Virus record (IMG/VR): IMGVR_UViG_3300025889_000075
Span: 32,001-96,000 of that record
Length of the DNA stretch: 64,000 nt
DNA from: a virus
Direction: 5' to 3' (one strand)
Part shown: positions 1 to 64,000 of the stretch, in pieces
Layout of the letters: each line of letters starts with the position of its first letter
How positions within the stretch are numbered: the first letter of the stretch is position 1
The notes under the pieces: model-generated
What the model was told of the DNA's origin: nothing
Databases searched by the model: none
Seen by the model: the letters and a program-made list of their open reading frames with translations, nothing else
Made by a program: the position numbers and the translations under genes

Positions 1-127
1 GTTGTGGATTGTCTCCAGTGCCAGCAGGAATTAATTGCCCTTGTAATGCTTCATCTCTTTTTCGTTGCTCATTAGCAAGAACCATTGCCTGTTGAACAAT
101 AGTTAATGGTTTTATTTCATCAGCCAT
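1..127 (-). CDS. 5' part of a gene running off the window; by synteny probably baseplate hub/tape-measure (gp29-like)
   Basis: ATG at 127-125 overlaps the upstream TGA (ATGGCTGA). Open to the window edge: MADEIKPLTIVQQAMVLANEQRKRDEALQGQLIPAGTGDNPQ. Function from position only. Confidence 0.45.
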   Translation of the reverse strand, partial: MADEIKPLTIVQQAMVLANEQRKRDEALQGQLIPAGTGDNPQ

Positions 128-305
128 TTTTTGCCTTCATCCTTTCGTTTTCTTGTTTGATATATTCTATCAACATTGCTACATAAATTTCCCTCTCCCA
201 AGGCACCATTTCATTTAGTTCAGTCAAAGAATAATTGTGGTGTTGCATCAATTGAAAGTTTAACTGATAATGATTCACCAAATTATCATGAGAGAGGCAT
301 ATTAA
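120..305 (-). CDS. gp51: gp51-like baseplate hub assembly protein (small ORF, or C-terminal part of a frameshift product)
   Basis: Not in the ORF track. Hand translation LICLSHDNLVNHYQLNFQLMQHHNYSLTELNEMVPWEREIYVAMLIEYIKQENERMKAKNG* matches the MQHHxYSLTE..M.PWER.IY motif of T4-like gp51 annotations. Confidence 0.8.
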   Translation of the reverse strand, partial: LICLSHDNLVNHYQLNFQLMQHHNYSLTELNEMVPWEREIYVAMLIEYIKQENERMKAKNG

Positions 306-1009
306 AAAAAATTCTGCATTCCTTCTATAGTTCTTGTGTTATTCGTTCCGCAAGAATTACATGTAAAATTAACTTCATGCTGAACCTTTGGAATTTCATT
401 CATAAAAGCAGAGAGTTTACTGATTTGTGATGCTGTCATCGATTCAATAAATTCAACCATTGCTTGTTTAGGTTCATCCTCCGCAAGAATCATTTCTTCT
501 TCTGTTATTACTGCTTCAATACAAGAAGCAAGCAATTCAAATCCAAGTTGAGTTTCGTTTCCTTCTGTTTGCGTCATTCCAGCAACATCAAGGAATGAAG
601 GATATCTCATCTGAACAGAAATATCATCAACAATTGGTATCACATTTTGTTTATTGTTATCCTTTGTTACACTAACTTTAGAAATATCAATTTCAACTTC
701 ATTACTATGTTCGCATTCGTTGCAAGAAATACCAACCTTTGATATTTCACCAACCGACTTAGATCTAATCTGCATAAACAAATATTCAATATCGAACGTC
801 GTTAGTTTATTTCTTTGTAATTTATCATAAACGCAAGACTCGATTGTATCAACAACAGTTTCAAGTGTTTGTTTTTGATCTCCTGATTCAAACGCTGTTA
901 ATAAAACTTTTTCTTCTTTGACCAAATATGGTCTAAACTTAACTATCTTTCCTGTAGAGGGTATTTCAATCTCATACTTAATAGTTTCATTCAACTTGGG
1001 TAATGCCAT
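302..1009 (-). CDS. gp26: Baseplate hub subunit/assembly chaperone (gp26-like)
   Basis: MALPKL..YE..IPSTGK.VKFRPYLVKEEK.LL, FDIEYLF.QIRSKSVGE, two CxxC pairs, ends GMQNFF. Confidence 0.88.
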   Translation of the reverse strand: MALPKLNETIKYEIEIPSTGKIVKFRPYLVKEEKVLLTAFESGDQKQTLETVVDTIESCVYDKLQRNKLTTFDIEYLFMQIRSKSVGEISKVGISCNECEHSNEVEIDISKVSVTKDNNKQNVIPIVDDISVQMRYPSFLDVAGMTQTEGNETQLGFELLASCIEAVITEEEMILAEDEPKQAMVEFIESMTASQISKLSAFMNEIPKVQHEVNFTCNSCGTNNTRTIEGMQNFF

Positions 1010-1015
1010 AATATT

Positions 1016-1690
1016 TTATCCTTTCAATGCTTTATAAATGTCAAATCCTTTTTTGAGTACTGAGTTTTCGTAATTATCATAGTAATCGTTTTTGTAACCT
1101 GTAAAGTTACTTGTCCAATCTTTGAACGAGAACGCCACAGAGAATGAAACCAATCCATCTTGATCGTTTGATAATGCAATTTCAGTTAAAGAAGTTGGAA
1201 ATGCCTCAATCAATGTTGATCCATAAACAACTTCGTCTTCCGCGTTCATTTCTGTCAATGCGTCAAGAACCTTAAATACTTTGGGAAAGTTTCCGCTGAC
1301 CAAAAGACTTGCAATATTGCCGCCAGATTTTAACTGCTGAATCGTAACATCTGAAACGTATTCTTTATAATAACCGACAGTGTAATCTCTCGTGTTGACC
1401 ACTCTTGATTGCCACTCTTCGAAAAATCTCCTAGAATAATAATCGTTCAAGGTTAGAAAAGTCATAGTAACTTCTGGTACAGCAAATCCGTATGCAACCT
1501 TTTTATTTGTCATACCGATTAATCTTTCGTTCGTAAGAATCTGTCTTCCTGGTAACGATACGTTAGTGCAAAGAAGATTGAGTTCTCTAGCAGCGTTTTC
1601 TGGAGTAAATAAAACACGATAGAGGTTTGTCCTAGCAAACCCGCCGCCTCTTGACACCAGATTCTTAAATGCTTCTATATTATAAGGCAT
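1016..1690 (-). CDS. gp54: Tail tube initiator (gp54/gp19-like fold)
   Basis: GGFARTNLYRV, LCTNVSLPGR, FFEEWQ, L.EAFPTSL.EI.LS tube-fold motifs; adjacent to gp2. Confidence 0.7.
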   Translation of the reverse strand: MPYNIEAFKNLVSRGGGFARTNLYRVLFTPENAARELNLLCTNVSLPGRQILTNERLIGMTNKKVAYGFAVPEVTMTFLTLNDYYSRRFFEEWQSRVVNTRDYTVGYYKEYVSDVTIQQLKSGGNIASLLVSGNFPKVFKVLDALTEMNAEDEVVYGSTLIEAFPTSLTEIALSNDQDGLVSFSVAFSFKDWTSNFTGYKNDYYDNYENSVLKKGFDIYKALKG

Positions 1691-2273
1691 TAATTATTTT
1701 CCTTGAGTCCATATATACCTTAGATTGCCCTGCTTTCGCAAAATCTGCTGTCGGTAAAAACGTAGCAATCTCATATTCTGGTGCAGATATCTTAGCAAAC
1801 CTACCTTTAACGTGTGATGACAAATAATGTTTAAAACACGGAGCAAAGTATCTTAGTTTAGAAGATCGTTTCAATAAACTATATGACAAACTAAACTTCG
1901 TTGTATCGTCGTACCTATTATTATTTGTTATTTCTAACAGCGCGTCTAAAAACTTCGCTCTAACAATCGGTTGTAAGTAATGTAAATTCAAACCATAGAA
2001 ACCACCTTCCGCTGGACCAACAACAATCACCAAAGGGAAACGATCATAGTAAGGCAACTTGTCTTTTGTTTTCGGATCGTAAAAGAACATGTACATATGA
2101 CCAGCAATTTCGCTTGACGTTCTTTGTACTTCTTCTTCACCCATTAAATCTTGACGATCGATTCCAGTTATCTGCCTTGCTTTCTGTCTAAACCACTCCC
2201 GTGATTGACGTGTTCTTGGCGTAATCCCTGAACGGAACGCTGCGAGTTCTAGTGTTTGAAATAAGTTACTCAT
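1680..2273 (-). CDS. gp2: DNA end protector protein
   Basis: SREWF, MYMFFYDPKTKDKLPYYDRFPL, GLNLHYL, PCFKHYL motifs. Confidence 0.93.
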   Translation of the reverse strand: MSNLFQTLELAAFRSGITPRTRQSREWFRQKARQITGIDRQDLMGEEEVQRTSSEIAGHMYMFFYDPKTKDKLPYYDRFPLVIVVGPAEGGFYGLNLHYLQPIVRAKFLDALLEITNNNRYDDTTKFSLSYSLLKRSSKLRYFAPCFKHYLSSHVKGRFAKISAPEYEIATFLPTADFAKAGQSKVYMDSRKIINAL

Positions 2274-2278
2274 GGAAC

Positions 2279-2767
2279 CTATTTATTCTTTTTGCGGGAG
2301 TATTTCGGTAGTGGTTTAAGTTTTTTGATTGGTTTGGGTAGGATACGCATCGCTCTTAGTTCTATTTCAGTCCAAACTTCGAACCTCCATCCTTGATCCT
2401 TAGCGTATTCGTTTGCTGCTTCCCATTTGTTTTGATTCTTAATAAAAGTAAATGCTTCATTAATATACTGTTTTGTCCTGCGTTGACCAGTTGGCGGCGT
2501 AGTTTCTTTGTTTGGTTTTACTTCGATTAATGATGTTGAACCATCTTTCCATGTCACTTTAAAGTCGGGGAAGTATCGATGCCAACGTTTATCTGCTTCA
2601 TACAAATAAGGTATAACGATTTCTTCGCTACTCCAATTAACAACATCAGAAGAAGAATCAAAGAATTGCATGCAATGTTTTTCCCACATTGATCTATAGA
2701 TGACGTTCTTTGGATCGCCTCTATACTTCTCTGGGTTTTTAACTTTGTACCTTCCGGAATATGTCAT
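2279..2767 (-). CDS. gp4: Head completion protein (PD-(D/E)xK nuclease fold)
   Basis: YSGRYKVKNPEKYRGD, IYRSMWE, WSSEE..IPY, HRYFPDF, IEVKP, NQNKWEAA. Start placed at ATG 2767 rather than 2794. Confidence 0.93.
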   Translation of the reverse strand: MTYSGRYKVKNPEKYRGDPKNVIYRSMWEKHCMQFFDSSSDVVNWSSEEIVIPYLYEADKRWHRYFPDFKVTWKDGSTSLIEVKPNKETTPPTGQRRTKQYINEAFTFIKNQNKWEAANEYAKDQGWRFEVWTEIELRAMRILPKPIKKLKPLPKYSRKKNK

Positions 2768-2775
2768 GAAAACGC

Positions 2776-2783
2776 TATAAATA
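2776..2783 (+). promoter_or_regulatory. T4-type late promoter TATAAATA
   Basis: Exact consensus in the divergent gp4/gp48 intergenic gap. Confidence 0.85.
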
Positions 2784-2798
2784 AACAGGACCAAAACC

Positions 2799-2806
2799 TA
2801 TTTATT
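2799..2806 (-). promoter_or_regulatory. Possible late promoter variant AATAAATA for the leftward operon
   Basis: One mismatch to TATAAATA, about 30 nt upstream of the gp4 ATG. Confidence 0.45.
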
Positions 2807-2815
2807 GAGGCGGGA

Positions 2816-3892
2816 ATGGAACAGCAAGTAGAGATTAAAAGAACAGACGAAGGGGTTCAGACCAGACAAAAAATCGCTGAAGAAAAGAACGACCCTCAAC
2901 TTCCCGGCACTGAATTAGTATATCCAATGGAAGATATCGGAGACTATGACGCGTATGTAAAATTTACTGTATTAGAAGATGTTCCTGTGGACATAGCAGG
3001 GTTGTTAGATGGATTTGGTAAGCACATTGAAGCGACATTTTCTAGAACTCAAAAAGTAAACGAAGAAACCGAAGAGCCTTTACCGCAGACTGCTGAAGCA
3101 AAAAAGGCAGCTACTGAAGAAGAAGAAAAAGCAATTGCGGCGATGCAGGGTGATATTTTAAAAGAGTCTGCAAATATTGATGGTAATTTTAAAAACGGGC
3201 AAGTAATTAAATTATATATGCCCCAGGGTATACAAATTGTAGACAATGTACAATATGATAACGCGGAACTTGGCGCTATTGGTGGATCAGCGGTTGGTGC
3301 TATGGGGTCAGGTCAAGGAGCATTGGCAGGCGCTATTCAAGGAGGAATGGGAGGAATTACTGCATTAGTTGATAGTTTTAAAGGCGCTGCGGGTACTGAT
3401 GCTGCAAGACTAGCGATGGTTCGCGCGTCATCAAGTTTTGGTACTGCTGGTGAGGCAGTTAAATCTGTTGCTCGTGTTGCTCTAAATCCAAACGTCAGAA
3501 CACTTTTTAAAAGCGTAGGTATTAGAGAATTTAGTTTTACCTTTATCTTCATAGCACAATCTAAAAAAGAAGCGGAAGAGATTAAAAAAATTATTAAAGT
3601 TTTTAGAAGAGAACTTTATCCTGAAAAGATTGGCGCGTTCGGAGATAATGATACAGAATCAAGTTTGTCTCTTGGTTACAAATTTCCAAATAGATTTAGC
3701 ATTGAATTGATGCATAATGAAAAATCTGTAGCTACTAAACTATTACCTTGTTATTTAAGAAACTTTCAAGCAACATATAACCCAAATTCAATGGGAATGC
3801 ATGATGACGGAAACTTTCAAGAAATTCAAATCACGATGTCATTTGCAGAATCAAGAACTCTTAGCAAAAGCGATATTGATAAAGGATTCTAA
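2816..3892 (+). CDS. gp48: Baseplate tail tube cap
   Basis: IKLYMP..I...DNVQY, NP....LFKSV..REFSFTF.F..QS..EA..I..II..F, CYL......YNP; SD GAGG. Confidence 0.88.
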   Translation: MEQQVEIKRTDEGVQTRQKIAEEKNDPQLPGTELVYPMEDIGDYDAYVKFTVLEDVPVDIAGLLDGFGKHIEATFSRTQKVNEETEEPLPQTAEAKKAATEEEEKAIAAMQGDILKESANIDGNFKNGQVIKLYMPQGIQIVDNVQYDNAELGAIGGSAVGAMGSGQGALAGAIQGGMGGITALVDSFKGAAGTDAARLAMVRASSSFGTAGEAVKSVARVALNPNVRTLFKSVGIREFSFTFIFIAQSKKEAEEIKKIIKVFRRELYPEKIGAFGDNDTESSLSLGYKFPNRFSIELMHNEKSVATKLLPCYLRNFQATYNPNSMGMHDDGNFQEIQITMSFAESRTLSKSDIDKGF

Positions 3893-3895
3893 CAT

Positions 3896-4687
3896 ATGCC
3901 AAGATACTTTACAGATTTTCCATTAGTTCGATATTCTTTTGGTTCACAAGAAGATCGTGTCTATTTTCCAAAGATAACAACTTTCGTTGATGTATTTGAT
4001 AAAGTTAAACAAGAACTTTCTTTGTATAAAAAAATATCAATTATTGATAACGAAAGACCAGACAGTTTATCTTATCGTTTGTATGGCACAGTAGATTACT
4101 ACTGGACTTTTTATTTGATGAACGATAAAATTAAAGAGTCTGGTTGGCCATTGACTTTAGAAAGACAAGACGAAATTATTAAAGAAAGATACAATGGTTG
4201 GGTTCTTACTTTTGAGGGCGATATCGAACCGAACTTTCCTGTTGGACAAGTTGTTGAGATTCGTGGTGCGGGTTTAACTGGCACAGTTAAAAAGAAAAAC
4301 CCAGACCTTGGACAAGTTTATCTAACTGTTTCTCCTGTTTACAATGGACAAACAATAAATCAAAATTTGGTCAATAACTATATGCTCAGTGCTTTGGAGT
4401 TATACTATCAAAGTCAACAGATAGATTATACTGTCAGCAGAATTGTTTCAGTAAAAAAAGAATACGAAGCTGTGCATCATTATGAAAATTCTAGTGGCGA
4501 GTATGTTGACATAACGCCATCACAACAAGGATATGGTGGTGGAACTGACACAAGAAGCGGATTGACAACAGTTACTTGGGAGTCAAGATTTAAAGATAAA
4601 AACGACGATCTCAAAAACATTGTTGTTATAAGACCTGACGCTATTAATAGCGTCGTTGGAGAATACAAAAAAGCGCTCAGAAGATAA
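3896..4687 (+). CDS. gp53: Baseplate wedge subunit
   Basis: YF..FP.V.Y, ERPDSLSYRLYG..DYYWTF..MN, WPL, VHHYEN. Confidence 0.9.
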   Translation: MPRYFTDFPLVRYSFGSQEDRVYFPKITTFVDVFDKVKQELSLYKKISIIDNERPDSLSYRLYGTVDYYWTFYLMNDKIKESGWPLTLERQDEIIKERYNGWVLTFEGDIEPNFPVGQVVEIRGAGLTGTVKKKNPDLGQVYLTVSPVYNGQTINQNLVNNYMLSALELYYQSQQIDYTVSRIVSVKKEYEAVHHYENSSGEYVDITPSQQGYGGGTDTRSGLTTVTWESRFKDKNDDLKNIVVIRPDAINSVVGEYKKALRR

Positions 4688-6027
4688 TGGCAACAAACGG
4701 AAAAGAACAACAATTTAAAATTCAAAGTGCATTAATTACAGCGGATAGATTTTCTGAAAAATCAATTGAAGTCGCTACATTAATTGCTGAATTGAATTTA
4801 TTTGAGCACATAGAAAAACCTTATTTGACTGGTTCTGTTCTCTTAATAGACGATGCTGGTATAATTGACAGTATAACGTTTAAAGGTTCTGAACGTTTGA
4901 CTTTAACGGTTATGTCAGTAGATAAATTAGATACCCCTTTTATTGTTGACAAAACATTCGTTATGACAAAAATAGAATCAACGCAAAGGGCAAATGATAG
5001 AGTAGAAGTTCATTTAATCTCTCTAGTTGAAGAGCATTTAGTTTTAAGTTCATTAAAAAAGATTAGTAGAACATATACAGACAATCTAGAGAATATGATT
5101 ACAAATATTCTACTTCTAGAACTTAATAAAAATTCTGATTTATCTTATCTTTCTTCTTCCGCGCAAGGTGTTCGTAAGATTAATATACCTTACCTTTCGC
5201 CATTAGACGCTTGTGATTTTATTAGAGATAGGGCAACAACTGAATCAGGTGCGCCGTTTTTTCTTTATTCGTCAATATATGATGACAATATTCGCCTTGG
5301 GTCTCTTGACGTTATGTTGCAAACTAAATCATTTAATTCAAAACAACCGTTTATATTTTCATCAAGCGTTTCTTCAGAAGCAAATATGATGCAAGAAGAT
5401 AAGGCATCTTTCATAATTAACGATGTCAAATTTAGAGGCGTTGGTGATAATCTTAAGATGGTACAAAACGGAGCAATCACTTCAGTCTATAATGAGATTG
5501 ATGTCAATTCAGGAATAGTTTCTTTTGACAAATACAAAGCAACAAACCTTGTAAAAAAATTAGAACAAGAAAACACATTAACTGAAGACGCACAATCAAT
5601 TTTTGATCCGCGTCAATATATTTCTGATCAAGCAATTGAAGAGTATGATTCAAAAGTATTTCATCAACTTTCTAGTAAAAATACGTATGGGTCTTCTCTG
5701 GGTTATCATGATGTTCTTAATTCAAAAGAAAATCTATTGAAACTTTACAGCAAAGCAACTAGGAATTTTCTTTACAACAATATGATTAATATTAATGTTC
5801 CTGGAGTTGCTTTTGCTTATTCTAAAGTCAGTGTTGGTGATGTTCTCTCTTGCGAATTTCTAAACCCAAGAGGAGCAACAAACTCGTTCGACAAAGATTC
5901 TTTGTTAGATAAGAGTAAGTCGGGTAAATATTTAATCTATGCTGCTAGGCATATTTTTAGAGACACTTCCCATAACATTTCTTTAAATGTTACTAAAATG
6001 GATTACAACGGTGCTGTAAATGCTTAG
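4687..6027 (+). CDS. Baseplate hub protein (gp27-like)
   Basis: Between gp53 and gp5; LFEHIEKPYLTGS, G.ERL, INVPG, SGKYLIYAARHIF typical of hub proteins. Confidence 0.65.
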   Translation: MATNGKEQQFKIQSALITADRFSEKSIEVATLIAELNLFEHIEKPYLTGSVLLIDDAGIIDSITFKGSERLTLTVMSVDKLDTPFIVDKTFVMTKIESTQRANDRVEVHLISLVEEHLVLSSLKKISRTYTDNLENMITNILLLELNKNSDLSYLSSSAQGVRKINIPYLSPLDACDFIRDRATTESGAPFFLYSSIYDDNIRLGSLDVMLQTKSFNSKQPFIFSSSVSSEANMMQEDKASFIINDVKFRGVGDNLKMVQNGAITSVYNEIDVNSGIVSFDKYKATNLVKKLEQENTLTEDAQSIFDPRQYISDQAIEEYDSKVFHQLSSKNTYGSSLGYHDVLNSKENLLKLYSKATRNFLYNNMININVPGVAFAYSKVSVGDVLSCEFLNPRGATNSFDKDSLLDKSKSGKYLIYAARHIFRDTSHNISLNVTKMDYNGAVNA

Positions 6028-6910
6028 AACTATTTCTAATGAATACTATGGTGACAACTTCCGTTGGTTTATCGGAACTGTAATCAATTCATCACCTCCT
6101 TATGGGTATGAGGGAAGAGTGCGCGTGCGTATACATGGTATTCATAATCCATCTACAGGAGAAACTAAAGAAGACGATTTGCCTTGGGCGCAGGTGATGA
6201 TACCTTTAACAGAAGGTGGTGTTTCAGGGCACGGTAGAATACCTCAAGTACTCCCTGGAGCATTAGTATATGGATTTTTCTTAGATGGAGAAACCTCTCA
6301 AATACCAATCGTTTTGGGTTCTGTGGCGAGGATGGAACATCCTACTGACGTTCAAGCAAGAGGATCAAACTCTAAAGAACTTAGTGTTTACAAATCTAAA
6401 ACTGCTGACGGAAAAGAATTTAAAGAAAATTTATTATCAGAAGATTTTAAAAACGATGTTTCTTTAAAACCGAATGTTTCTGAAAGAAGAAGTCAAACTG
6501 TCAAATTTTTTATTGATAATGGTTATAGTGTTTCGCAAGCAGCGGGTATTGCGGCAGGATTACAAGAGGTTTCTGGTTTCGTTACTCATACAGAGGAAGA
6601 CACAGAATTCTATACAGGAATAGGTAAATGGTTACGTAGCGGACCAAGGTATCGAGGGTTGGTTCAGTTTTCCTCCGGGATTTCTAGATATGCTAGTATA
6701 GAGAGGTTTTCAGTTCAATTGTTTTATGTATTACAAGAGCTAAGAACAACACACACTATTGCTAATTCTAAAATACTTCGTTCAACCTTAATTAAATCAC
6801 CTGCAGGTTCTGCTCAATTGTTTGTTAAATACTATCTTAAAAGACCAGATCTTTCTGTTGCTAATGTAGAAAAAATCGCTGAGAATGCATATGATGAGGT
6901 AATACGATAA
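6020..6910 (+). CDS. gp5: gp5 N-terminal OB-fold fused to a phage-tail-lysozyme-like domain
   Basis: WFIGTV, GRVRVRIHGIH, DLPWAQV, VYGFFLDGETSQIPIVLGS; C-terminal GYS.SQAAGIAAGLQEVSG..GIGKW...R..QL.YV..EL. Confidence 0.8.
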   Translation: MLRTISNEYYGDNFRWFIGTVINSSPPYGYEGRVRVRIHGIHNPSTGETKEDDLPWAQVMIPLTEGGVSGHGRIPQVLPGALVYGFFLDGETSQIPIVLGSVARMEHPTDVQARGSNSKELSVYKSKTADGKEFKENLLSEDFKNDVSLKPNVSERRSQTVKFFIDNGYSVSQAAGIAAGLQEVSGFVTHTEEDTEFYTGIGKWLRSGPRYRGLVQFSSGISRYASIERFSVQLFYVLQELRTTHTIANSKILRSTLIKSPAGSAQLFVKYYLKRPDLSVANVEKIAENAYDEVIR

Positions 6911-8685
6911 TGCCTAATACAAAAGAATCGTTCGACGCTAGACTTAAATCTTTAAACCAAGCAGTCTCATATCAAAACGTTGAAACTGACATTAACACTG
7001 CAGTTAAATCATATGCTGCAGCAAAAACAACTGAGATTGGTAAAGTCGCGAATCAGGTTAAAGGCGGTGTTCAAAGTTTGACATCTGAAGCAACAGGTAT
7101 CAAAGATAAACTTTCTAATCCTACTGCTTCTTTATTGTCTGGTACAGGTGGAGTTGCAGATAAACTCAAGAATGCTGCATTAAATACGTCACTGGGTTCA
7201 CTCGCTTCTAGCATTGGCGTTAGTGTTACTGTTACTTATGATGATAGCGGTTCTATATCTGGAATATCGATTGGAAGTGGAATTAGCGGGTCGATCAGTA
7301 GCATTCTCGCCAAAATAACAGGACTTGGTGCAGCACCTGGATTTTTACAAAACGTAGTTTCAAATAGCAATCCCTCCTCTTTGCGAGACAATCTAACATC
7401 TTTATCTGGCAAAGTTGGTGCTTTCGCTAGTGTCAGTGAAATTTCTAGTAAGTTTGATGCCTCTAAAACAGCAATCATGTCTGAGATTGCCTCTAATATT
7501 CCTTCACTTGACGATTCTTCACAAACATATTATAATTCTTTTGTTAGTTCTGCGAGTAATGGAATACAAGACATAACTACTGCAATACCTTCACCAGCAA
7601 GAATAACAGAGAATGATATTAAGTCCGTTTTAAAAGAAGTCAGCGGTAGTGTTTCTGCTGACAGCGCCGATAATGTTTTAAATAGCGCCAAGTCTTTCAC
7701 TAAAGATATTGCTAAAATTAATTCTAAGGTGAATCAATTTGATGCAAACGTTGGTAGTTTTGTTAAGACAAAATCAACTGGTTTGTTACAAGGATTAGCA
7801 GAAACCACTAATGATACAGGTCTTAATAAATTATTGAAAGAAACAGGCATAGAATTAACACCTGCAGAAAAAGAAAAGGTAATCAAACTCGCTCAGGGAA
7901 CTGCCCTAGAGAAATCAGAAGCTGCAGAGTTTTTAGCAGGCAAAACTTCAAAAGAAAACAGATCAAAATTAAAATCTGCTTTAAACGATTTAGATACTAC
8001 CATCGCAGGAACTCGAGTAATAGATAACGCGAACAGCGCGTTCCAAGATCCCTTTGATTTAGACGCAACAGGAAACAAATGGAAGAATGGAGTTGGTGCT
8101 AAAGATTTTACATTTACGTTTGTTTCTTCTGTTGAAGAACTTCGTTCAGAGTTAAGAAAAGTCACGAGAGACGTAACAGAAGTCGTTGTCCATTGGACTG
8201 ACACTTTCGTTAATGCTAATATTGGATCAGAAGAAATTAACCAGAGACACCTAGGATTAGGTATGAAGGGGATTGGTTATCATTATGTTATTAGAAGAGA
8301 TGGATCCTTACAAAGAGGACGTCCCGTTAATGAGGATGGCGATCATTGTGATACTAATGGACACAATAGCAACAGTATCGGTATCGCATTTGTTGGTGGA
8401 TTGAATTGTGCTTCTGGAAATCCAAATCCAACCAGATTTAGATCTGCTGCTTCTTTAACTCGAAGTCAGTTAAATACCTTTGAAGAATTTTGTCGTGCAT
8501 TTTATCAAGTTAATCCTGGTGGTCAAATACTAGGGCACAACGAAATTGATCCTAATGAAGAGGATCCAGGGTTTGAGGTAATTGAATATTGTAAGAATGT
8601 TTTTGGTAAAGAATCTTTGTTTAATGATCCTACCAAAGACAAACCGTTTACAAGAGCAACACTTAACGCGAAGAAATTAACATGA
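6910..8685 (+). CDS. Baseplate-associated N-acetylmuramoyl-L-alanine amidase (T7-lysozyme/Amidase_2 type) with a long Ser/Ala-rich N-terminus
   Basis: VVVHWT, IGYHYVIRRDG..QRGRP, GHNSNSIGIAFVGG, ILGHNE...DPGF. Confidence 0.85.
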   Translation: MPNTKESFDARLKSLNQAVSYQNVETDINTAVKSYAAAKTTEIGKVANQVKGGVQSLTSEATGIKDKLSNPTASLLSGTGGVADKLKNAALNTSLGSLASSIGVSVTVTYDDSGSISGISIGSGISGSISSILAKITGLGAAPGFLQNVVSNSNPSSLRDNLTSLSGKVGAFASVSEISSKFDASKTAIMSEIASNIPSLDDSSQTYYNSFVSSASNGIQDITTAIPSPARITENDIKSVLKEVSGSVSADSADNVLNSAKSFTKDIAKINSKVNQFDANVGSFVKTKSTGLLQGLAETTNDTGLNKLLKETGIELTPAEKEKVIKLAQGTALEKSEAAEFLAGKTSKENRSKLKSALNDLDTTIAGTRVIDNANSAFQDPFDLDATGNKWKNGVGAKDFTFTFVSSVEELRSELRKVTRDVTEVVVHWTDTFVNANIGSEEINQRHLGLGMKGIGYHYVIRRDGSLQRGRPVNEDGDHCDTNGHNSNSIGIAFVGGLNCASGNPNPTRFRSAASLTRSQLNTFEEFCRAFYQVNPGGQILGHNEIDPNEEDPGFEVIEYCKNVFGKESLFNDPTKDKPFTRATLNAKKLT

Positions 8686-10133
8686 CAAATAAAGTTGACA
8701 ATTTTACAAAACGAGTAACATCGCTTGGCTTGGGTGTTGAAGTCAGCGAAGGAATTCCCCGCGAAGGATTCGCTGATCCAACTGGCGAATTTCCAAGTCG
8801 CGATTATTTCTTTGGATCATCAATTAACAAAGCAGCGCGTGGCGAAAAAGTAAACAAACTCTATAACGGTGGTGGTGATCATGGTGTTAATATAGACCTT
8901 GCTGATCAGAAACCTTCAGAGTATCCATACAATCAAATAACAGAAACACAATCAGGTCATTCGATTGAGATTGATGATACTCCTGGTGGCGAACGTATTT
9001 TAATTAAACATAAAAGCGGATCAGGTGTTGAGTTTCGTTCAGACGGTAGCGTCTTATTCTCATCGACAAATAAGAAAGTTGAAATCGTCGGTGGTGATAA
9101 TGCTGTTATTATCGAAGGTCAAGCAGATTTAGTTTACAACGGTAATCTTAATTTAAAGGTTACGGGCGATTATAATCTAGACGTTGGTGGTAATATTAAT
9201 GTAACAACTGCAGGAAATAAAACTGAAAAGATTCTGCATAACCACACAGTAGAAGTTGTTGAGAATCAAAATACAACAGTCAAAGGCGACCGTGGTGCTA
9301 AGGTTATTGGTGTCAATACGGAAACTATTCTGAGTGATAATAACATATTAGTCAAAGGAACGCAAAAGAATTATGTTGAAGGCGATGTCGAACTTACGAG
9401 CGGAAACAAATTAGTAACAACTGCTGGTCTTGAATGGGCAGCAAGTTCTTTAACAACAAACATCTCTGGTTTGACTGTTAGCGTTATGGGTCAAACTGGA
9501 ACAATCGGCGGCGAGTTTATAGATCATTATGGTAAAGCGTATTCTGGTCCTCCTGGCGGATCTGGATTAGGTGGTACAACTTTCTATGGTACATTCATAG
9601 GTAAAGCGACTGAAGCGATCACTTCAGACTTTGCTAATAAAGCGGGTGAAGCGTCTTGGGCGAAATCTGCTCCTGCAGAAGCAGGAACTGCAGATGGTGC
9701 TACTAAGACAAGAAGTCCCAGATACTATCCAACGAAAATGCCTTACGTTACTATACCAACAACAGCGCCAATGCCCGTTTCTCCAATTATTGCTGCGCAT
9801 TTATCAACAAGCAATTATGGTATACGAAACGTTGAAGTTGATAAAGGTGACAAACTGAAACTCGAGTTGTTGAAGACCGATGACTATGCTGATCTATTCA
9901 ATTATGACCCTTCGATACATGAGATTCGTTCTAAGATGAGGGATCCAGCGAATAGAAACAACTCAACGTTTACAGGTTATTTGGTTGCTGAAGGCAAATT
10001 GTCATCTAAGTATCGAGACGCTCGTCCTAAGAAAGTTGGTCGTGCGATCAGCGGTAAGAACAATATTCGTTTCGGTAATACAGTTCTTGGTAATAATCCC
10101 GCCGAGAATAGAAGTAAGAGGTTTAAAGTATGA
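8682..10133 (+). CDS. gp5: gp5 C-terminal part (beta-helix spike)
   Basis: DPTGEFP, YPYNQITETQSGH.IEIDDTPGGERI...HKSG, then VxG(D/N) beta-helix repeats. Confidence 0.85.
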   Translation: MTNKVDNFTKRVTSLGLGVEVSEGIPREGFADPTGEFPSRDYFFGSSINKAARGEKVNKLYNGGGDHGVNIDLADQKPSEYPYNQITETQSGHSIEIDDTPGGERILIKHKSGSGVEFRSDGSVLFSSTNKKVEIVGGDNAVIIEGQADLVYNGNLNLKVTGDYNLDVGGNINVTTAGNKTEKILHNHTVEVVENQNTTVKGDRGAKVIGVNTETILSDNNILVKGTQKNYVEGDVELTSGNKLVTTAGLEWAASSLTTNISGLTVSVMGQTGTIGGEFIDHYGKAYSGPPGGSGLGGTTFYGTFIGKATEAITSDFANKAGEASWAKSAPAEAGTADGATKTRSPRYYPTKMPYVTIPTTAPMPVSPIIAAHLSTSNYGIRNVEVDKGDKLKLELLKTDDYADLFNYDPSIHEIRSKMRDPANRNNSTFTGYLVAEGKLSSKYRDARPKKVGRAISGKNNIRFGNTVLGNNPAENRSKRFKV

Positions 10134-10714
10134 TTTATATTGTTGACCCTATTTACAATCCGAACTTTCAAAGTTCGATTAGTTCAGCGACTAAACTCGG
10201 TCCGGGAATTACCTGTGCTAAATTTCTTGGTGCTGCAGGTTCACGTGTGCAGTTTGAACAACTAGATGTTGATCGTAAACTGGTTGCTCGTCAGTTATAC
10301 TTACAAGCAGAAGCAATTCGAGCGGTTCATAATAACCCAGACTTCAATGATAATCGTTTGATTGTTGCCGAGGGAGTTTATAAACCAGCAATTAATGAAA
10401 GCGTAACCTCTGGTTCTATTAATGATTATAAAAAAACTGGAAGAGCAATCGTCTATCAGTTAATGAATACGGCAGGTGAAATTGATATCGAAAAATCATT
10501 TGACCTAGCAGTTTATTGGAAAGACTATGTTGATTTCGATGAATTGATTCTTGATTATGACACCTACGATCCATCAGGCAAACTTAGTTGTCAATTGGTT
10601 TTGACCATGCCTGTCGCCAACGAAACATTTGATATCTCATTTCAAAGAAAAATTAAAACTGAAATGAATGGAACACTTTTATCATTAAACGAGTTAATCG
10701 AAGTCCTTGAATAG
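10130..10714 (+). CDS. Hypothetical protein, possibly a degenerate peptidase M15 fold
   Basis: IVAEGVY...KTGRAI...FDELILDY resembles M15 ITSGYR/SxHxxGxAxD/FDQLILEY without the metal ligands. Confidence 0.45.
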   Translation: MIYIVDPIYNPNFQSSISSATKLGPGITCAKFLGAAGSRVQFEQLDVDRKLVARQLYLQAEAIRAVHNNPDFNDNRLIVAEGVYKPAINESVTSGSINDYKKTGRAIVYQLMNTAGEIDIEKSFDLAVYWKDYVDFDELILDYDTYDPSGKLSCQLVLTMPVANETFDISFQRKIKTEMNGTLLSLNELIEVLE

Positions 10715-10715
10715 T

Positions 10716-10723
10716 TATAAATA
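10716..10723 (+). promoter_or_regulatory. T4-type late promoter TATAAATA
   Basis: Exact consensus, intergenic, upstream of gp25. Confidence 0.85.
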
Positions 10724-10752
10724 ACAAATATCACGTTTAAACGGCAATCTAG

Positions 10753-11193
10753 ATGGCAACGAAAATATTCTCTCAAGAAGACGGTAATCTTGATGCAGCG
10801 TCAATCGTTGTAACTAGAGACATGATCTATAAGGATATAGATCTAAGTTTTAACAAGAGAACGACTGGCGACATCTATAAGAAGACTGAAGCAGCTGCTG
10901 TCAAACAAGCGATCAAAACGTTGATTTCTACTAATCGTTTTGATAAACCGTTTAATCCAGATTTTGGTGCTGATATTAGATCAATGCTTTTTGAGTTGGC
11001 AAACGAAAATTCTGGCACCGAAATCATAACGAGGATTAAAAACGCCATTCAAAAATATGAACCAAGAGCAGCGGCACAAGAAATTTCTGTTAAGGTATCT
11101 AATTATAATTCTATAGACGTTTCGATAATATTTCAGATATTGAATACAGACCAAATAATTACATATGAAACAACGGTTTCGAGGTTAGTTTAA
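10753..11193 (+). CDS. gp25: Baseplate wedge subunit
   Basis: YKDIDLSF, AVKQAIKTL..TN..DKPFNPDFG, I..YEPR. Confidence 0.93.
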   Translation: MATKIFSQEDGNLDAASIVVTRDMIYKDIDLSFNKRTTGDIYKKTEAAAVKQAIKTLISTNRFDKPFNPDFGADIRSMLFELANENSGTEIITRIKNAIQKYEPRAAAQEISVKVSNYNSIDVSIIFQILNTDQIITYETTVSRLV

Positions 11194-13073
11194 TGGCAAC
11201 GACAATTAAATCTACTGGATTAGATTTCGAATCAATCAAAAGTAATCTTAAAACATTTCTTGCTAGTAAAGAAGAATTTACCGATTACAATTTTGAAGCG
11301 TCTGGATTGTCTAACATCTTAGATGTTTTAGCATATAATACGCATTATAATGCATTAACAGCAAACTATGCGCTTAACGAATCATTTATCGGAACAGCAC
11401 AACTTCGAAGTTCTTTAGTTTCTTTATCTGAGGGGATTGGTTATATTCCTGATTCTAGAAAATCCGCCGTATCTAAAGTAAAATTAAATGTAAACCTTTC
11501 TGGGCAATCTAATCTACCGGCAAAACTTACAATTGCTTCTGGGTTTGTTTTTAATAGTATTATTGACGGTATCACATATAAATTTCAAACAGTAGCGCCT
11601 TTATCTGCAGTAAACAACGGAGCAGATATTTTCTTTTTCAAAACCGCTGATGGTATTGAAAACATAGATTTGAAAGAAGGCGTTGCCAAAACCAAAACGT
11701 TCATTGCCGGACCAGCAACGGAAAATGATGTGTATATTATTCCGGATAAAACATTAGATTTAACAACAGCAATTGTTAAAGTTTATGAAACCTCAGCGTC
11801 AACAACGTTTACTACCTATGAAAGTATTTTAACAGCAAGCGCGATTACAAGCGCGTCAACTCTTTATGTTTTAAAAGAATCGCCAAACGGATATTTTGAA
11901 TTAACTTTCGGAAACGGCACAACGTTAGGTAAGTCTCCGGTTGCTGGAAACAAAATTGTTGTCGAATATCTTTCCTCTTCTGGAGCAGATGCTAATAACG
12001 CTGATGTTTTTACTCCAGTAAATCAGTTTTCTTTCTCTAACAATTTGGGTTCAACGGTTAATGTTGACTTTAATGTTACTACTGTTAATAACTCTTCTGG
12101 TGGAACAGAGAAAGAATCAATAGAATCTATTAGGAAAAATGCACCGTTTCAATATGCAGCACAAAATAGAATGGTGACTGCTGCAGATTATTCATCATTA
12201 ATTTTAAGAAACTTTTCTAATTACATTAATGACATTAAAACTTGGGGTGGAGAAGATCACGACATCCCTGAGTTTGGTTCAGTTTATGTTTCTATTGATT
12301 TTATTTCTGGACTAGAAGCAGAAACAATTGCTTCAATTAAAAGAGATATTGTAGAACTCGCTGATCAATTATCAATAATTTCTTTCAAATTGAAATTCAA
12401 AGATCCTGTTAAGACTTACGTTAGTACAGACCTTGTATTCCAATTTAATCCTTCTTTGTCTACGCTTTCTTTAAACACAATTCAAGATAATGTCAGAACA
12501 ACAGTAGGAAATTATTTTGCAAACAGCGTAGGTAAATTTGAACAATCGTTCAGAAGATCAAATCTTTTAACGCTGGTTGATGCAGTAAGTCCTGCTGTTC
12601 TTTCTTCGCGTTCTGATGTTAAAATGCATCAAAGACTTATTCCACAAGTAATTACAACAAACGATGATAATACAACCACTACAACTTCTAAACTTGGAGT
12701 TGCTACTGATTACATAGTTCGTTATCCTGTTAATATTGATGCACCGGACGATGTTAACAACAAAATCACCTCATCAACTTTCACATATTTAAATAGAAGT
12801 TGTATATTAAGAAATAGATTAAGAACTAATATCATTGAGATTATAGATCTTTCAACGAACAAACCAATAATTGATAATATTGGATCTTACAACGTGGACG
12901 GGACATTAACCTTAATTGGATTTGCTCCCGAATCGATTGCTGGTGGTGTATCATTTATTAAGATATTTGCAGTTCCTGCTAATCAATCTGCTATTTCTCC
13001 GGTTCGTGACAGTATTTTACAATACGATGAACAAGAATCCTCGTTTAGAGGTAATGTTGTGAGTTCAACATAA
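11193..13073 (+). CDS. gp6: Baseplate wedge subunit
   Basis: LDFESIKSNLK.FL, FTDYNFEASGL..ILDVLAYNTHY, ESIESIRKNAP, QNRMVTAADY. Confidence 0.95.
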   Translation: MATTIKSTGLDFESIKSNLKTFLASKEEFTDYNFEASGLSNILDVLAYNTHYNALTANYALNESFIGTAQLRSSLVSLSEGIGYIPDSRKSAVSKVKLNVNLSGQSNLPAKLTIASGFVFNSIIDGITYKFQTVAPLSAVNNGADIFFFKTADGIENIDLKEGVAKTKTFIAGPATENDVYIIPDKTLDLTTAIVKVYETSASTTFTTYESILTASAITSASTLYVLKESPNGYFELTFGNGTTLGKSPVAGNKIVVEYLSSSGADANNADVFTPVNQFSFSNNLGSTVNVDFNVTTVNNSSGGTEKESIESIRKNAPFQYAAQNRMVTAADYSSLILRNFSNYINDIKTWGGEDHDIPEFGSVYVSIDFISGLEAETIASIKRDIVELADQLSIISFKLKFKDPVKTYVSTDLVFQFNPSLSTLSLNTIQDNVRTTVGNYFANSVGKFEQSFRRSNLLTLVDAVSPAVLSSRSDVKMHQRLIPQVITTNDDNTTTTTSKLGVATDYIVRYPVNIDAPDDVNNKITSSTFTYLNRSCILRNRLRTNIIEIIDLSTNKPIIDNIGSYNVDGTLTLIGFAPESIAGGVSFIKIFAVPANQSAISPVRDSILQYDEQESSFRGNVVSST

Positions 13074-13074
13074 T

Positions 13075-14163
13075 ATGGCTCATAAAAATATACCAGACGT
13101 AAATAGAAGAGAACTTATATTTCGAGATCGTAGAATCTCAGAAATTCTTCCTGACTATTTTCCGAGCACGTATCCAAAACTAACTGCTCTGTTTGAGTAT
13201 TACTATGAGTTTCTTTTAGAAAACAACGCGTCGACGCAATTACTTGACCATTTGTATCAAACTCGTGATATTACTACGCTCGATGATACGCTTCTAACCT
13301 TCCTTGAAGACGAACTACTTTTAGGTCAAGCATACTTCGAAGGGTTTCAAGATAAAAGATCAGCTGCTAAATTTTCTAATACCCTGTATAGATCGAAAGG
13401 AAGTAAATATTCTATTCAACAATTCTTTAGAATGTTCTTTGGAATCGATCCTGAGATTCGTTATACAAAAGAAGATGTATTCACTCTTGGAAGTTCAAAG
13501 ATTGGTCCCAACGACGGTAAATTTTTAACTGATGACGAATTATATCAGACCTATGCAATCTTAGTTAAAACAGGATTGCCAATTTCAAAATGGAAAGATA
13601 TTTACAAATTGTTTGTACACCCTGCAGGATTTTATCTTGGTGCTCAAGTTTCTATTCTTGGTGAAGGGTTTTTTGGTAATCAAACACCACCGATAGGTCT
13701 GAAACAAATGCCGGATCCTGGGACTGCAGAGGTTCCAATTCCTATTTACGAAGGTTTGGCAGATCTCGGCATGATGTCCGCTACTTCGTTTATTGGTGAT
13801 AATTCTTACGCTGAAATAGATTCTACATATACTAATGGTATTGGCGCTATTCGTTATGATATTAATCGTTCAAGTATTAGAACGTTTGGTAGTAGTACAT
13901 TATATTTGCTAGACAAATCATATCCTTCATTGCTTAAAATGATTGATGGTTATGTTATTGCTGATACTACAAGTATATCTTATCCTGGCGTAACGCATGG
14001 ATTCGACGCTACTGCAGATAGTGCTTGGCAAATATCTTATCCAACCTTTGATAATGATTCTGCTTCTAGTAATGAGCAATTCGGAGGAAGGTTCGACTTC
14101 TCTCTTGACTCAGGGTTGGGATTGTTTGGTAAAGAAAGTTTAGTTCTTTTCAGTGACAACTAA
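13075..14163 (+). CDS. gp7: Baseplate wedge initiator (short gp7-like)
   Basis: LYRSKGSKYSIQQFFRMFFG, YQTYAI, KLFVHPAGF; follows gp6. Confidence 0.7.
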   Translation: MAHKNIPDVNRRELIFRDRRISEILPDYFPSTYPKLTALFEYYYEFLLENNASTQLLDHLYQTRDITTLDDTLLTFLEDELLLGQAYFEGFQDKRSAAKFSNTLYRSKGSKYSIQQFFRMFFGIDPEIRYTKEDVFTLGSSKIGPNDGKFLTDDELYQTYAILVKTGLPISKWKDIYKLFVHPAGFYLGAQVSILGEGFFGNQTPPIGLKQMPDPGTAEVPIPIYEGLADLGMMSATSFIGDNSYAEIDSTYTNGIGAIRYDINRSSIRTFGSSTLYLLDKSYPSLLKMIDGYVIADTTSISYPGVTHGFDATADSAWQISYPTFDNDSASSNEQFGGRFDFSLDSGLGLFGKESLVLFSDN

Positions 14164-14171
14164 TATAAATA
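14164..14171 (+). promoter_or_regulatory. T4-type late promoter TATAAATA
   Basis: Exact consensus, intergenic. Confidence 0.85.
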
Positions 14172-14196
14172 AACAAGTATTAAATTGGGATAAAAA

Positions 14197-15195
14197 ATGA
14201 CCAGACAGATTATTAACACAGGTTCTTCCGCCAATGATGGAACAGGAGATACGCTGAGATCTGGTGCGAATAAGATCAATGCGAATTTCCAAGAAATTTA
14301 TGAGAAATTCGGAACCGCCGATGTATTATCTTCACGAGTAGAATTCGACAGTGATGAGATTCTAATACAAGGGGTATCTGGTTATAAGATTTCAATTGGC
14401 GTTCAGAACCCATCAACTAATTCGTTTACGGTAGTTCCTTATGACGCTGGAACAAATTTCTTTGTATTAGATTCTGCTACTCAGACTCTTAAGAATAAGA
14501 CGCTAGATTCTGCGACATTATTAACGCCTCTCATTGGTGATTTATCTGAAGATCATTTCTACAAGGTAAGAGGTTCAGAACTAGCAGCAGACAGAACGAT
14601 TACTTTGCCTTTGTTAACTGGAGATGATACTGTAGTTACTGAGGCGCATACTCAAACTCTGACTAATAAAACATTAGATTCTGCAGAATTAAATAATCCA
14701 AGCATTGAAGGATTTATTTTAAACGATGCTGGTAAGAATATGCTCTACCTTGATAACCAAGGTGGAACGATCGTTAATTACCTTTCAATTGGTAATGCGG
14801 TAACAGGTAACGATGTAGATATTATTCCTGCAGGAACTGATACTAATATTAATTTAAGATTGCGAGGTAAAGGCGATAAAGCAGTATTGTTTGGTCAGAA
14901 AGTTGCTTATGATGTTGATGCCAAAACAACCAGCGGCACTACTTACAGCGATAAACCATTAACAACACAAACGGTTAACAGCGGTGTATCAACTGGAACT
15001 TTACCGAACGGTACAATCGAAGGACAACAAAAATTCATCAGCAATAGAGGAAACTATAGAATCACGGTTTCGGGATCATTTAACGAAGGAACAAACCTAT
15101 TATTAGATTCTGCTATTGCTCATTTAATGTGGGACAATACATCAAGCGAATGGCGTTTGGTTAATAACGGACATCCAAATATTTCATTCAGTTAA
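14197..15195 (+). CDS. gp9: Baseplate wedge/tail-fibre connector (gp9/gp10 N-terminal motif)
   Basis: INTGSSANDGTGDTLRSGANKINANFQEIY; two QTL.NKTLDSA repeats. Confidence 0.7.
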   Translation: MTRQIINTGSSANDGTGDTLRSGANKINANFQEIYEKFGTADVLSSRVEFDSDEILIQGVSGYKISIGVQNPSTNSFTVVPYDAGTNFFVLDSATQTLKNKTLDSATLLTPLIGDLSEDHFYKVRGSELAADRTITLPLLTGDDTVVTEAHTQTLTNKTLDSAELNNPSIEGFILNDAGKNMLYLDNQGGTIVNYLSIGNAVTGNDVDIIPAGTDTNINLRLRGKGDKAVLFGQKVAYDVDAKTTSGTTYSDKPLTTQTVNSGVSTGTLPNGTIEGQQKFISNRGNYRITVSGSFNEGTNLLLDSAIAHLMWDNTSSEWRLVNNGHPNISFS

Positions 15196-15224
15196 TTTGA
15201 CAGGATCAACGGAGAGAAGAACTA

Positions 15225-16610
15225 ATGACTGCAATTGTCACAAATACATTTAAACAGTTTATGCTGGATAAGATAAAGGCAGACTTCGAAGATTCTGCTA
15301 CAAACGCATATTACATGTGTATTGGTAGGTCTGAAGATTGGAACGCTCAAGACGCTGCTCCTTCATATGACATTAATGATGCTTTGTCATCTATTAGAAA
15401 TTCTAGAAATACTCGTTTAGCACTACAATCAGCAAAAGCAATTACAAACTTATCTTATGTTATTCCAAGATATGATTGGGTGGCAAATACAACTTATCCT
15501 TCTTATGATGATTCAATTGCGAATGTTCCAACGAACGGGTATTATGTTCTTACAGACGAAAACAACGTTTATATCTGTTTGCAACAGGGTAAAGATGGTG
15601 GTGGTGCTGCAGTTAGATCTACAATTAAACCAACGGGAACCACAACTAATCCACTTACTACTGCAGATGGTTATGTTTGGAAATTTATGTATAACATTAG
15701 CACAGGTGATGCTAACAAATATGTTTCAACTAATTTTATTCCCGTTTCTTTCGTTGACTCTGCCGTCTCTTATGTACAAGCAACAGAACAACAACAAAAA
15801 GGAATACAAGATAACGCATTAGCAATTCATCCAAAATCTATTGTAGGGTATGAGATTATTAACAACGGCGCAGGAACATATCCTGCAAGTACAACGCAAA
15901 CAGTTACTATTGTAGGAAACGGTTCTGGCGCACAGGCAACAGCAACAATAGACGCCAACGGAAATATAATTAAAGTCACTGTTGACGATAGTTCTGACGG
16001 AGACAAAAACTTCGGTAAAAATTATGATTATGCTAAAGCAACTGTTGGTGGCGGTGGTTCTGGATCTATTCGTCCAATATTCTCTCCTCTAAAAGGAATT
16101 GGTGGCGATCCAACAGTAGATCTTCGTGCTAATTCTATAATGTTCAACGTTAAAATGGAAGGTAACGAAACTAATACTATCTTAGCATCTAATGATTTTA
16201 GGCAAGTATCTTTGATTAGAAATCCTAAAACTCCTGCTGGCGCTGCTTTCTCAACAACAACTGGTTTGTTCTTGAAGAAGTTAGTATATTCGAATCTTTC
16301 CGGTGGTACTTTTTCGGAAGACGACATTGTAACAGGAGCAACTTCTGGTGCTAAGGGTTTTGTTGATTATAAAGGCGAAACAAATAAACTTTGGTATCAT
16401 CAAAACGATTCTACCGGATATACACCGTTTCAGGGTTCAGAAACTATTTCTAATGGTTCTGGTGTAACTGCTATTCTTCTTGGTTCTAATTTTGATTCTG
16501 CTGCTGACATAGATAAGTTTAGTGGCGATTTGCTGTATACTGATAACCGAGCAGCAATAGACAGAAACGCAGCACAAACTGAAGATCTTAAGATAGTAAT
16601 TAGATTCTAG
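15225..16610 (+). CDS. gp8: Baseplate wedge subunit
   Basis: YMCIGRSEDW, VIPRYDW, YYVLTDENNVYICL, DGYVWKFMY, DFRQVSLIRNP, QTEDLKIVIRF. Confidence 0.92.
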   Translation: MTAIVTNTFKQFMLDKIKADFEDSATNAYYMCIGRSEDWNAQDAAPSYDINDALSSIRNSRNTRLALQSAKAITNLSYVIPRYDWVANTTYPSYDDSIANVPTNGYYVLTDENNVYICLQQGKDGGGAAVRSTIKPTGTTTNPLTTADGYVWKFMYNISTGDANKYVSTNFIPVSFVDSAVSYVQATEQQQKGIQDNALAIHPKSIVGYEIINNGAGTYPASTTQTVTIVGNGSGAQATATIDANGNIIKVTVDDSSDGDKNFGKNYDYAKATVGGGGSGSIRPIFSPLKGIGGDPTVDLRANSIMFNVKMEGNETNTILASNDFRQVSLIRNPKTPAGAAFSTTTGLFLKKLVYSNLSGGTFSEDDIVTGATSGAKGFVDYKGETNKLWYHQNDSTGYTPFQGSETISNGSGVTAILLGSNFDSAADIDKFSGDLLYTDNRAAIDRNAAQTEDLKIVIRF

Positions 16611-16619
16611 GGATAAACT

Positions 16620-19600
16620 ATGCCTACAAATTATAATAAGAATTCCTTTTCATCAACCTACAAGGACGATTGGGCAAAGGAACGAGGTTATCATAAAGTT
16701 CTCTTTCATGGAGGTAGGGCACTCCAAGCAAGAGAACTTAATCAGATGCAATCCATTATTCAAGCAGAGATTGCTCGCCTTGGATCTAATTTATTCAAAG
16801 ACGGCGCTTTGGTTAATCCTGGTGGCGCTTCAATTAATAACGCTTACGAATATGTAAGATTAAATTCAGCTGGTGGTCAACCAACAGTATCACACATTGG
16901 AAAAACTTTAACGGGCGCAACGAGCGGTGTTAAGGCAACAGTTGTTCAATATGTTGCTCCACTTCCTGGCGGTAATGATCCAGCAACCTTTTATGTACAA
17001 TATACCGATGACGGCAATCAAACAGATACCTACAAAGCAATTCGTTTTACTGAAGGTGAAGTATTAACATCATCTGGTGGCGCTGGTTCAGTTACGGTAG
17101 AAAGTGCTGGCACAGATCCAAGGATTTATCCAGTTGGACCTGGTTGCTCTATTACGACAACAGAAGGTGATTTCTTTATCTCTGGTCATTTTGTTAATGT
17201 TCCTGGTCAGCAATTAATCCTTTCCAAGTATAGTCCAGCATTTACTGGTGAAGTTGGTTTCCGTTTAGTACAAGACATTGTTACAACATCTGACACAACA
17301 GCGTTGTATGATAATCAGGGTGGATCACCAAACCTTTCTTCTCCTGGGGCAGATCGTTATAGAATTCGATTGATTTTAACTAAGAAAGAACATGTAACTT
17401 CTACACAAACGTATGTACATCTCTGCAGTGTTCAAAACGGTCAAATTACTAAAATTGGAACTGGAACAGATTATCATAAGATCAATGACCTTTTAGCGAA
17501 AAGAACTTATGAAGAATCTGGAGACTATACAGTAAAACCATTTAAGATTAATTTTGAATATGTTGACTCAGCAATTACTGATGCATATTCTCTTAACGTT
17601 TCTCCAGGTGTTGCTTATGTTCGTGGTTATAGAGCAGAATCTCCTGGAAACGTAAAACTTTGGATTCCAAAACCAACGACGACTGAAACTGTTACAGACG
17701 AATATGTTCCTCTTTCTTATAGACAATATGTCTTAGTTAATGGAACAGCAGCTGACGGTAATCGTGGGTTACCGAGTTTGTATAGCACAGTCAATTTATA
17801 TGCTGGCGCTGGTGGAACATCTACAGTAATTGGGACTGCAGCAATCAGACAAATTGAAGCGGATGGTGATAATTATCGTTTGCATTTAATTAATTTATCT
17901 GGCGCGAGTTTAACTTCTGGAACTGGTTTCCGTGATGTTCTTAGTGTTGGTACTGGTACAACTGATTACTTTAATGTTGTACAAACAAATAGCGAATCTA
18001 AGATCATCGGCGATAATTATCGTCAATTTGTGTTCCCTCTTCCAAGACAAAGACCTTCAAGTTTTGGTACAGGCAATTCAGGAAACACTGATATTGTTTT
18101 TACAACACAAAGATTATTCTCCGGAACATCAAACGGTTCTGGACAATTGACAGTATCTGTTTCTGCTACTGGTGAATCTTTAACTGATACAACAAGTTGG
18201 ATTGTTTCTAGTGCTGATTCTGCAGTTAGGTCTTATTCTGTTTCAGGAACAAGCACCTCACAAACATTAACCGGATTGCTTCCAACAACAGCGTATGAAG
18301 TTTTGGCATATGTTCAAAAAGGAAATGGATTACAAAAAGATAAGACATTAACTTCTACCACTTCTACTGGAACTATCGCTGCGGATTCAGATCATTATCT
18401 TGGTCAACCAGACGTCTTTGATATTACTTCTATCAAGGACAGCGCAAACGGCGTTGACATTTCTAACAACTTCGTTTTAAATCGTCAGATCTTCGACGCC
18501 TATTACGGTGAAAGTCGTTTAGATAATTTGACCGGATATGCTGGTCCAGTTTATGCTGCGTTCAGATATTTCGCTCGTGGTGGTTCTGGAGACTTCTATT
18601 CAGTCAACTCTTACTCAGGAATCGATTACGGTAAAATCCCGTTCCATAAATTCAGACATATGCCTGATATGAACGCAAGAGATTTTATCGATTTCCGTCC
18701 AGACTATGTTAATGGATCTTACTCTAATACATTTGATCCACCGAAACAAGGAACAAATATTCTTTCTCCAGTAAGTTATTATCTGCCACGCGCTGATAAA
18801 CTTGTACTTGGTACTGATGGTATTCTTCAATATATTCGTGGTATTCCTGCTAAGGTGCCGTCATTTAAAAAGACGCCAGATGAATCTTTAGAACTTTATA
18901 AGATCATCATGAATGGTAATACCGTAAGCACGAAGGACATGAAAGTTACTCCAATCGAGCATAAGCATTATACCATGAAGGATATTAATGCGATTGAAAA
19001 GAAACTCGATCGTTTGGAAGAAGTTGTTTCTTTAAGTCTTCTTGAAGTTGAAACTAAAAACTTAAACATTCTTGATGGTTCAGGTAATGTTCGTACTAAG
19101 TCAGGTTTCTTTGTAGATAACTTTAGCGATCATGCATTATCTGATACTCGTTCACCAGAATACAGAGCAGCAATTGATCCGATTTCTAAACTTGTACGTC
19201 CTTCATTTAATCGTGAAAATATTCGTTTAATTAAAAACTCAGGACAATCTCGCGGAATTAAGTTTATTGGCGACGTTGCTATTTTGGATTATAACCAGAT
19301 TCTTTGGAACGAAGGTTCTAATGAAATAGCGTCACAATCTGAACCAGTTAATCCATTTATTGTTCCAAATTTCACAGGACAATTAACATTATCTCCTGCT
19401 TCTGATGATTGGAAAGTAACCGAGTTTGAACCAGACAAAGTTATCGATGGTGGTACAAGACTTGATCAAGTTGAAGCAACGGTTTGGAACGAAGAAGAAT
19501 GGGGATGGGCAGGTACTCCAGTTGATGAGTATGATGTTGGTGCTGAACTTTCTCGCACCACAACAGGGACTTCAGTTGGTGATCCAGCTGTAATTGCTGA

Positions 19601-22466
19601 AGCATACAATGTTCCTTATACTCAGGTATTCGGTGACACTTACTGGGGTTCAAATGCTCTAACAGTAACTGCTACAACCACTACAACTACTCAAACGGTT
19701 CAGCGTGTTGTTAGTAACGAGACGATCAAAGAAGTAGTTGGTAATCGTGTTGTACAAACAGCATTTATTCCTTGGATGCGATCTCGTAAAGTTTACTTCA
19801 AGGCAGAAGGTTTGCGTCCAAATACTCAAATGTATGCATACTTTGATGAAAGATCAGTTGCTAATTGGGTAAGAACAGAAAGTTCTTTTGTTAACTATTC
19901 TGATACGACTGGCGATACCAATGATGTTAATGATCATGCTAATCTAACAGAGCATCCGGATGGTAAGACTACATTGTTTACTGACTCAAAGGGCGCGTTG
20001 ATCGGTTCATTCTTTATTCCTTGTAAGAGAATTGGTTCTGCTGCTGGTACGCCTTATAAGAATGACAATTCACCTGATTATCTTAGCGGAAATGCATTCA
20101 AGTCAGGAAATCGTTTATTCAAATTATTAGATACGCCTGTTAACAGTGCTAATAATGCATTATCTAAAGCACAAGCAATGTATTTTTCTTGGGGTACAGT
20201 TGAAACAAGACAAAGAGATATTCTATCAACTCGTGTAGTTGAGTATGTTGAATATGAAGAAACTACTGAAAATACTGTAACAAATACCAGTTATACCTAT
20301 GGATCAACAACAATCGACAATCTTTATGTTGAACCAGATCAAGGGATTAATTCTGGGATTGTAGATGTTGATCAAGGTGGTATCTATATTGGTAGTATCG
20401 AAGCAGGAGATTTTGGTTCTGTTTATGTTAGTACAAATGCTAACATTAGTTCTCAAGTAGATTTTGCTGCGATTGACGCGTCATATGTTAATTCAACAAC
20501 ACCTACTTCTGTTGAAGATCCAGTACAACCTGCAATCTTATCTGACGGTTATCTCGACGCAAACAGTCAAGACGGCGTTGATCCGATTGCTAGTGCTTCT
20601 TCTTATACAACTACAGTTTCCACTAATGATCTACTTATTGGCGCTAATACAGCAGTTCTGACTAATGCTGGCACCAGCTGGACTTCTGGTGGAACAAACA
20701 ATACTACAAATGATGGTTTGCAAACACCAACAACATATCAAAGCACGAACCCATCAACATCAACTCTTGTTGCTGCCTCTGCTTCTAGTGCTGACGCGAA
20801 TCAAAACTATCCTGCTTATTATACTGGATTTGATCAACTTCCACCGCAAAAGGTTGTTACTCAAGAAACTCCTGGATCGAGTGGAAGACTTGCGTATGTA
20901 GATCCTGTCGCACAAACTTTCTTGGTAACTCAACCTGAAGGTATGTTTTTAACTAAAGCAGATCTTTTCTTTGAAACAGTAGACGCAAGTATTCCAGTTA
21001 GGATTGAGATTAGACCAACTGTTAACGGCGTGCCCGATTCAATTCGAGTAGTTCCAGGAAGTCGTGTTACGGTTGCTGGAGCAGACGCAATTGGTATTGC
21101 TAGTGTTGTTTCTAATCCTACAATGGCTGATGTTTTGGCAAGACCAACAACGTTCACGTTTGAAGAACCGATTTATCTTGCTGGTAACACTGAGTATGCA
21201 ATAGTAGTAATTGCACCAAATACGATTAAATACAGAGTTTATGTTTCTGAAATGGAAAAATACGTTTTGGGATCAAACGAAAAACGTTGTATGAATTCAC
21301 AACTCGGGTCTTTCTTTAAGTCTCAAAACTCTATGCTTTGGGAACCATCACAAAGACTCGATATGTGCTATCGTTTATATCGCGCGAACTTCATTAAGGA
21401 CGGTCAACTCAGACTAGAAAACGCAGCAGTAGAAAGAAAGTTGTTGAGAAACAACCCAATTGAATTTACTTCTGGTAGTGCTGTAGTTAGAGTTAATCAT
21501 TCTTATCATGGTTTTATAGCAGGTGATACTGTCAATCTTGCTGGTCTTGATTCAGCAACTTCTTATGGCGGTATTACTGGCGCAAATATTATGGGCAACC
21601 GAACGATTGTAAAAGTTGATCATACGGGTTATACTTTTACTGCAGGTGGAACGGCGAATAGAACTACGATTAGTGGCGGTGAAACAGTTACTGCTACAAG
21701 AAATATGCAGTTTACTCAATGTACACCAAATGTAGATAATATTGTACCTCAAGCAACTTCATTAACAGTTGATGCTAGGTTTACCACTGGTAGATCAATG
21801 GCTGGTGCTGAGACAAGATTCTCCAAAGGGGTTTTTGCTAGAGTTCCTACAAAACTCGCTCGAGTATTTGATAATCCACACATGATTGCAAATGCTGCTC
21901 TAGAATCTTCTAATTTATCTGGTGCCAAATCAGCAGACCTTAATGTCAACTTTAAGACAAACAGTTCTTTCGTTTCTCCTGTGGTTGATCTTCAGAGAAC
22001 TTCTTTGACTGTTGTTCAAAACATGATTGATAATCAGGTGTCTTCTAGTGCTTCGGCGGGAGAAAATGTTCCGATTAATTATATCGCAGAAACTGATGCC
22101 AAGAGAGGATCTTCTCCAGCGAAACATGTTACAAAACCTGTAACACTTGTTGAAGATGCTACTGGTATTAAAACATTGTTAACTGCTAACGTTCCTCCTT
22201 CTGCTAGTTTTGAGGTTTACTATAGAACTACATTAGCAAACGGAACACCGATTGAAGACGTTGCTTGGACTTTACAGGCATCTGAGAATACATTACCAAA
22301 AGATACCAACCCAGATACGTTTAGAGAATATGAATATCTAATGGGTGGTACTGGCGGTACTTTGGCACCGTTTAATCAGTTCCAATTGAAGATTGTTATG
22401 AAGTCTTCTAATAACTGTAGAGTGCCAAAGATTCGTGACTTACGTGCTATTGCTATGGTGGATTAA
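16620..22466 (+). CDS. Large virion structural protein (DUF4815/VrlC-like)
   Basis: YHKVLF..GRALQARELNQMQSI, PGADRYRI, LAKRTYEESGDY.V, YTMKDI..IEK, KSGFFVDNF, DPVAQTF, PKIRDLRAIA. Confidence 0.85.
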   Translation: MPTNYNKNSFSSTYKDDWAKERGYHKVLFHGGRALQARELNQMQSIIQAEIARLGSNLFKDGALVNPGGASINNAYEYVRLNSAGGQPTVSHIGKTLTGATSGVKATVVQYVAPLPGGNDPATFYVQYTDDGNQTDTYKAIRFTEGEVLTSSGGAGSVTVESAGTDPRIYPVGPGCSITTTEGDFFISGHFVNVPGQQLILSKYSPAFTGEVGFRLVQDIVTTSDTTALYDNQGGSPNLSSPGADRYRIRLILTKKEHVTSTQTYVHLCSVQNGQITKIGTGTDYHKINDLLAKRTYEESGDYTVKPFKINFEYVDSAITDAYSLNVSPGVAYVRGYRAESPGNVKLWIPKPTTTETVTDEYVPLSYRQYVLVNGTAADGNRGLPSLYSTVNLYAGAGGTSTVIGTAAIRQIEADGDNYRLHLINLSGASLTSGTGFRDVLSVGTGTTDYFNVVQTNSESKIIGDNYRQFVFPLPRQRPSSFGTGNSGNTDIVFTTQRLFSGTSNGSGQLTVSVSATGESLTDTTSWIVSSADSAVRSYSVSGTSTSQTLTGLLPTTAYEVLAYVQKGNGLQKDKTLTSTTSTGTIAADSDHYLGQPDVFDITSIKDSANGVDISNNFVLNRQIFDAYYGESRLDNLTGYAGPVYAAFRYFARGGSGDFYSVNSYSGIDYGKIPFHKFRHMPDMNARDFIDFRPDYVNGSYSNTFDPPKQGTNILSPVSYYLPRADKLVLGTDGILQYIRGIPAKVPSFKKTPDESLELYKIIMNGNTVSTKDMKVTPIEHKHYTMKDINAIEKKLDRLEEVVSLSLLEVETKNLNILDGSGNVRTKSGFFVDNFSDHALSDTRSPEYRAAIDPISKLVRPSFNRENIRLIKNSGQSRGIKFIGDVAILDYNQILWNEGSNEIASQSEPVNPFIVPNFTGQLTLSPASDDWKVTEFEPDKVIDGGTRLDQVEATVWNEEEWGWAGTPVDEYDVGAELSRTTTGTSVGDPAVIAEAYNVPYTQVFGDTYWGSNALTVTATTTTTTQTVQRVVSNETIKEVVGNRVVQTAFIPWMRSRKVYFKAEGLRPNTQMYAYFDERSVANWVRTESSFVNYSDTTGDTNDVNDHANLTEHPDGKTTLFTDSKGALIGSFFIPCKRIGSAAGTPYKNDNSPDYLSGNAFKSGNRLFKLLDTPVNSANNALSKAQAMYFSWGTVETRQRDILSTRVVEYVEYEETTENTVTNTSYTYGSTTIDNLYVEPDQGINSGIVDVDQGGIYIGSIEAGDFGSVYVSTNANISSQVDFAAIDASYVNSTTPTSVEDPVQPAILSDGYLDANSQDGVDPIASASSYTTTVSTNDLLIGANTAVLTNAGTSWTSGGTNNTTNDGLQTPTTYQSTNPSTSTLVAASASSADANQNYPAYYTGFDQLPPQKVVTQETPGSSGRLAYVDPVAQTFLVTQPEGMFLTKADLFFETVDASIPVRIEIRPTVNGVPDSIRVVPGSRVTVAGADAIGIASVVSNPTMADVLARPTTFTFEEPIYLAGNTEYAIVVIAPNTIKYRVYVSEMEKYVLGSNEKRCMNSQLGSFFKSQNSMLWEPSQRLDMCYRLYRANFIKDGQLRLENAAVERKLLRNNPIEFTSGSAVVRVNHSYHGFIAGDTVNLAGLDSATSYGGITGANIMGNRTIVKVDHTGYTFTAGGTANRTTISGGETVTATRNMQFTQCTPNVDNIVPQATSLTVDARFTTGRSMAGAETRFSKGVFARVPTKLARVFDNPHMIANAALESSNLSGAKSADLNVNFKTNSSFVSPVVDLQRTSLTVVQNMIDNQVSSSASAGENVPINYIAETDAKRGSSPAKHVTKPVTLVEDATGIKTLLTANVPPSASFEVYYRTTLANGTPIEDVAWTLQASENTLPKDTNPDTFREYEYLMGGTGGTLAPFNQFQLKIVMKSSNNCRVPKIRDLRAIAMVD

Positions 22467-22690
22467 TGAAATTACTTAAAATTGAAGACACAACTTCTTT
22501 CGCTAAAGATGCAGAAACGGGTGCAGTAGTCTCTATAAATAGAAATGATGCCGCGCTCGCGCGCGAGCGAAAGGAAAAAAGAAAACTCGAGCAGTTACAA
22601 CAAGAAGAACTCAACGATAAGGTTAAATCGTTAGAAACTAAAGTTGATCTGATTCAAGAAATGTTAACTAAGATATTAGAGAAAGTATAA
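22466..22690 (+). CDS. Small coiled-coil hypothetical protein
   Basis: Coupled on both sides by TAATG overlaps; KDAETGAVV motif and coiled-coil tail. Confidence 0.7.
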   Translation: MKLLKIEDTTSFAKDAETGAVVSINRNDAALARERKEKRKLEQLQQEELNDKVKSLETKVDLIQEMLTKILEKV

Positions 22691-25260
22691 TGGCAGACCC
22701 TTACGGATACGGTAGACCAACAGATGTCGCATTAACTGATAGCATTAATACTTTTCGTAGAAAGGTTAATCAGATCGGCAACGATATTGGTAATAAATTA
22801 CGATTGGATTCTGGTGCAGATCCTCTTTGGGGATATGTTCCATCATTCCATAGTGATTCAGATCTAGTTGGCGCTCTTTTAGAACTTGATTATCGTATTC
22901 GAGAGCAAGACTCTGACCTTTATTTAAGAACAGATGGTGGCGACCTCTTTATCGTTAATGGGAAAAAAGGTAATGCTATCCACATGCAACTCACGTGGGA
23001 TAGTGCTGCTAATACTGTTGAACTCGATTTTCCTCGTCACACAGTTACTGTAGACGCCGCTGGGGATATTATTCTAGACGCAGACAATGGTAACATTATA
23101 TTCAAAGACGGTGGCACAGAGGACTACAAGTTTGCTACGGACGGTACAATCTCTCGTACTGGGGATTTAACAGTAGATGTAACTGGTAATATTGTTTTAG
23201 ACGCTGATGGTGCAAACATCGACTTTAAAGATGGTGGTGTTGCTCGTATCGAATACGGTCTTGGCGCTACTAATACAATAGCAACCACAGGTAATTTAGC
23301 GGAAACAGTTTCCGGAAATCAAACAACAGATGTTGTTGGATCGATTAAGGATTCCGCTGGTACAACGCACACAATTGTTGCTAAAACCGCTATTGCTCAA
23401 ACTTCAGGCACAACGTTTACCCAAACGTCAGGTGGCAATTTCACTACAAATGTTACAGGTAATGTTTTAATTGACGCCAGCGGCGATATCGTTTTAGATG
23501 CTGATGGCGCAGATATTGATTTTAAAGACGGTGGAACTACTCGTTTTGCATATGGTATGGGTGCCACAAATACATTAGACGTTACTGGTAATTTATCTGA
23601 AACTGTTTCGGGGAATCAAACTACAGATGTCACAGGATCAATCAAAGACTCCGCAGGAACGACGCACACAATTGTTGCAGGAACAGCAATTGTTCAGACA
23701 TCAGGTACAACAACTACGCTTACAGTTGGAAGCAACCACACTGTTAGCGTTGGTGGCAATTCTATTTCCACTGTTACTGGGAATTATACTAATGACGTAA
23801 CTGGATCGATTAAAGATTCTGCGGGCACTTCTCATACAACTGTTGCTGGTACTACAATTGCTCAAACTTCTGGGACAACATTCACACAAACTTCTGGCGG
23901 GAATTTCACCACGAATGTTACTGGAGAATATTTGGTTGATGCTTCTGGTGATATTACTTTAGATGCAAATGGTGGCAACATCTATCTGAAGGATGATGTA
24001 ACACAATTTGGCTCTCTCGCAAATACTGGTGGTGGCAATATTATAATTAAATCAGGCACCTCTACTGTTATGACTGGTAGTGGTGAAAACGCCACATTTA
24101 ATAATAATGTTGACATCGACAACGACCTTACTGTAGATCGAGATGCTCAGGTAACTCGTAATTTAAATGTAGATGGTATAACCACGCTTGATAGTACAAC
24201 AATCGATGGTTCCTTACTTGTTAATGATAGTGCATACATTACCGGTAACTTAGATGTTGGTGGAAATGTAACAGTAACAGGAAGCACTGTTCTTAACGGT
24301 CATGTTGATCTTGGTGACGGAATTGGAGATAATATTTCTATCGTAGGTAGAGTTGATACTAGTATTATTCCTGACGCCGACGGTTCATTAGATCTCGGTA
24401 GTTCTTCTTTAGAATGGCGTAATTTGTATATTGATGGAACTGCCAACATAGACTCATTAGTCGCTGACACTGCAGATATTAATGGTGGAACAATTGATGG
24501 AACTTCAATCGGTAGCAGCAGTCGATCAACTGGTTATTTTACTAATGTAGACGCTAATGGAATTACTACTCTTGATTCTACAACTATCGATGGTTCATTA
24601 ACTGTTAATGATAGCGCGTATGTAACTGGTAATCTGAACATTGGCGGTAACGTTGATATTGCTGGTACGCTAACAGTTGATGGCGTAGTTAATTTCAAAG
24701 CTGGAACAAACGGGTCGGTCACTCTCGGTGATGGAAACACAGACAACGTTGTGTTTAATGCTGATGTTAATTCACACATCATACCGAATACAGATAATAC
24801 CTATGATCTAGGTTCTAGCAGTCAAGAATGGCGTAATTTGTATGTTGATGGAATTGCTAACATTGATTCTTTGGTTGCTGATACTGCAGATATAAACGCT
24901 GGAACAATTGATGGAACTTCAATCGGCGCTAGTTCAGCGTCCACCGGTAACTTTACTACACTTAATGCTAGTGGAATTACTACTCTTGATTCTACAACTA
25001 TCGATGGTTCATTAGATCTAAACGGCGCTGCTGATATATCGGGTAATGTTGTTACTGGTGGAACATTAGTAACTGGAACATCATTAACTACTACAGCGAC
25101 TGATCATGCTGCTGCTATTAACGAATTAGATTCTGATATTGGTATAATTGCTAATATGACAACCACTACCAAGTTAAGTGTTATCGCTGCTATCAATGAA
25201 CTAAATAGTAGAATAATAGACGTTTATGACTCTGCTGGCACATTATTGAATCCAGCATAA
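22690..25260 (+). CDS. Tail fibre-like beta-repeat protein
   Basis: N-terminal LTDSINTFR.K.N; repeats GDIxLDAD..NI.FKDGG and GSIKDSAGTxHT; two IIPxxDxxxDLGSSSxEWRNLY modules; C-terminal AAINEL twice. Confidence 0.75.
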   Translation: MADPYGYGRPTDVALTDSINTFRRKVNQIGNDIGNKLRLDSGADPLWGYVPSFHSDSDLVGALLELDYRIREQDSDLYLRTDGGDLFIVNGKKGNAIHMQLTWDSAANTVELDFPRHTVTVDAAGDIILDADNGNIIFKDGGTEDYKFATDGTISRTGDLTVDVTGNIVLDADGANIDFKDGGVARIEYGLGATNTIATTGNLAETVSGNQTTDVVGSIKDSAGTTHTIVAKTAIAQTSGTTFTQTSGGNFTTNVTGNVLIDASGDIVLDADGADIDFKDGGTTRFAYGMGATNTLDVTGNLSETVSGNQTTDVTGSIKDSAGTTHTIVAGTAIVQTSGTTTTLTVGSNHTVSVGGNSISTVTGNYTNDVTGSIKDSAGTSHTTVAGTTIAQTSGTTFTQTSGGNFTTNVTGEYLVDASGDITLDANGGNIYLKDDVTQFGSLANTGGGNIIIKSGTSTVMTGSGENATFNNNVDIDNDLTVDRDAQVTRNLNVDGITTLDSTTIDGSLLVNDSAYITGNLDVGGNVTVTGSTVLNGHVDLGDGIGDNISIVGRVDTSIIPDADGSLDLGSSSLEWRNLYIDGTANIDSLVADTADINGGTIDGTSIGSSSRSTGYFTNVDANGITTLDSTTIDGSLTVNDSAYVTGNLNIGGNVDIAGTLTVDGVVNFKAGTNGSVTLGDGNTDNVVFNADVNSHIIPNTDNTYDLGSSSQEWRNLYVDGIANIDSLVADTADINAGTIDGTSIGASSASTGNFTTLNASGITTLDSTTIDGSLDLNGAADISGNVVTGGTLVTGTSLTTTATDHAAAINELDSDIGIIANMTTTTKLSVIAAINELNSRIIDVYDSAGTLLNPA

Positions 25261-25273
25261 TTTGGAGTAAATA

Positions 25274-28200
25274 ATGGGTCGAGCATCCACCCCACTCAAA
25301 GTACTGTCGAATGGCGACCTAAGAGCGTTCACTGAAGAAGAAGAACGCTACCTTGCCTATGCAGCAGGTGTTCATGTATCACTGTTAGATAGTGATCAAG
25401 CTGGTGGTATTACTAGAGAACAAGATGGTGTAAATAATTTATCTCTCGGTCCTTTCATTGATTCAAAATACGATCAAGCAGTCGGCGCACATGTTAATCT
25501 TTCAAGTTCAACATCACAATATCCTTATTGGATTAAAGCAGGAACGCTCGACAAAACGAGCGAATCTTTTAGAAATTTAATTTCATGGGATTATTCTCTT
25601 AATGCCATAAAAGAAATGAACAATAACGACTTAACAGTATTAGGTCGTCGACTTTCTAAAACAATAGCACAAAATGAATACCCTGGATCTTATAGGATAG
25701 GATCTTCTAGTCCTGGATCTGATTGGACGATTTATAAACAAAATGCTTTCACTGACACCCGAACAGACGGAACTGCAACAAATTATAATATTTACATAAG
25801 AACAACTGGACAAACGTCTAATCCTCATTCAGGAAGAGTTTTACCCTCCGCGCTTAAACGGTCTTCAGGTGGATCAGGAACGTACCAAGGGTTTGAAAGA
25901 TTTTCTGATCAACAATTAAGTTATACATTGGGAGAAAAGGTAAAAGAACTTATTGCTGGTGGTGATATCGGTACGGTTCTTTTGCGTTCGACTGCTGATG
26001 GTGCTCCTTCATCAGGAACATGGGTTGCAAGAGGTTACGCTACCGATACAAGGCAAGAAGTTGGAGATACAGATTTCGTATCAACAAGTACGCCAACTTA
26101 TGTTGGAAATTTCCAAGCAGAATACCTCGGAGATTTCCAGGCAGAATATGCTTTAGAGGTCACATATGTAACAACCAGTTCAGGTATTATAACTCGAGAA
26201 TACAGTGGCGATTATACTGGTAATTTTGCGGGAGATTATACAACAGAATTTTTGGGTTCTCAGGGATATACTAATGATTTCGTTAGTTCATCAGAAATAT
26301 CATATACAAACGTATTCGTAGCAGATTTCGTTGGTTCAGCAGTAAAAGAGAAAAATGTAACCGAATCATATACTGGTGATTTTCTTGCTGATTTTATAGG
26401 AGATTATTTAGGTTCGACCAATAGAACCTCAGATTATACTGGAGATTTTTCTGGACAATTTACTGGAAATTATCTTGGCGACTTCCTATCATCAACTACT
26501 TTTGCGAGAACACGAACACAAACAGCATTAGAAAATTATACTGGCGATTTCCTTGGGAATTACACAGGATCAATAAATTACCTTGGATCAAATTCTGTTA
26601 GTTATATTGCAGACTATGTTAAAGTTTATATCGGAGATTTTCTATCGTCAGCCAATTTTACTAGCACAAGAGTAACTTATGCAGAAAATGAAGTCATTGA
26701 AGAATATACTGGTGATTTCATTGGTGATTACATAGGATCTATAAATGTTCTAAAAGATAACAGTGTAGGATATATTGCTGATTACATTGGTGATTATATT
26801 GGTGATTTTATAGGATCATTAAATGTTCAGAGAGATACCAGCGTAACTGATGAATCTGTTATGAGTTCAGCCAATATTACAGTACCTAGCGCAAATTATT
26901 TAAATTACGTTGGTGATTACATTGGTTCTGTTGATGATCATCCTTACACTATAACTTACATTGGTGATTTTTTAACGTCAACCGATTATACTAACACAAC
27001 ACAACACGTAACAAGCGTGAATTATATCGGCGCTGGTTCAACACAAGATGATGGAACCAAAGGGTATATTGGTGATTTCATTGGTGATTATATTGGACCG
27101 GATAACAAGTATCATATTAAAACTTTTGTTGAAGGGTACTTGAATTACGTTGGTGATTACATAGGATCAGTCGGTAAATCTTATATTGGAACGCCAAGTA
27201 CAGATTATGCTAACTACATAGGCGATCCTTACGTTGCTAATTTCGTTGGTCAAACTACTTATACTGGGACTAGCTATACTGTATTATCTCCTCAAATAAT
27301 TGGTGTCGGCGCGCAAGTTAATGGCACCGGATGGGGTGATGGATCAACTTACATTAATTCACAAACAGCTCAGTCTTCTATAAGCGTACCAATTCAGCTT
27401 CAAATTGCAATTTCTGGAACTACTAGTCCAGTTGCAGGCGTCCCAGGAAACACATATAAATGTACTTTTAATTCTTCAGCGTCCAGTGGTGTTACTGTCC
27501 TAGGTATGACACCCAACAGTAATATATCACCGAATAGATTTAATACGCTTGATTCATGGACAATCAACGGAAACCAAAGCGTTTATTTTCCTCAAGCGAA
27601 TTCGATTTATACCTTTCCTGGAATATCTTATGTAAACGTTAATATAATACTCAATTCTGAAGGTTCGGGAAAACTTGTTTTAAATGTTACCAATTCTACT
27701 GGTAGTACAATTTATAGAAAATCACAATTAAATACAAATGGAACTGCTCCATCTGTGTATAGTACGCAAAACTATACTCCTGATTTTCAGGCTGATTTAA
27801 CATATACTCCAAATTATTTGGGAACAAGTCAAATTAATTATCTTAATGATTTTGTAGAAGGATATGTACCATATCATAGTCCATTTCTTGGTAGTGCTGT
27901 AGATTATTCAGAACAGGGACCGTATGCACATGCATATACGCCAGATTACATTACTGGATATACTGGTTCTACCAGCGTAGATTATCTTGGATCATTAACT
28001 GTTCAGACAAACAACAGCGTAACATACACATCAGATTATCAAGTTAATTATCTTGGTGATTATACTGGACAGGTGGAGTATACTGGTGATTTCGTGGCGA
28101 ACTATACTGAACCGTTCATTCACAATTACATTGGTGATTTTATAACGTCAACTTCATATGAAAGTATAGCGGAGGAGAATTATATACGTTATGCGAATCC

Positions 28201-28969
28201 TTATATCTTTACTTATGTGGGTGATTTTTTAACGTCAACCGAATATAGTATCACAAGGGTAACTATAGACTATGAACCATATACTGGTGATTTTCTTGGG
28301 GATTACACAGGATCTGTAACAAGAAACACATCAACCAGCGTCAATTATCAAAATTATTTAGAACCATATATCGTTAATTATGTTGGCGACTTTTTATCAT
28401 CAACTACTTTTACTAGTACGAAAATACCCGATGCTTTTGTGGGTGATTATTTGGGTGACTTCGTTGGGGATTATACTGGATCAATTCAATATGTTGGTAC
28501 AGCATTAGAAGATTATGCTGCAGAATATCTTAATACCTTTGTTGCTGACTACATAAGCAGTGCAGAGCAACAAAAAAATAGAACCAGTACAACAACCGAT
28601 GGATTTACTGGTGATTATATCGGAGGTTTTCTAGGATCTGTCAATAGTACGGTATCTGTATCAAAATCATTTGCAGGAACATACACAGGAAATTATACTT
28701 CAGACTATGTTAGTTCTGCTCAATACACAGAAACATATACGACTGATTCAACTGATAATTTTGTTACTGCATATACTGGAGATTTCGGCGCTGCTTATAC
28801 GGGAGATTATACAGGGTCATTAATTTACACGACGCTATATACTTCTGAAAGCACAGAAGATTATGCTTCAACTAGCACTGCAAGTTATACTGGGGAATTT
28901 GCGGCAACAACAATTTTACAAACAAATGAAGTGGTTGAAACTTATACATTATACGTGAGGATAGCATGA
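25274..28969 (+). CDS. Repeat-rich putative virion protein with [YF]xG[DN] tetrapeptide repeats
   Basis: 1231-aa ORF, SD GGAG; dozens of YTGDF/YIGDY/FLGN units flanking a non-repetitive centre. Confidence 0.7.
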   Translation: MGRASTPLKVLSNGDLRAFTEEEERYLAYAAGVHVSLLDSDQAGGITREQDGVNNLSLGPFIDSKYDQAVGAHVNLSSSTSQYPYWIKAGTLDKTSESFRNLISWDYSLNAIKEMNNNDLTVLGRRLSKTIAQNEYPGSYRIGSSSPGSDWTIYKQNAFTDTRTDGTATNYNIYIRTTGQTSNPHSGRVLPSALKRSSGGSGTYQGFERFSDQQLSYTLGEKVKELIAGGDIGTVLLRSTADGAPSSGTWVARGYATDTRQEVGDTDFVSTSTPTYVGNFQAEYLGDFQAEYALEVTYVTTSSGIITREYSGDYTGNFAGDYTTEFLGSQGYTNDFVSSSEISYTNVFVADFVGSAVKEKNVTESYTGDFLADFIGDYLGSTNRTSDYTGDFSGQFTGNYLGDFLSSTTFARTRTQTALENYTGDFLGNYTGSINYLGSNSVSYIADYVKVYIGDFLSSANFTSTRVTYAENEVIEEYTGDFIGDYIGSINVLKDNSVGYIADYIGDYIGDFIGSLNVQRDTSVTDESVMSSANITVPSANYLNYVGDYIGSVDDHPYTITYIGDFLTSTDYTNTTQHVTSVNYIGAGSTQDDGTKGYIGDFIGDYIGPDNKYHIKTFVEGYLNYVGDYIGSVGKSYIGTPSTDYANYIGDPYVANFVGQTTYTGTSYTVLSPQIIGVGAQVNGTGWGDGSTYINSQTAQSSISVPIQLQIAISGTTSPVAGVPGNTYKCTFNSSASSGVTVLGMTPNSNISPNRFNTLDSWTINGNQSVYFPQANSIYTFPGISYVNVNIILNSEGSGKLVLNVTNSTGSTIYRKSQLNTNGTAPSVYSTQNYTPDFQADLTYTPNYLGTSQINYLNDFVEGYVPYHSPFLGSAVDYSEQGPYAHAYTPDYITGYTGSTSVDYLGSLTVQTNNSVTYTSDYQVNYLGDYTGQVEYTGDFVANYTEPFIHNYIGDFITSTSYESIAEENYIRYANPYIFTYVGDFLTSTEYSITRVTIDYEPYTGDFLGDYTGSVTRNTSTSVNYQNYLEPYIVNYVGDFLSSTTFTSTKIPDAFVGDYLGDFVGDYTGSIQYVGTALEDYAAEYLNTFVADYISSAEQQKNRTSTTTDGFTGDYIGGFLGSVNSTVSVSKSFAGTYTGNYTSDYVSSAQYTETYTTDSTDNFVTAYTGDFGAAYTGDYTGSLIYTTLYTSESTEDYASTSTASYTGEFAATTILQTNEVVETYTLYVRIA

Positions 28970-29409
28970 ATGAATTATATTTGCCTAATGCATTTTGGAC
29001 TAATTGGGAAAAGAAAGGTGAAGACAAGTCGAGTATAACTGCTTTAAAAAGAATTGATTCCAATTCAACAATTCAAATTACAACGAACGAAGGTCAAGAA
29101 GATTATAACAATTTGATTTCTCAATTATCTTTGAGTAAAATAACTGAGAACACTGTTATACGTTTTAATAAGAAACAAAGGGAAAAGGCAGAAAAAGATC
29201 TTATTAAAGAACAAAGAGATAAATCTAAAATGCTTGAAGAACTTTTTTCTTTTAAACTTAAAGTATTTGAAACAGAATCGGTTAAAAATTCTGAGAATAA
29301 AAAAATTAAGTCTAAGATCAGAAAAGCAAAGTCTCAAATAGAAGCACAAGCATTAACTACATTATTGATTGGCATTGAAGAAGGTATTATTGATGAGCGA
29401 GCTAACTAA
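28966..29409 (+). CDS. Hypothetical Lys-rich helical protein
   Basis: ATGA overlap with the upstream gene, SD GAGG; no recognisable motif. Confidence 0.65.
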   Translation: MNELYLPNAFWTNWEKKGEDKSSITALKRIDSNSTIQITTNEGQEDYNNLISQLSLSKITENTVIRFNKKQREKAEKDLIKEQRDKSKMLEELFSFKLKVFETESVKNSENKKIKSKIRKAKSQIEAQALTTLLIGIEEGIIDERAN

Positions 29410-30121
29410 AGGTTACATTGTTATTGCATCGAATAAGAAATTTTTTTACAAATCTGGTCTTTATTTGATAGAATCAATTAAAGATTATTACCCAGAAGCA
29501 AAATGTTGCTTGGTTACAGAAGAAAGATTTCTTGATGGAAATGAAAGTATAGTTGATGATCTTTTATTATGTGATGATCATTTGCGCGCGAAAATGGACG
29601 GCATGGCGAGATCCCCATATGATCTAACATTTTACATTGACGCTGATTGTGAAGTTGTACATGAAGACATAGCAAATGTTTTTGATGAGTTGGGTGATTA
29701 TGATGTGATGTTTACTGAATTGACCGACGATAGGAAATACTGTTTTAAAGAAGTTCATTTTCCTGCTGGTCAATTAAGACTTTGTGGTGGTGTTTGTTTA
29801 TATGATTTAAGTAGACCGATCGTTAAAGAATTTATGAAAGATTGGTATGATTTAACGGTCAAACAATATGCTAAACTTTGGTGGCCGACAAAAGAAAATG
29901 GCGAATATGATTATGATAATTATCCTAAAACATTAGCAAGATGGGATCAGTTTAGTCTTTGGTGGTTAGTTAATAAAGAACCAAAGTATAAAGATTTGAA
30001 AGTTGGTATTTTTGACGATGATGCTAGATGGAATCACTACTCAAAATATAAAATGCAACATTGTAGAAAACCAATTGTTATTAATCATTATTCGGATAGC
30101 AGCGTAAAAAAATCAGTTTAA
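29393..30121 (+). CDS. GT-A fold glycosyltransferase-like protein
   Basis: GYIVIAS, RAK..MARSPYDLTFYIDAD (DxD), GGVCLY, DQFSLW, WN, INHY. Start placed at ATG 29393. Confidence 0.72.
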   Translation: MSELTKGYIVIASNKKFFYKSGLYLIESIKDYYPEAKCCLVTEERFLDGNESIVDDLLLCDDHLRAKMDGMARSPYDLTFYIDADCEVVHEDIANVFDELGDYDVMFTELTDDRKYCFKEVHFPAGQLRLCGGVCLYDLSRPIVKEFMKDWYDLTVKQYAKLWWPTKENGEYDYDNYPKTLARWDQFSLWWLVNKEPKYKDLKVGIFDDDARWNHYSKYKMQHCRKPIVINHYSDSSVKKSV

Positions 30122-30122
30122 T

Positions 30123-30791
30123 ATGCAAAAAATTGAAATTGAAAATGAAGAGGTTTTAAATAATCTAAAACCTTTTGAATGGTTTGTTAACCAAACAGTT
30201 TGTGATTTAATTATTAGAGATGAAAAAAGTTTCTCTTGTAATAGAAACGATTATGTGTCAATTCCATACATGCAAAAAATAATGCGCATGGGAAAAGACC
30301 ATAATGGATTTCCTGAAAGAGTCAAAGGGTACAGTTTTAATGGCGTAGGATTGAAATTTAAAAATGCCTCTGATCCTTTAGTTTCAGAAATGATGAATCG
30401 TTATAACGAAAACATTTTTAATTTCTCTTCTTCTCTAATGTTAAGGCATAATGCATTATTTACTGTTTATCCTCCTGGGGGTTTTATTTCATGGCATAAT
30501 AATGCAAATGCATCCGCTTATAATTTTATTTTTACATGGTCTGAAACAGGCAATGGTTATTGGCAAAATTATGACATGGAAGAACAAAAAGTGGTAACGA
30601 TAAATGATAAACCAGGTTGGCAATGTAAATCTGGTTATTTTGGGTCGTACAATGAGAATCCAAATAAAATAGTTTACCACTCTGCATCAACCGATTGTTG
30701 GAGAATGACAGTTGCATTCGTCCTTGATCGGTCAGAAATGTCTAAGGGAATTCAAGATTTAATTATCGAAGAATTGTCTTTTACAGAATAG
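30123..30791 (+). CDS. 2OG-Fe(II) oxygenase-like (DSBH) protein
   Basis: YPPGGFISWHNN ... VYHSA..DCWRMTVAF layout; HxN instead of HxD. Confidence 0.6.
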   Translation: MQKIEIENEEVLNNLKPFEWFVNQTVCDLIIRDEKSFSCNRNDYVSIPYMQKIMRMGKDHNGFPERVKGYSFNGVGLKFKNASDPLVSEMMNRYNENIFNFSSSLMLRHNALFTVYPPGGFISWHNNANASAYNFIFTWSETGNGYWQNYDMEEQKVVTINDKPGWQCKSGYFGSYNENPNKIVYHSASTDCWRMTVAFVLDRSEMSKGIQDLIIEELSFTE

Positions 30792-30797
30792 AATCAT

Positions 30798-30805
30798 TAT
30801 AAATA
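30798..30805 (+). promoter_or_regulatory. T4-type late promoter TATAAATA
   Basis: Exact consensus, intergenic. Confidence 0.85.
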
Positions 30806-30840
30806 AAAACGATTGTTGATCTTATTTCGGATTCGTTTTT

Positions 30841-31197
30841 ATGGCTCATTACGAAGATATTACCATCGACCAAGGTTCTGATGTATCACTAGAACTACAC
30901 TTGGTCGACACTCAAGGCGATAAGAAGAACCTAACAGGTTTTTCTGCAGCTGCAAAAATGAAAGTCAATTATAACAGCGATAGTGCAGACACGGTAACGT
31001 TTGACACATATATTGCTGCTCCTGCTACAGACGGTATTGTTGTTTTGAATTTGACAAACGCACAAACCGATCTATTGAATCCGAGAAAAAAATACGTTTA
31101 TGATGTTGAAGTTTCACATCTCGATAGTGATAGCAATACGATTATTGAGAGAGTGTTACAGGGAACTATAACAGTAACTCCATCAGTAACGAAATAG
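30841..31197 (+). CDS. Small Ig-like virion adaptor (BppU N-terminal-like)
   Basis: ITIDQGSD, NLTGFSAAAKM, LTNAQT, YVYDVEV, RVLQGTITVTPSVT. Confidence 0.65.
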   Translation: MAHYEDITIDQGSDVSLELHLVDTQGDKKNLTGFSAAAKMKVNYNSDSADTVTFDTYIAAPATDGIVVLNLTNAQTDLLNPRKKYVYDVEVSHLDSDSNTIIERVLQGTITVTPSVTK

Positions 31198-31209
31198 GAA
31201 CATAATCTT

Positions 31210-31497
31210 ATGGCGGTAATTAAAGCACAGGGGATTTCTACAGACGGAAAGACTCAGGTGAAAATCGTTGGGAGAAAAACAACTCAAGTTAAGAAAGTAA
31301 TTGTTGGTACTCCAATTAGGCGAGTAAACGTCAATGATGATATAAATAGTAGAATACCAGTAGACTTCATTGTTAATGTTACTGCTGGTAGCGGAAAGGC
31401 AGAAGGTGCTTTATTAACATTTAACGAAGGTACTGGCGAATTTCAACCATTACTTAGACTAGGAGACAATGTCGTTTCTGACGGCGGGGGATTTTAA
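31210..31497 (+). CDS. Hypothetical protein ending in DGGGF
   Basis: ORF within the fibre operon; DGGxF/Y C-terminus shared with the next gene (DGGTY). Confidence 0.6.
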   Translation: MAVIKAQGISTDGKTQVKIVGRKTTQVKKVIVGTPIRRVNVNDDINSRIPVDFIVNVTAGSGKAEGALLTFNEGTGEFQPLLRLGDNVVSDGGGF

Positions 31498-31500
31498 TAA

Positions 31501-34068
31501 ATGGCAATTATTCAGATAAAAAGATCCAGTAGTTCGGGTGCGCCAGGACCAAGTACACTTAAGAATGGTGAATTAGCATATTCTTATTTAGACGGTACTG
31601 TTGGCAACGGTGGTGATCGTCTTTATATTGGCATCGGCGATAGCACCGATGGTTATGCAGATAGCGTAGTTGAAATCGGCGGTCAATTTTTTACTCAATA
31701 TTTAGATCATACTCCTGGAACATTAACTGCTAGTTCCGCAATTATTACTGACGCTAACAGTAAAATCGATCAACTCCTGGTCGATAATTTATCTTTAGAC
31801 GGTAATACTCTAACTACAACAAACACAGACGGTGATTTGATTCTTTCTGCTAATGGCAATGGTGTCATTAGTGCAAGCAGCAAACGTATTACAAACGTAG
31901 CAACGCCAACTTCTGGTACAGACGCTGCTAACAAAACTTATGTTGATCAACAAATTGGAACTTCTGTTAATTTAAGTATTACTGCTGATAGCGGTAGTTC
32001 TGGTACAGTTACTCTCGCAGATTCTACTCTTGAAATCGCTACTGATGATAACTTAAAGGTCTTGATGACTGGAGACTTGGTAGCAGGAGTTGGTCCTACC
32101 TTAACATTCTCTTTGAATCCGACAACAGTTACTGCTGGATCATACGGAAGCAGCACTGAGATACCAACATTCACAGTTGATTCTGAAGGTCGTTTGACTG
32201 CTGCTGGTACTGCTTCGGTATCACACACTATTACGCTTGCTGCTGATGTTGGTAGCAACGACACATATACTACTGGTAGCACATTAACATTTTCTGGTGG
32301 AACTGGTTTAACTTCAGTTGTTGCTGACGATGAAATAACATTTAGACTTGATAGCACCGCAGTAACTCCTGGATCATATGGTAGTTCTACTGCTATCCCA
32401 ACGTTTACAGTTGACGCTCAAGGTCGATTGACCGCTGCTAGTACAGCAAGTATTGCTTCTACTTTAGATGTTTCCGCTGAAGGTGCGGACTCTATTGGAA
32501 TTAATCTCCTAGACGAAACATTAGACTTTAGGGCATCTGGACCAACTGGCGCGTTAACAGTTGCAACCAACTCTGGTGCTAATTCAGTAACATATGCTAT
32601 CGCTACAGCAACCTCTTCTCAACACGGTGTTGCGACATTTAATACTGCTGACTTTGGTGTTTCTTCCGGTGATGTAACAATCAAGACTGGTGGTGTAAGT
32701 AATACTCAGTTAGAAAATAGTTCTATCACAATCAACGGAAGGGCATATTCTCTTGGTGATACTGCTACTATCGGAACTGATAGTGTTAGTGAAGGTTCAA
32801 CCAACCTTTATTACACTGATGCGAGATCTAGGGCAGCAATTAGCGTAACAGACGCTGGTGGTGATGGGTCATTAGGATATAATAGTGGCACTGGTGTTAT
32901 TACCTATACTGGACCAAGTGCCGCAGAAACAAGAGCACATTTTAGTGGTGGCACTGGTGTTACCATTACCAATGGTGAAATAGCAATTGGTCAGGACGTT
33001 GGAACTTCTGCCAATGTAACTTTCCAAACCGTTACCGTTGATGATTTAACAATTGTCGGCACTCAAACGATTATCCAATCTCAGACCTTGACCATCAAGG
33101 ATCCAATGATCCACCTTGCTGATAGCAATGAAACTTCTGATGCAGTGGATATTGGTTTTGTTGGACACTACAGCGATGATGCTGGAGCGACTAAGAAACA
33201 TACTGGTATTTTCCGAGACGCAAGTAACGGACAATATTATATCTATGAAGGTCTTATTGATAGCGATCTTGACAGCGTTACTCCAACGAATAATATTGAT
33301 AGAAGCGGAACAGGATTTACGCTTTCAACGTTAAACGTCGGTACTCTTGTTGGTCAATATGCTGGATTTGATTCAGACTTTACTGCGAAATCTACTGCTG
33401 ACCTTTCTGAAGGTTCAAATCTTTACTATACTGATGAGAGAGTATATGACGCTGTTGCGGCAATGCTTGGAAATGGTTCGCAAACAAATATTACTGTTTC
33501 CTCGACAGATGGTACTGATGATCTAACGTTTAGTGTTGCAACAGCAACTTCTTCAACGCTTGGTGTCGCGTCGTTTAATTCTTCTCAGTTCACTGTTACT
33601 GGTGGAGCAGTAAGTCTTAACGCTCTTGGAAACGCAGGATTACAATTTAATTCTATAACCATCGGCGATAGTTCGGTTGCTCTGGGTGAAACAATTACTG
33701 ATATTACTGGATTGACAGGATTATCTGTTGACAATATTAGAGTCAATGGTAATGATATAACGTCAACAGATACTAATGGTAATATAAACCTCACACCAAA
33801 TGGTGCTGGCAAAACTGTAATTACTAACCTTTATGTTGGTGACGCGTCGACAAGCGCCGAAGAATATATTGAGGATACAATTGCTACTGCCTTGTCATCA
33901 GGTGAAGGTATAACGATTACGTACACTGACGGGACTGGAGAAATTAATATTGCTGCGGAATTAGCAACTACGTCTAATCCTGGTGTGGCAAGTTTCGACG
34001 CTACCAACTTTGATGTTTCAGGGTCTGGAGCAGTAACTATAGATACAATTGATGGTGGTACTTACTAA
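31501..34068 (+). CDS. Tail fibre protein
   Basis: IQIKRS..P..LKNGELAYS N-terminus; YadA-stalk-like RITNVATPTSGTDAANKTYVD; two GSYGSST.IPTFTVD..GRLTAA; two SEGS.NLYYTD.R; three AT....GVA.F....F.V repeats. Confidence 0.8.
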   Translation: MAIIQIKRSSSSGAPGPSTLKNGELAYSYLDGTVGNGGDRLYIGIGDSTDGYADSVVEIGGQFFTQYLDHTPGTLTASSAIITDANSKIDQLLVDNLSLDGNTLTTTNTDGDLILSANGNGVISASSKRITNVATPTSGTDAANKTYVDQQIGTSVNLSITADSGSSGTVTLADSTLEIATDDNLKVLMTGDLVAGVGPTLTFSLNPTTVTAGSYGSSTEIPTFTVDSEGRLTAAGTASVSHTITLAADVGSNDTYTTGSTLTFSGGTGLTSVVADDEITFRLDSTAVTPGSYGSSTAIPTFTVDAQGRLTAASTASIASTLDVSAEGADSIGINLLDETLDFRASGPTGALTVATNSGANSVTYAIATATSSQHGVATFNTADFGVSSGDVTIKTGGVSNTQLENSSITINGRAYSLGDTATIGTDSVSEGSTNLYYTDARSRAAISVTDAGGDGSLGYNSGTGVITYTGPSAAETRAHFSGGTGVTITNGEIAIGQDVGTSANVTFQTVTVDDLTIVGTQTIIQSQTLTIKDPMIHLADSNETSDAVDIGFVGHYSDDAGATKKHTGIFRDASNGQYYIYEGLIDSDLDSVTPTNNIDRSGTGFTLSTLNVGTLVGQYAGFDSDFTAKSTADLSEGSNLYYTDERVYDAVAAMLGNGSQTNITVSSTDGTDDLTFSVATATSSTLGVASFNSSQFTVTGGAVSLNALGNAGLQFNSITIGDSSVALGETITDITGLTGLSVDNIRVNGNDITSTDTNGNINLTPNGAGKTVITNLYVGDASTSAEEYIEDTIATALSSGEGITITYTDGTGEINIAAELATTSNPGVASFDATNFDVSGSGAVTIDTIDGGTY

Positions 34069-34084
34069 AATTTAATTTGATTAT

Positions 34085-34109
34085 ACCCCCATTTTTATGG
34101 GGGTTTTTT
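34085..34109 (+). terminator. Rho-independent terminator
   Basis: Stem ACCCCCAT / loop TTTT / ATGGGGGT, followed by a T tract, just after the 34068 stop. Confidence 0.8.
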
Positions 34110-34128
34110 ACCTTTTTTAAGGATCGAG

Positions 34129-37100
34129 ATGGCTCAGAATATCATTCTCAAGAAGTCTTCCGTTCTCGGAAGGATTCCTGACAGTTCAGATTTGGCATAT
34201 GGCGAACTTGCGCTCAACTATTCTGACGGTAAACTTTATTATAAAAAGTCAAACAATGAAATAGACTTTTTCTTAACCGATTCAAATCTCGATTCTGATT
34301 TCATTACTAGCAGAGTTTCTGCTGGTTCATTAGCACTAACCAATTCTCAAATAAGCGCAGTCGTTGACGAATTAACCAACGACATCAAACCATTACTCGA
34401 CGCGCTCTACGATATTGGTGACTCAGTTAGAACATGGAAAGATCTTTACTTAGATTCTCAGGGTAAAGTTTATTTTGGACCTAGTAACTTTTTCAATTTA
34501 TCTAAACTAAATTCTATCTTAGATTCTGCAGATGTAGTCAGTTTAATTAATAATAATGTTACCGGATTAAACTCTGACCAAGCAAATACATTAATTGATG
34601 CCAAAATTCAAATAATCGACATTGGCGATATTGTTGGCGCTGACGGTAACTCCGGACAAATACTTAAGAGTTTAGGCAACGGTAATGCTACTTGGATTAA
34701 TCAAGCAGATCTTGTTCGCCCACATTTAGTTGCTGGTGCAAACATTACATACGATTCTGCGACAGGTGTTATTACTGCCGATTTATCTTCAGCGGGTTTA
34801 GATTCTGCTGCTGTAACTGGGATAATAGATTCTGCTTATATCCAAGCACGTCAAGCAGATATCTTCCGAGACTCAGCGTTTATAACTGGGATTATTGATA
34901 CTGCTTATATTCAGGCAAGGGATCGTATCCGCGATTCTAATTTTGTTCAGGACATCGTTGATTCAGCATATGTTCAATTACGCCAAGCAGCACCTACTGC
35001 TGCTCAGGTGCGACCGTTTATGGTCGCTGGTGCAAACATTACTTATGACTCAGCAACTGGTGTAATTAGTTCAACTGCGAGCGGAACTCTCGATTCTGCT
35101 GCAGTTATCGGGATAATCGACTCTGCCTATATTCAAGCAAGAGATCGATATAGAGACTCTGGGTTTGTAACGGGACTAATTGATTCATCTTATATTAATT
35201 CAAGAGTAACAGCTTCAACTGATTCTTCTACTGTTAATACTCTGATTGACGCAAAGATTCAAGTAATCGACATAGGTGATGTTGTTGGAGCAGACGGTAA
35301 TTCGGGTCAGGTTCTCAAGAGTTTAGGAAACGGTAACTCTACTTGGGTTAATACGTCAACCTTCGTCACTTTAGATTCTTCCACATTAACAAGTGGGTTT
35401 GCTGGTAATATAATTCCAGCGACAGATTCTACTTATGATCTTGGTGATTCTACTCGCCGTTGGAGAGACTTATATCTCTCCGGTAATACAATTTACCTTG
35501 GCGACAGTGCAGTATTAACGGCAGCGAAAGTTAATCTTATTCCTTCAGTCGCTTTAGATTCATCAATAATTTCTTCTATTGCAGTAACTGCTGCAGGTGG
35601 AATCGATTCAGCATTAACAATTTCTTTAATTGATTCTGCTTATGTTCAAGCAAGACAAACGGTTTATCTTGACAGTTCAACAGTTCAGGGTGTTATTTCT
35701 GCTGCTTATATTCAGGCGAATCAAACTACTTATTCAAACGCTGATTTCGCTGATAGTGCGTTTGTAACTGCTCAGATTAATAATTTGATCGATGGAGCAC
35801 CAGGTGCTCTTAATACATTAAATGAGTTGGCAGCTGCTCTTAATGATGACAGTGATGCTTATAATACATTACTTTCGTTAATTAACGCGAATACTTCAGC
35901 TGTTGCCGGTAAACTCGATTCAGCATTAACAATTTCTTTGATTGATTCTGCTTACATTGCTGCTAGAACTACCTCAGGAACTGATTCTGCCGCTGTTAAC
36001 ACGCTTATTGATGCTAAAATACAAGTAATTGACATTGGAGATGTCGTAGGCGCTGATGGTAACTCTGGTCAATTGCTTAAGAGTTTGGGTAACGGCAACT
36101 CAACGTGGGTTAATGCTGCTGATATAGTAAGACCGCAATTAGTAGCGGGTTCTAATATCACGTATGATTCTGCGACTGGTGTTATTTCTTCTAGTGCTAG
36201 TGGCGTTGACTCCGCGTTAACATCTCAATTGATCGATTCAGCATATGTTCAATTGAGACAAATTAAATATTCTACTGCTGATTTCGTAGATTCTGCTTAC
36301 GTAACAACACAAATCAACAATTTGATCGATGGCGCTCCTGGTGCATTAAATACACTTAATGAATTAGCAGCTGCTTTAAATGACGACAGTCAGGCATATA
36401 ATACTCTACTTGCATTAATTAATGCTAATACTACAGCTGTTGCTGGTAAATTAGATTCTGCTCTTACTACACAATTAATCAATGCTGCGTATATTCAAGC
36501 GAACCAAACTAATTTCTTAGATTCCGCATTAACGACGCAGTTGATTAGTGCTGCCTATATTCAGGCGAATCAAACTACTTATGATTTTCTAGACTCAGCA
36601 GAAGTAATATCATTAATTGACTCTGCTTACATTGCTGCTAGAACTACTTCAGGCACTGACTCTGCTTCCGTTAATTCATTAATCGACGCGAAAATTCAGG
36701 TAATCGATATTGGTGATGTCGTCGGCGCTGATGGCAACTCAGGTCAATTACTTAAGAGTTTAGGCAACGGAAACTCAACTTGGGTTGATGCTTTTGATTC
36801 AACAGCAGTTTCTGGAATTCTTTCAGGATATGCTGGGAATATTGTTCCTTCTGCTGATTCTACTTATAGTTTAGGTTCTCCGACCAAAAAATGGAAAGAC
36901 TTATATCTCTCCGGGAATACAATTTATTTTGGCGATAGCGTAACGCTTTCTGCACAACAAGTTCAATATATTCCGACTTCTGTAGCGACTGTTGTTGACT
37001 CTGCCAGTGTTCGTGCTTTGTTCACTAGCGCAGGAGATTTGAATTATAACGAATCTACAGGAACATTTAGTTTAACAGTTTCTTCTGTTGTTGACTCTGC

Positions 37101-40100
37101 TTATATTGCTGCTCGATCTGGTGCGATAAGTTCCGTCAATAACAATTTTAATCCTGGTGCAAATCAACAGTACAGTTTGGGTGATTCTAACAATCGTTGG
37201 AAAGATTTGTATTTAAGCGATAGTAGTATTATATTTGGTACAACTGCGACGTTGACTGCTGCTAAGATTAATCTTATTCCGACGGTTCTTCTTGATTCAG
37301 CGATAATTAAAAATACAATTATTGACGCTGCTTATATTCAGGCGAATCAAACTACCTATTCTACGGCAGATTTCGTAGATTCTGCTTATGTAACAACACA
37401 AATTAATAATCTGATTGACGCTGCTCCTGGTGCATTAAATACACTTAATGAATTAGCAGCTGCCCTTGGTGATGATGCAAACTTTAGCACAACTATCACA
37501 AACCAAATTGCTGGAAAACTTGATTCGTCATTAACCACGCAACTTATTGATTCTTCTTATATTCAATTAAGACAAGCAGCGCCAACAGCATCTCAAGTTA
37601 GAGCGTTCTTGGTCGCTGGATCAAACGTCACGTATGATTCTGCAACTGGTGTTATCTCTGCTTCTGTCAGCGGCGGTAGCGGGATTAATTCCGACCAAGC
37701 AAATACATTAATTGATGCTTCTATTCAAGCAATTGATATTGACGATTTTACGAATGTATCAGGCACTAATGGGTATTTCCTTAAGAGTCTTGGAAACAGA
37801 GAGGCAACTTGGGCAACAATACCTGCCAGCGGTTTAGATTCTTCAGCAGCAATCGCATTAATCGATTCAGCATATATCCAAGCAAGACAGACAGATATTT
37901 TCAGAGACTCTGCGTTTATAACAGGATTAATTGATTCAGCATATATTCAAGCGAAACAATCTGATATCTTTAGAGATTCTGCTTTTGTAACAGGAATTGT
38001 TGATACTGCCTATATTCAGGCAAGAGATCGAATTCGTGATTCTAATTTTGTTCAGGACATCGTTGATTCAGCGTATGTTCAGTTAAGACAAGCAGCGCCT
38101 ACTGCCGCTCAAGTTAGAGCGTTCTTAGTTGCTGGTAGTAACATTACTTATGATTCTGCTTCGGGTGTAATTTCTTCGACTGCTAGTGGTTCTTTAGATT
38201 CTGCTGGTGCTATTGCATTAATCGATTCTGCTTACATTCAAGCACGGCAATCATCTGGAGGCGGTGGAGGAATTGATTCTGCTGCCGCCAATATTTTAAT
38301 TGACGCTTCTATTCAAGCAATTGATATCGACGATTTCACTAATGTAAGCGGAACTAATGGGTATTTCCTTAAAAGTCTAGGAAACAGAGAAGCAACTTGG
38401 GCAACGATACCTGCTAGTGGGTTAGATTCTGCTGCTGCTATAACGTTGATCGATTCTGCATATATTCAAGCAAGACAAGCAGACATCTACAGAGATTCTG
38501 CCTTTGTCACTGGTATTGTTAATGCTTCATATATTCAATCTAACCAAACTAATTTCTTAGATTCCTCATTAACAACACAGCTAATTAATGCGGCGTATAT
38601 TCAGGCAAATCAAACTACCTATTCGACTGCTGATTTTGTCGATAGTGCTTATGTTACTGCCCAGATCAATAGTTTAATTGACGGTGCGCCAGGAACTCTA
38701 GATACGTTAAATGAAATTGCGGCAGCAATTAACGACGACGCAAATGCTTACACAACCCTAGTAGGTTTGATTAATGCAATGCCAGATTCTTCTTGGATTA
38801 CTGCATTGCCTGTTAGCACCTTTAGTAATGATGCAAATTATCTTGACAGCACAACTGTACAAGGGGTAATTTCTTCTTCTTATATTCAGACAAATCAAAC
38901 TACCTATTCAACGGCAGATTTTCCGGATAGTGCTGGTGTAATCACATTAATTGCCGCAAATGAGACAACTTATTCGACTGCTGATTTTACTGATTCTGCC
39001 TATGTTGCAACTCAACTGGCAACAATAGACTCTGCTTATGTTCAGTTACGTCAAGCAGCACCAACAGCAGCACAAGTTAGAGCGTTCTTAGTTGCTGGGT
39101 CGAATATAACATACGATTCTGCTACTGGTGTTATCAGTTCAACTGCTAGTGGTGGTGTAGATTCTGCTGCTGCTAATAGTTTAATCGACGCTAAAATTCA
39201 GGTTCTTGATATTGGCGATGTTGTTGGAGATGACGGTAACTCTGGTCAATTGCTTAAGAGTTTGGGTAACGGTAACTCAACTTGGGTTAATGCTGCTGAT
39301 ATAGTAAGACCACAGTTAGTTGCAGGCAGCAACATTACTTATGATTCTGCTACTGGTGTAATTAGTTCAACTGCAAGCGGTACATTAGATTCTAATGCAG
39401 TAATCGGCATTGTCGATTCCGCTTATATTCAGGCGAGACAGGCAGATATATTCCGAGACTCTGCCTTTATAACAGGAATTATCAGTTCCTCTTATATTCA
39501 ATCTAATCAAACTAACTTTTTAGATTCTGCTTTAACAACACAGTTGATTAGTGCTGCCTATATTCAGGCGAATCAAACTACGTATTCAACGGCAGATTTC
39601 CCAGATAGTGCTTATGTAACAACGCAGATTAATAATTTAATTGATGGTGCACCTGGTGCGCTTAACACCTTGAATGAATTAGCAGCAGCGTTGAATGACG
39701 ACAGTCAGGCATATAATACATTACTCGCTCTAATTAATAGCAACACAACAGCAATTGCAGGAAAGTTAGACTCTGCTCTTACTATCTCTTTAATAGATTC
39801 AGCATATGTTGCTGCAAGAAGTTCAGCAGGAAGCAGCGGTTTAGATTCTGCTGCAGCAAACAGTTTAATTGATGCTAAAATACAAGTAATTGATATCGGT
39901 GATGTTGTTGGAACTGACGGTACTTCTGGACAAATACTAAAGAGTTTAGGAAACGGTTCTTCTACTTGGATTGATCAAGCAGATCTTGTTCGTCCTCATC
40001 TGGTTGCTGGATCAAATATCACATATGATTCATCCACTGGTGTAATTAGTTCAACTGCTAGTGGCGGTGGTTTAGATTCTGCTGGTGCTATTGCATTAAT

Positions 40101-42696
40101 TGACTCTGCATATATTCAAGCAAGACAAACAGATGTATATCGTGATTCTGCTTTCGTTACTGGTATTGTTACAGCGTCTTATATTCAATCTAATCAAACT
40201 ACGTATTCTACTGCAGATTTTGTTGATTCTGCTTATGTTACTACCCAGTTAGCAACAATAGACTCAGCATATGTCCAGTTACGTCAAGCAGCACCTACTG
40301 CTTCACAGGTTCGTGCTTTCTTAGTTGCTGGTAGTAATATCACTTATGATTCAGCGAGCGGTGTTATTAGTTCAACTGCTAGTGGTGGTAGTGGTTTAGA
40401 TTCAGCAGCAGCAAATATTCTAATTGACGCTTCAATTCAAGCAATTGACATCGACGACTTCACTAATGTTTCTGGTACTAATGGATATTTCCTCAAGAGT
40501 ATCGGTAATCGTGAAGCAACTTGGGCAACGATACCTGCTAGTGGATTAGATTCTGCGTCGGTAATATCGTTAATTGATTCTGCTTATATCCAAGCAAAAC
40601 AGTCTGATATCTTCAGAGATTCAGCGTTTGTAACTGGGATTATTGATACTGCCTACATTCAAGCAAGAGATCGTATTAGAGACTCTAACTTTGTTCAAGA
40701 TATTGCTGATTCTGCTTATGTCCAGTTGAGACAAGCAGCACCAACAGCATCTCAGGTTAGAGCGTTTTTAGTTGCTGGTAGTAACATTACTTATGATTCC
40801 GCTTCGGGTGTTATCAGTTCAACTGCGAGCGGGTCATTAGATTCTGCTGGCGCTATAGCATTAATAGATTCTGCTTATGTACAGTTACGACAAGCAGTAC
40901 CAACGGCAGCACAGGTAAGACCATTCTTAGTCGCTGGTAGCAATATCACTTATGACTCAGCGACTGGTGTAATTTCTTCGACTGCTAGTGGTGGTGGTAG
41001 CGGAATCGATTCTGCTGCTGCTAACTTATTAATTGATGCGTCGATACAAGCAATTGATATTGATGATTTCACTAATGTGTCAGGAACAAACGGCAAATTC
41101 CTTAAGAGCGTAGGTAACAGAGAAGCGACTTGGGCGACAGTGATGGATTCTTCTGGTGTTTCTGGTATGCTTTCAAGTTATGCCGGAAATATTGTTCCCG
41201 CTCTTGACTCTACTTATGACCTTGGATCTTCTTCTAAGAAATGGAAAGATCTTTGGTTGAGTGGTAGCACCATTCACTTAGGCACGGCAAAACTTAAAGC
41301 GGCAGCAGATGGTAATCTTGAAGTATTTGATAGTACTGGTACAACTCGTAAGAGTTTACAAGTTGACGAATTGATTATTGGTACTGGTACGAATAAGATT
41401 AAACTGCGTAAATCTGGTTCTGGTCGATTCGAAGCGAAAAGGTTTAATTCTACAACTGATACTGAAGTAGATTCAGACGCTACTAACGTAATTGTTGTTA
41501 AAGTAAGCGGAAGTGCTTATCAGTTAGATGGAACAACTCGCGCTGATACATTTATGAGTCCAAACGTAACCTATCGTTTTGATCAGTCTCATTCAAGTAA
41601 CAGCGGTCATCGATTAGCAATTTCAACCACAAGCGATGGTACTCATAACAGCGGTGCTGAAATAACTGGAGCGTCTGTTTATAATCAGGTTGGAACTCCT
41701 GGTTCTTCTGGAGCATATACTGAAATTGCTTTTGCTGCAGGAAACACGAAGTATTATTACTATTGTGAATCGCATAGTGGATATGGTGGTACAATTAATA
41801 CACATCCATGGTCTGCTATTTCAGTAACAGATGCAGGTGGTGATGGTTCGTTAACGATGTCAACCAAAGGTGTTATTACTTACACTGGACCAAGTGCTTC
41901 TGAAGTAAGAGCGCATATTGATTCTTCTTATATTCAGGCAAGGCAAGCAGCACCAACAGCAGCACAGGTAAGACCATTCTTAGTTGCTGGCAGCAATATC
42001 ACTTATGACTCCGCTACTGGCGTAATTAGTTCAACAGCGTCAGGTGGTGGCGGTAGTGGTGGTTTAGATTCAGCAGCAGTAATATCTTTAGTTGACTCTG
42101 CTTATGTACAATTAAGGCAGTCTGCTGGAGGTGGCGGTGGTGGATCACAAAATGTGTTCTCAACAATTGCTGTCTCGGGTCAGTCGAGTGTTGTCGCTGA
42201 TACTACAACGGATACGCTAACTCTTGTTGCTGGCAGCAATATTACGTTAACAACCAATGCTTCTACTGATACTATTACTATTGCATCATCTGGCGGTGGT
42301 GGCGGTGGTGCTAGCAGTTTAATCTTTACAATGGATCAATTTGGTACACTAGCGACTACTACAGGTACTGCAAGGTGGTATGCACCGTTTGATTTAACAG
42401 TTAGTAAGATTATCGGTAGGGTTGACAGTGCACCAACTGGAGGATCTATAGATAGTTCTGGCATTGAATTTAGAATACATCGTTACGATTCTACTGGATC
42501 ATCAATAGATACTTTAATGGCTATAAATAATGGTAGTTATAATGTTAAAAATACAAGTCCAACACTAGATTCTGCTGGTGGTGGTGGAGCAGTTACATTT
42601 ACAATGAATGAAGACGATTACCTTCTTCTCGATGTTGAAAAAGTAGGGTCAACTCTTCCAGGACAGAACTTAAAAGTAACCTTTGTATATTCGTAG
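34129..42696 (+). CDS. Giant modular tail fibre (2855 aa), Asp-Ser-rich
   Basis: IILKKSS..P...LAYGELALNYSDGKLYYK N-terminus; five APG.L.TLNE.AAA.xDD fibre motifs; many interleaved repeats; cupredoxin-like domain near the C-terminus. Confidence 0.85.
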   Translation: MAQNIILKKSSVLGRIPDSSDLAYGELALNYSDGKLYYKKSNNEIDFFLTDSNLDSDFITSRVSAGSLALTNSQISAVVDELTNDIKPLLDALYDIGDSVRTWKDLYLDSQGKVYFGPSNFFNLSKLNSILDSADVVSLINNNVTGLNSDQANTLIDAKIQIIDIGDIVGADGNSGQILKSLGNGNATWINQADLVRPHLVAGANITYDSATGVITADLSSAGLDSAAVTGIIDSAYIQARQADIFRDSAFITGIIDTAYIQARDRIRDSNFVQDIVDSAYVQLRQAAPTAAQVRPFMVAGANITYDSATGVISSTASGTLDSAAVIGIIDSAYIQARDRYRDSGFVTGLIDSSYINSRVTASTDSSTVNTLIDAKIQVIDIGDVVGADGNSGQVLKSLGNGNSTWVNTSTFVTLDSSTLTSGFAGNIIPATDSTYDLGDSTRRWRDLYLSGNTIYLGDSAVLTAAKVNLIPSVALDSSIISSIAVTAAGGIDSALTISLIDSAYVQARQTVYLDSSTVQGVISAAYIQANQTTYSNADFADSAFVTAQINNLIDGAPGALNTLNELAAALNDDSDAYNTLLSLINANTSAVAGKLDSALTISLIDSAYIAARTTSGTDSAAVNTLIDAKIQVIDIGDVVGADGNSGQLLKSLGNGNSTWVNAADIVRPQLVAGSNITYDSATGVISSSASGVDSALTSQLIDSAYVQLRQIKYSTADFVDSAYVTTQINNLIDGAPGALNTLNELAAALNDDSQAYNTLLALINANTTAVAGKLDSALTTQLINAAYIQANQTNFLDSALTTQLISAAYIQANQTTYDFLDSAEVISLIDSAYIAARTTSGTDSASVNSLIDAKIQVIDIGDVVGADGNSGQLLKSLGNGNSTWVDAFDSTAVSGILSGYAGNIVPSADSTYSLGSPTKKWKDLYLSGNTIYFGDSVTLSAQQVQYIPTSVATVVDSASVRALFTSAGDLNYNESTGTFSLTVSSVVDSAYIAARSGAISSVNNNFNPGANQQYSLGDSNNRWKDLYLSDSSIIFGTTATLTAAKINLIPTVLLDSAIIKNTIIDAAYIQANQTTYSTADFVDSAYVTTQINNLIDAAPGALNTLNELAAALGDDANFSTTITNQIAGKLDSSLTTQLIDSSYIQLRQAAPTASQVRAFLVAGSNVTYDSATGVISASVSGGSGINSDQANTLIDASIQAIDIDDFTNVSGTNGYFLKSLGNREATWATIPASGLDSSAAIALIDSAYIQARQTDIFRDSAFITGLIDSAYIQAKQSDIFRDSAFVTGIVDTAYIQARDRIRDSNFVQDIVDSAYVQLRQAAPTAAQVRAFLVAGSNITYDSASGVISSTASGSLDSAGAIALIDSAYIQARQSSGGGGGIDSAAANILIDASIQAIDIDDFTNVSGTNGYFLKSLGNREATWATIPASGLDSAAAITLIDSAYIQARQADIYRDSAFVTGIVNASYIQSNQTNFLDSSLTTQLINAAYIQANQTTYSTADFVDSAYVTAQINSLIDGAPGTLDTLNEIAAAINDDANAYTTLVGLINAMPDSSWITALPVSTFSNDANYLDSTTVQGVISSSYIQTNQTTYSTADFPDSAGVITLIAANETTYSTADFTDSAYVATQLATIDSAYVQLRQAAPTAAQVRAFLVAGSNITYDSATGVISSTASGGVDSAAANSLIDAKIQVLDIGDVVGDDGNSGQLLKSLGNGNSTWVNAADIVRPQLVAGSNITYDSATGVISSTASGTLDSNAVIGIVDSAYIQARQADIFRDSAFITGIISSSYIQSNQTNFLDSALTTQLISAAYIQANQTTYSTADFPDSAYVTTQINNLIDGAPGALNTLNELAAALNDDSQAYNTLLALINSNTTAIAGKLDSALTISLIDSAYVAARSSAGSSGLDSAAANSLIDAKIQVIDIGDVVGTDGTSGQILKSLGNGSSTWIDQADLVRPHLVAGSNITYDSSTGVISSTASGGGLDSAGAIALIDSAYIQARQTDVYRDSAFVTGIVTASYIQSNQTTYSTADFVDSAYVTTQLATIDSAYVQLRQAAPTASQVRAFLVAGSNITYDSASGVISSTASGGSGLDSAAANILIDASIQAIDIDDFTNVSGTNGYFLKSIGNREATWATIPASGLDSASVISLIDSAYIQAKQSDIFRDSAFVTGIIDTAYIQARDRIRDSNFVQDIADSAYVQLRQAAPTASQVRAFLVAGSNITYDSASGVISSTASGSLDSAGAIALIDSAYVQLRQAVPTAAQVRPFLVAGSNITYDSATGVISSTASGGGSGIDSAAANLLIDASIQAIDIDDFTNVSGTNGKFLKSVGNREATWATVMDSSGVSGMLSSYAGNIVPALDSTYDLGSSSKKWKDLWLSGSTIHLGTAKLKAAADGNLEVFDSTGTTRKSLQVDELIIGTGTNKIKLRKSGSGRFEAKRFNSTTDTEVDSDATNVIVVKVSGSAYQLDGTTRADTFMSPNVTYRFDQSHSSNSGHRLAISTTSDGTHNSGAEITGASVYNQVGTPGSSGAYTEIAFAAGNTKYYYYCESHSGYGGTINTHPWSAISVTDAGGDGSLTMSTKGVITYTGPSASEVRAHIDSSYIQARQAAPTAAQVRPFLVAGSNITYDSATGVISSTASGGGGSGGLDSAAVISLVDSAYVQLRQSAGGGGGGSQNVFSTIAVSGQSSVVADTTTDTLTLVAGSNITLTTNASTDTITIASSGGGGGGASSLIFTMDQFGTLATTTGTARWYAPFDLTVSKIIGRVDSAPTGGSIDSSGIEFRIHRYDSTGSSIDTLMAINNGSYNVKNTSPTLDSAGGGGAVTFTMNEDDYLLLDVEKVGSTLPGQNLKVTFVYS
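34580..42120 (+). repeat. Interleaved coding repeat modules of the giant fibre
   Basis: By hand: about 12 VAG.N(I/V)TYDS..GVI, 6 LIDAKIQ..DIGD.VG.DG, 4 LIDASIQAIDIDDFTNVSGTNG, 5 APG.L.TLNE, many (I/V)DSAY(I/V)Q. Confidence 0.9.
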
Positions 42697-42704
42697 AGGA
42701 AAAA

Positions 42705-43001
42705 ATGGCAATTACAAATAATGACACTTTTGATTATTTAAAAACAAAATATAATCCACCAGAAGATTATATAGATGATTCAGCAGGTAGTGAAAGATCT
42801 TGGTTTTATTTTTCATCAAATACTGCCAATAATGAGCAGTTTCATGTAGATTATGTTTTTGAGAATGCTAATCAAGCAGAATTTATTATGTCGTCTATGT
42901 CAGGAACATATAAAGAAATGGTATCTATTGGATATGGAACTTTATCTGCAGCAGCTGCTGAACATTGGACAGAAATTGTTAGTGTTGAAGGAGAAGAATA
43001 A
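42705..43001 (+). CDS. Hypothetical acidic protein
   Basis: SD GAGGA; TAATG-coupled to the next gene. Confidence 0.65.
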   Translation: MAITNNDTFDYLKTKYNPPEDYIDDSAGSERSWFYFSSNTANNEQFHVDYVFENANQAEFIMSSMSGTYKEMVSIGYGTLSAAAAEHWTEIVSVEGEE

Positions 43002-44185
43002 TGGCATATTTTTTTGCGGCTATTAATACAAACAATACGATTGATCTGTCAACGATTGGAAGTATAATTCAAAGATGTGATGATGGAACTACTTCAATGA
43101 GTGTTTCTGCTCCATTTTCTTCCGGCGATTCTTTCCAGTCAGGAACATTACCAACTGCAGGAATTTATGAAGTGACTTCATCTTCAGCGGCGGCGGTTAG
43201 ATTTAAAAAATATCATTATGCTAAGGGTCAAGATAGTGGGAATTTTCAGGCATATACTGAAGTTAGTATTGATTGGGATAGTTCATATGGAATAAGATGG
43301 ACCTTACGGTCTTCTAATGGATCATATGGAATTCCTGCTACTCCATATGATCATCATATGAATAGCCAATATATTCCGACTTCTCCAACATCGCCAACCA
43401 ATCTTCAAGTAATGAAATTGGGTACTGGGGGATTAAGCGCTTATGAGGGATTTCATATCATTGCTAATGATAAAGTTTTTGCGATTGCATTAAATTATGG
43501 CACCTCCTCGACCTATGGTGCGTTGGTATCTGATTTAGAATATATTGCTGCTTTGGACGCTGGGTCGTTTACTGATAATTCTGTTTATACTCCTCAAGTA
43601 TCGCATGTGTGGATTGCTCAGTATCAAAATACAAAATCAGCATACCCACCCTCAGCCAGTTATGCCAACTCTGGATATTTTTATCGATGGCAGTATAAAG
43701 ATTATGCTGGTAATTATCAAAATGGACCAGCACCGTATGGTCATGTTTTTTATTCTCCTCCAACAACTTATGTAGTAAAAGGAGGTAGTTATCCCACAAC
43801 GGCAAATATCAGTTATGCTGGTTATAACTTTAATTATGATGAAAGTTATAGTTACTATGGTACAACATTACCAGAACCAAGGAGAAGAATTTTTCCATTA
43901 AAAAGTTCTACTGGAACAATTCATCCGTTAATACCAATGGTTTGGTTTGGGCATGCAAATGGTGGCGCTAATAGTGGTAATTTTAATACTGGTGACCCAA
44001 GAGTTTCTAGAATGCTTGACATGTATAGAACATCTGAAGAAACATTTCAAAACGGAGATATTGTAACTGATAATGGAGTTAAGTATAGAGTACTTAAATG
44101 GAATAAAGGTGGATCATGTGATATGTATGAAGCAGTTGCCTGTCAAGCACTAGCATTTCCAGAAAATAGTACAGCGTTCTCATGA
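43001..44185 (+). CDS. Putative virion/fibre-tip protein
   Basis: Tyr/Ser/Gly-rich, beta-type composition; SD GGAG; downstream of the giant fibre. Confidence 0.55.
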   Translation: MAYFFAAINTNNTIDLSTIGSIIQRCDDGTTSMSVSAPFSSGDSFQSGTLPTAGIYEVTSSSAAAVRFKKYHYAKGQDSGNFQAYTEVSIDWDSSYGIRWTLRSSNGSYGIPATPYDHHMNSQYIPTSPTSPTNLQVMKLGTGGLSAYEGFHIIANDKVFAIALNYGTSSTYGALVSDLEYIAALDAGSFTDNSVYTPQVSHVWIAQYQNTKSAYPPSASYANSGYFYRWQYKDYAGNYQNGPAPYGHVFYSPPTTYVVKGGSYPTTANISYAGYNFNYDESYSYYGTTLPEPRRRIFPLKSSTGTIHPLIPMVWFGHANGGANSGNFNTGDPRVSRMLDMYRTSEETFQNGDIVTDNGVKYRVLKWNKGGSCDMYEAVACQALAFPENSTAFS

Positions 44186-44186
44186 T

Positions 44187-44468
44187 ATGCCGTCTGCGGA
44201 TTCTTCTACTGGAACCTCAATATTACTAGATTCTTCTTGGGAAAATTATTTCACCTTTTCTAGAAGTATTTCTGGATTAAGTTTTTTAGATTCAGATCTC
44301 CACATTGTAGAAAAAAATATATTTGGTAATTCTTTAGATTCCGATGACGCTGCATTTTCTTTTGGCACTAAACAAATTTCTGGTTTGCTTGATGATTGGG
44401 ATAAGGGATCTGATCCTCCTGTTGCAATACAACCTGGTTATAGAAAACAATTTTGGTGGGATGGATAA
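44187..44468 (+). CDS. Small hypothetical protein with four DS motifs
   Basis: Fills the gap between coupled neighbours; ADSS, LDSS, LDSD, LDSD. Confidence 0.6.
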   Translation: MPSADSSTGTSILLDSSWENYFTFSRSISGLSFLDSDLHIVEKNIFGNSLDSDDAAFSFGTKQISGLLDDWDKGSDPPVAIQPGYRKQFWWDG

Positions 44469-45487
44469 TGCCTGATTTTAATGAATTCGAAGGCAAAACC
44501 ATGATAAAAATACGTGGGTTAATTCTTGGTGGCGATCAATACCAAGAAAAAACTCAAGTGTTTTCAACACAAAGGTTTACTAGAGGTACTGCAGCAACTT
44601 TCGCTTCAGGTGGAGCAGCTGAACCTGGCGGCGTTGTTTTTACTACTACTGGTACACACAGTTGGACAGTTCCAGCTGGTGTTACAGAAGTTCATGTTGT
44701 TTGTGTTGGTGGTGGAGGTGGGTCAGCTGGATCTGGATCAAACAGAGCTGGTGCAGGCGGCGGTGGCGGTGCATTATCGTATGGTACTGTTTCAGTAACC
44801 GCAGGTTCTTCATATACTGTTGTTGTTGGCGCTGGTGGTGCAGGTGGATCAAATAATGCATCAAATGGCGTTTCCGGCGGTGCCTCCTATTTCAGCGCTA
44901 CAGATGTTTTATATGCTGGTGGCGGTAGCGGTGGTGCTTGGGCGAGTCAGAGTTCTGGAGCAGGATCAGCAACATCAGGCGGTTCTAGTTCAGGTTCGGC
45001 AAGACTTGGTGGTGGTTCAGGTGGTTCAGGTGGAAACTCTTTTTACAATGGTGCAGGCGGCGGTGGCGGCGGTGCAGGTGGATACTCTGGTAATGGCGGC
45101 AACGGGAGTTATAGTAATAACAATGTCGGTGGCACTAATGGATCTGGTGGTGCTGGAGGAGGTGGTGGCGGTAGCAGCGGTGGCCATGGCGGCGGTGGTG
45201 GTGTCGGCATATACGGTGAAGGCACCAGTGGAAACTTTGGTGGCAGTACTGGTGGATATGGCGGTTCTGGTGGAGATAATGGGCAAAATGATAATGCTAA
45301 TGGTACTACTAAAGGTGCTAATGGTGGCGCGTATGGGGGCGGTGGTGGTGCACAAGAGGACGATACTACGTCTTCTGGTGGCAATGGTGCCAATGGGGTG
45401 GTTCGAGTTATATGGGGTACTGGACGATCATTTCCTTCTACTGACGTAGATGCAGCATCATCAACTGCCGGAGAAACAACAGTTTAA
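44468..45487 (+). CDS. Glycine-rich (polyglycine-II type) adhesin-like virion protein
   Basis: FTTTGTHSWTVPAGVTEVHVVCVGGGGG, YTVVVGAGG, G.GANGVVRVIW framing polyglycine tracts. Start at ATG 44468 (TAATG). Confidence 0.75.
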   Translation: MPDFNEFEGKTMIKIRGLILGGDQYQEKTQVFSTQRFTRGTAATFASGGAAEPGGVVFTTTGTHSWTVPAGVTEVHVVCVGGGGGSAGSGSNRAGAGGGGGALSYGTVSVTAGSSYTVVVGAGGAGGSNNASNGVSGGASYFSATDVLYAGGGSGGAWASQSSGAGSATSGGSSSGSARLGGGSGGSGGNSFYNGAGGGGGGAGGYSGNGGNGSYSNNNVGGTNGSGGAGGGGGGSSGGHGGGGGVGIYGEGTSGNFGGSTGGYGGSGGDNGQNDNANGTTKGANGGAYGGGGGAQEDDTTSSGGNGANGVVRVIWGTGRSFPSTDVDAASSTAGETTV

Positions 45488-45491
45488 TTTT

Positions 45492-45499
45492 TATAAATA
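45492..45499 (+). promoter_or_regulatory. T4-type late promoter TATAAATA
   Basis: Exact consensus, intergenic. Confidence 0.85.
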
Positions 45500-45535
45500 G
45501 ATGTACAAATCATTATTTCTTAATGGAGTAAAACA

Positions 45536-46477
45536 ATGAGTGATAGCAGTAACAAAGAAGTGGCAATTTATGAAAATATTGTTAGAGATCTTGTCAAGAT
45601 TGAAAACCGCGAAGAGTTTTATGTTCCGGTTGAGAAGGTTTTTGGTCAAGGTACTCTAGCAGAAACACCAAGTTTTGGTGGTAGAAGTTTAGCAGAAAAT
45701 TCTGTAATGGTAACTGAAGCATTTAAGAATACCAACGAACTTCAAAACATCTGGAACAGAAGTCATTCTCAGTGGGACTGGAAACATATTAATATGTCCT
45801 ACCACGGTGACTTTAAAAATGTTCGTCAGATTGCCGCTGAAATTAATCGTAAAAAACAGGCACTTGATGAAGCGAAATGGCGTCATGTCAAGAACGAAAT
45901 CAAGTTAAGGAAGATTGAAGAAAAACTCGAAAACCCTGATCTTGATTATTGGAGGCGAATTGAACTTCAAGTTGAAGTCGCTCAAATGAGAGAAGGTATT
46001 GCTTCTGGTACAACTTATATTGAAGGTGCTATGAAAGATGTTCTTGCTTTGAACAATCTTTATGAGCAAATGAAAGATAAGTTTGAAGGATTTACTGAAG
46101 CAGATTTCGAACGCGAAGAATCAAAATCGCATTTGAAAAGAAGCGTTGTTCAATGTATTCGAGATGTTCGTCAAAGTGGTTCTATCACTAAAGGTGAGCA
46201 AGAATATCTTGAACAAATTGGTGTTAATCCAACAAAAATGCTTTATCTAATTCGAGAATATATAAATAAAGAAGAAGCGAAGGACGATTGGAGCGTTACG
46301 GCGTTACATGATTTTGTTGCTAAGATTGTTGATGAATTGATTGACGTTCTTCAGGTCGATCGTAAGAGAATGGAGTTAATGGGTTTCAATCCAGATCCTG
46401 TTGACGCATTAACTTATGATAATAAAGTTGCTCTTAAATTAGAACACAAAGGAGATGACACCGATGGCAGTAGTTGA
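45536..46477 (+). CDS. Coiled-coil hypothetical protein heading the propeller operon
   Basis: SD GGAG; charged helical composition; no recognised family. Confidence 0.7.
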   Translation: MSDSSNKEVAIYENIVRDLVKIENREEFYVPVEKVFGQGTLAETPSFGGRSLAENSVMVTEAFKNTNELQNIWNRSHSQWDWKHINMSYHGDFKNVRQIAAEINRKKQALDEAKWRHVKNEIKLRKIEEKLENPDLDYWRRIELQVEVAQMREGIASGTTYIEGAMKDVLALNNLYEQMKDKFEGFTEADFEREESKSHLKRSVVQCIRDVRQSGSITKGEQEYLEQIGVNPTKMLYLIREYINKEEAKDDWSVTALHDFVAKIVDELIDVLQVDRKRMELMGFNPDPVDALTYDNKVALKLEHKGDDTDGSS

Positions 46478-46790
46478 GTATAAACTCCATGCAGTTGGAA
46501 CTAATGCGATGCAAGCACCGCATTGGATGAAAGATGGTGGTTACTGGCGCAATCCTGATGATCACACAATGGTTGGTTGGGTTCCAGATAACTCTGAATT
46601 TTGGGTACCGGATACAGTAGTCACATTGACTCGTGCTGAATTTATCACGCGTCAGTTGGGCATTCATGCTGCTCATCCGATGACTGAACCAGCAGACCCT
46701 GCAGATCCAGCGTCTGAACCAACGACATTAACCAACGAACAAGTTGAAACGCAAGCAGGTACTTGGTACGATAATTTCCACGCTGAGTAA
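46464..46790 (+). CDS. Hypothetical protein
   Basis: SD GGAG 9 nt before ATG 46464; MAVVEYKLH...DGGYW. Confidence 0.65.
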   Translation: MAVVEYKLHAVGTNAMQAPHWMKDGGYWRNPDDHTMVGWVPDNSEFWVPDTVVTLTRAEFITRQLGIHAAHPMTEPADPADPASEPTTLTNEQVETQAGTWYDNFHAE

Positions 46791-46800
46791 GGAATAACAC

Positions 46801-48171
46801 ATGGCGATTAGTGTTCCTGCTCTTCTGGATTCTGCACAGACCTACGCGAGCGCGGCAGATAGTTCTAATGAGGCAATCAACTTACTACAAATAGTTGATG
46901 CTTCTCACGCGTACACGTCTGGTTATACCCGAAGAAACTATTATGACAGTGCTGGTCAATTACCCACTGCTGATAGTTCTATGGAGGGTATGATCACGCT
47001 CGTTAAAGGCACACAAGCAGGTGGACTAGGTAATGGTCTGTATCTATGTACAGGAACTGCTTGGACAGAATTTTATGATTTAGATTCTGGCGATTATATC
47101 GACCCATTTTCTTTACAAGGTTCAACTTCTGGGTTTGTTGCAGGTGGGCATTATACTTTTGCTACAGCATTAAATTCTATTGGAACATATTCTTTCGGAA
47201 GTTCTGTTACTCTTTCAGATCATGGTGATTTGATTAGTGCATCCGCATATTCTGCACCGTCTAATGATGCTTCTTATGGATATGTTCATGGTGGGGTTAG
47301 AACAGCGCCAGTTCCTAATCCTTCTGTGGATAGATTTTCTTTTTCTAGTTCTACTGGTGGAACAAATGTTGGTAGTTTGTCGTTTTCGTATTATTATGCT
47401 GCAGGTTTTAGTTCACCTTCTTCTTATGGATATAACGTAGGTGGACAAGGGCAGACAATTATTCCATCTTTTCCTAGTACATACGGAAATTCAATTCAGA
47501 AATTTCCTCTAACGAGTTCAACTACCTCAACAGACATTGGAGATTTAGTTGTTAACGTACACAGGCAAATTGCTAATAATTCTACTGAATACGGTTACAA
47601 TTCTGGTGGTACAGCCTCACCATGGTCACCATCTCCAACAGCATTTAGTGCTCCAACTCTAGGACCAAGCGGACCTTCTTGGGGTCCAGGATCATATGGA
47701 ACAAATGATGCCAGCCCAGGCACAACTGATTTTTTTGTTGCTGTTAGAGATAAATTTCCATTTGCATCAGACACTAATTCATCTTGGATTGCTAATTTAA
47801 ATCCTTTCAGATCATCAGGCACTGGTGTTAACTCTTCAGACAAAGGGTTTTTCTTTACTGGATATCAAAGAACAAGTCCCTGGATTGGGATTAATGCCCT
47901 CCAACATTTTCCGTTTGCAAGCGATACTACTATTACTAGTAATGGTCTTCTTCAAACAGTAAATACATATCCTGCAGTGTATGTTGAAGGTTCTGGTTCT
48001 TCTTCAACAGATTATGGATATATCCATGGAAGTAGAGGAACTGCTTCTTATCCAGCAATTACTAGTGACATAATTAGATTTCCATGGTCTGCTACAGGCG
48101 GTGGAGAAACAGACGTTGGAGACATAACTTCTGGATATGGTAGGATTAATGCCACAGGACATCAGGTGTAA
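46801..48171 (+). CDS. Propeller-array paralogue 1 (anchor type A + divergent kelch-like propeller)
   Basis: About 100-aa DS-rich N-terminus; QGSTSG; degenerate KFPF.SDT..GDL...GY..GG repeats; ends GHQV. Confidence 0.75.
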   Translation: MAISVPALLDSAQTYASAADSSNEAINLLQIVDASHAYTSGYTRRNYYDSAGQLPTADSSMEGMITLVKGTQAGGLGNGLYLCTGTAWTEFYDLDSGDYIDPFSLQGSTSGFVAGGHYTFATALNSIGTYSFGSSVTLSDHGDLISASAYSAPSNDASYGYVHGGVRTAPVPNPSVDRFSFSSSTGGTNVGSLSFSYYYAAGFSSPSSYGYNVGGQGQTIIPSFPSTYGNSIQKFPLTSSTTSTDIGDLVVNVHRQIANNSTEYGYNSGGTASPWSPSPTAFSAPTLGPSGPSWGPGSYGTNDASPGTTDFFVAVRDKFPFASDTNSSWIANLNPFRSSGTGVNSSDKGFFFTGYQRTSPWIGINALQHFPFASDTTITSNGLLQTVNTYPAVYVEGSGSSSTDYGYIHGSRGTASYPAITSDIIRFPWSATGGGETDVGDITSGYGRINATGHQV

Positions 48172-48173
48172 TT

Positions 48174-49424
48174 ATGGCAATTAATATAACAAAACTAATT
48201 AATGCCGTATCCGGAATCGTAGGAAACCTGGACAGTGACAACACGCTCACTGAATTGAACCGTGGTACAATTGCTGCACAGGAAGTAAACGAGGCGAGAG
48301 ACGCTCTCTCGTTCGCTACGGTTGCTGATTTCGAAACAGCTGACTCAACCAATGAGGGTAATATTGTCTATGCTAGTTCAACGAAAAAATATTACGTTTC
48401 TATTCACAATCGTTGGGCGCCAATTAATTTAACAGGTCCATCAACGACTGCTCCTGCTGCTCCATCTAGTCTAATCGTTCAAGGTTCTAGTTATGGGTAT
48501 ACGACTGGTGGTGCCGCGTCACCGGTATTGAATAATACGCAGTCATTAACTCAAATTTTACAATTTTCCTTTACTTCTGATGGTAATGCAACGGACGTTG
48601 GAGACATTAACCCAGCAGTTCCGCTTGGAAGAGTTGCTTCTAGTTCACAGACTTCTTCGACTCATGGTTATCATTCTGGTGGGTTAGTAACCCCACCACA
48701 AATTACGTCAACAAATAATATACAAAAATGGTCATTTACCAGTCCATATAATGGATCAGATGTCGCAGATTTGTCTTCTGATACTTTTAGACCGTTTGGG
48801 TCTAGTTCACCAACTGATGGTTATTCAACTGGGGGAAGAGGAGGAACACCAATAGTTTATCTAACAGTTCATGATAAATTTCCAACCTCTTCCGATACAA
48901 ATGCTACGGACAATGGTGATTTGACAGCGGGTAGATATCAGACTGGGGGAGGAAATTCTTCTTCTTCTGCTTCATATTTCGCTGGTGGATCCACACCCAC
49001 AGGGGCTGTGAATATAATAGAAAAAATACCTTTTGCGGCGGGTGGAACAGCAACAGACGTTGGCGACCTCACAACACCGAACATCAACAGCACTGGTGCA
49101 AATACTTCTGATCATGGTTACACTCTCGGTGGTTCTAATAATGGATATGCAGAAGCAAATTTAAATGTGATACAGAGATTTTCATATTCTTCTGATGGTA
49201 ACGCTACAGACTATGCTGATCTTGCAAACGGAGTTTACACTGGGGCAGGTTGTTCATCAACATCTTATGGTTATACAACTGGCGGACAAAGTTCACCAGG
49301 TGCCCCGCAAGCAGGTGCTGCAATTAATGTAATACAGAAATTTCCTTTCTCTACTGCTACAAATGGCACTGACGTGGGAGATTTGACTAGCATCTTAGCT
49401 AATCATTCAGGAAATCAAAACTAA
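48174..49424 (+). CDS. Propeller-array paralogue 2 (anchor type D)
   Basis: MAINI start; F.SDGNATDVGD repeats; ends GNQN. Confidence 0.78.
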   Translation: MAINITKLINAVSGIVGNLDSDNTLTELNRGTIAAQEVNEARDALSFATVADFETADSTNEGNIVYASSTKKYYVSIHNRWAPINLTGPSTTAPAAPSSLIVQGSSYGYTTGGAASPVLNNTQSLTQILQFSFTSDGNATDVGDINPAVPLGRVASSSQTSSTHGYHSGGLVTPPQITSTNNIQKWSFTSPYNGSDVADLSSDTFRPFGSSSPTDGYSTGGRGGTPIVYLTVHDKFPTSSDTNATDNGDLTAGRYQTGGGNSSSSASYFAGGSTPTGAVNIIEKIPFAAGGTATDVGDLTTPNINSTGANTSDHGYTLGGSNNGYAEANLNVIQRFSYSSDGNATDYADLANGVYTGAGCSSTSYGYTTGGQSSPGAPQAGAAINVIQKFPFSTATNGTDVGDLTSILANHSGNQN

Positions 49425-50626
49425 TGACAATCAGCATAACAAACATAATAACAGCAATTGAGAACAAGATAGCAGCTCTTGACAGTTCTGTATCATCTCA
49501 AGATATGCGTCATTATTTTAGTGCTGCTGGTTTGACCAACACTACGATCACTCAGTATTATGATAGTGCAGGTCTTTTGCCAACAGCAGATTCTGATTAC
49601 AAAGGGCAGATTGTTTTAGTATCAAATCCTTCATCAGCAGCTTCAGGAAATGCATTGTATATTTGTACTGACTCTGGTGGAGGTGTTGCTTGGTCAGCGT
49701 GGCAGACACTTGATTCTGCTCCTACGTATTCGCCTGCACAGGGTTCATCATATGGGTATAATTCTGGTGGTGGATTCCCATCACCTGTAAATACTATTCA
49801 AAAATACTCATTTACATCAGATGGTAATGCTACTGACGTTGGTGATTTAACAGAGGTTAGATCTGCTTTAGCAGGGCAATCTTCAGATGTTAGTGGATAT
49901 GTTTCTGGTGGAACTCAAAGTAGTGGAAACAGGAATTACATCGAAAATTTTCCTTTCTCTACTGACGCTAATTCTACTGACGTTGGAGATTTGACAATAG
50001 GTAGATGGGGGTGTTCAGGTACTATGTCAGATGCTAATGGGTATACTTCTGGCGGTACTGGTACGCCGACGATTGTAAATGTCATCGACAAATTTCCATT
50101 GTCGTCTAATGCAAATGCTACTGATGTAGGCGATTTAACATCAGGAAGATATGGTGCGGCAGGTAATTCATCAACTACTAATGGATATGCTTCTGGTGGT
50201 TACCAACCACCTACTATAAATGCTATAGAGAAATTCCCATTCTCGTCTGATGCGAATTCTTCTGACGTAGGAGATTTGATAGCAGCAAGATACTATTCAG
50301 CAGGTCAATCATCAGATAATAGTGGTTATGTTTCTGGAGGATCAACTCTTGTAGCGCCGAGCGCTTTAAACGTCGTTGACAAATTCCCATTCTCTTCTGA
50401 CGCTAATTCTACCGAGGTGGGTAGTTTGACTCAAGCAAGGGGTCAAATGGCGGGAACATCATCAACTGTCAGTGGATATAATTCTGGCGGTTGGGTGCCA
50501 CCATCTTATCCGGTCAGTGGTTCTACAAACATTATAGACAAATTTCCATTTGCTTCTAATGGTAGTGCTACTGATGTTGGTGATCTTTTAACATTACAAC
50601 TGTTATCAGCAGGACAGCAGGTATAA
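49424..50626 (+). CDS. Propeller-array paralogue 3 (anchor type A)
   Basis: YYDSAG.LPTADS anchor; six KFPFSSDAN.TDVGDL-type repeats; ends GQQV. Confidence 0.8.
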   Translation: MTISITNIITAIENKIAALDSSVSSQDMRHYFSAAGLTNTTITQYYDSAGLLPTADSDYKGQIVLVSNPSSAASGNALYICTDSGGGVAWSAWQTLDSAPTYSPAQGSSYGYNSGGGFPSPVNTIQKYSFTSDGNATDVGDLTEVRSALAGQSSDVSGYVSGGTQSSGNRNYIENFPFSTDANSTDVGDLTIGRWGCSGTMSDANGYTSGGTGTPTIVNVIDKFPLSSNANATDVGDLTSGRYGAAGNSSTTNGYASGGYQPPTINAIEKFPFSSDANSSDVGDLIAARYYSAGQSSDNSGYVSGGSTLVAPSALNVVDKFPFSSDANSTEVGSLTQARGQMAGTSSTVSGYNSGGWVPPSYPVSGSTNIIDKFPFASNGSATDVGDLLTLQLLSAGQQV

Positions 50627-50629
50627 ACA

Positions 50630-51820
50630 ATGGCAATTAATATACAAACCTTGTTAGATGTAATTAATGCTAAGATCACCGCTGGTGTAGCAGCAGGATC
50701 CACTGACTCTGATCGATTAGTTACGTTGACTGCTTGGAGAGACAATCACCAGAATGCAGCATTCTTTAATACATTTGCTGATTTGCCCGCTGCTGATTCT
50801 TCGAATGCAGGAAATTTCTTTTCTACAGGTACAGGTTCTAGTAAAAAATACTATGTTTCTTGGAAAAATAAATTGAAAGAAGTTTTGTCAACAGATAGTG
50901 ATGCAGTAGGAAATCAAACATTACCTAACTCAGTAGGTCAAACTTATGGTTTTCATGCTGCAGGAATATCAGGAAACGATCCAGATACAACGCATACAAA
51001 TATAATTGAAAGATTTCCTTTTTCCTCTGACGCTAATGCTACTGATGTTGGTGATTTGTCTCCGACTCCTTTAGGTGGAAACCTTGGATCTTCTTCTTCG
51101 GTTGATCGAGGGTGGGCATTCGGCGGTAGCGGTGGCGTAAACTTTACGTTTGCTAATTCTAATTTGAGCAGCAATAATGCTTATTCAGCTAGCAATTTTG
51201 GTATACAAGGGGGTCAAAGCGAAACACATCTTTATGCTTTAGGTGGGCGTCCGACAAGTTTGCCTACTGCACCAAACGATACCTTTGCGCAAAAAAGACA
51301 ATTTTCTAATACAACTACTACTACTCTAACTTCTTTTTCTAATGCTAGACATCACGCAGCAACCGTTTCTGGTCCTGCTGCAGTTTATACTTCGGGTGGA
51401 TATAGATATTGGCATCCAAACGATAATCCTGCACTTATTACTCAGTCGCCCGGAACAGAAAAACATTCTTTTAGTAATGATGCTAGGTCTACTGTGCCTG
51501 GACTTCCCGCAAAATCTCCATATTATAATGTCCATCAAGGAATGCAAAATGAAGTAAATGGATATCTTGGAAGAGCAACACAATTAATAAAATTTCCATT
51601 TGCTTCGGAAACTCCAGTTTCAGTTAGTCAACCAATAATGCCAATCGGCGGGTATTTTTCTGCTAGTTCTTCTTCATCAGGTTATGGTTATAGATTCGCT
51701 GGTGGACCACCCGGTAGTTATCCAGGAATAGTTAAGTTTCCTTGGAACAGCGAATCAACAGTAACTAGCGTAGGAAATTTAACTTCTCCAAGAACTAGGG
51801 GTTCGGGGCATCAAAATTAG
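50630..51820 (+). CDS. Propeller-array paralogue 4 (anchor type D, divergent propeller)
   Basis: ADSSNAGN..KKYYVS anchor; one canonical and several degenerate repeats; ends GHQN. Confidence 0.75.
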   Translation: MAINIQTLLDVINAKITAGVAAGSTDSDRLVTLTAWRDNHQNAAFFNTFADLPAADSSNAGNFFSTGTGSSKKYYVSWKNKLKEVLSTDSDAVGNQTLPNSVGQTYGFHAAGISGNDPDTTHTNIIERFPFSSDANATDVGDLSPTPLGGNLGSSSSVDRGWAFGGSGGVNFTFANSNLSSNNAYSASNFGIQGGQSETHLYALGGRPTSLPTAPNDTFAQKRQFSNTTTTTLTSFSNARHHAATVSGPAAVYTSGGYRYWHPNDNPALITQSPGTEKHSFSNDARSTVPGLPAKSPYYNVHQGMQNEVNGYLGRATQLIKFPFASETPVSVSQPIMPIGGYFSASSSSSGYGYRFAGGPPGSYPGIVKFPWNSESTVTSVGNLTSPRTRGSGHQN

Positions 51821-51828
51821 GAACTATT

Positions 51829-53028
51829 ATGGCAGTCGATATTAAAAAACTATTAGAGATTGTACAGAAAAGAATTAATAATCTTGATTCTTCGACAGTC
51901 ACATTGCAAGAGTTAATTGATATTGCTAACTTTACTGATAAAGCATCAAAGGGCACATTGCAATTTGTTGATGATTCGAGCGATTTGCCAAACTTATTAA
52001 GTGGTAATACGCCTAGTGCAGAGTCTCAAAAACAATTGATTTTTGTTAAGAACTCAGGAAGAATGTTTGTCAAAAAAGATAAGTGGAAACCATTTACGTA
52101 CAGAGGTTTGATTCCTTCCTCTGGACCATCCTTTGTTTATGGTGGTACTACAACAGGGTTTCGTGCTGGGTTGGTTTCAATTCCAACTTGGACATATTCA
52201 GACGCTATTTCTTCTTTTCCGTTCGCTAGTGATACTCCTTTCGCTAGTTGGGGATCTTTAACAGTTGCTAATGGTTATAACCATGGTTGGAGTAGTACAA
52301 CTCATGGATATACTGCTGGTGGTTATGGTCCTGCTGTACCAGGAGACAATAGTAAAATCGATAAATTTTCTATGAGTTCGCCTGGTAATGCCAGTACCAC
52401 TGCAAACCTTCCTCTTGGTAGATCACAGGGTGTAGCGCACCATAATGACACTAATGGGTATTTATCTGGCGGCAGTGGTGGTGGTTCATATGCATTTAAA
52501 TTTATTTTTTCCAGCGATACTACTAATGCTACTACTGTTCCAGCATTGGCGACACCTTTAAGTCTTAACAATAGATCTCCGCAGGTGAGCACAACTTATG
52601 GGTATACTTCTGGAGGAACTACCTTTTCCAATTCAATAGAAAAGTTTCCCTTTGCTTCAGAGGATGCCTGGTCTGATGTAGGAGATTTAACTGTTGGTGG
52701 ACGCAAATCATCAGGAATGTCTTCTGATACACACGGATATAATGCTGGTGGACAAATATCTCCACATCCAACGATAGGTAACGATATTAATAAATTCCCT
52801 TTCGCTTCAGATACAAACGCTACTGATGTAGCAAGTTTAACTACTGCAGCTGCAGCGAATACTGGTGTAAGTTCAACCACTAACGGATATTCTTTAGGAG
52901 GATGGACTCTTAACCCTGGATATAATAATGTATCTACAAGCGATAAATTTCCGTTTTCGTCAGAAACAAGCATTTCTAATGTGTTCAGTAATACAGGTGG
53001 TGGTGAAGCGGCAGGACATCAGGTATAA
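51829..53028 (+). CDS. Propeller-array paralogue 5 (distinct anchor, type E)
   Basis: MAVDIKKLL; FPFASD/E repeats; ends GHQV. Confidence 0.78.
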   Translation: MAVDIKKLLEIVQKRINNLDSSTVTLQELIDIANFTDKASKGTLQFVDDSSDLPNLLSGNTPSAESQKQLIFVKNSGRMFVKKDKWKPFTYRGLIPSSGPSFVYGGTTTGFRAGLVSIPTWTYSDAISSFPFASDTPFASWGSLTVANGYNHGWSSTTHGYTAGGYGPAVPGDNSKIDKFSMSSPGNASTTANLPLGRSQGVAHHNDTNGYLSGGSGGGSYAFKFIFSSDTTNATTVPALATPLSLNNRSPQVSTTYGYTSGGTTFSNSIEKFPFASEDAWSDVGDLTVGGRKSSGMSSDTHGYNAGGQISPHPTIGNDINKFPFASDTNATDVASLTTAAAANTGVSSTTNGYSLGGWTLNPGYNNVSTSDKFPFSSETSISNVFSNTGGGEAAGHQV

Positions 53029-53053
53029 GAGTTAATTCTCACATAATTTTTTT

Positions 53054-53061
53054 TATAAATA
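53054..53061 (+). promoter_or_regulatory. T4-type late promoter TATAAATA splitting the array into two units
   Basis: Exact consensus in the only sizeable intergenic gap of the array. Confidence 0.82.
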
Positions 53062-53091
53062 GATTGTGATAATTTGTGTGAGGATATTTCC

Positions 53092-53406
53092 GTGGTATTA
53101 AATCTAACCGCATTAATTGCAAGTCTCGACTCCGCTGCTAACCTGGCAGACTCAAGCGACCCTGCATTAGATCTTTTACAAATTCTTGATGCAACAAGAA
53201 TGAACAACAACGCGACGACTAAATATTATGCAGCTCGCGCTGATCTGCCTATTGCAGATTCAGCGAATGAGGGCATGGTTGTTCTCGTTTCTGATTTAAC
53301 TGGAGCAAACGCAGAAAGAGGTTTGTTTGTTAGCACAGGAACATTTTGGAAAGAATTGCAAGGGTTTGAAGCAGGTAGTTCATTAACGCCAAGAACAAAC
53401 CCGTAA
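53092..53406 (+). CDS. Anchor-only paralogue 6 (type A, no propeller)
   Basis: GTG start with SD GAGGA; LDSA...ADSS....LLQI.DA...YY....LP.ADS..EGM..LV aligns to the N-terminus of 46801. Confidence 0.7.
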   Translation: MVLNLTALIASLDSAANLADSSDPALDLLQILDATRMNNNATTKYYAARADLPIADSANEGMVVLVSDLTGANAERGLFVSTGTFWKELQGFEAGSSLTPRTNP

Positions 53407-53418
53407 GGTAATTAATTC

Positions 53419-54711
53419 ATGGCGATTAATATTCAAAAACTGTTAGACGCTGTACAGGCAAAAATCAATGCCAGTACCGGATCATCTGGTATGGTTGAAT
53501 TGAATCATTTGTCTAATTTGTCGCAGTGGTTGAATAGTTACACCAATCAATCAAGCGTTAAAGAATATACTAATCTAGCAGCATTTCCAACTGCAGACTC
53601 AGCAAACCACGGAGATATAGCATTTAGTCTTGACAGTGGCGCTTATCGTATTTCTGAACAATTAGCGTGGAGAGAAATATCACTAAATGCTGATAGTGCG
53701 ATTTCTTCTGGACCTAGTTCTCCACCTTCGCCATTACAAGCAGCGAGTAATTATGGATACGTTGTTGGAGGTCAAACTCCTGTTACTGCTTCTATGGAAA
53801 GGTTTGCTTTTGCAAGTTCTGCCAACGGGACGTCTACTGGAAATTTATCGACCCCAAGATGGGGTGCGGCGGGTTATTCTTCTTCTACTGATGGATATGC
53901 TATTGGTGGTTCGACTCCTTTAGTGACACCGCATTTAAATGGTTATGATGATGTTTTAAAATACCCGTTTGCTTCTAGTACTCCATCCACCCAAATAGGA
54001 ACTTTGAATGCCCTTTCACCTGCTCCGACAGGAACTCCAGGAGGGGGAAGAATGGGTACTTCTAATATTTGTTCTCCAACTTCTGGATATGTTGTTGGAT
54101 TTGGTGGTAGATTAAGTCCCCCAAATCCGCTAGAACCACAATATCTATCAACTAATTGGAAATTCCCTTTTTCTTCTCCAACAGTAACTGATCTGTCGCT
54201 AGTAGGGGATTTAACAAGCGCCATATTTTACAGCAGTGGATCTTCATCAGGAGATTATGGGTACTTGGCGGGTGGTGAAACTGATGTTCCATCTCCAGCA
54301 TTAGTCTCCACTGTTGAAAAATGGTCTTTCTCTTCCGATGGTAATTCAACATCTGTTGGTTCTTTGTCTGGTCATTCTCGATCTGATGGGGGAAGTTCTG
54401 GTCCTACAAATGGTTATGCTCAGGGATCAAATCCAGCAGTAGGAACACCGACCGCAGTAGATAAAGTATGGAAATATAGTTTTACTTCTGACGGAAATGC
54501 AACAGAAATTGGAACTCTTTCAATAGATAGGTTTGGTGTGAATGGACATTCTGGTGGAACTCATGGATATGCGTCTGGCGGTGTTTTACCGAGCAACGGA
54601 GGTTATTCAAATGTTATTGATAGATTTCCTTTTTCTGCTGATACTAATTCTTCTGATGTAGGCGATCTAGCAGTTGCATCTCGTAATTATGCTGCTCCAG
54701 CGTCAAACTAG
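53419..54711 (+). CDS. Propeller-array paralogue 7 (anchor type B, divergent Pro-rich propeller)
   Basis: FPTADSANHGDIAFSLDSGAYRISEQLAWRE anchor; six degenerate repeats. Confidence 0.78.
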   Translation: MAINIQKLLDAVQAKINASTGSSGMVELNHLSNLSQWLNSYTNQSSVKEYTNLAAFPTADSANHGDIAFSLDSGAYRISEQLAWREISLNADSAISSGPSSPPSPLQAASNYGYVVGGQTPVTASMERFAFASSANGTSTGNLSTPRWGAAGYSSSTDGYAIGGSTPLVTPHLNGYDDVLKYPFASSTPSTQIGTLNALSPAPTGTPGGGRMGTSNICSPTSGYVVGFGGRLSPPNPLEPQYLSTNWKFPFSSPTVTDLSLVGDLTSAIFYSSGSSSGDYGYLAGGETDVPSPALVSTVEKWSFSSDGNSTSVGSLSGHSRSDGGSSGPTNGYAQGSNPAVGTPTAVDKVWKYSFTSDGNATEIGTLSIDRFGVNGHSGGTHGYASGGVLPSNGGYSNVIDRFPFSADTNSSDVGDLAVASRNYAAPASN

Positions 54712-54720
54712 GTATAACTT

Positions 54721-55866
54721 ATGGCAATCGATCTAAAAGAATTACTCATAGCAGCACAGAATAAGATCGGTAATTCGACCATCTCAACTGCAACCAGAGA
54801 TCTTGTATTTCTGGCAAAAACTGCTACACGTGGTGATACGTCAATCGTTGCTTTTGATTCTGATGGTGAGTTTCTTGATTCAGCATCACATGTTCATAGA
54901 ATTGCATATCATAGAGGGAGACAAAATCTATTCTTGTTAGATAGTGATAGAACATGGAAACCGATCAGTGGTACTGTTGCTGCTGAATATTCATTCCAAG
55001 GAAGCACTTCTGGATATGTTTCTGGTGGCTTCGCGCCAGGGTCAACAAATACCATCCAGAAATACCCATACACTTCTAATGGTAATGCGACTGATGTTGG
55101 TGATTTGACTGAAGCAAAAGTAGGTACATCAGGACAATCATCCTCTGATAATGGATATAATTCTGGCGGAACCCCAAATATAAACACCATAGAGAAATTC
55201 CCATTCTCATCTGACGCCAATTCTACTGATGTGGGTGATTTGACAGTAGTAAAACCATATACAGCAGGTCAATCATCAGCAAGTAATGGATATTCTTCTG
55301 GTGCTAATAGTCCTGCTGCAAACGGTGGTAATACCATTGACAAATTTCCGTTTGCTGCTGATGCGAACGCTACTGATGTCGGAGATATAACGGTAGCAAC
55401 TGGTCTGTCAGCAGGTCAATCATCCGAAACTCATGGTTATACTTCTGGAGGTGCGATGATTGACAAATTTCCATTTGCTTCTGATGGTAATGCTACTGAT
55501 GTGGGCGATCAATCAATATACAGAACCGAAGTGAGTGGTCAATCATCCGAAACTCATGGTTATATGTCTGGCGGTTGGAATTACAATGGAGGTTCTCCAC
55601 TTATGTATAATGTTATAGATAAATTCCCATTCTCATCTGATACTAACGCGACTGATGTCGGAGATATGACATCGGTGAGGAGAGCGGCGGGAGGTACATC
55701 GTCAACTACTAGCGGATATACTGCTGGTGGCGTAATTCCTACTGGATCCACGCCATTCTTAAACATCATAGACAAATTTCCATTCTCTTCTGATGGTAAT
55801 GCTACTGACGTAGGAGATTTGCTCGCCCCAAATTATTATATAGGTTCTGTAGGACAACAGGTATAA
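54721..55866 (+). CDS. Propeller-array paralogue 8 (anchor type C)
   Basis: FDSDGEFLDSA anchor; six canonical repeats; ends GQQV. Confidence 0.8.
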   Translation: MAIDLKELLIAAQNKIGNSTISTATRDLVFLAKTATRGDTSIVAFDSDGEFLDSASHVHRIAYHRGRQNLFLLDSDRTWKPISGTVAAEYSFQGSTSGYVSGGFAPGSTNTIQKYPYTSNGNATDVGDLTEAKVGTSGQSSSDNGYNSGGTPNINTIEKFPFSSDANSTDVGDLTVVKPYTAGQSSASNGYSSGANSPAANGGNTIDKFPFAADANATDVGDITVATGLSAGQSSETHGYTSGGAMIDKFPFASDGNATDVGDQSIYRTEVSGQSSETHGYMSGGWNYNGGSPLMYNVIDKFPFSSDTNATDVGDMTSVRRAAGGTSSTTSGYTAGGVIPTGSTPFLNIIDKFPFSSDGNATDVGDLLAPNYYIGSVGQQV

Positions 55867-55869
55867 CTT

Positions 55870-57069
55870 ATGGCAATTAATATAAGAAATTTAATGACAG
55901 TAGTGCAAACGAAGTTAAACGCGACAACTTCGACCACTCCTGCACTTGAATTTAATCGCCTGTCAAAATTAGCAGATACCTTGAATGATTTTACAACTGG
56001 TATTAAAACATATACAGTTGCTGCAAGACCTGTTGCAGATTCTGCCAATCATGGAGAAATTATTTTTAGTTCAGATAGTGGAGCATTTTTTATCTCGGAA
56101 CAACTATCATGGAGAGAATTAGCAGTTGGTGATAGTGCGATTGTTGCTACTCCTACTTATACCTTCCAAGGGAGCACTTCTGGATATACTTCTGGTGGTA
56201 GAACAGCAGCAAGTAACGTTGCACTAAACACTATTGACAAATTTTCTTTTGCTCCAGGTGCTCAGAATGCTACAGACGTAGGTGATTTGACATTAGGTAT
56301 GTATGGTGGCGCTGCAGGTCAATCATCATCTGTATCTGGTTATACTTCTGGTGGATATCCAGGAACTCGATCCAGCGTAATAGATAAATTTCCATTCGCT
56401 TCTGACGGTAACGCAACAGATGTTGGTGATTTAACATCATCAAGATGGTATCTTTCAGGTCAATCTTCTTCTTCTAATGGGTATTCTGCTGGTGGTCCTG
56501 GTTCAAACAATGTTATTGATAAATTCCCATTTTCTTCAGACGCTAACGCTACTGACGTAGGAGATTTGACAGTAGGAAGATACGGATCATCAGGTCAATC
56601 ATCTACGACTCATGGATATGCTTCTGGTGGATTTACTCCTCTCTCAAATGTCATTGATAAATTCCCGTTTTCATCCGACGCTAATGCTACTGACGTTGGC
56701 GATATAACAGTAGCAAGACGTTATACAGCAGGTCAATCATCAACAGATAATGGATATACTTCTGGTGGAGAGCAAAATCCTCTGGCCACGAATACTGCTT
56801 CCAATGTCATAGATAAATTCCCATTTTCATCTGATGCTAACGCTACTGACGTTGGTAATTTAACAATAGCGCGAGCTCATGTTACCGGACAATCCTCGAC
56901 TGTTAATGGATATACTACTGGTGGATGGTTATGGCAGCCATTCCCGACTCCACCAGTTGTCTATAATACAATTGATAGGTTCCCATTCTCTACTACTGCT
57001 AACGCTACTGACATTGGAGATTTAACAATAGCAAGATATAGTGGAAATACAGAGGGACAACAGGTATAA
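55870..57069 (+). CDS. Propeller-array paralogue 9 (anchor type B)
   Basis: ADSANHGE...SEQLSWRE anchor; six canonical repeats; ends GQQV. Confidence 0.8.
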   Translation: MAINIRNLMTVVQTKLNATTSTTPALEFNRLSKLADTLNDFTTGIKTYTVAARPVADSANHGEIIFSSDSGAFFISEQLSWRELAVGDSAIVATPTYTFQGSTSGYTSGGRTAASNVALNTIDKFSFAPGAQNATDVGDLTLGMYGGAAGQSSSVSGYTSGGYPGTRSSVIDKFPFASDGNATDVGDLTSSRWYLSGQSSSSNGYSAGGPGSNNVIDKFPFSSDANATDVGDLTVGRYGSSGQSSTTHGYASGGFTPLSNVIDKFPFSSDANATDVGDITVARRYTAGQSSTDNGYTSGGEQNPLATNTASNVIDKFPFSSDANATDVGNLTIARAHVTGQSSTVNGYTTGGWLWQPFPTPPVVYNTIDRFPFSTTANATDIGDLTIARYSGNTEGQQV

Positions 57070-57072
57070 CTT

Positions 57073-58223
57073 ATGGCAATTAATATACAAAAATTACTAG
57101 AAGCGATACAAACAAGTATAGGTAATGCCACACCTGCTACACCCACACGCGAACTCGAAATTCTTACCAAAGGTGCATTTAAGTGGGGCGACAATCAAAT
57201 CACTTCATTTGATTCTGATGGAGAATTTCTTGACTCAGCAACTACTTCGCCATATATGTTAGCATACCATACAGGCCATATATGTTAGCATACCATACAG
57301 GTAAGAAAAACATTTATGCATTTGACAGCGGATCATGGCAATCGATCAGTGGTACTGTTGCTGCTGGATATTCATTCCAAGGTTCTACCAGTGGATATAC
57401 TTCTGGTGGATTGGTACCACCATTCTCTAACGTCATTGACAAATTCCCATTCTCATCTGACGGTAATGCTACTGATGTAGGAGATTTGACAGTAGCAAGA
57501 TCTAATGCAGCAGGTCAATCATCGTCTGCTAGTGGATATACTTCTGGTGGACATCCCTTCCCACTAGACGTAATTGACAAATTCCCATTCTCAGCTGATG
57601 CTAACGCTACTGATGTTGGTGATTTAACAGTAGCAAGACGGTATCTTGCAGGTCAATCTTCTTCTGCTAATGGGTATTCTGCTGGTGGTCCTGGTTCAAA
57701 CGTAATTGACAAATTCCCGTTTTCTTCTGATGCTAATGCTACTGATGTAGGCGATTTGACAGTAGCAAGATATTATTTAGCAGGTCAATCATCTACTGTT
57801 AGCGGATATTCTTCTGGTGGCACTCCACCATACACAAACGTCATTGATAAATTCCCATTTTCTGCTGATGCTAATGCTACTGATGTAGGTGATCTGACAG
57901 TAGCAAGAGGATATGTAACAGGTCAATCATCAACTGTTAGTGGGTATACTTCTGGGGGATTTAGTCCAGCTCAACAATCAAACGTAATTGACAAGTTTTC
58001 ATTCTCAACTGACACTAACGCTACTGACGTTGGGGATTTGACAGTAGCAAGATACAATTTAGCAGGAGGTCAATCATCTACTGCTAGCGGGTATACTTCT
58101 GGAGGTACGACATCCGACGCTACCAACATCATAGATAAATTCCCATTCTCATCTGATGGTAATGCTACGGATGTAGGTGATTTATCAGTAACTAGATATG
58201 GTGGAGCAGGTCAACAGGTATAA
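57073..58223 (+). pseudogene. Propeller-array paralogue 10 (anchor type C) frameshifted by a 26-bp tandem duplication
   Basis: ORFs 57073-57288 and 57282-58223 join into one 374-aa paralogue if one copy of the repeat is removed. May be an assembly artefact. Confidence 0.75.
57249..57300 (+). repeat. Perfect 2 x 26-bp tandem repeat GCCATATATGTTAGCATACCATACAG
   Basis: Copies at 57249-57274 and 57275-57300. Confidence 0.95.
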
Positions 58224-58226
58224 GTT

Positions 58227-59384
58227 ATGGCAATTAATATACAGAATTTATTAAATGTTGTTCAGGCGAAGTTAAACGCAACAACGCCAACGACACCTGC
58301 ACTTGAATTTTCTAGATTGTCATCGATATCTGATATGTTAGAAGATCATGGAGCGGCTGTTAAATCTTATCCTGGATTAGCATCATTTCCAACAGCAGAC
58401 TCAGCGAATCATGGTGACATTGCTTACAGTTTAGATAGCGCAACGTATAGAATATCAGAGCAACTTGCTTGGAGAGAAATATCATTAAATGCTGATAGTG
58501 TGATTGCTGCTGCTCCTACTAGCACACAAGCACAAGGTTCTACCAGTGGATATAATTCTGGTGGATTTTTAAATTCCGGCAACTCAAACGTCATCGAAAA
58601 ATTTCCATTCTCTACTGACGCTAATGCTACTGATGTTGGTGATTTGACACTAGGAAGATATAATGCATCAGGTCAATCTTCAACTGCTAGTGGGTATACT
58701 TCTGGTGGATCCAGTCCTGGACTATCACCCTATATTGTCAATAACATTGATAAATTTCCATTCTCTGCTGATGGTAATGCTACCGATGTAGGGGATTTGT
58801 CAGTAACAAGAACTGGAACAGCAGGACAATCTTCAGACGCTAGTGGATATATTTCTGGAGGTAGTTTGCCTGCTGCTTCTAATGTCATTGATAAATTCTC
58901 ATTCTCTTCTGATGGTAATGCAACTGACGTAGGCGATTTAACAGAAGCAAGAATAAAACCATCAGGACAATCATCAACTGTTAGTGGATATAATTCTGGT
59001 GGAACAGGGACTGGCAATATCATAGATAAATTCCCGTTCGCCTCTAATGCTAATGCTACCGATGTTGGTGATATAACGGTAGCGAGAAACTATGCTGTAG
59101 GTCAAAATTCAGACGCTAGTGGTTATACCTCTGGAGGATCCCCAACGTCGAATGTTATCGATAAATTCCCGTTTTCATCCGACGCGAATGCTACTGACGT
59201 AGGAGATTTGACAGTAGCAAGATATACATCAGCAGGTCAATCGTCAACTGCTAGTGGATATACTTCTGGAGGGTATCCATATCAAAACACTATTGATAAA
59301 TTCTCATTCTCTTCTGATGGTAATGCGACTGACGTTGGAGATATGACAGAAGTAAAGGGTTTCGTTATAGGACAACAGGTATAA
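58227..59384 (+). CDS. Propeller-array paralogue 11 (anchor type B)
   Basis: FPTADSANHGDIAYSLDSATYRISEQLAWRE anchor; six canonical repeats; ends GQQV. Confidence 0.8.
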   Translation: MAINIQNLLNVVQAKLNATTPTTPALEFSRLSSISDMLEDHGAAVKSYPGLASFPTADSANHGDIAYSLDSATYRISEQLAWREISLNADSVIAAAPTSTQAQGSTSGYNSGGFLNSGNSNVIEKFPFSTDANATDVGDLTLGRYNASGQSSTASGYTSGGSSPGLSPYIVNNIDKFPFSADGNATDVGDLSVTRTGTAGQSSDASGYISGGSLPAASNVIDKFSFSSDGNATDVGDLTEARIKPSGQSSTVSGYNSGGTGTGNIIDKFPFASNANATDVGDITVARNYAVGQNSDASGYTSGGSPTSNVIDKFPFSSDANATDVGDLTVARYTSAGQSSTASGYTSGGYPYQNTIDKFSFSSDGNATDVGDMTEVKGFVIGQQV

Positions 59385-59387
59385 ATT

Positions 59388-60638
59388 ATGGCAATTGATC
59401 TAAAAGAATTATTAAGTGCAGTACAGAGCAAGATTGGTAATCTTACGCCGTCAAGTCCATCGCGTCAAATTGAATTCTTGGCGAAAGCAGCAGTTAGGTC
59501 AGGAGAGAATTTAGTTCGCTCTTACGATTCTGATGGTGAGTTTTTAGATTCTGCGACAACTTCGCCTTATTTAATGCTCTATCATACAACAGATAAAAAT
59601 ATCTACATGTGGGATAGCGATGGTACTTGGAAACCGATTAGCGGCAATGAAGCGTTATTGGTTGGTTTACAAGGGGATTTAGCGGGGTATGCTATAACAG
59701 GAAGAAAAGCCACAAACTCCGACATAGATAATATTGTTGCATTTAGGTTTGCTTCAGGATCAGAAACTATCTATAATCAGGGTCTTAGTGGGGTAAACTC
59801 TTTGCCGGCAGGTGTTGGTATGGGTCATGGTCGTGGTACAATGAGTGAGACTAATGGATATCATTACGGTGGTTATAATCCTCCTTCTCCAATGTCAAGC
59901 ACAATGTATAAATTTCCATTTTCTTCTACTGGTGGACTTTCTGGTTTAAGTAGTATGAGTCCGCATGGAGCATATGCTTGGACTGCAGCTGTTTCAGCAC
60001 AAGGTCCAGGATACGGTTATTATTCAGCTGGGCGAGCATTACCCGCAGGTGCATCAAGCGCAACACATAAATTTCAATTTTCTAATGATACTTCTGCGGC
60101 GACTCCTGTTGGGACTACTAATTTTAGCTCTTATGCTACTGGTCAAACAGATGTCGTAGGCGGGCAGGGTCATATATTTCAATATGATATCATTGGAGGA
60201 TCATCAAGAGATAAATACCCATTTGCCTCTGATGTTAATGCTACTGCTATAACAAGTATTTCGATCTCAAAATATGGTTCTCAAGGATCTACTGGAGACG
60301 CTAGTAATTATTATCAAGCAGGTGGAGTAAACCCAAGCGGAAGTACCATTTACACTGATATTTACAAAATGAATTTCACAAGTGAAGGACCTTCAACAAA
60401 CATCGGCGATTTAACTACTGCAAGATATCAGACTGGAGGTTATTCTTATTCTGGCGGAACTGCTTTTATTGCGGGGGGGAGTTCCGGAACTCCTTCTCCA
60501 AACTATTTAAACCCATTAGCATATACATCAACTATTGAAGGTATTTCTTTTGCTAGTGATACCATCGGTGTTGCTGCTGGTTCTGGAATGTCTGGACCAT
60601 CGCCAGCTCGATCTGGATATGGTTGCGTTCAGGTTTGA
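59388..60638 (+). CDS. Propeller-array paralogue 12 (anchor type C, divergent propeller)
   Basis: YDSDGEFLDSATTSPY anchor; degenerate repeats; ends CVQV. Confidence 0.78.
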   Translation: MAIDLKELLSAVQSKIGNLTPSSPSRQIEFLAKAAVRSGENLVRSYDSDGEFLDSATTSPYLMLYHTTDKNIYMWDSDGTWKPISGNEALLVGLQGDLAGYAITGRKATNSDIDNIVAFRFASGSETIYNQGLSGVNSLPAGVGMGHGRGTMSETNGYHYGGYNPPSPMSSTMYKFPFSSTGGLSGLSSMSPHGAYAWTAAVSAQGPGYGYYSAGRALPAGASSATHKFQFSNDTSAATPVGTTNFSSYATGQTDVVGGQGHIFQYDIIGGSSRDKYPFASDVNATAITSISISKYGSQGSTGDASNYYQAGGVNPSGSTIYTDIYKMNFTSEGPSTNIGDLTTARYQTGGYSYSGGTAFIAGGSSGTPSPNYLNPLAYTSTIEGISFASDTIGVAAGSGMSGPSPARSGYGCVQV

Positions 60639-60663
60639 TTCTCTTTAAAATTTAATATATACT
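60635..60663 (+). promoter_or_regulatory. Sigma70-like promoter TTGATT-N17-TATACT
   Basis: -35 at 60635-60640 and -10 at 60658-60663, 25 nt before the sulfotransferase ATG. The AT-rich context lowers certainty. Confidence 0.5.
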
Positions 60664-60688
60664 ATTGTTATTTAATTATTAATTTATT

Positions 60689-61528
60689 ATGAAACAATTA
60701 CATTTTTGCGGTGGACTTCCACGTTCAGGATCAACAGTCTTAATGAATATACTTCAGCAAAACCCTGAAGTATTCACGACCACAACTGATCCTCTTCCGA
60801 TGAATCTTCAACGATATATTCTTCAGAGATTTCGTGTAACTGAAATGTTCCAAGCAATGGACGGTGATCATGCAGATCGTGCGTTGTATGGTATGGCAAT
60901 GGGAGCAATTAATGGTTGGTACAGCGGATTAACAAATAAACCTGTTGTTATCTCTAAGACTCGTTATTGGAATCGTATACATCATTTACTGCCGAATGCA
61001 AAAATATTAATTATGATTCGAGACTTGAGGGACATCGTCGAAAGTTTCAACAAAGTTAATTTAAGATTAAAAGCATTACATTCATACGAAACAGAAGGTA
61101 GCGCGTTATATGCTGCTATGACTGAGATGCAAAAATTTGATTATCATTTCGGCAAAGATAATTCTTTAAGTGCATCATTACAAGAAGAAGTACCAGCAGC
61201 AATGGAATTTTGGATGTATGAGAATAAACAAGACACAATTAAGTTTATTCGTTACGAAGACTTTCTTAAAGATCCTATAGATACAATTAGATCAATCTAT
61301 GCTTTTCTTAATTTAAATTATTACGAACACGACTTAAATAATATTTCACAATCAGAAATGTTTGAACATGATAATGCCTATTTTATGGAGAAAACTGATC
61401 ATCGGACCAAACCCTCCTTTATTAAATGGCAACCACCAAAAAGGTTATTAAGCGAACGTATACATAATCGTATACTTAAAGAATATCAATGGTTTTATGA
61501 AGGATTTTATCCGGAGGAATTAAAATAA
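60689..61528 (+). CDS. PAPS-dependent sulfotransferase
   Basis: 5'-PSB loop GGLPRSGSTVL..IL.QNP; 3'-PB KILIMIRDLRDIVES; IRYEDF..DP..TI..IY.FL. Confidence 0.88.
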   Translation: MKQLHFCGGLPRSGSTVLMNILQQNPEVFTTTTDPLPMNLQRYILQRFRVTEMFQAMDGDHADRALYGMAMGAINGWYSGLTNKPVVISKTRYWNRIHHLLPNAKILIMIRDLRDIVESFNKVNLRLKALHSYETEGSALYAAMTEMQKFDYHFGKDNSLSASLQEEVPAAMEFWMYENKQDTIKFIRYEDFLKDPIDTIRSIYAFLNLNYYEHDLNNISQSEMFEHDNAYFMEKTDHRTKPSFIKWQPPKRLLSERIHNRILKEYQWFYEGFYPEELK

Positions 61529-62883
61529 TGGAAATGGCAGCGCAACAACAATATACCGCAGCAGATGCTTTTCGTGATAGGGGATACGTATATTTAAATA
61601 GTACCATCTCTAGAAAAGATTGTGAAGAACTAACGAAGTATATGTTCTCACTTTATGATAAAGGAGTGCTTGAAAAAGACGAGCAATGTCCTCTTTCCGA
61701 TTCAGTTTATGGTGATGAAATCTTTGATGGTATCGCTAGAGAATTAGCAGGTCCGTTGTCGAATCAACTCGGCGTTCAGTTGCTCCCTACCTACACTTAC
61801 GCCAGGATTTATCGCAACGGGGAAATACTAGTGCGTCATAAAGATCGCCCCTCATGCGAGATCTCAGGAACCATGACACTCGGTTTCGATGATGGTTCAG
61901 GACTTTGGCCAATTTATTTCGCTGAGAATGATGACGATCAAATAGGAACTCCTTACGAAATTAATATCGGTGATTTGGTAATGTACCGTGGTTGCGAACT
62001 TCCTCACTGGAGACCGAAATATAAAGGTAAGTGGCAAGTTCAAATCTTTTTCCATTTTGTTGATGCTAATGGTCCACACAAAGATTTTGTCTGGGACGGC
62101 AGGAAGTCAATGGGGAAAAAGAAAACTCCAGATAATATGAGAGAAAAAGGTGAAACTCCTACGCTCGACATGTTTAAGGGTAAGGTCATCAATGATGAAG
62201 TTGATGTTATGCGCGGAAGAAACATTCCTGAAGATATTAAATTCTATCATCTTCCACAATCACAATGGATCACTAATGGTATTATGATTCGAACTTGTGA
62301 TAACGAGTTTCCTGGTGCTTCGTTCTTCAGTAAAAAAGGCGTTCATCCTGAAATGACATTAAGTCTAGAAGAATGTAAACGAGTAATCTCTTATGCCGAT
62401 CAAAAATATGGAATGAAATCTACCGTTGGTTCTGATGAATCAAGAGCATACAATAAGGAAATTCGTGAAGTTGATACATACACTCTGGAGCATACACCAG
62501 AAACTTCTTGGTTGTTTCAGAAAGTAGCAGCTGCCGTGGGTGTAGTAAACGCTGAATACTACCGCTGGAATCTTCTTGGTATTACTCATGCTCTGCAGTT
62601 ACTACATTATAAAGGCGAAGATAAATCTCATTATCAGTGGCATATTGACGCGGGACCAACGAGCAGCGCAACGAGAAAACTATCTCTTTCTATTCCGCTC
62701 AATGATGACTATGAGGGAGGCGATCTTATAATCAATAGCAACGGTGTTATAATGACTGCGCCCAAAGAACTCGGATCTATTTCTTTCTTCCCAAGTTTCA
62801 GTTTGCATAAAGTTGAACCTGTTACTAAAGGTGAGCGCTGGGTAATCGTCGCTTGGATTCATGGACCTGATCGATTTAAATAG
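61528..62883 (+). CDS. Tandem two-domain 2OG-Fe(II) oxygenase (prolyl-hydroxylase/PKHD-like)
   Basis: Domain 1: PTYTYARIY..GE.L.RHKDRPSCEIS...HWR. Domain 2: WHID...RKLS...DYEGGDL...FPSF.LH.VEPVTKGERW.IV.W. Confidence 0.88.
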   Translation: MEMAAQQQYTAADAFRDRGYVYLNSTISRKDCEELTKYMFSLYDKGVLEKDEQCPLSDSVYGDEIFDGIARELAGPLSNQLGVQLLPTYTYARIYRNGEILVRHKDRPSCEISGTMTLGFDDGSGLWPIYFAENDDDQIGTPYEINIGDLVMYRGCELPHWRPKYKGKWQVQIFFHFVDANGPHKDFVWDGRKSMGKKKTPDNMREKGETPTLDMFKGKVINDEVDVMRGRNIPEDIKFYHLPQSQWITNGIMIRTCDNEFPGASFFSKKGVHPEMTLSLEECKRVISYADQKYGMKSTVGSDESRAYNKEIREVDTYTLEHTPETSWLFQKVAAAVGVVNAEYYRWNLLGITHALQLLHYKGEDKSHYQWHIDAGPTSSATRKLSLSIPLNDDYEGGDLIINSNGVIMTAPKELGSISFFPSFSLHKVEPVTKGERWVIVAWIHGPDRFK

Positions 62884-62891
62884 CGAATCCT

Positions 62892-62899
62892 TATAAATA
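62892..62899 (+). promoter_or_regulatory. T4-type late promoter TATAAATA
   Basis: Exact consensus upstream of gp13. Confidence 0.85.
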
Positions 62900-62927
62900 A
62901 ACAGGAGTCAATTAGGATTATGCTAAA

Positions 62928-63683
62928 ATGCCAGCAATTACAAGTAGAGATACGCTTATTGATTATTGCTTGAGGAAACTTGGCGACCCTGTTATTGAAA
63001 TAAACGTCGATCAGGATCAAATAGAAGATAAAGTAGATGATGCTCTGCAAATGTATCAGGAGTATCATAGCGACGCAACAATTCGTACTTATTTGAAGCA
63101 TCTCGTTACTGCTGATGATGTTTCGAATAAGTACATTCCTATTTCATCAGATATTATTTACGTATCTAAACTATTCCCCGTAACGTCAACCTTTGGATCA
63201 TCAGGCAACTTATTTGATATTCGTTATCAGATGATGTTGAACAACATGGGCGACTTTATTAACTTTGCTGGTGATATTGCTTATCTTTATCAGATGGAGC
63301 AATACCTCAGCATGGTCGATCAAACATTGCACGGCAATCCATTAGTTAGATTTTCTAGAAGACAAAACCGTCTTTATCTCTTTGGAGATTTCGAAGATAA
63401 AGATGTCAAAGCAGGTGACTATTTAATTGCTGAGGTTTATCAAATAGTAAACCCACAATCTCACACCAGCGTTTATAACGACATGTTCATTAAGAACTAT
63501 ACTACTGCGCTAATTAAACAGCAGTGGGGTATTAACATGTCTAAATTTGAAGGTATGCAATTACCTGGAGGAGTAACAGTTAGCGGAAGACAAATGTATG
63601 ATGACGCAACAACTGAGTTAGAAAAACTCGAAGAGAAACTGCGTCTTGAACAAGAATTACCTCCTGACTTTTTTGTAGGTTAA
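62928..63683 (+). CDS. gp13: Neck protein
   Basis: LIDYCLRKLG.PVIEINVD.DQIED, ALIKQQWG.N.SKFEG.QLPGGVT..G, ELPPDFFVG. Confidence 0.95.
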   Translation: MPAITSRDTLIDYCLRKLGDPVIEINVDQDQIEDKVDDALQMYQEYHSDATIRTYLKHLVTADDVSNKYIPISSDIIYVSKLFPVTSTFGSSGNLFDIRYQMMLNNMGDFINFAGDIAYLYQMEQYLSMVDQTLHGNPLVRFSRRQNRLYLFGDFEDKDVKAGDYLIAEVYQIVNPQSHTSVYNDMFIKNYTTALIKQQWGINMSKFEGMQLPGGVTVSGRQMYDDATTELEKLEEKLRLEQELPPDFFVG

Positions 63684-63684
63684 A

Positions 63685-64000
63685 ATGGCGACAAATCAAT
63701 ATTTCTCTCGCGGATCTAAATCCGAGCAAAGACTTTATGAGGATCTAGTAATAGAATCTTTGAAGATGTACGGGCAAGATGTTTATTATGTCCCGAGAGA
63801 AATCGTGCGCAGAGATACTATTTTCAATGAAGCGACATTATCTCGTTTTTTAAATGCATATAAAATAGAAATGTATTTAGAAAATACAGATGGGTTTGAG
63901 GGCGAAGGCGATTTGTTTACTAAGTTCGGTATTCAAATTAGAGATACTGCTAATTTTGTTGTTTCAAGAAAAAGATTTAACTGGGAAGTTGGTAGTATAG
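63685..64000 (+). CDS. gp14: Neck protein (5' part, truncated by the window end)
   Basis: Hand translation MATNQYFSRGSKSEQRLYEDLVIESLKMYGQDVYYVPRE...IEMYLENTDGFEGEGDLFTKFGIQIRD. Confidence 0.93.
   Translation, partial: MATNQYFSRGSKSEQRLYEDLVIESLKMYGQDVYYVPREIVRRDTIFNEATLSRFLNAYKIEMYLENTDGFEGEGDLFTKFGIQIRDTANFVVSRKRFNWEVGSI

Follow-up and report, generated by a model that had tools for sequence, protein, structure and literature searches.

The tail region of an uncultured marine T4-like phage from a large and probably pelagimyophage-like group (IMG/VR record IMGVR_UViG_3300025889_000075) raises the question of why one dipeptide, Asp-Ser (DS), recurs in outer virion proteins that are not homologous to each other. 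A first-pass annotation of the 64,000-nucleotide stretch analysed here (hereafter the window) had proposed that DS saturates the peripheral virion proteins as an acceptor site for glycosylation or another modification. Using residue statistics, comparative genomics and structure models we find that DS richness characterizes whole genomes and a whole clade, extends over outer virion proteins without mutual homology and can be lost again, and we tentatively propose that DS(A) marks serines for glycosylation in the cytoplasm by enzymes that the phage encodes. The modification of the serine, its nature as a sugar and the enzymes responsible are all points that we infer. No description of a DS tag was found in the literature searched.

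DS and DSA in the outer virion proteins

The features of the region are listed in Table 1. Recounting reproduced every hand count given in the annotation, i.e. those for the gp7-, gp9- and gp8-like proteins, the 93-aa ORF, the giant fibre, the propeller anchors and gp6 (2 DS in 626 aa). Significance was then assessed for each protein by residue shuffles that keep its composition. Only two proteins are individually significant, namely the giant fibre (31.5-31.7 DS expected, p<0.0005) and the fibre encoded at 22690 (7.8 expected, p=0.0015), the internal repeats of which include KDSAGT three times and LDSTTIDGSL..NDSAY two to three times. For the gp8-like, gp9-like and 31501 proteins the excess is borderline (p about 0.06), and the count in the gp7-like protein is not individually significant. 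The pooled peripheral proteins, with the giant fibre excluded, contain 106 DS against 95 expected (O/E 1.11). The excess is real, but outside the giant fibre it is uneven, and to speak of saturation is too strong, as the DUF4815/VrlC-like protein and the 25274 protein (4 against 9.3 expected) are unenriched.

Table 1. Features encoded in the window, and the glycosyltransferase triad upstream of it
Feature	Position	Strand	Observations
gp7-like wedge protein, 362 aa	13075..14163	+	4 DS, confined to the last 114 aa, within the variable C-terminal third
gp9/10-like protein, 332 aa	14197..15195	+	5 DS (4 DSA, including NKTLDSA repeats)
gp8-like baseplate wedge protein, 461 aa	15225..16610	+	6 DS (3 DSA), in surface loops
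DUF4815/VrlC-like protein, 1948 aa	16620..22466	+	PF16075; DS 7 against 10.6 expected, internal negative
Fibre, 856 aa	22690..25260	+	17 DS (7 DSA), partly within internal repeats
Fibre, 855 aa	31501..34068	+	13 DS against 8.3 expected, p=0.056 (shuffles)
Giant fibre, 2855 aa	34129..42696	+	Short-repeat mosaic; 116 DS, 77 DSA
ORF, 93 aa	44187..44468	+	4 DS; not individually significant, p=0.12 (shuffles)
Twelve propeller paralogues and a stand-alone anchor ORF (53074-53406)	46801..60638	+	
Sulfotransferase	60689-61528	+	Pfam; right end of fibre cluster
2OG-Fe(II) oxygenase-domain protein	61528-62883	+	Pfam; right end of fibre cluster
GT25-GT25-GT8-like triad	genome 17832-19820		About 13 kb upstream of the window

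Outside the giant fibre the tripeptide DSA is a sharper signal than the dipeptide. With the propeller paralogues also set aside, the peripheral proteins contain 22 DSA where 4.0 are expected (5.5-fold), the remaining five orderings of the same residues have 1-9 occurrences in that set, and the remainder of the genome has 6 DSA against 9.1 expected. The contention that residue order matters rather than composition is borne out: the giant fibre has only 11 SD where 31.5 are expected, and the propeller bodies have no DS (28.8 expected) and 50 SD. The homologous N-terminal anchors of these propellers, ~110 aa in length with 1-5 DS each, together contain 36 DS against 10.7 expected and 14 SD, and share the conserved motif (L/F)P(T/A)ADSxN(E/H)G. 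As had also been noted, the serines are encoded by both codon families (TCN 60% and AGY 40% of those within DS, giant fibre excluded); together with the lack of genome-wide enrichment of GANTC (639 against 629), this indicates that the signal acts at the level of the protein. Serine is not exchanged for threonine, DT being depleted (O/E 0.49-0.57).

Within the giant fibre the sites are isolated, with 9 residues as the commonest distance between them and 18 in the first 370 aa. When all its sites are grouped by context 26 clusters still remain. The capsid, sheath and tube, which form the largest exposed surfaces, were inspected for a DS excess and have none; hence, the decorated virion that had been envisaged narrows to a decorated outer baseplate and fibres. 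Non-structural proteins are depleted in DS both in this genome (0.74) and in the DS-poor relative C48C1 (0.82), and this shared depletion argues against a target-specific avoidance of the sequon.

DS richness across related phages

Orthologues from related phages replicate the excess. In the 119 closest homologues of the gp8-like protein there are 858 DS against 379 expected with 331 SD, and 278 DSA against 38, with DS exceeding SD in 114 of the 119. The gp8 proteins of eleven deposited pelagiphage, OM43-phage and cyanophage relatives contain 28 DS against 34 and 2 DSA against 2.7. At the level of whole genomes, many different fibres of G001 and G006 are rich in DS, and their gp7 and gp8 modestly so; gp6 of both and VrlC of G001 are DS-poor. 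The 31501 fibre has a 42% identical orthologue in G006. The gp7 proteins of the clade conserve the motif PTFDxDSA.

A gp8 tree of 89 rows resolves a clade A with 50 rich and 3 poor members and a clade B with 21 poor and 2 rich members. Inside the DS-rich clade there are two reversals, G043 and C48C1. G043, the gp6 of which is 52% identical, has DS-poor fibres and DS counts of 2 against 2.5 expected in gp7, 1 against 1.0 in gp9 and 0 against 2.9 in gp8; C48C1 has 3 against 2.7 in gp8 and no DS-rich fibre. Both lineages have lost DS concertedly from several unrelated proteins, with the gp8 loops retained.

Structural settings of the dipeptide

Mapping of DS on AlphaFold (AF2) models, a check proposed in the annotation, revealed two distinct settings. 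The repeats of the giant fibre open with phi-D-S-A-x-(V/I)-x-x-(L/I)-(I/V), and their sequence logo shows a hydrophobic residue at position -1 (72%), alanine as the third residue (66%, with L/I/V at 2%), a hydrophobic residue at +4 (62%) and L/I at +7/+8. All six long helices in the monomer model begin at the S of a DS; the pLDDT of this model is only 54. DS is thus predicted to open short amphipathic helices, with D capping the N-terminus and S occupying the first helical position. The gp8-like protein, which matches the T4 gp8 family (Pfam PF09215, E 1.6e-11), yields a more confident model (pLDDT 87.5, pTM 0.82), in which every DS lies in a surface loop after a strand or a helix and none at a helix N-cap. 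Across 66 gp8 homologues 85% of the DS fall within eight hot-spots, all of them loops in the model, and the G043 protein keeps these loops with other residues in place of DS. This argues that DS is dispensable for the gp8 fold.

Helix capping, which the annotation had raised as an alternative, is therefore correct for the giant fibre, the only one of the two with N-cap and hydrophobic-staple features, and wrong for gp8. In its broader form this explanation, which ranks next to the glycosylation tag and which we regard as doubtful, holds that DS(A) is a purely structural idiom, a helix N-cap and staple in fibres and an Asx-type turn starter in loops, inherited in the clade and lost where drift or an exchange of the fibre set removed it, with the glycosyltransferases serving the host O-chain or DNA modification. 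The logo and the six helices fit it well, and D and S have a sufficient role as N-cap and staple, so that modification is not needed to account for the 116 sites of the giant fibre. Likewise, DS is kept in a very large family of fibre repeats (2,735 metagenomic cluster representatives, mean DS O/E 2.93), a neighboring motif of the type LVDSAPxxLxTLNELAAAL is shared with the solved fibres 9d93 and 6v8i, and the depletion in non-structural proteins is common to the target and C48C1. The structural idiom is at odds with the placement of the gp8 sites in loops, with the persistence of those loops without DS in G043 and with the concerted loss across gp7, gp8, gp9 and fibres in two lineages; moreover, generic turn propensity leaves a DS:SD ratio of 2.6:1, seen only in this clade, unexplained.

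The two functions might also coexist. In acyl carrier proteins phosphopantetheine is attached to the serine of the 'DSL' motif, which likewise opens a helix, and hence a helix-start DS can be a structural and a modification site together. The giant fibre has the layout of a helix N-capping box with hydrophobic staple: Asp caps the helix after a hydrophobic residue, Ser begins it and another hydrophobic residue follows four positions further; unlike in carrier proteins, there is neither a carrier-protein fold nor a phosphopantetheinyl transferase, and the gp8 sites are loops.

Candidate modifying enzymes

Under the glycosylation reading Asp-Ser, followed by Ala or another small residue, would be a clade-specific surface tag of outer baseplate and fibre proteins, its serine being exposed in both settings, at helix starts in the giant fibre and in the eight loops of gp8. 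Soluble phage glycosyltransferases would O-glycosylate this serine in the cytoplasm before or during tail assembly, leaving the fibres and baseplate periphery sugar-coated and the capsid and sheath uncoated. T4-type tails assemble in the cytoplasm, and by inspection no signal-peptide-like segment is present at the N-termini of the giant fibre and all propeller paralogues.

To identify potential enzymes we searched with PF01755, PF00535 and PF01973 and performed general Pfam scans, covering the ORFs of the window and of an upstream island. Four ORFs of this island match GT25 (PF01755) with 33-50 bits against a gathering cut-off of 24. The Maf/MptE-like flagellin glycosyltransferase domain PF01973 has no match in G000, G001, G006, G029 and G030, and a single sub-threshold match (12 bits) in G032, adjoining its GT25 genes; the scans of island and window ORFs gave no GT4 match. 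The best candidates would be a GT25-GT25-GT8-like triad, which is syntenic in G001 and G006, 48-56% identical and conserved like core genes; its third member, of 225 aa, has a WIDTD motif and a weak likeness to GT8/glycogenin. All DS-rich genomes with sufficient coverage (G000, G001, G006, G029, G030 and G032) contain GT25, as does the genome fragment G037, and it was not found in C48C1, G031, G033, G034 and nine of ten cultured relatives. The whole triad is likewise present in each of the well-covered DS-rich genomes and missing from C48C1 and the outgroups. Thus, of the gene types whose co-occurrence with DS had been put forward as a check, the glycosyltransferase triad tracks DS richness and the sulfotransferase does not, being absent from the DS-rich G006.

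Several observations count against glycosylation. In contrast to virion genes (the gp9/10-like gene, for instance, is preceded by it), the glycosyltransferase island has no TATAAATA late motif; the coupling has few independent events behind it, a single gain at the root of clade A and a single informative loss, that of C48C1; and capsid, sheath and tube are unenriched. Furthermore, 17 target genes share the phyletic pattern of the triad. C48C1 retains one protein annotated as a glycosyltransferase, which matches no Pfam family and finds no homologue in the target by BLAST. GT25 enzymes are associated with LPS/LOS sugars and collagen hydroxylysine and are not known to act on serine. Nevertheless, the genome-level nature of the trait, the surface loops of gp8 and the co-occurrence with the triad favor DS as an acceptor on exposed tail proteins, and the most likely reading, if far from assured, is that phages of an abundant clade with probably SAR11-like hosts use a phi-Asp-Ser-(Ala/small) sequon by which GT25/GT25/GT8-like enzymes would coat the fibres and baseplate periphery, loss of the enzymes being followed by loss of the sequon from all tail proteins.

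The genome-level and surface-loop evidence is equally compatible with DS being another kind of surface motif: a docking site for a clade-specific partner such as a fibre-network protein or assembly chaperone, a cation patch, or the target of phosphorylation, sulfation or acylation. We consider this unlikely. It would accommodate several clade-specific genes of no assigned function that share the phyletic pattern (e.g. g10862, 57-58% identity) and the presence of the sulfotransferase and 2OG-Fe(II) oxygenase within the fibre cluster. These two are candidate modifying enzymes with homologues in G001 (57% and 47% identity, respectively) that are not conserved across the DS-rich clade, the oxygenase too being absent from G006. 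In addition, two residues make a poor docking or metal site, and the Pfam scans of island and window ORFs recovered no kinase or acyltransferase.

Should the serine indeed carry a modification, tailed phages that infect Gram-negative marine bacteria would have their first described system of protein glycosylation directed by a sequon, and this in a phage group that ranks among the ocean's most abundant. Many 'LPS-type' glycosyltransferases of pelagimyophage-like genomes would then have the phage particle as their target instead of the host surface. A coat on the fibres would have consequences for host recognition, for the resistance of particles to proteases and grazing, and for their stickiness. 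The DS index of gp8 or of the fibres offers a simple, countable marker that can be scored in thousands of metagenomic genomes, and thereby opens the enzyme-substrate link to comparative testing. If the serine is unmodified, there is still a very large, undescribed family of fibre repeats and a clade-specific loop signature in need of another explanation.

Host and comparison with known systems

The phage genome lacks psbA. Its isocitrate lyase is closest to those of Alpha- and Gammaproteobacteria, including a Pelagibacterales MAG, and no Bacteroidota are present among the best 80 hits; the host thus looks proteobacterial and is probably SAR11-like. The pelagimyophage study of Zaragoza-Solas et al. 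2020 (PMC7029224) describes a large host recognition cluster in uncultured marine T4-like phages, in which variable fibres are combined with glycosyltransferases and further enzymes and which extends from VrlC/DUF4815 to the neck genes; the same architecture is seen here at 22690-62883, with the DUF4815/VrlC-like gene as the left border. The study assigns the glycosyltransferases to modification of the host O-chain or LPS, which accords with the structural idiom discussed above and counts against glycosylation of the virion; no mention of a DS motif was found in the passages searched (PMC7029224). The clade-conserved triad of the present genome lies outside the cluster, upstream of the window.

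Two further readings of the DS signal fare much worse. That it arises artefactually, from composition, from the amplification of repeats or by chance, as the concentration of most copies in one repetitive protein, the insignificance of gp7 and the 93-aa ORF and the low pooled ratio might suggest, is very improbable: the shuffles keep the composition, 26 context clusters are left after grouping, and the DSA excess outside repeats together with the replication in the gp8 homologues and several whole genomes rules it out. Hardly credible is a host system of the Bacteroidota general O-glycosylation type, in which a glycan is built on undecaprenyl phosphate, flipped and transferred en bloc in the periplasm to exported proteins at D-(S/T)-(A/L/V/I/M/T), with Thr nearly as frequent as Ser and L/I/V preferred in third position (PMC12871550): 75% of the giant-fibre sites literally match D-S-(A/I/L/V/M/T), but the depletion of DT, the rarity of L/I/V, the proteobacterial affinities and the pelagimyophage-like architecture all speak against it. 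The analogy with this sequon drawn in the annotation hence fails on both mechanism and motif detail. The likeness extends to an Asp-Ser-led three-residue motif that allows Ala in third position, is enriched in a substrate class and is detected by proteome statistics; the differences lie in the cytoplasmic assembly of the virion parts, the avoidance of Thr, the dominance of Ala, candidate enzymes of the small soluble GT-A kind and a probably proteobacterial host.

A further comparison, also drawn in the annotation, is with SdgA and SdgB, dedicated GT-B (GT4) transferases that attach GlcNAc in the cytoplasm to the Ser-Asp repeats of staphylococcal adhesins. The proposal made here shares with them a serine beside Asp, a fibrous surface adhesin and very many sites per chain. 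Their substrates are long unstructured (SD)n tracts, whereas the sites considered here are isolated, in the order DS and set in defined helices or loops, and no long tandem (SD)n tract is present. Mycobacteriophage capsid and tail-tube subunits are reportedly glycosylated by phage glycosyltransferases, with no short sequon defined. Like these, the enzymes proposed here would act in the cytoplasm on structural proteins of the phage that encodes them; unlike in mycobacteriophages, capsid and tube are without DS excess, and a defined di- or tripeptide marks the baseplate periphery and the fibres.

Gene context and host

The window, which spans bases 32001-96000 of a virus record of 155,131 bp, encodes a T4-type baseplate recognized with Pfam, and the order of its genes agrees with that of the 'host recognition cluster' in metagenomic pelagimyophages, a region that PMC7029224 places between VrlC on one side and neck genes on the other. 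The closest deposited genome is that of phage C48C1 (gp6 40% identical). We did not find psbA in the target phage. Upstream of the window it encodes an isocitrate lyase that has 76% identity to that of a short contig assigned by binning to Gammaproteobacteria and 62-64% identity to those of Alphaproteobacteria, one of them a Pelagibacterales MAG. This enzyme offers a useful clue to the host and, taken with the lack of psbA, its affinities make a proteobacterial host likely, possibly a SAR11-like one.

Features of the target phage discussed in the text
Feature	Window position	Genome position	Basis
gp6	11193		Pfam
gp7-like wedge protein	13075		Pfam
gp9/10-like protein	14197		Pfam
gp8-like protein	15225		Pfam
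DUF4815/VrlC	16620		Pfam
2855-aa giant fibre, among ~40 kb of fibres after baseplate genes	34129-42696
GNI(I/V)P copies in giant fibre	35425-35500, 36856-36930, 41206-41280
313-aa ORF	45536-46477
Twelve propeller paralogues	46801-60638
Head-tail adaptor, after sulfotransferase and oxygenase	End of fibre region, after propeller paralogues
Sulfotransferase and 451-aa oxygenase-domain protein	60689-62883
268-aa ORF, past window end	64296-65102	96296-97102
Glycosyltransferase (GT) triad, upstream of window		17832-19820
Isocitrate lyase, upstream of window		23978-25192 (L002:1978-3192)
Five-gene block, beyond window		139563-142800

An uneven excess of Asp-Ser in the peripheral tail proteins

The first-pass annotation had described the Asp-Ser (DS) dipeptide as saturating unrelated peripheral virion proteins. 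All of its DS counts were reproduced, and we assessed their significance protein by protein against shuffled residues. The giant fibre has 116 DS where 31.7 are expected and only 11 SD, and the fibre at 22690 has 17 where 7.8 are expected (p=0.0015); the excess is borderline in the gp8-like, gp9-like and 31501 proteins, and both VrlC and the 25274 protein lie under expectation. With the giant fibre set aside, the observed/expected ratio (O/E) of DS in the pooled peripheral proteins is only 1.11, and DS ranks 59th among 300 dipeptides. Once the propeller paralogues are also removed, DSA is found 22 times against 4.0 expected, the remaining five orderings of D, S and A each occurring 1-9 times; DSA stands at 6 against 9.1 in the rest of the target genome and at 11 against 10.7 in the fibre proteins of C48C1. 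Thus, the excess is real but uneven rather than a saturation, and the tripeptide DSA captures it best. In all genomes examined, DS is at baseline in the capsid, sheath, tube and portal proteins.

The propeller paralogues follow opposite rules in their two halves: their mutually homologous N-terminal anchors, which carry a conserved (L/F)P(T/A)ADSxN(E/H)G..(I/V)(V/A)(F/Y/L) motif, contain 36 DS against 10.7 expected, whereas the propeller bodies contain none against 28.8, together with 50 SD. Asp-Thr (DT) is the most depleted dipeptide of the peripheral proteins (13075-60638; O/E 0.57); its O/E is 0.49 in 119 gp8 homologues and about 1 in both the rest of the target genome and C48C1. Whatever its nature, the selector of DS seems to exclude Thr.

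Two further ORFs were observed in this region. The 268-aa ORF that follows the adaptor gene contains 7 DS against 2.9 expected and may encode a further tagged outer (neck?) protein. The 313-aa ORF, to which no function was assigned, lies immediately after a TATAAATA late motif and is 60% identical to an ORF of the related genome G001, above the conservation of gp6 or gp8; it has weak, coiled-coil-type Pfam matches and no counterpart in the related genome G006 or in C48C1.

That selection acts on the protein, as had been proposed, holds: DS serines use both codon families (40% of the peripheral ones are AGY), and GANTC, the CcrM site that arises when DS is encoded as GAY-TCN, is not enriched (639 against 629 expected), which discards a cause at the DNA level. 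Sequon avoidance in non-virion proteins was likewise rejected; their DS O/E is 0.74, yet it is 0.82 in the tag-less C48C1, indicating a generic depletion. Repeat redundancy was handled by context clustering, as BLAST masking was over-greedy when uncorrected for composition, or blind to internal repeats. The literature searched gave no description of this motif.

Helix starts in the giant fibre and loops in gp8

The 116 giant-fibre sites fall into 26 context clusters sharing one common logo, in which D and S are preceded at -1 by a hydrophobic residue in 72% of sites and followed by Ala at +2 in 66%, by another hydrophobic residue at +4 in 62% and by L/I at +7/+8, an arrangement typical of a helix N-cap with a hydrophobic staple. 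When residues 200-520 were modelled as an AF2 monomer (pLDDT 54, low confidence being expected for a single chain of a fibre), all six long helices began at the S of DS, with other DS lying within helices or at a hairpin turn. The logo and the helix starts make helix capping, which had been raised with Ca2+ binding as the alternative to modification, a sufficient structural account of the giant fibre.

At E<=1e-3 the very large repeat family comprises 2,735 cluster representatives, which are without exception metagenomic and without names; in the best 150 of them the O/E is 2.93 for DS and 0.57 for DT. It occurs on 319 IMG/VR contigs; the 23 longer ones that were examined, of 31-220 kb, represent phages of 150-220 kb, either in part or as whole genomes. 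At the sequence level its links to solved structures are limited to a neighbouring motif found in the fibres 9d93 and 6v8i. A repeat-unit HMM of 15 aa was insensitive, recovering 37 of the 116 sites in the giant fibre itself. Giant-fibre segments had no tblastn match in 50,697 deposited phages, as either low-complexity masking or true absence might produce, and direct searches of 11 relatives returned generic fibre motifs only. The giant fibre also contains three copies of GNI(I/V)Px(x)DSTY(D/S)LG...(R/K)W(R/K)DLY (residues ~433, 910 and 2360); the copy near residue 910 is the source of a weak match to PF12219 (endosialidase tail-spike), and this query region was matched repeatedly in the fibres of relatives without the DS helix repeat.

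Helix capping does not extend to gp8, a conserved globular baseplate protein unrelated to the repeat family. The gp8 proteins of the target and five relatives contain 42 DS against 20.4 expected, 14 SD and 11 DSA against 1.8; those of eleven deposited relatives, including pelagiphage HTVC008M, OM43 phage Melnitz, cyanophages and C48C1, contain 28 DS against 34.3, 43 SD and 2 DSA against 2.7. The 119 homologues closest in a collection of 5.8 billion proteins hold 858 DS against 379, 331 SD, 278 DSA against 38 and 191 DT against 390, and DS outnumbers SD in 114 of them. Eight hot-spots in an alignment of 66 homologues account for 85% of the DS. In an AF2 model (pLDDT 87.5, pTM 0.82) all hot-spots and all target DS map to loops directly after a strand or helix, and none occupies a helix N-cap. 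The dipeptide is often shifted by 1-2 alignment columns inside one loop, which suggests a requirement for 'a DS' within the loop and not for one fixed residue.

A reversible, genome-level trait

Among 80 IMG/VR gp8 genes, those with >=40% identity to the target have a DS O/E of about 2.4 and those with 29-32% have one of 1.05. A gp8 tree of 89 sequences has two well-separated clades: 50 of the 58 rows of clade A are DS-rich, and 21 of the 31 rows of clade B, to which every cultured pelagi-, methylo- and cyanophage belongs, are DS-poor. Within clade A, DS reverted on two separate occasions, in L247 (contig G043) and in C48C1 with L281, both times in concert across unrelated proteins. Contig G043 (IMGVR_UViG_3300021085_000111, 34 kb), whose gp6 is 52% identical to that of the target, has DS at 2 against 2.5 expected in gp7, 1 against 1.0 in gp9 and 0 against 2.9 in gp8, and its fibres are DS-poor; its gp8 retains the loops with their residues swapped (DGAS, NSTD, GTPGN, TSIG, NDTT). 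C48C1 is as near to the target (median core identity 54.5%) as the DS-rich G001 (54.5%) and G006 (56.5%), yet none of its fibres is DS-rich and its gp8 is at baseline. In both G001 and G006 many different fibres are rich in DS, gp7 and gp8 are modestly so, and gp6 is DS-poor, as is VrlC in G001. Concerted gain and loss in non-homologous proteins, with loops kept after the motif has gone, is predicted by a genome-level factor and not by a per-protein structural need.

This concerted behaviour gives partial support to the first-pass proposal that DS is an acceptor site for a modification. From sequence comparison, a site of glycosylation is tentatively the best single explanation. A purely structural idiom is possible, if less probable: a helix N-cap with a staple suffices for the giant fibre, but a need particular to each protein predicts neither the joint gain and loss nor the persistence of gp8 loops without the motif. 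Other surface functions of DS appear improbable. The likeness to the Bacteroidetes O-glycosylation sequon proved superficial, even though its literal pattern fits 75% of giant-fibre sites: that system is periplasmic, acts on exported substrates, uses Thr freely and prefers L/I/V after Ser (PMC12871550), whereas in the target Thr is avoided, Ala is dominant and assembly of the proteins is cytoplasmic. If an enzyme reads the tag, closer working models would be SdgA/SdgB, which glycosylate fibrous adhesins on Ser-Asp repeats in the cytoplasm, and the phage-encoded virion glycosylation of mycobacteriophages, although the tag belongs to neither.

Candidate enzymes

A sugar-related island upstream of the window encodes four GT25 proteins, a radical SAM/SPASM enzyme, a HAD-nucleotidyltransferase fusion, methyltransferases and a cupin. 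A run of three adjacent genes, coding for two GT25 proteins and a 225-aa protein that carries a WIDTD motif and weakly resembles GT8/glycogenin, is syntenic in both G001 and G006, at 48-56% identity, and missing from C48C1. The one GT25 gene searched (g17832) has no homologue in any deposited phage at E<1e-8. GT25 is found in all adequately covered DS-rich genomes (G000, G001, G006, G029, G030, G032 and fragment G037) and is absent from nine of ten cultured relatives as well as from C48C1, G031 (61% complete, intermediate DS), G033 and G034, a coupling that comprises few independent events, namely a single gain at the base of clade A and a single loss that is informative. The lone cultured relative with GT25 has a single copy and baseline gp8.

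GT25 enzymes are known to act on LPS sugars and collagen hydroxylysine; Ser is not a known GT25 acceptor. A collagen-type Hyl-Gal modification by a 2OG oxygenase and GT25 was rejected, there being no notable collagen-like Gly-X-Y tracts. Pelagimyophage glycosyltransferases are read in PMC7029224 as modifiers of the host O-chain. C48C1 retains one annotated glycosyltransferase of no recognizable family. Maf-type enzymes were not detectable by sequence, GT2 (PF00535) was found on none of the 23 DS-repeat contigs, and PHROGs gave no function for the unknown ORFs of the island and fibre cluster. The TATAAATA late motif, present at several virion genes, does not occur at the sugar island, where a sigma-70 promoter scan gave matches no more frequent than chance. 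A ThyA/hydroxymethylase-family gene, relevant to the idea of DNA glycosylation, is lacking in G000 and present in G001 and G006.

The sulfotransferase (PF13469) and the 451-aa protein with a C-terminal 2OG-Fe(II) oxygenase domain are 57% and 47% identical to their G001 counterparts and absent from G006, a distribution that puts them outside the core that tracks the DS tag. Seventeen target genes, a curli-like exported-protein cassette among them, are present in G001 and G006 but not in C48C1, which further limits the link between the GT triad and DS. The cassette corresponds to a five-gene block with the presence pattern of the GT triad, and probably also to the 'curli operon' homologues that PMC7029224 reports in pelagimyophages.

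Follow-up and report, generated by a model that had tools for sequence, protein, structure and literature searches.

A tandem array of predicted six-bladed Kelch-type propeller genes as a candidate host-recognition repertoire in an uncultured T4-like phage

Eleven propeller genes and one anchor-only gene stand in tandem on the plus strand at 46801-60638 of the window, which here means the whole stretch of 64,000 nucleotides that was analysed. Intergenic gaps within the array measure -1 to 12 nt, and these coordinates bear out the tandem, same-strand arrangement proposed in an earlier sequence-only reading of the DNA. That reading had counted twelve propeller paralogues and had given every gene an anchor followed by six repeats; both statements were inaccurate, because the gene at 53092-53406 consists of an anchor alone, without repeats. 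The series begins with propeller gene 1 (46801..48171, 456 aa), which has a type III anchor and diverged blades and whose orthologue lies at L003:4585-5736 on a syntenic contig. It is followed by gene 2 (48174..49424, 416 aa) and gene 3 (49424..50626, 400 aa); the start of the latter overlaps the stop of gene 2, and its blades are regular. The blades of gene 4 (50630..51820, 396 aa) are strongly diverged. The sister of gene 5 (51829..53028, 399 aa) is a twelfth full propeller gene outside the window (G000:C1:107629-108861), located just after the major capsid gene. Next comes the anchor-only gene (53092..53406, about 104 aa), with a GTG start and a GAGG ribosome-binding site 7 nt upstream. It shares 82% DNA identity with L003:9651-9995, where the frame is kept, and further anchor-only ORFs occur in contigs L001, L002 and L004.

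Gene 6 (53419..54711, 430 aa) with a type I anchor and gene 7 (54721..55866, 381 aa) with a type II anchor are the first and second genes of cassette copy 1. Gene 8 (55870..57069, 399 aa, type I) is the regular member that was modelled, and gene 9 (57073..58223, type II) is split into two ORFs, 57073-57285 and 57282-58223. The array ends with gene 10 (58227..59384, 385 aa, type I) and gene 11 (59388..60638, 416 aa, type II). Gene 11 encodes the most diverged propeller; a search for its relatives gave only 19, and the nearest one from outside its own genome has 41% identity. The splitting of gene 9 is explained by an exact 26-nt tandem duplication on the plus strand (57250-57275 and 57276-57301), which shifts the frame downstream of the true start at 57073. 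The ORF at 57282-58223 seems to be anchorless because this duplication cuts it off from that start.

The encoded proteins are about 40 kDa and share one plan, namely an anchor, a disordered linker rich in Ser, Ala and Pro, and a six-bladed propeller. An anchor of about 100 aa that starts with MAI(N/D)(I/L), followed by about six repeats of about 45 aa, had been described beforehand, and this description holds, with six units of about 45-50 aa. The anchor consists of two helices, of which the N-terminal one is conserved (MAINIxxLLxxIQxKI), and a small beta sub-domain, and at least three anchor types alternate along the array. It probably serves docking and possibly trimerisation. The anchor type of the window gave no significant match to known virion-attachment domains. 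Hints of trimerisation came from comparison of the beta sub-domain with the multiplexin (collagen XV/XVIII) trimerisation domain 3n3f (hmmsearch E 0.21, below threshold), from an hhalign alignment of the anchor with a trimerisation domain of the multiplexin type (probability 64% over 33 columns, again below threshold), from a weak Pfam Collagen_trimer match in one of 39 anchors (E 0.081), and from the Atlas lead PTL_trimer (score 0.79). Homologues of the propeller proteins carry other N-termini or domains, including Mtd_N (E 9e-15 and 3e-14), the N-terminus of T7 tail fibres (E 7e-6), TIG and LamG.

A six-bladed propeller of the Kelch type, as the sequence-only reading had supposed, is predicted by AlphaFold2 for both a regular and the most diverged member, and Foldseek agrees. 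For gene 8, the model has a pLDDT of 88.5, and DSSP assigns six sets of four strands to residues 104-398. Its top Foldseek matches in the PDB are KLHL12, Keap1 and the designed SAKe6 propellers (E 1e-18, TM 0.85-0.90). For gene 11, a six-bladed propeller was likewise predicted (pLDDT 69.8; TM to Kelch domains 0.84-0.88), with moderate confidence and from an input alignment that included regular family members. At the level of sequence the relationship is faint. No Pfam Kelch model matched at E <= 0.1 in six paralogues of the window, and ten homologues yielded a single Kelch match, a weak one to Kelch_4 (E 0.0057) that fell short of the significance cut-off. Searching the PDB with the family profile returned Kelch chains alone, at weak E values of 0.24-0.95, and in the weak alignment to KLHL17 the repeat register agrees. 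The propeller is apparently closed by the C-terminal GQQV strand.

Comparison with Keap1, KLHL2/3/12/17 and SAKe6 shows what is shared and what is not. These proteins likewise have six four-stranded blades (rmsd 2.4-3.0 Å, TM 0.85-0.90). Kelch domains and the phage family also have in common a repeat of about 45-50 aa in which strand B is followed by a GG doublet and the D-A loop is preceded by an Arg. Each regular gene of the array has six GYxSGG and six IDKFPF units, the Tyr of GYxSGG being invariant and located in strand B. Unlike in Kelch domains, the position of the strand D Trp aligns to D-V-G-D-L, the motif of the C-D loop is invariant, and the setting is a structural module of a phage. 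Unlike BTB-Kelch adaptors, the phage proteins lack a BTB/BACK domain. Their profile finds no significant sequence match in the PDB (E 0.24).

Each repeat family is present in 26 to 41 DNA copies, far above chance, and the blade HMM matches every propeller gene. Blade-to-blade DNA identity is 60-84% despite near-identical peptides. Across 30 blades, pN was 0.13 in the cores, where pS was 0.55, and 0.58 in the B-C and D-A loops, where pS was 0.54, all as uncorrected proportions with synonymous sites near saturation. Purifying selection thus acts on the blade cores, and the two loops show no constraint. No B-C loop recurs among the 25 compared, nor does any D-A segment among the 30, and loop lengths are 2-15 residues. 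Concentration of the variation at two places per blade, claimed beforehand for the whole array, is confirmed by entropy and pN/pS for the five regular paralogues (starting at 49424, 54721, 55870, 57282 and 58227). It fails for the other six, which have diverged along the whole blade, above all those at 46801, 50630 and 59388. Where a blade has four antiparallel strands, the B-C and D-A loops emerge on one and the same side of the propeller, and on this side Keap1-type Kelch domains bind their ligands. From blade topology and this established knowledge, the variable segments, which are the B-C and D-A loops, would fall on a single face, in line with the earlier expectation. The most conserved part of the blades and of the whole family is the C-D loop with its flanks (F-P-F-S-S-D-A-N-A-T-D-V-G-D). 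This loop (SDANATD) lies on the face opposite the variable loops and could be the functional site instead.

The family to which these propellers belong is very large, unnamed, without a Pfam model and undescribed. It comprises 8,050 clusters at 50% identity, corresponds to phrog_19111, whose function is not annotated, and is found essentially in phage contigs, with hardly any members in cultured phages or in cellular genomes. Arrays of 2-9 genes are found in the majority of 70 related viral contigs. Modular receptor-binding proteins that contain propellers exist elsewhere, for example Gp45 of the staphylococcal phage phi11, which has a five-bladed propeller platform. Phage propellers of the Kelch type are also represented by the Kelch-like proteins of jumbo phages, namely CBB_550/552/554, those of the phiKZ-like PhiPA3, Noxifer and Phabio, and that of BcepSaruman. 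In Pectobacterium phage CBB, CBB_552 has been detected in virions by mass spectrometry (PMC5259590), and structural matches in BFVD include entries of PhiPA3, Noxifer and Phabio labelled 'virion structural protein'. The jumbo-phage proteins match InterPro/Pfam Kelch models and are encoded by single or few genes, whereas the family of the window has distinct sequences, its own anchors and arrays of up to 11 genes. BPP-1 Mtd and T7 gp17 resemble the present proteins in combining an anchor with a variable head and in being encoded next to tail-fibre genes. However, the head fold differs from both the C-type lectin of Mtd and the T7 tip, the anchor of the window is of no known type, and variation is spread over many paralogous genes instead of arising by DGR or allelic exchange.

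The surroundings of the array point to late expression and to a structural region. The T4-type late promoter motif TATAAATA has 11 perfect matches in the window, all on the plus strand, and nine of them are intergenic and upstream of gene starts. Four flank the array or lie within it: one at 45492..45499 upstream of p313, one at 46261, one at 53054..53061 inside the array, which is kept in the syntenic contig L003, and one at 62892-62899 at the gp13-like gene. These motifs suggest that T4-type late promoters drive transcription of the array genes. Upstream of the array are baseplate and fibre genes, and the gene for a gp13-like neck protein (62928..63683, plus strand; phrog_211, E 2e-39) lies downstream and marks the end of the variable region. 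In pelagimyophages and cyanomyophages, the name host recognition cluster has been given to a large island that lacks synteny and is located between VrlC and the neck genes (gp14); it contains fibres, carbohydrate-binding domains and Mtd domains, and also non-structural genes (Zaragoza-Solas et al. 2020, PMC7029224). The array occupies the same position, between VrlC and gp14, and neither propellers, nor such arrays, nor their oxygenase and sulfotransferase partners appear in that account of the cluster (PMC7029224).

Several neighbours, all on the plus strand, travel with the arrays. p313 (45536..46477) is a helical protein encoded near propeller genes in 33 of 71 loci; it gave no family or structure match, and no tblastn match in 50,697 cultured-phage records. 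p111 (46455..46790) is small and conserved, and was found in 28/71 loci, in many of which a propeller gene is no more than 150 nt away. Downstream, a sulfotransferase (60689..61528; PF13469, E 2e-20) has protein-tyrosine sulfotransferases as its closest solved relatives (PDB 8w5z, E 1.5e-6; TPST1/2, about 1e-3), and adjoins propeller genes in 20/71 loci and also in cyanophage S-SKS1. It is followed by a two-domain 2OG-Fe(II) oxygenase (61528..62883; PF13640, E 4e-15; phrog_2954 and phrog_61), whose C-terminal domain is like prolyl 4-hydroxylases (PDB 3itq and 5hv0, E 1.3e-5). The oxygenase gene is located within 3 kb of propeller genes in 36/71 loci. The cultured S-SKS1 has the same module of propeller family, oxygenase and sulfotransferase.

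The favoured reading, with a probability of roughly 0.6, is that the array supplies an uncultured marine myophage of the T4-like type with a repertoire of late proteins, encoded in its host-recognition region and most likely carried on the virion. Selection keeps the blade framework constant, and the face formed by the variable loops would make the ligand specificity of each protein different. The ligands would be molecules of the host surface, and the heads would share a docking site on the virion. Carriage on the virion is suggested by the late promoter motifs, the host-recognition position, and the Mtd_N and T7-fibre N-termini of homologues. Since the extra copy follows the capsid gene, candidate attachment sites may be the head, the neck or the tail. 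The close packing of the genes would serve translational coupling, because the codons for GQQV and stop supply AGG just before the next ATG.

The proteins might instead be lectins that bind with their conserved face, where the invariant C-D loops would hold a common glycan, or Ca2+ and glycan, six-fold, in the manner of multivalent propeller lectins. The variable loops would then be merely unconstrained, and the paralogues would differ mainly in their anchors. The top conservation of the C-D loop and its flanks, which is unusual for a surface loop, and the alternation of at least three anchor types along the array speak for such a function. The spacing D-x-N-x-T-D-x-G-D in this loop presumably resembles that of EF-hand or integrin-type Ca2+ loops. 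However, unique loops of 2-15 residues with pN close to pS are explained at least equally by a binding face that diversifies, much of the conserved motif is gone from six of 11 paralogues whose genes are still intact, and the top fold matches are all Kelch domains, with AAL, RSL and tachylectin-2 not among them. A conserved-face lectin is thus unlikely. It is also rather improbable that the products are made late and left unpackaged, as soluble or host-directed adaptors of the Kelch type, for instance substrate adaptors, factors for host-surface masking or superinfection exclusion, or assembly chaperones. The cellular and poxviral Kelch domains among the fold matches are indeed intracellular protein-binding adaptors, enzymes are present among the neighbours, and the published host recognition cluster includes non-structural genes (PMC7029224). 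Against this, homologues bear N-terminal domains of virion fibres, the array is bounded by fibre genes and gp13 and follows late promoter motifs, neither BTB nor any other adaptor domain is found, and the family is essentially phage-restricted. Some Kelch-type propellers are enzymes, and weaker BFVD matches include phage proteins labelled 'galactose oxidase', so that modification of host-surface sugars by galactose-oxidase-like or NanM-like proteins was also considered. This is very improbable, given near-identical blades without blade-specific catalytic residues, the lack of any match to an enzyme family, and eleven paralogues differing only in loops, which suit binding and not catalysis.

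How the repertoire arose is a related question. Judging from sequence comparison, its diversity is the outcome of gene birth and death, that is, repeated duplication and loss. The two-gene cassette of a type I and a type II anchor occurs three times, and 54950-56769 matches 57331-59138 over 1,888 nt at 70% identity. The array genes form orthologue pairs with genes of L003, and L004, L032 and L044 show lineage-specific expansions. Active hypervariation of the repeats by a DGR, a DNA invertase or a shufflon could be suspected from the Mtd_N domain of some homologues, which is known from the DGR target of BPP-1, and from a record that is only 89% complete. Nevertheless, the 155-kb record contains no RVT_1 match for a reverse transcriptase and no template/variable repeat pair. 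No HSP of at least 60 nt exceeds 88% identity, the most similar local stretch being about 92% over about 130 nt inside a longer HSP. In addition, 45000-63000 contains no inverted repeats of at least 20 nt, and the genes all lie on one strand. Such a mechanism is thus exceedingly improbable, and the earlier preference for gene expansion over DGR or invertase stands.

A further idea concerns the two enzymes that accompany the propellers. As a tentative and rather doubtful proposal, the oxygenase and the sulfotransferase may act on the propeller heads, with hydroxyproline and sulfotyrosine on Pro- and Tyr-rich binding loops tuning receptor binding, and paralogues that share a docking helix may form mosaic, multi-specific virions. 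If true, the phage would encode a modification pathway comparable to those that act on extracellular proteins. The association with hydroxylase-like and sulfotransferase-like genes could be a sign that phage adhesins are modified post-translationally. As S-SKS1 is cultured and has the same module, these ideas are directly testable. Marine T4-like phages belong to the most abundant ocean viruses, and most of their host-recognition proteins lack annotation. Should the propellers serve as binding heads on virions, expansion of this gene family would be a major and so far unrecognised way in which uncultured phages acquire their host range, and the family would provide a natural library of stable scaffolds with six blades and programmable loops.

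The array lies within the T4-like myovirus structural region that PHROG matches place on the + strand of the window. The source is an IMG/VR record of 155,131 bp with an estimated completeness of 89%, and the window covers its bases 32001-96000. Genes for the tail tube cap, wedge and hub, gp6- and gp8-like baseplate proteins, a VrlC-like 1,948-aa protein and giant fibres are found upstream of the array. After the fibre genes, the array is followed by a sulfotransferase gene, a two-domain 2OG-Fe(II) oxygenase gene and a gp13-like neck gene, and gp14, gp15, terminase, sheath, portal, scaffold and the major head protein come downstream, beyond the window. In pelagimyophages and cyanomyophages, the name 'host recognition cluster' has been given to the region between VrlC and the neck genes (PMC7029224), and this is the position of the array. 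By its gp6 protein, the phage has Phage C48C1 as its closest cultured relative (40% identity), then Methylophilales phage Melnitz and Pelagibacter phage HTVC008M. Since no psbA was found in the 155-kb record, a cyanophage identity is unsupported and the host is probably a marine heterotroph.

From the sequence alone, the region had been read as a tandem array of twelve propeller genes, each with an anchor and repeats. The ORF listing bears out a tight same-strand array at 46801-60638, with gaps of -1 to 12 nt save at two places, but the number of propeller genes is eleven, and two ORFs depart from the proposed layout. One is the twelfth ORF (53092-53406, + strand), which has no repeats and encodes the anchor alone. 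Its start codon is GTG, with a GAGG ribosome-binding site 7 nt before it, and a perfect TATAAATA lies at 53054. Because its equivalent in the syntenic contig L003 keeps the frame (82% DNA identity) and anchor-only ORFs are also present in three further related contigs (L001, L002 and L004), it may be read as a maintained gene and not debris. It could possibly act as a blank for docking sites or as an assembly factor. In L003, the orthologue of gene 3 is also reduced to a 93-aa anchor (6934-7212), so that the head has been lost and the anchor kept more than once. The other is the ORF at 57282-58223, the downstream part of a split gene. The real start of this gene, gene 9, is at 57073 and not at 57282 on the + strand, and its frame is shifted by a 26-nt stretch that is repeated exactly in tandem (57250-57275 and 57276-57301). 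From an in-frame ATG at 57282, which lies in the second copy, a propeller without most of the anchor could still be produced. The duplication itself may have arisen by recent mutation, may vary within the population or may be an artefact of assembly. Outside the window there is an extra propeller gene, encoding a 410-aa sister of gene 5 (51829-53028). It is located directly after the major head protein gene (G000:C1:107629-108861 in the whole record, equal to L071:11629-12861), and a GC-rich terminator hairpin and a TATAAATA of its own come before it. This copy raises the possibility that some family members are attached to the head.

The proposal of a kelch-like six-bladed propeller is supported by AlphaFold2 models and Foldseek searches of genes 8 and 11. 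For gene 8 (55870-57069), an alignment of 53 sequences gave a model with a mean pLDDT of 88.5. The modelled chain begins with two helices, at residues 5-18 and 25-40, and continues through a small beta sub-domain (about 46-83) and a low-confidence linker (87-94) into 24 strands between residues 104 and 398. Its top PDB matches are the Kelch domains of KLHL12, KLHL17, KLHL2/3 and Keap1 together with the designed SAKe6 propellers, at E values of about 1e-18, target-normalised TM scores of 0.85-0.90 and rmsd of 2.4-3.0 Å. For the most diverged paralogue, gene 11 (59388-60638), the model was of moderate confidence (pLDDT 69.8) and had the same Foldseek matches, although regular family members in its alignment may bias this model towards the fold of the family. 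In sequence, Pfam Kelch models did not match any window protein. A family profile searched against all PDB sequences returned Kelch chains alone, at E values of 0.24-0.95, in a register that places GG on GG, IDKF on Kelch strand C and Arg on Arg. Since the fold matches are strong and the Kelch sequence matches are non-significant, the heads are called Kelch-type by fold alone; as modelled, they are Kelch-type propellers outside the Pfam Kelch families. Pfam matches to DUF4907, THDPS_M and DNase_NucA_NucB were treated as spurious, since each adds up weak matches to the repeats and contains no stretch that is significant by itself.

Variation was assessed in an alignment of the thirty blades of five regular paralogues, those at 49424, 54721, 55870, 57282 and 58227. 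Strands A (GQSS), B (GYTSGG), C (IDKFPF) and D (DVGDL) and the C-D loop (SSDANAT) are near-constant. Variability is high in two places, the B-C loop that follows GG and the last part of strand D together with the D-A turn. All 25 B-C loops are distinct, with lengths of 2-15 residues, as are all 30 D-A segments. Proline makes up 15% of the B-C loops (5% overall) and tyrosine 10% of the D-A segments (4.6% overall). The two variable positions per blade proposed earlier thus hold for the five regular paralogues. The other six, chiefly genes 1 (46801-48171), 4 (50630-51820) and 11, are diverged along the whole blade, so the two-hotspot pattern fits about half of the array. The C-D loop S-D-A-N-A-T-D-V-G-D is invariant in each blade (e.g. 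56521-56570). It contains D-x-N-x-T, which we take to be the form of the bacterial N-glycosylation sequon, and its spacing may recall EF-hand or integrin Ca2+ loops.

The likeness of the blades could be due to recent duplication, homogenisation or selection. Codon-level counts gave pS 0.55 and pN 0.13 in the core, and pS 0.54 and pN 0.58 in the loops. Because pN is far below pS in the core and blade-to-blade DNA identity is merely 60-84%, the likeness is the product of purifying selection on old copies, not of recent duplication or wholesale homogenisation. Recent gene conversion was rejected as its general cause because synonymous sites are near saturation. One tract in gene 8 (56400-56530) is 92% identical to 57593-57723 in gene 9, against a background of 72-80%, and may mark limited exchange between the two genes. 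Programmed sources of diversity were also considered. A DGR was rejected, since no reverse transcriptase was found in the 155,131-bp record (89% complete) and no HSP of 60 nt or longer exceeded 88% identity among the array copies. An invertase or shufflon was rejected for the lack of inverted repeats of 20 nt or longer in the array region. In a quick maximum-likelihood tree (IQ-TREE), genes 1, 2, 4, 5 and 11 each pair with one L003 gene; genes 6 (53419-54711), 8 and 10 (58227-59384) have one L003 orthologue in common, and genes 7 (54721-55866) and 9 (57073-58223) another. Three other phages (L004, L032 and L044) show expansions of their own. As a 1,888-nt alignment at 70% identity between 54950-56769 and 57331-59138 shows, a type I anchor gene and a type II anchor gene were duplicated together, as a unit of two genes, to three copies. 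The history of the array can be described as birth-and-death evolution of a gene family. With the tree, the duplicated unit and the lack of reverse transcriptase and inverted repeats, the sequence-only reading of diversification by gene expansion rather than by a DGR or invertase is supported.

The motif TATAAATA is the T4 late promoter consensus. All 11 perfect copies in the window (2776-62899) are on the + strand, that of the genes, and nine of them are intergenic, upstream of a gene start. The remaining two (42522 and 46261) are within the 3' part of a gene, and the next ORF starts 183-194 nt further downstream. The number given by shuffled sequence was 6.4 copies for both strands together. 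These sites provide a map of candidate late promoters across the whole structural region. Scans for sigma-70 promoters and terminators gave site numbers not above those of shuffled sequence, which is compatible with long late transcripts. Within the array, the conserved C-terminal codons GGA CAA CAG GTA TAA put an AGG some 9-11 nt ahead of the following ATG, and thus the coding of the closing strand also provides the region where translation of the next gene starts. Examples of junctions with this AGG and TATAA(N) are 55851-55872, 58208-58229 and 59369-59390; among the junction TATAA(N) sites, solely that at 59379-59386 (TATAAATT) is within one base of the late promoter consensus.

Conservation in the anchor is highest over the first 17 residues, MAINIxxLLxxIQxKI; elsewhere the anchors have about 20-30% identity. 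This conservation across otherwise divergent anchors suggests that they share a docking partner. In the beta sub-domain there is a motif, Y-x-S-x(3)-LPTADS-x(2)-G-x-I-x(n)-Y-x(6)-W. Pfam gave no significant family match for the anchor. Against PDB, the best match of a 39-anchor profile was the collagen XV NC1 trimerisation domain (E 0.21), and a segment of the unresolved shaft of the cyanopodophage P-SCSP1u fibre gp28 was also returned (E 1.1), both non-significant, as was the hhalign probability of 64%. An Atlas feature search pointed to a phage-tail trimerisation family with a sub-threshold score. Trimerisation of the anchor may be taken as a lead.

The array heads are best read as virion-borne binding heads, to which we assign a probability of about 0.6. 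This reading is preferred because of the late motifs, the fibre-module homologues and the jumbo-phage propellers in virions. In family members of other phages, the anchor is replaced by Mtd_N (E 9e-15 and 3e-14) or by a T7 tail-fibre N-terminal domain at an E value just above the cut-off (7e-6); TIG or LamG domains are added in further members. Such domains are attachment or shaft modules of known virion fibres. The matches in BFVD include jumbo-phage propellers annotated as virion structural proteins, and the Kelch-type propeller CBB_552 of a jumbo phage was found in virions by mass spectrometry (PMC5259590). As to the binding face, the B-C and D-A connections of a four-stranded antiparallel blade emerge on one face, and it is by this face that Keap1-type Kelch domains bind their ligand. 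From topology and this established knowledge, the variable loops would share one face of the propeller. The main rival is that binding would take place through the conserved face opposite these loops.

Four neighbouring genes accompany propeller genes in the 71 related loci: the two-domain oxygenase (61528-62883) in 36, the sulfotransferase (60689-61528) in 20, usually directly after the last propeller gene, and two further neighbours, p313 (45536-46477) in 33 and p111 (46455-46790) in 28, all counts being inflated by shared descent of T4-like synteny. Relatives of a 344-aa glycine-rich protein (44453-45487), which matches phrog_4474 and a tail-fibre-assembly PHROG and lies in a stretch with a GC skew of 0.27, are near propeller genes in 10 of the 71. 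Gene order of the neighbours varies between lineages with different anchors (L007 and L008), and each of the four is single-copy in the genome under study. For p313 and p111 no family, no structural match and no homologue in any cultured phage record was found, and p313 likewise gave no match in Atlas; both are candidates for a docking partner or chaperone. In Synechococcus phage S-SKS1 (NC_020851 199817-207961), a 'ferrochelatase'-type oxygenase domain, a 2OG oxygenase and a sulfotransferase occur together with at least four propeller-family ORFs, at 201816-203180, 203162-203665, 204951-206351 and 207248-207961, and the first of these, a 455-aa propeller ORF, is unannotated. Synechococcus WH7803 is the host of S-SKS1. 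Among proteins of solved structure, the sulfotransferase is nearest to protein-tyrosine sulfotransferases (E 1.5e-6; human TPST1/2 about 1e-3), and the C-terminal domain of the oxygenase to prolyl 4-hydroxylases (E 1.3e-5). Since such enzymes accompany arrays with proline- and tyrosine-rich loops, we hypothesise that these loops may be modified after translation. The link between enzymes and propellers is suggestive and non-exclusive, because related oxygenases are common in propeller-less cyanophages and distant sulfotransferases are also found without propellers.

Relatives of the propellers are numerous. More than 4,400 were found by word-seeded search, and an exhaustive HMMER search gave 8,050 representative clusters at 50% identity, 1,494 of them below 1e-30. 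Every family name recovered is 'hypothetical protein', NCBI-sourced members included, and phrog_19111, of unknown function, is the one entry matched in PHROG. Most of the 70 retrieved IMG/VR loci have 2-9 tandem copies. The array had no nucleotide match in 50,697 phage records, and a protein search of these cultured-phage records returned a sole, weak match, S-SKS1, which is classified in its own genus, Llyrvirus. Among 185,579 species genomes there were ten matches, all short MAG contigs and probably mis-binned phage DNA. The array would belong with phage receptor-binding heads and with phage Kelch-like proteins, inside a very large uncharacterised family, and S-SKS1, being cultured, offers a practical route to testing the role of this family.
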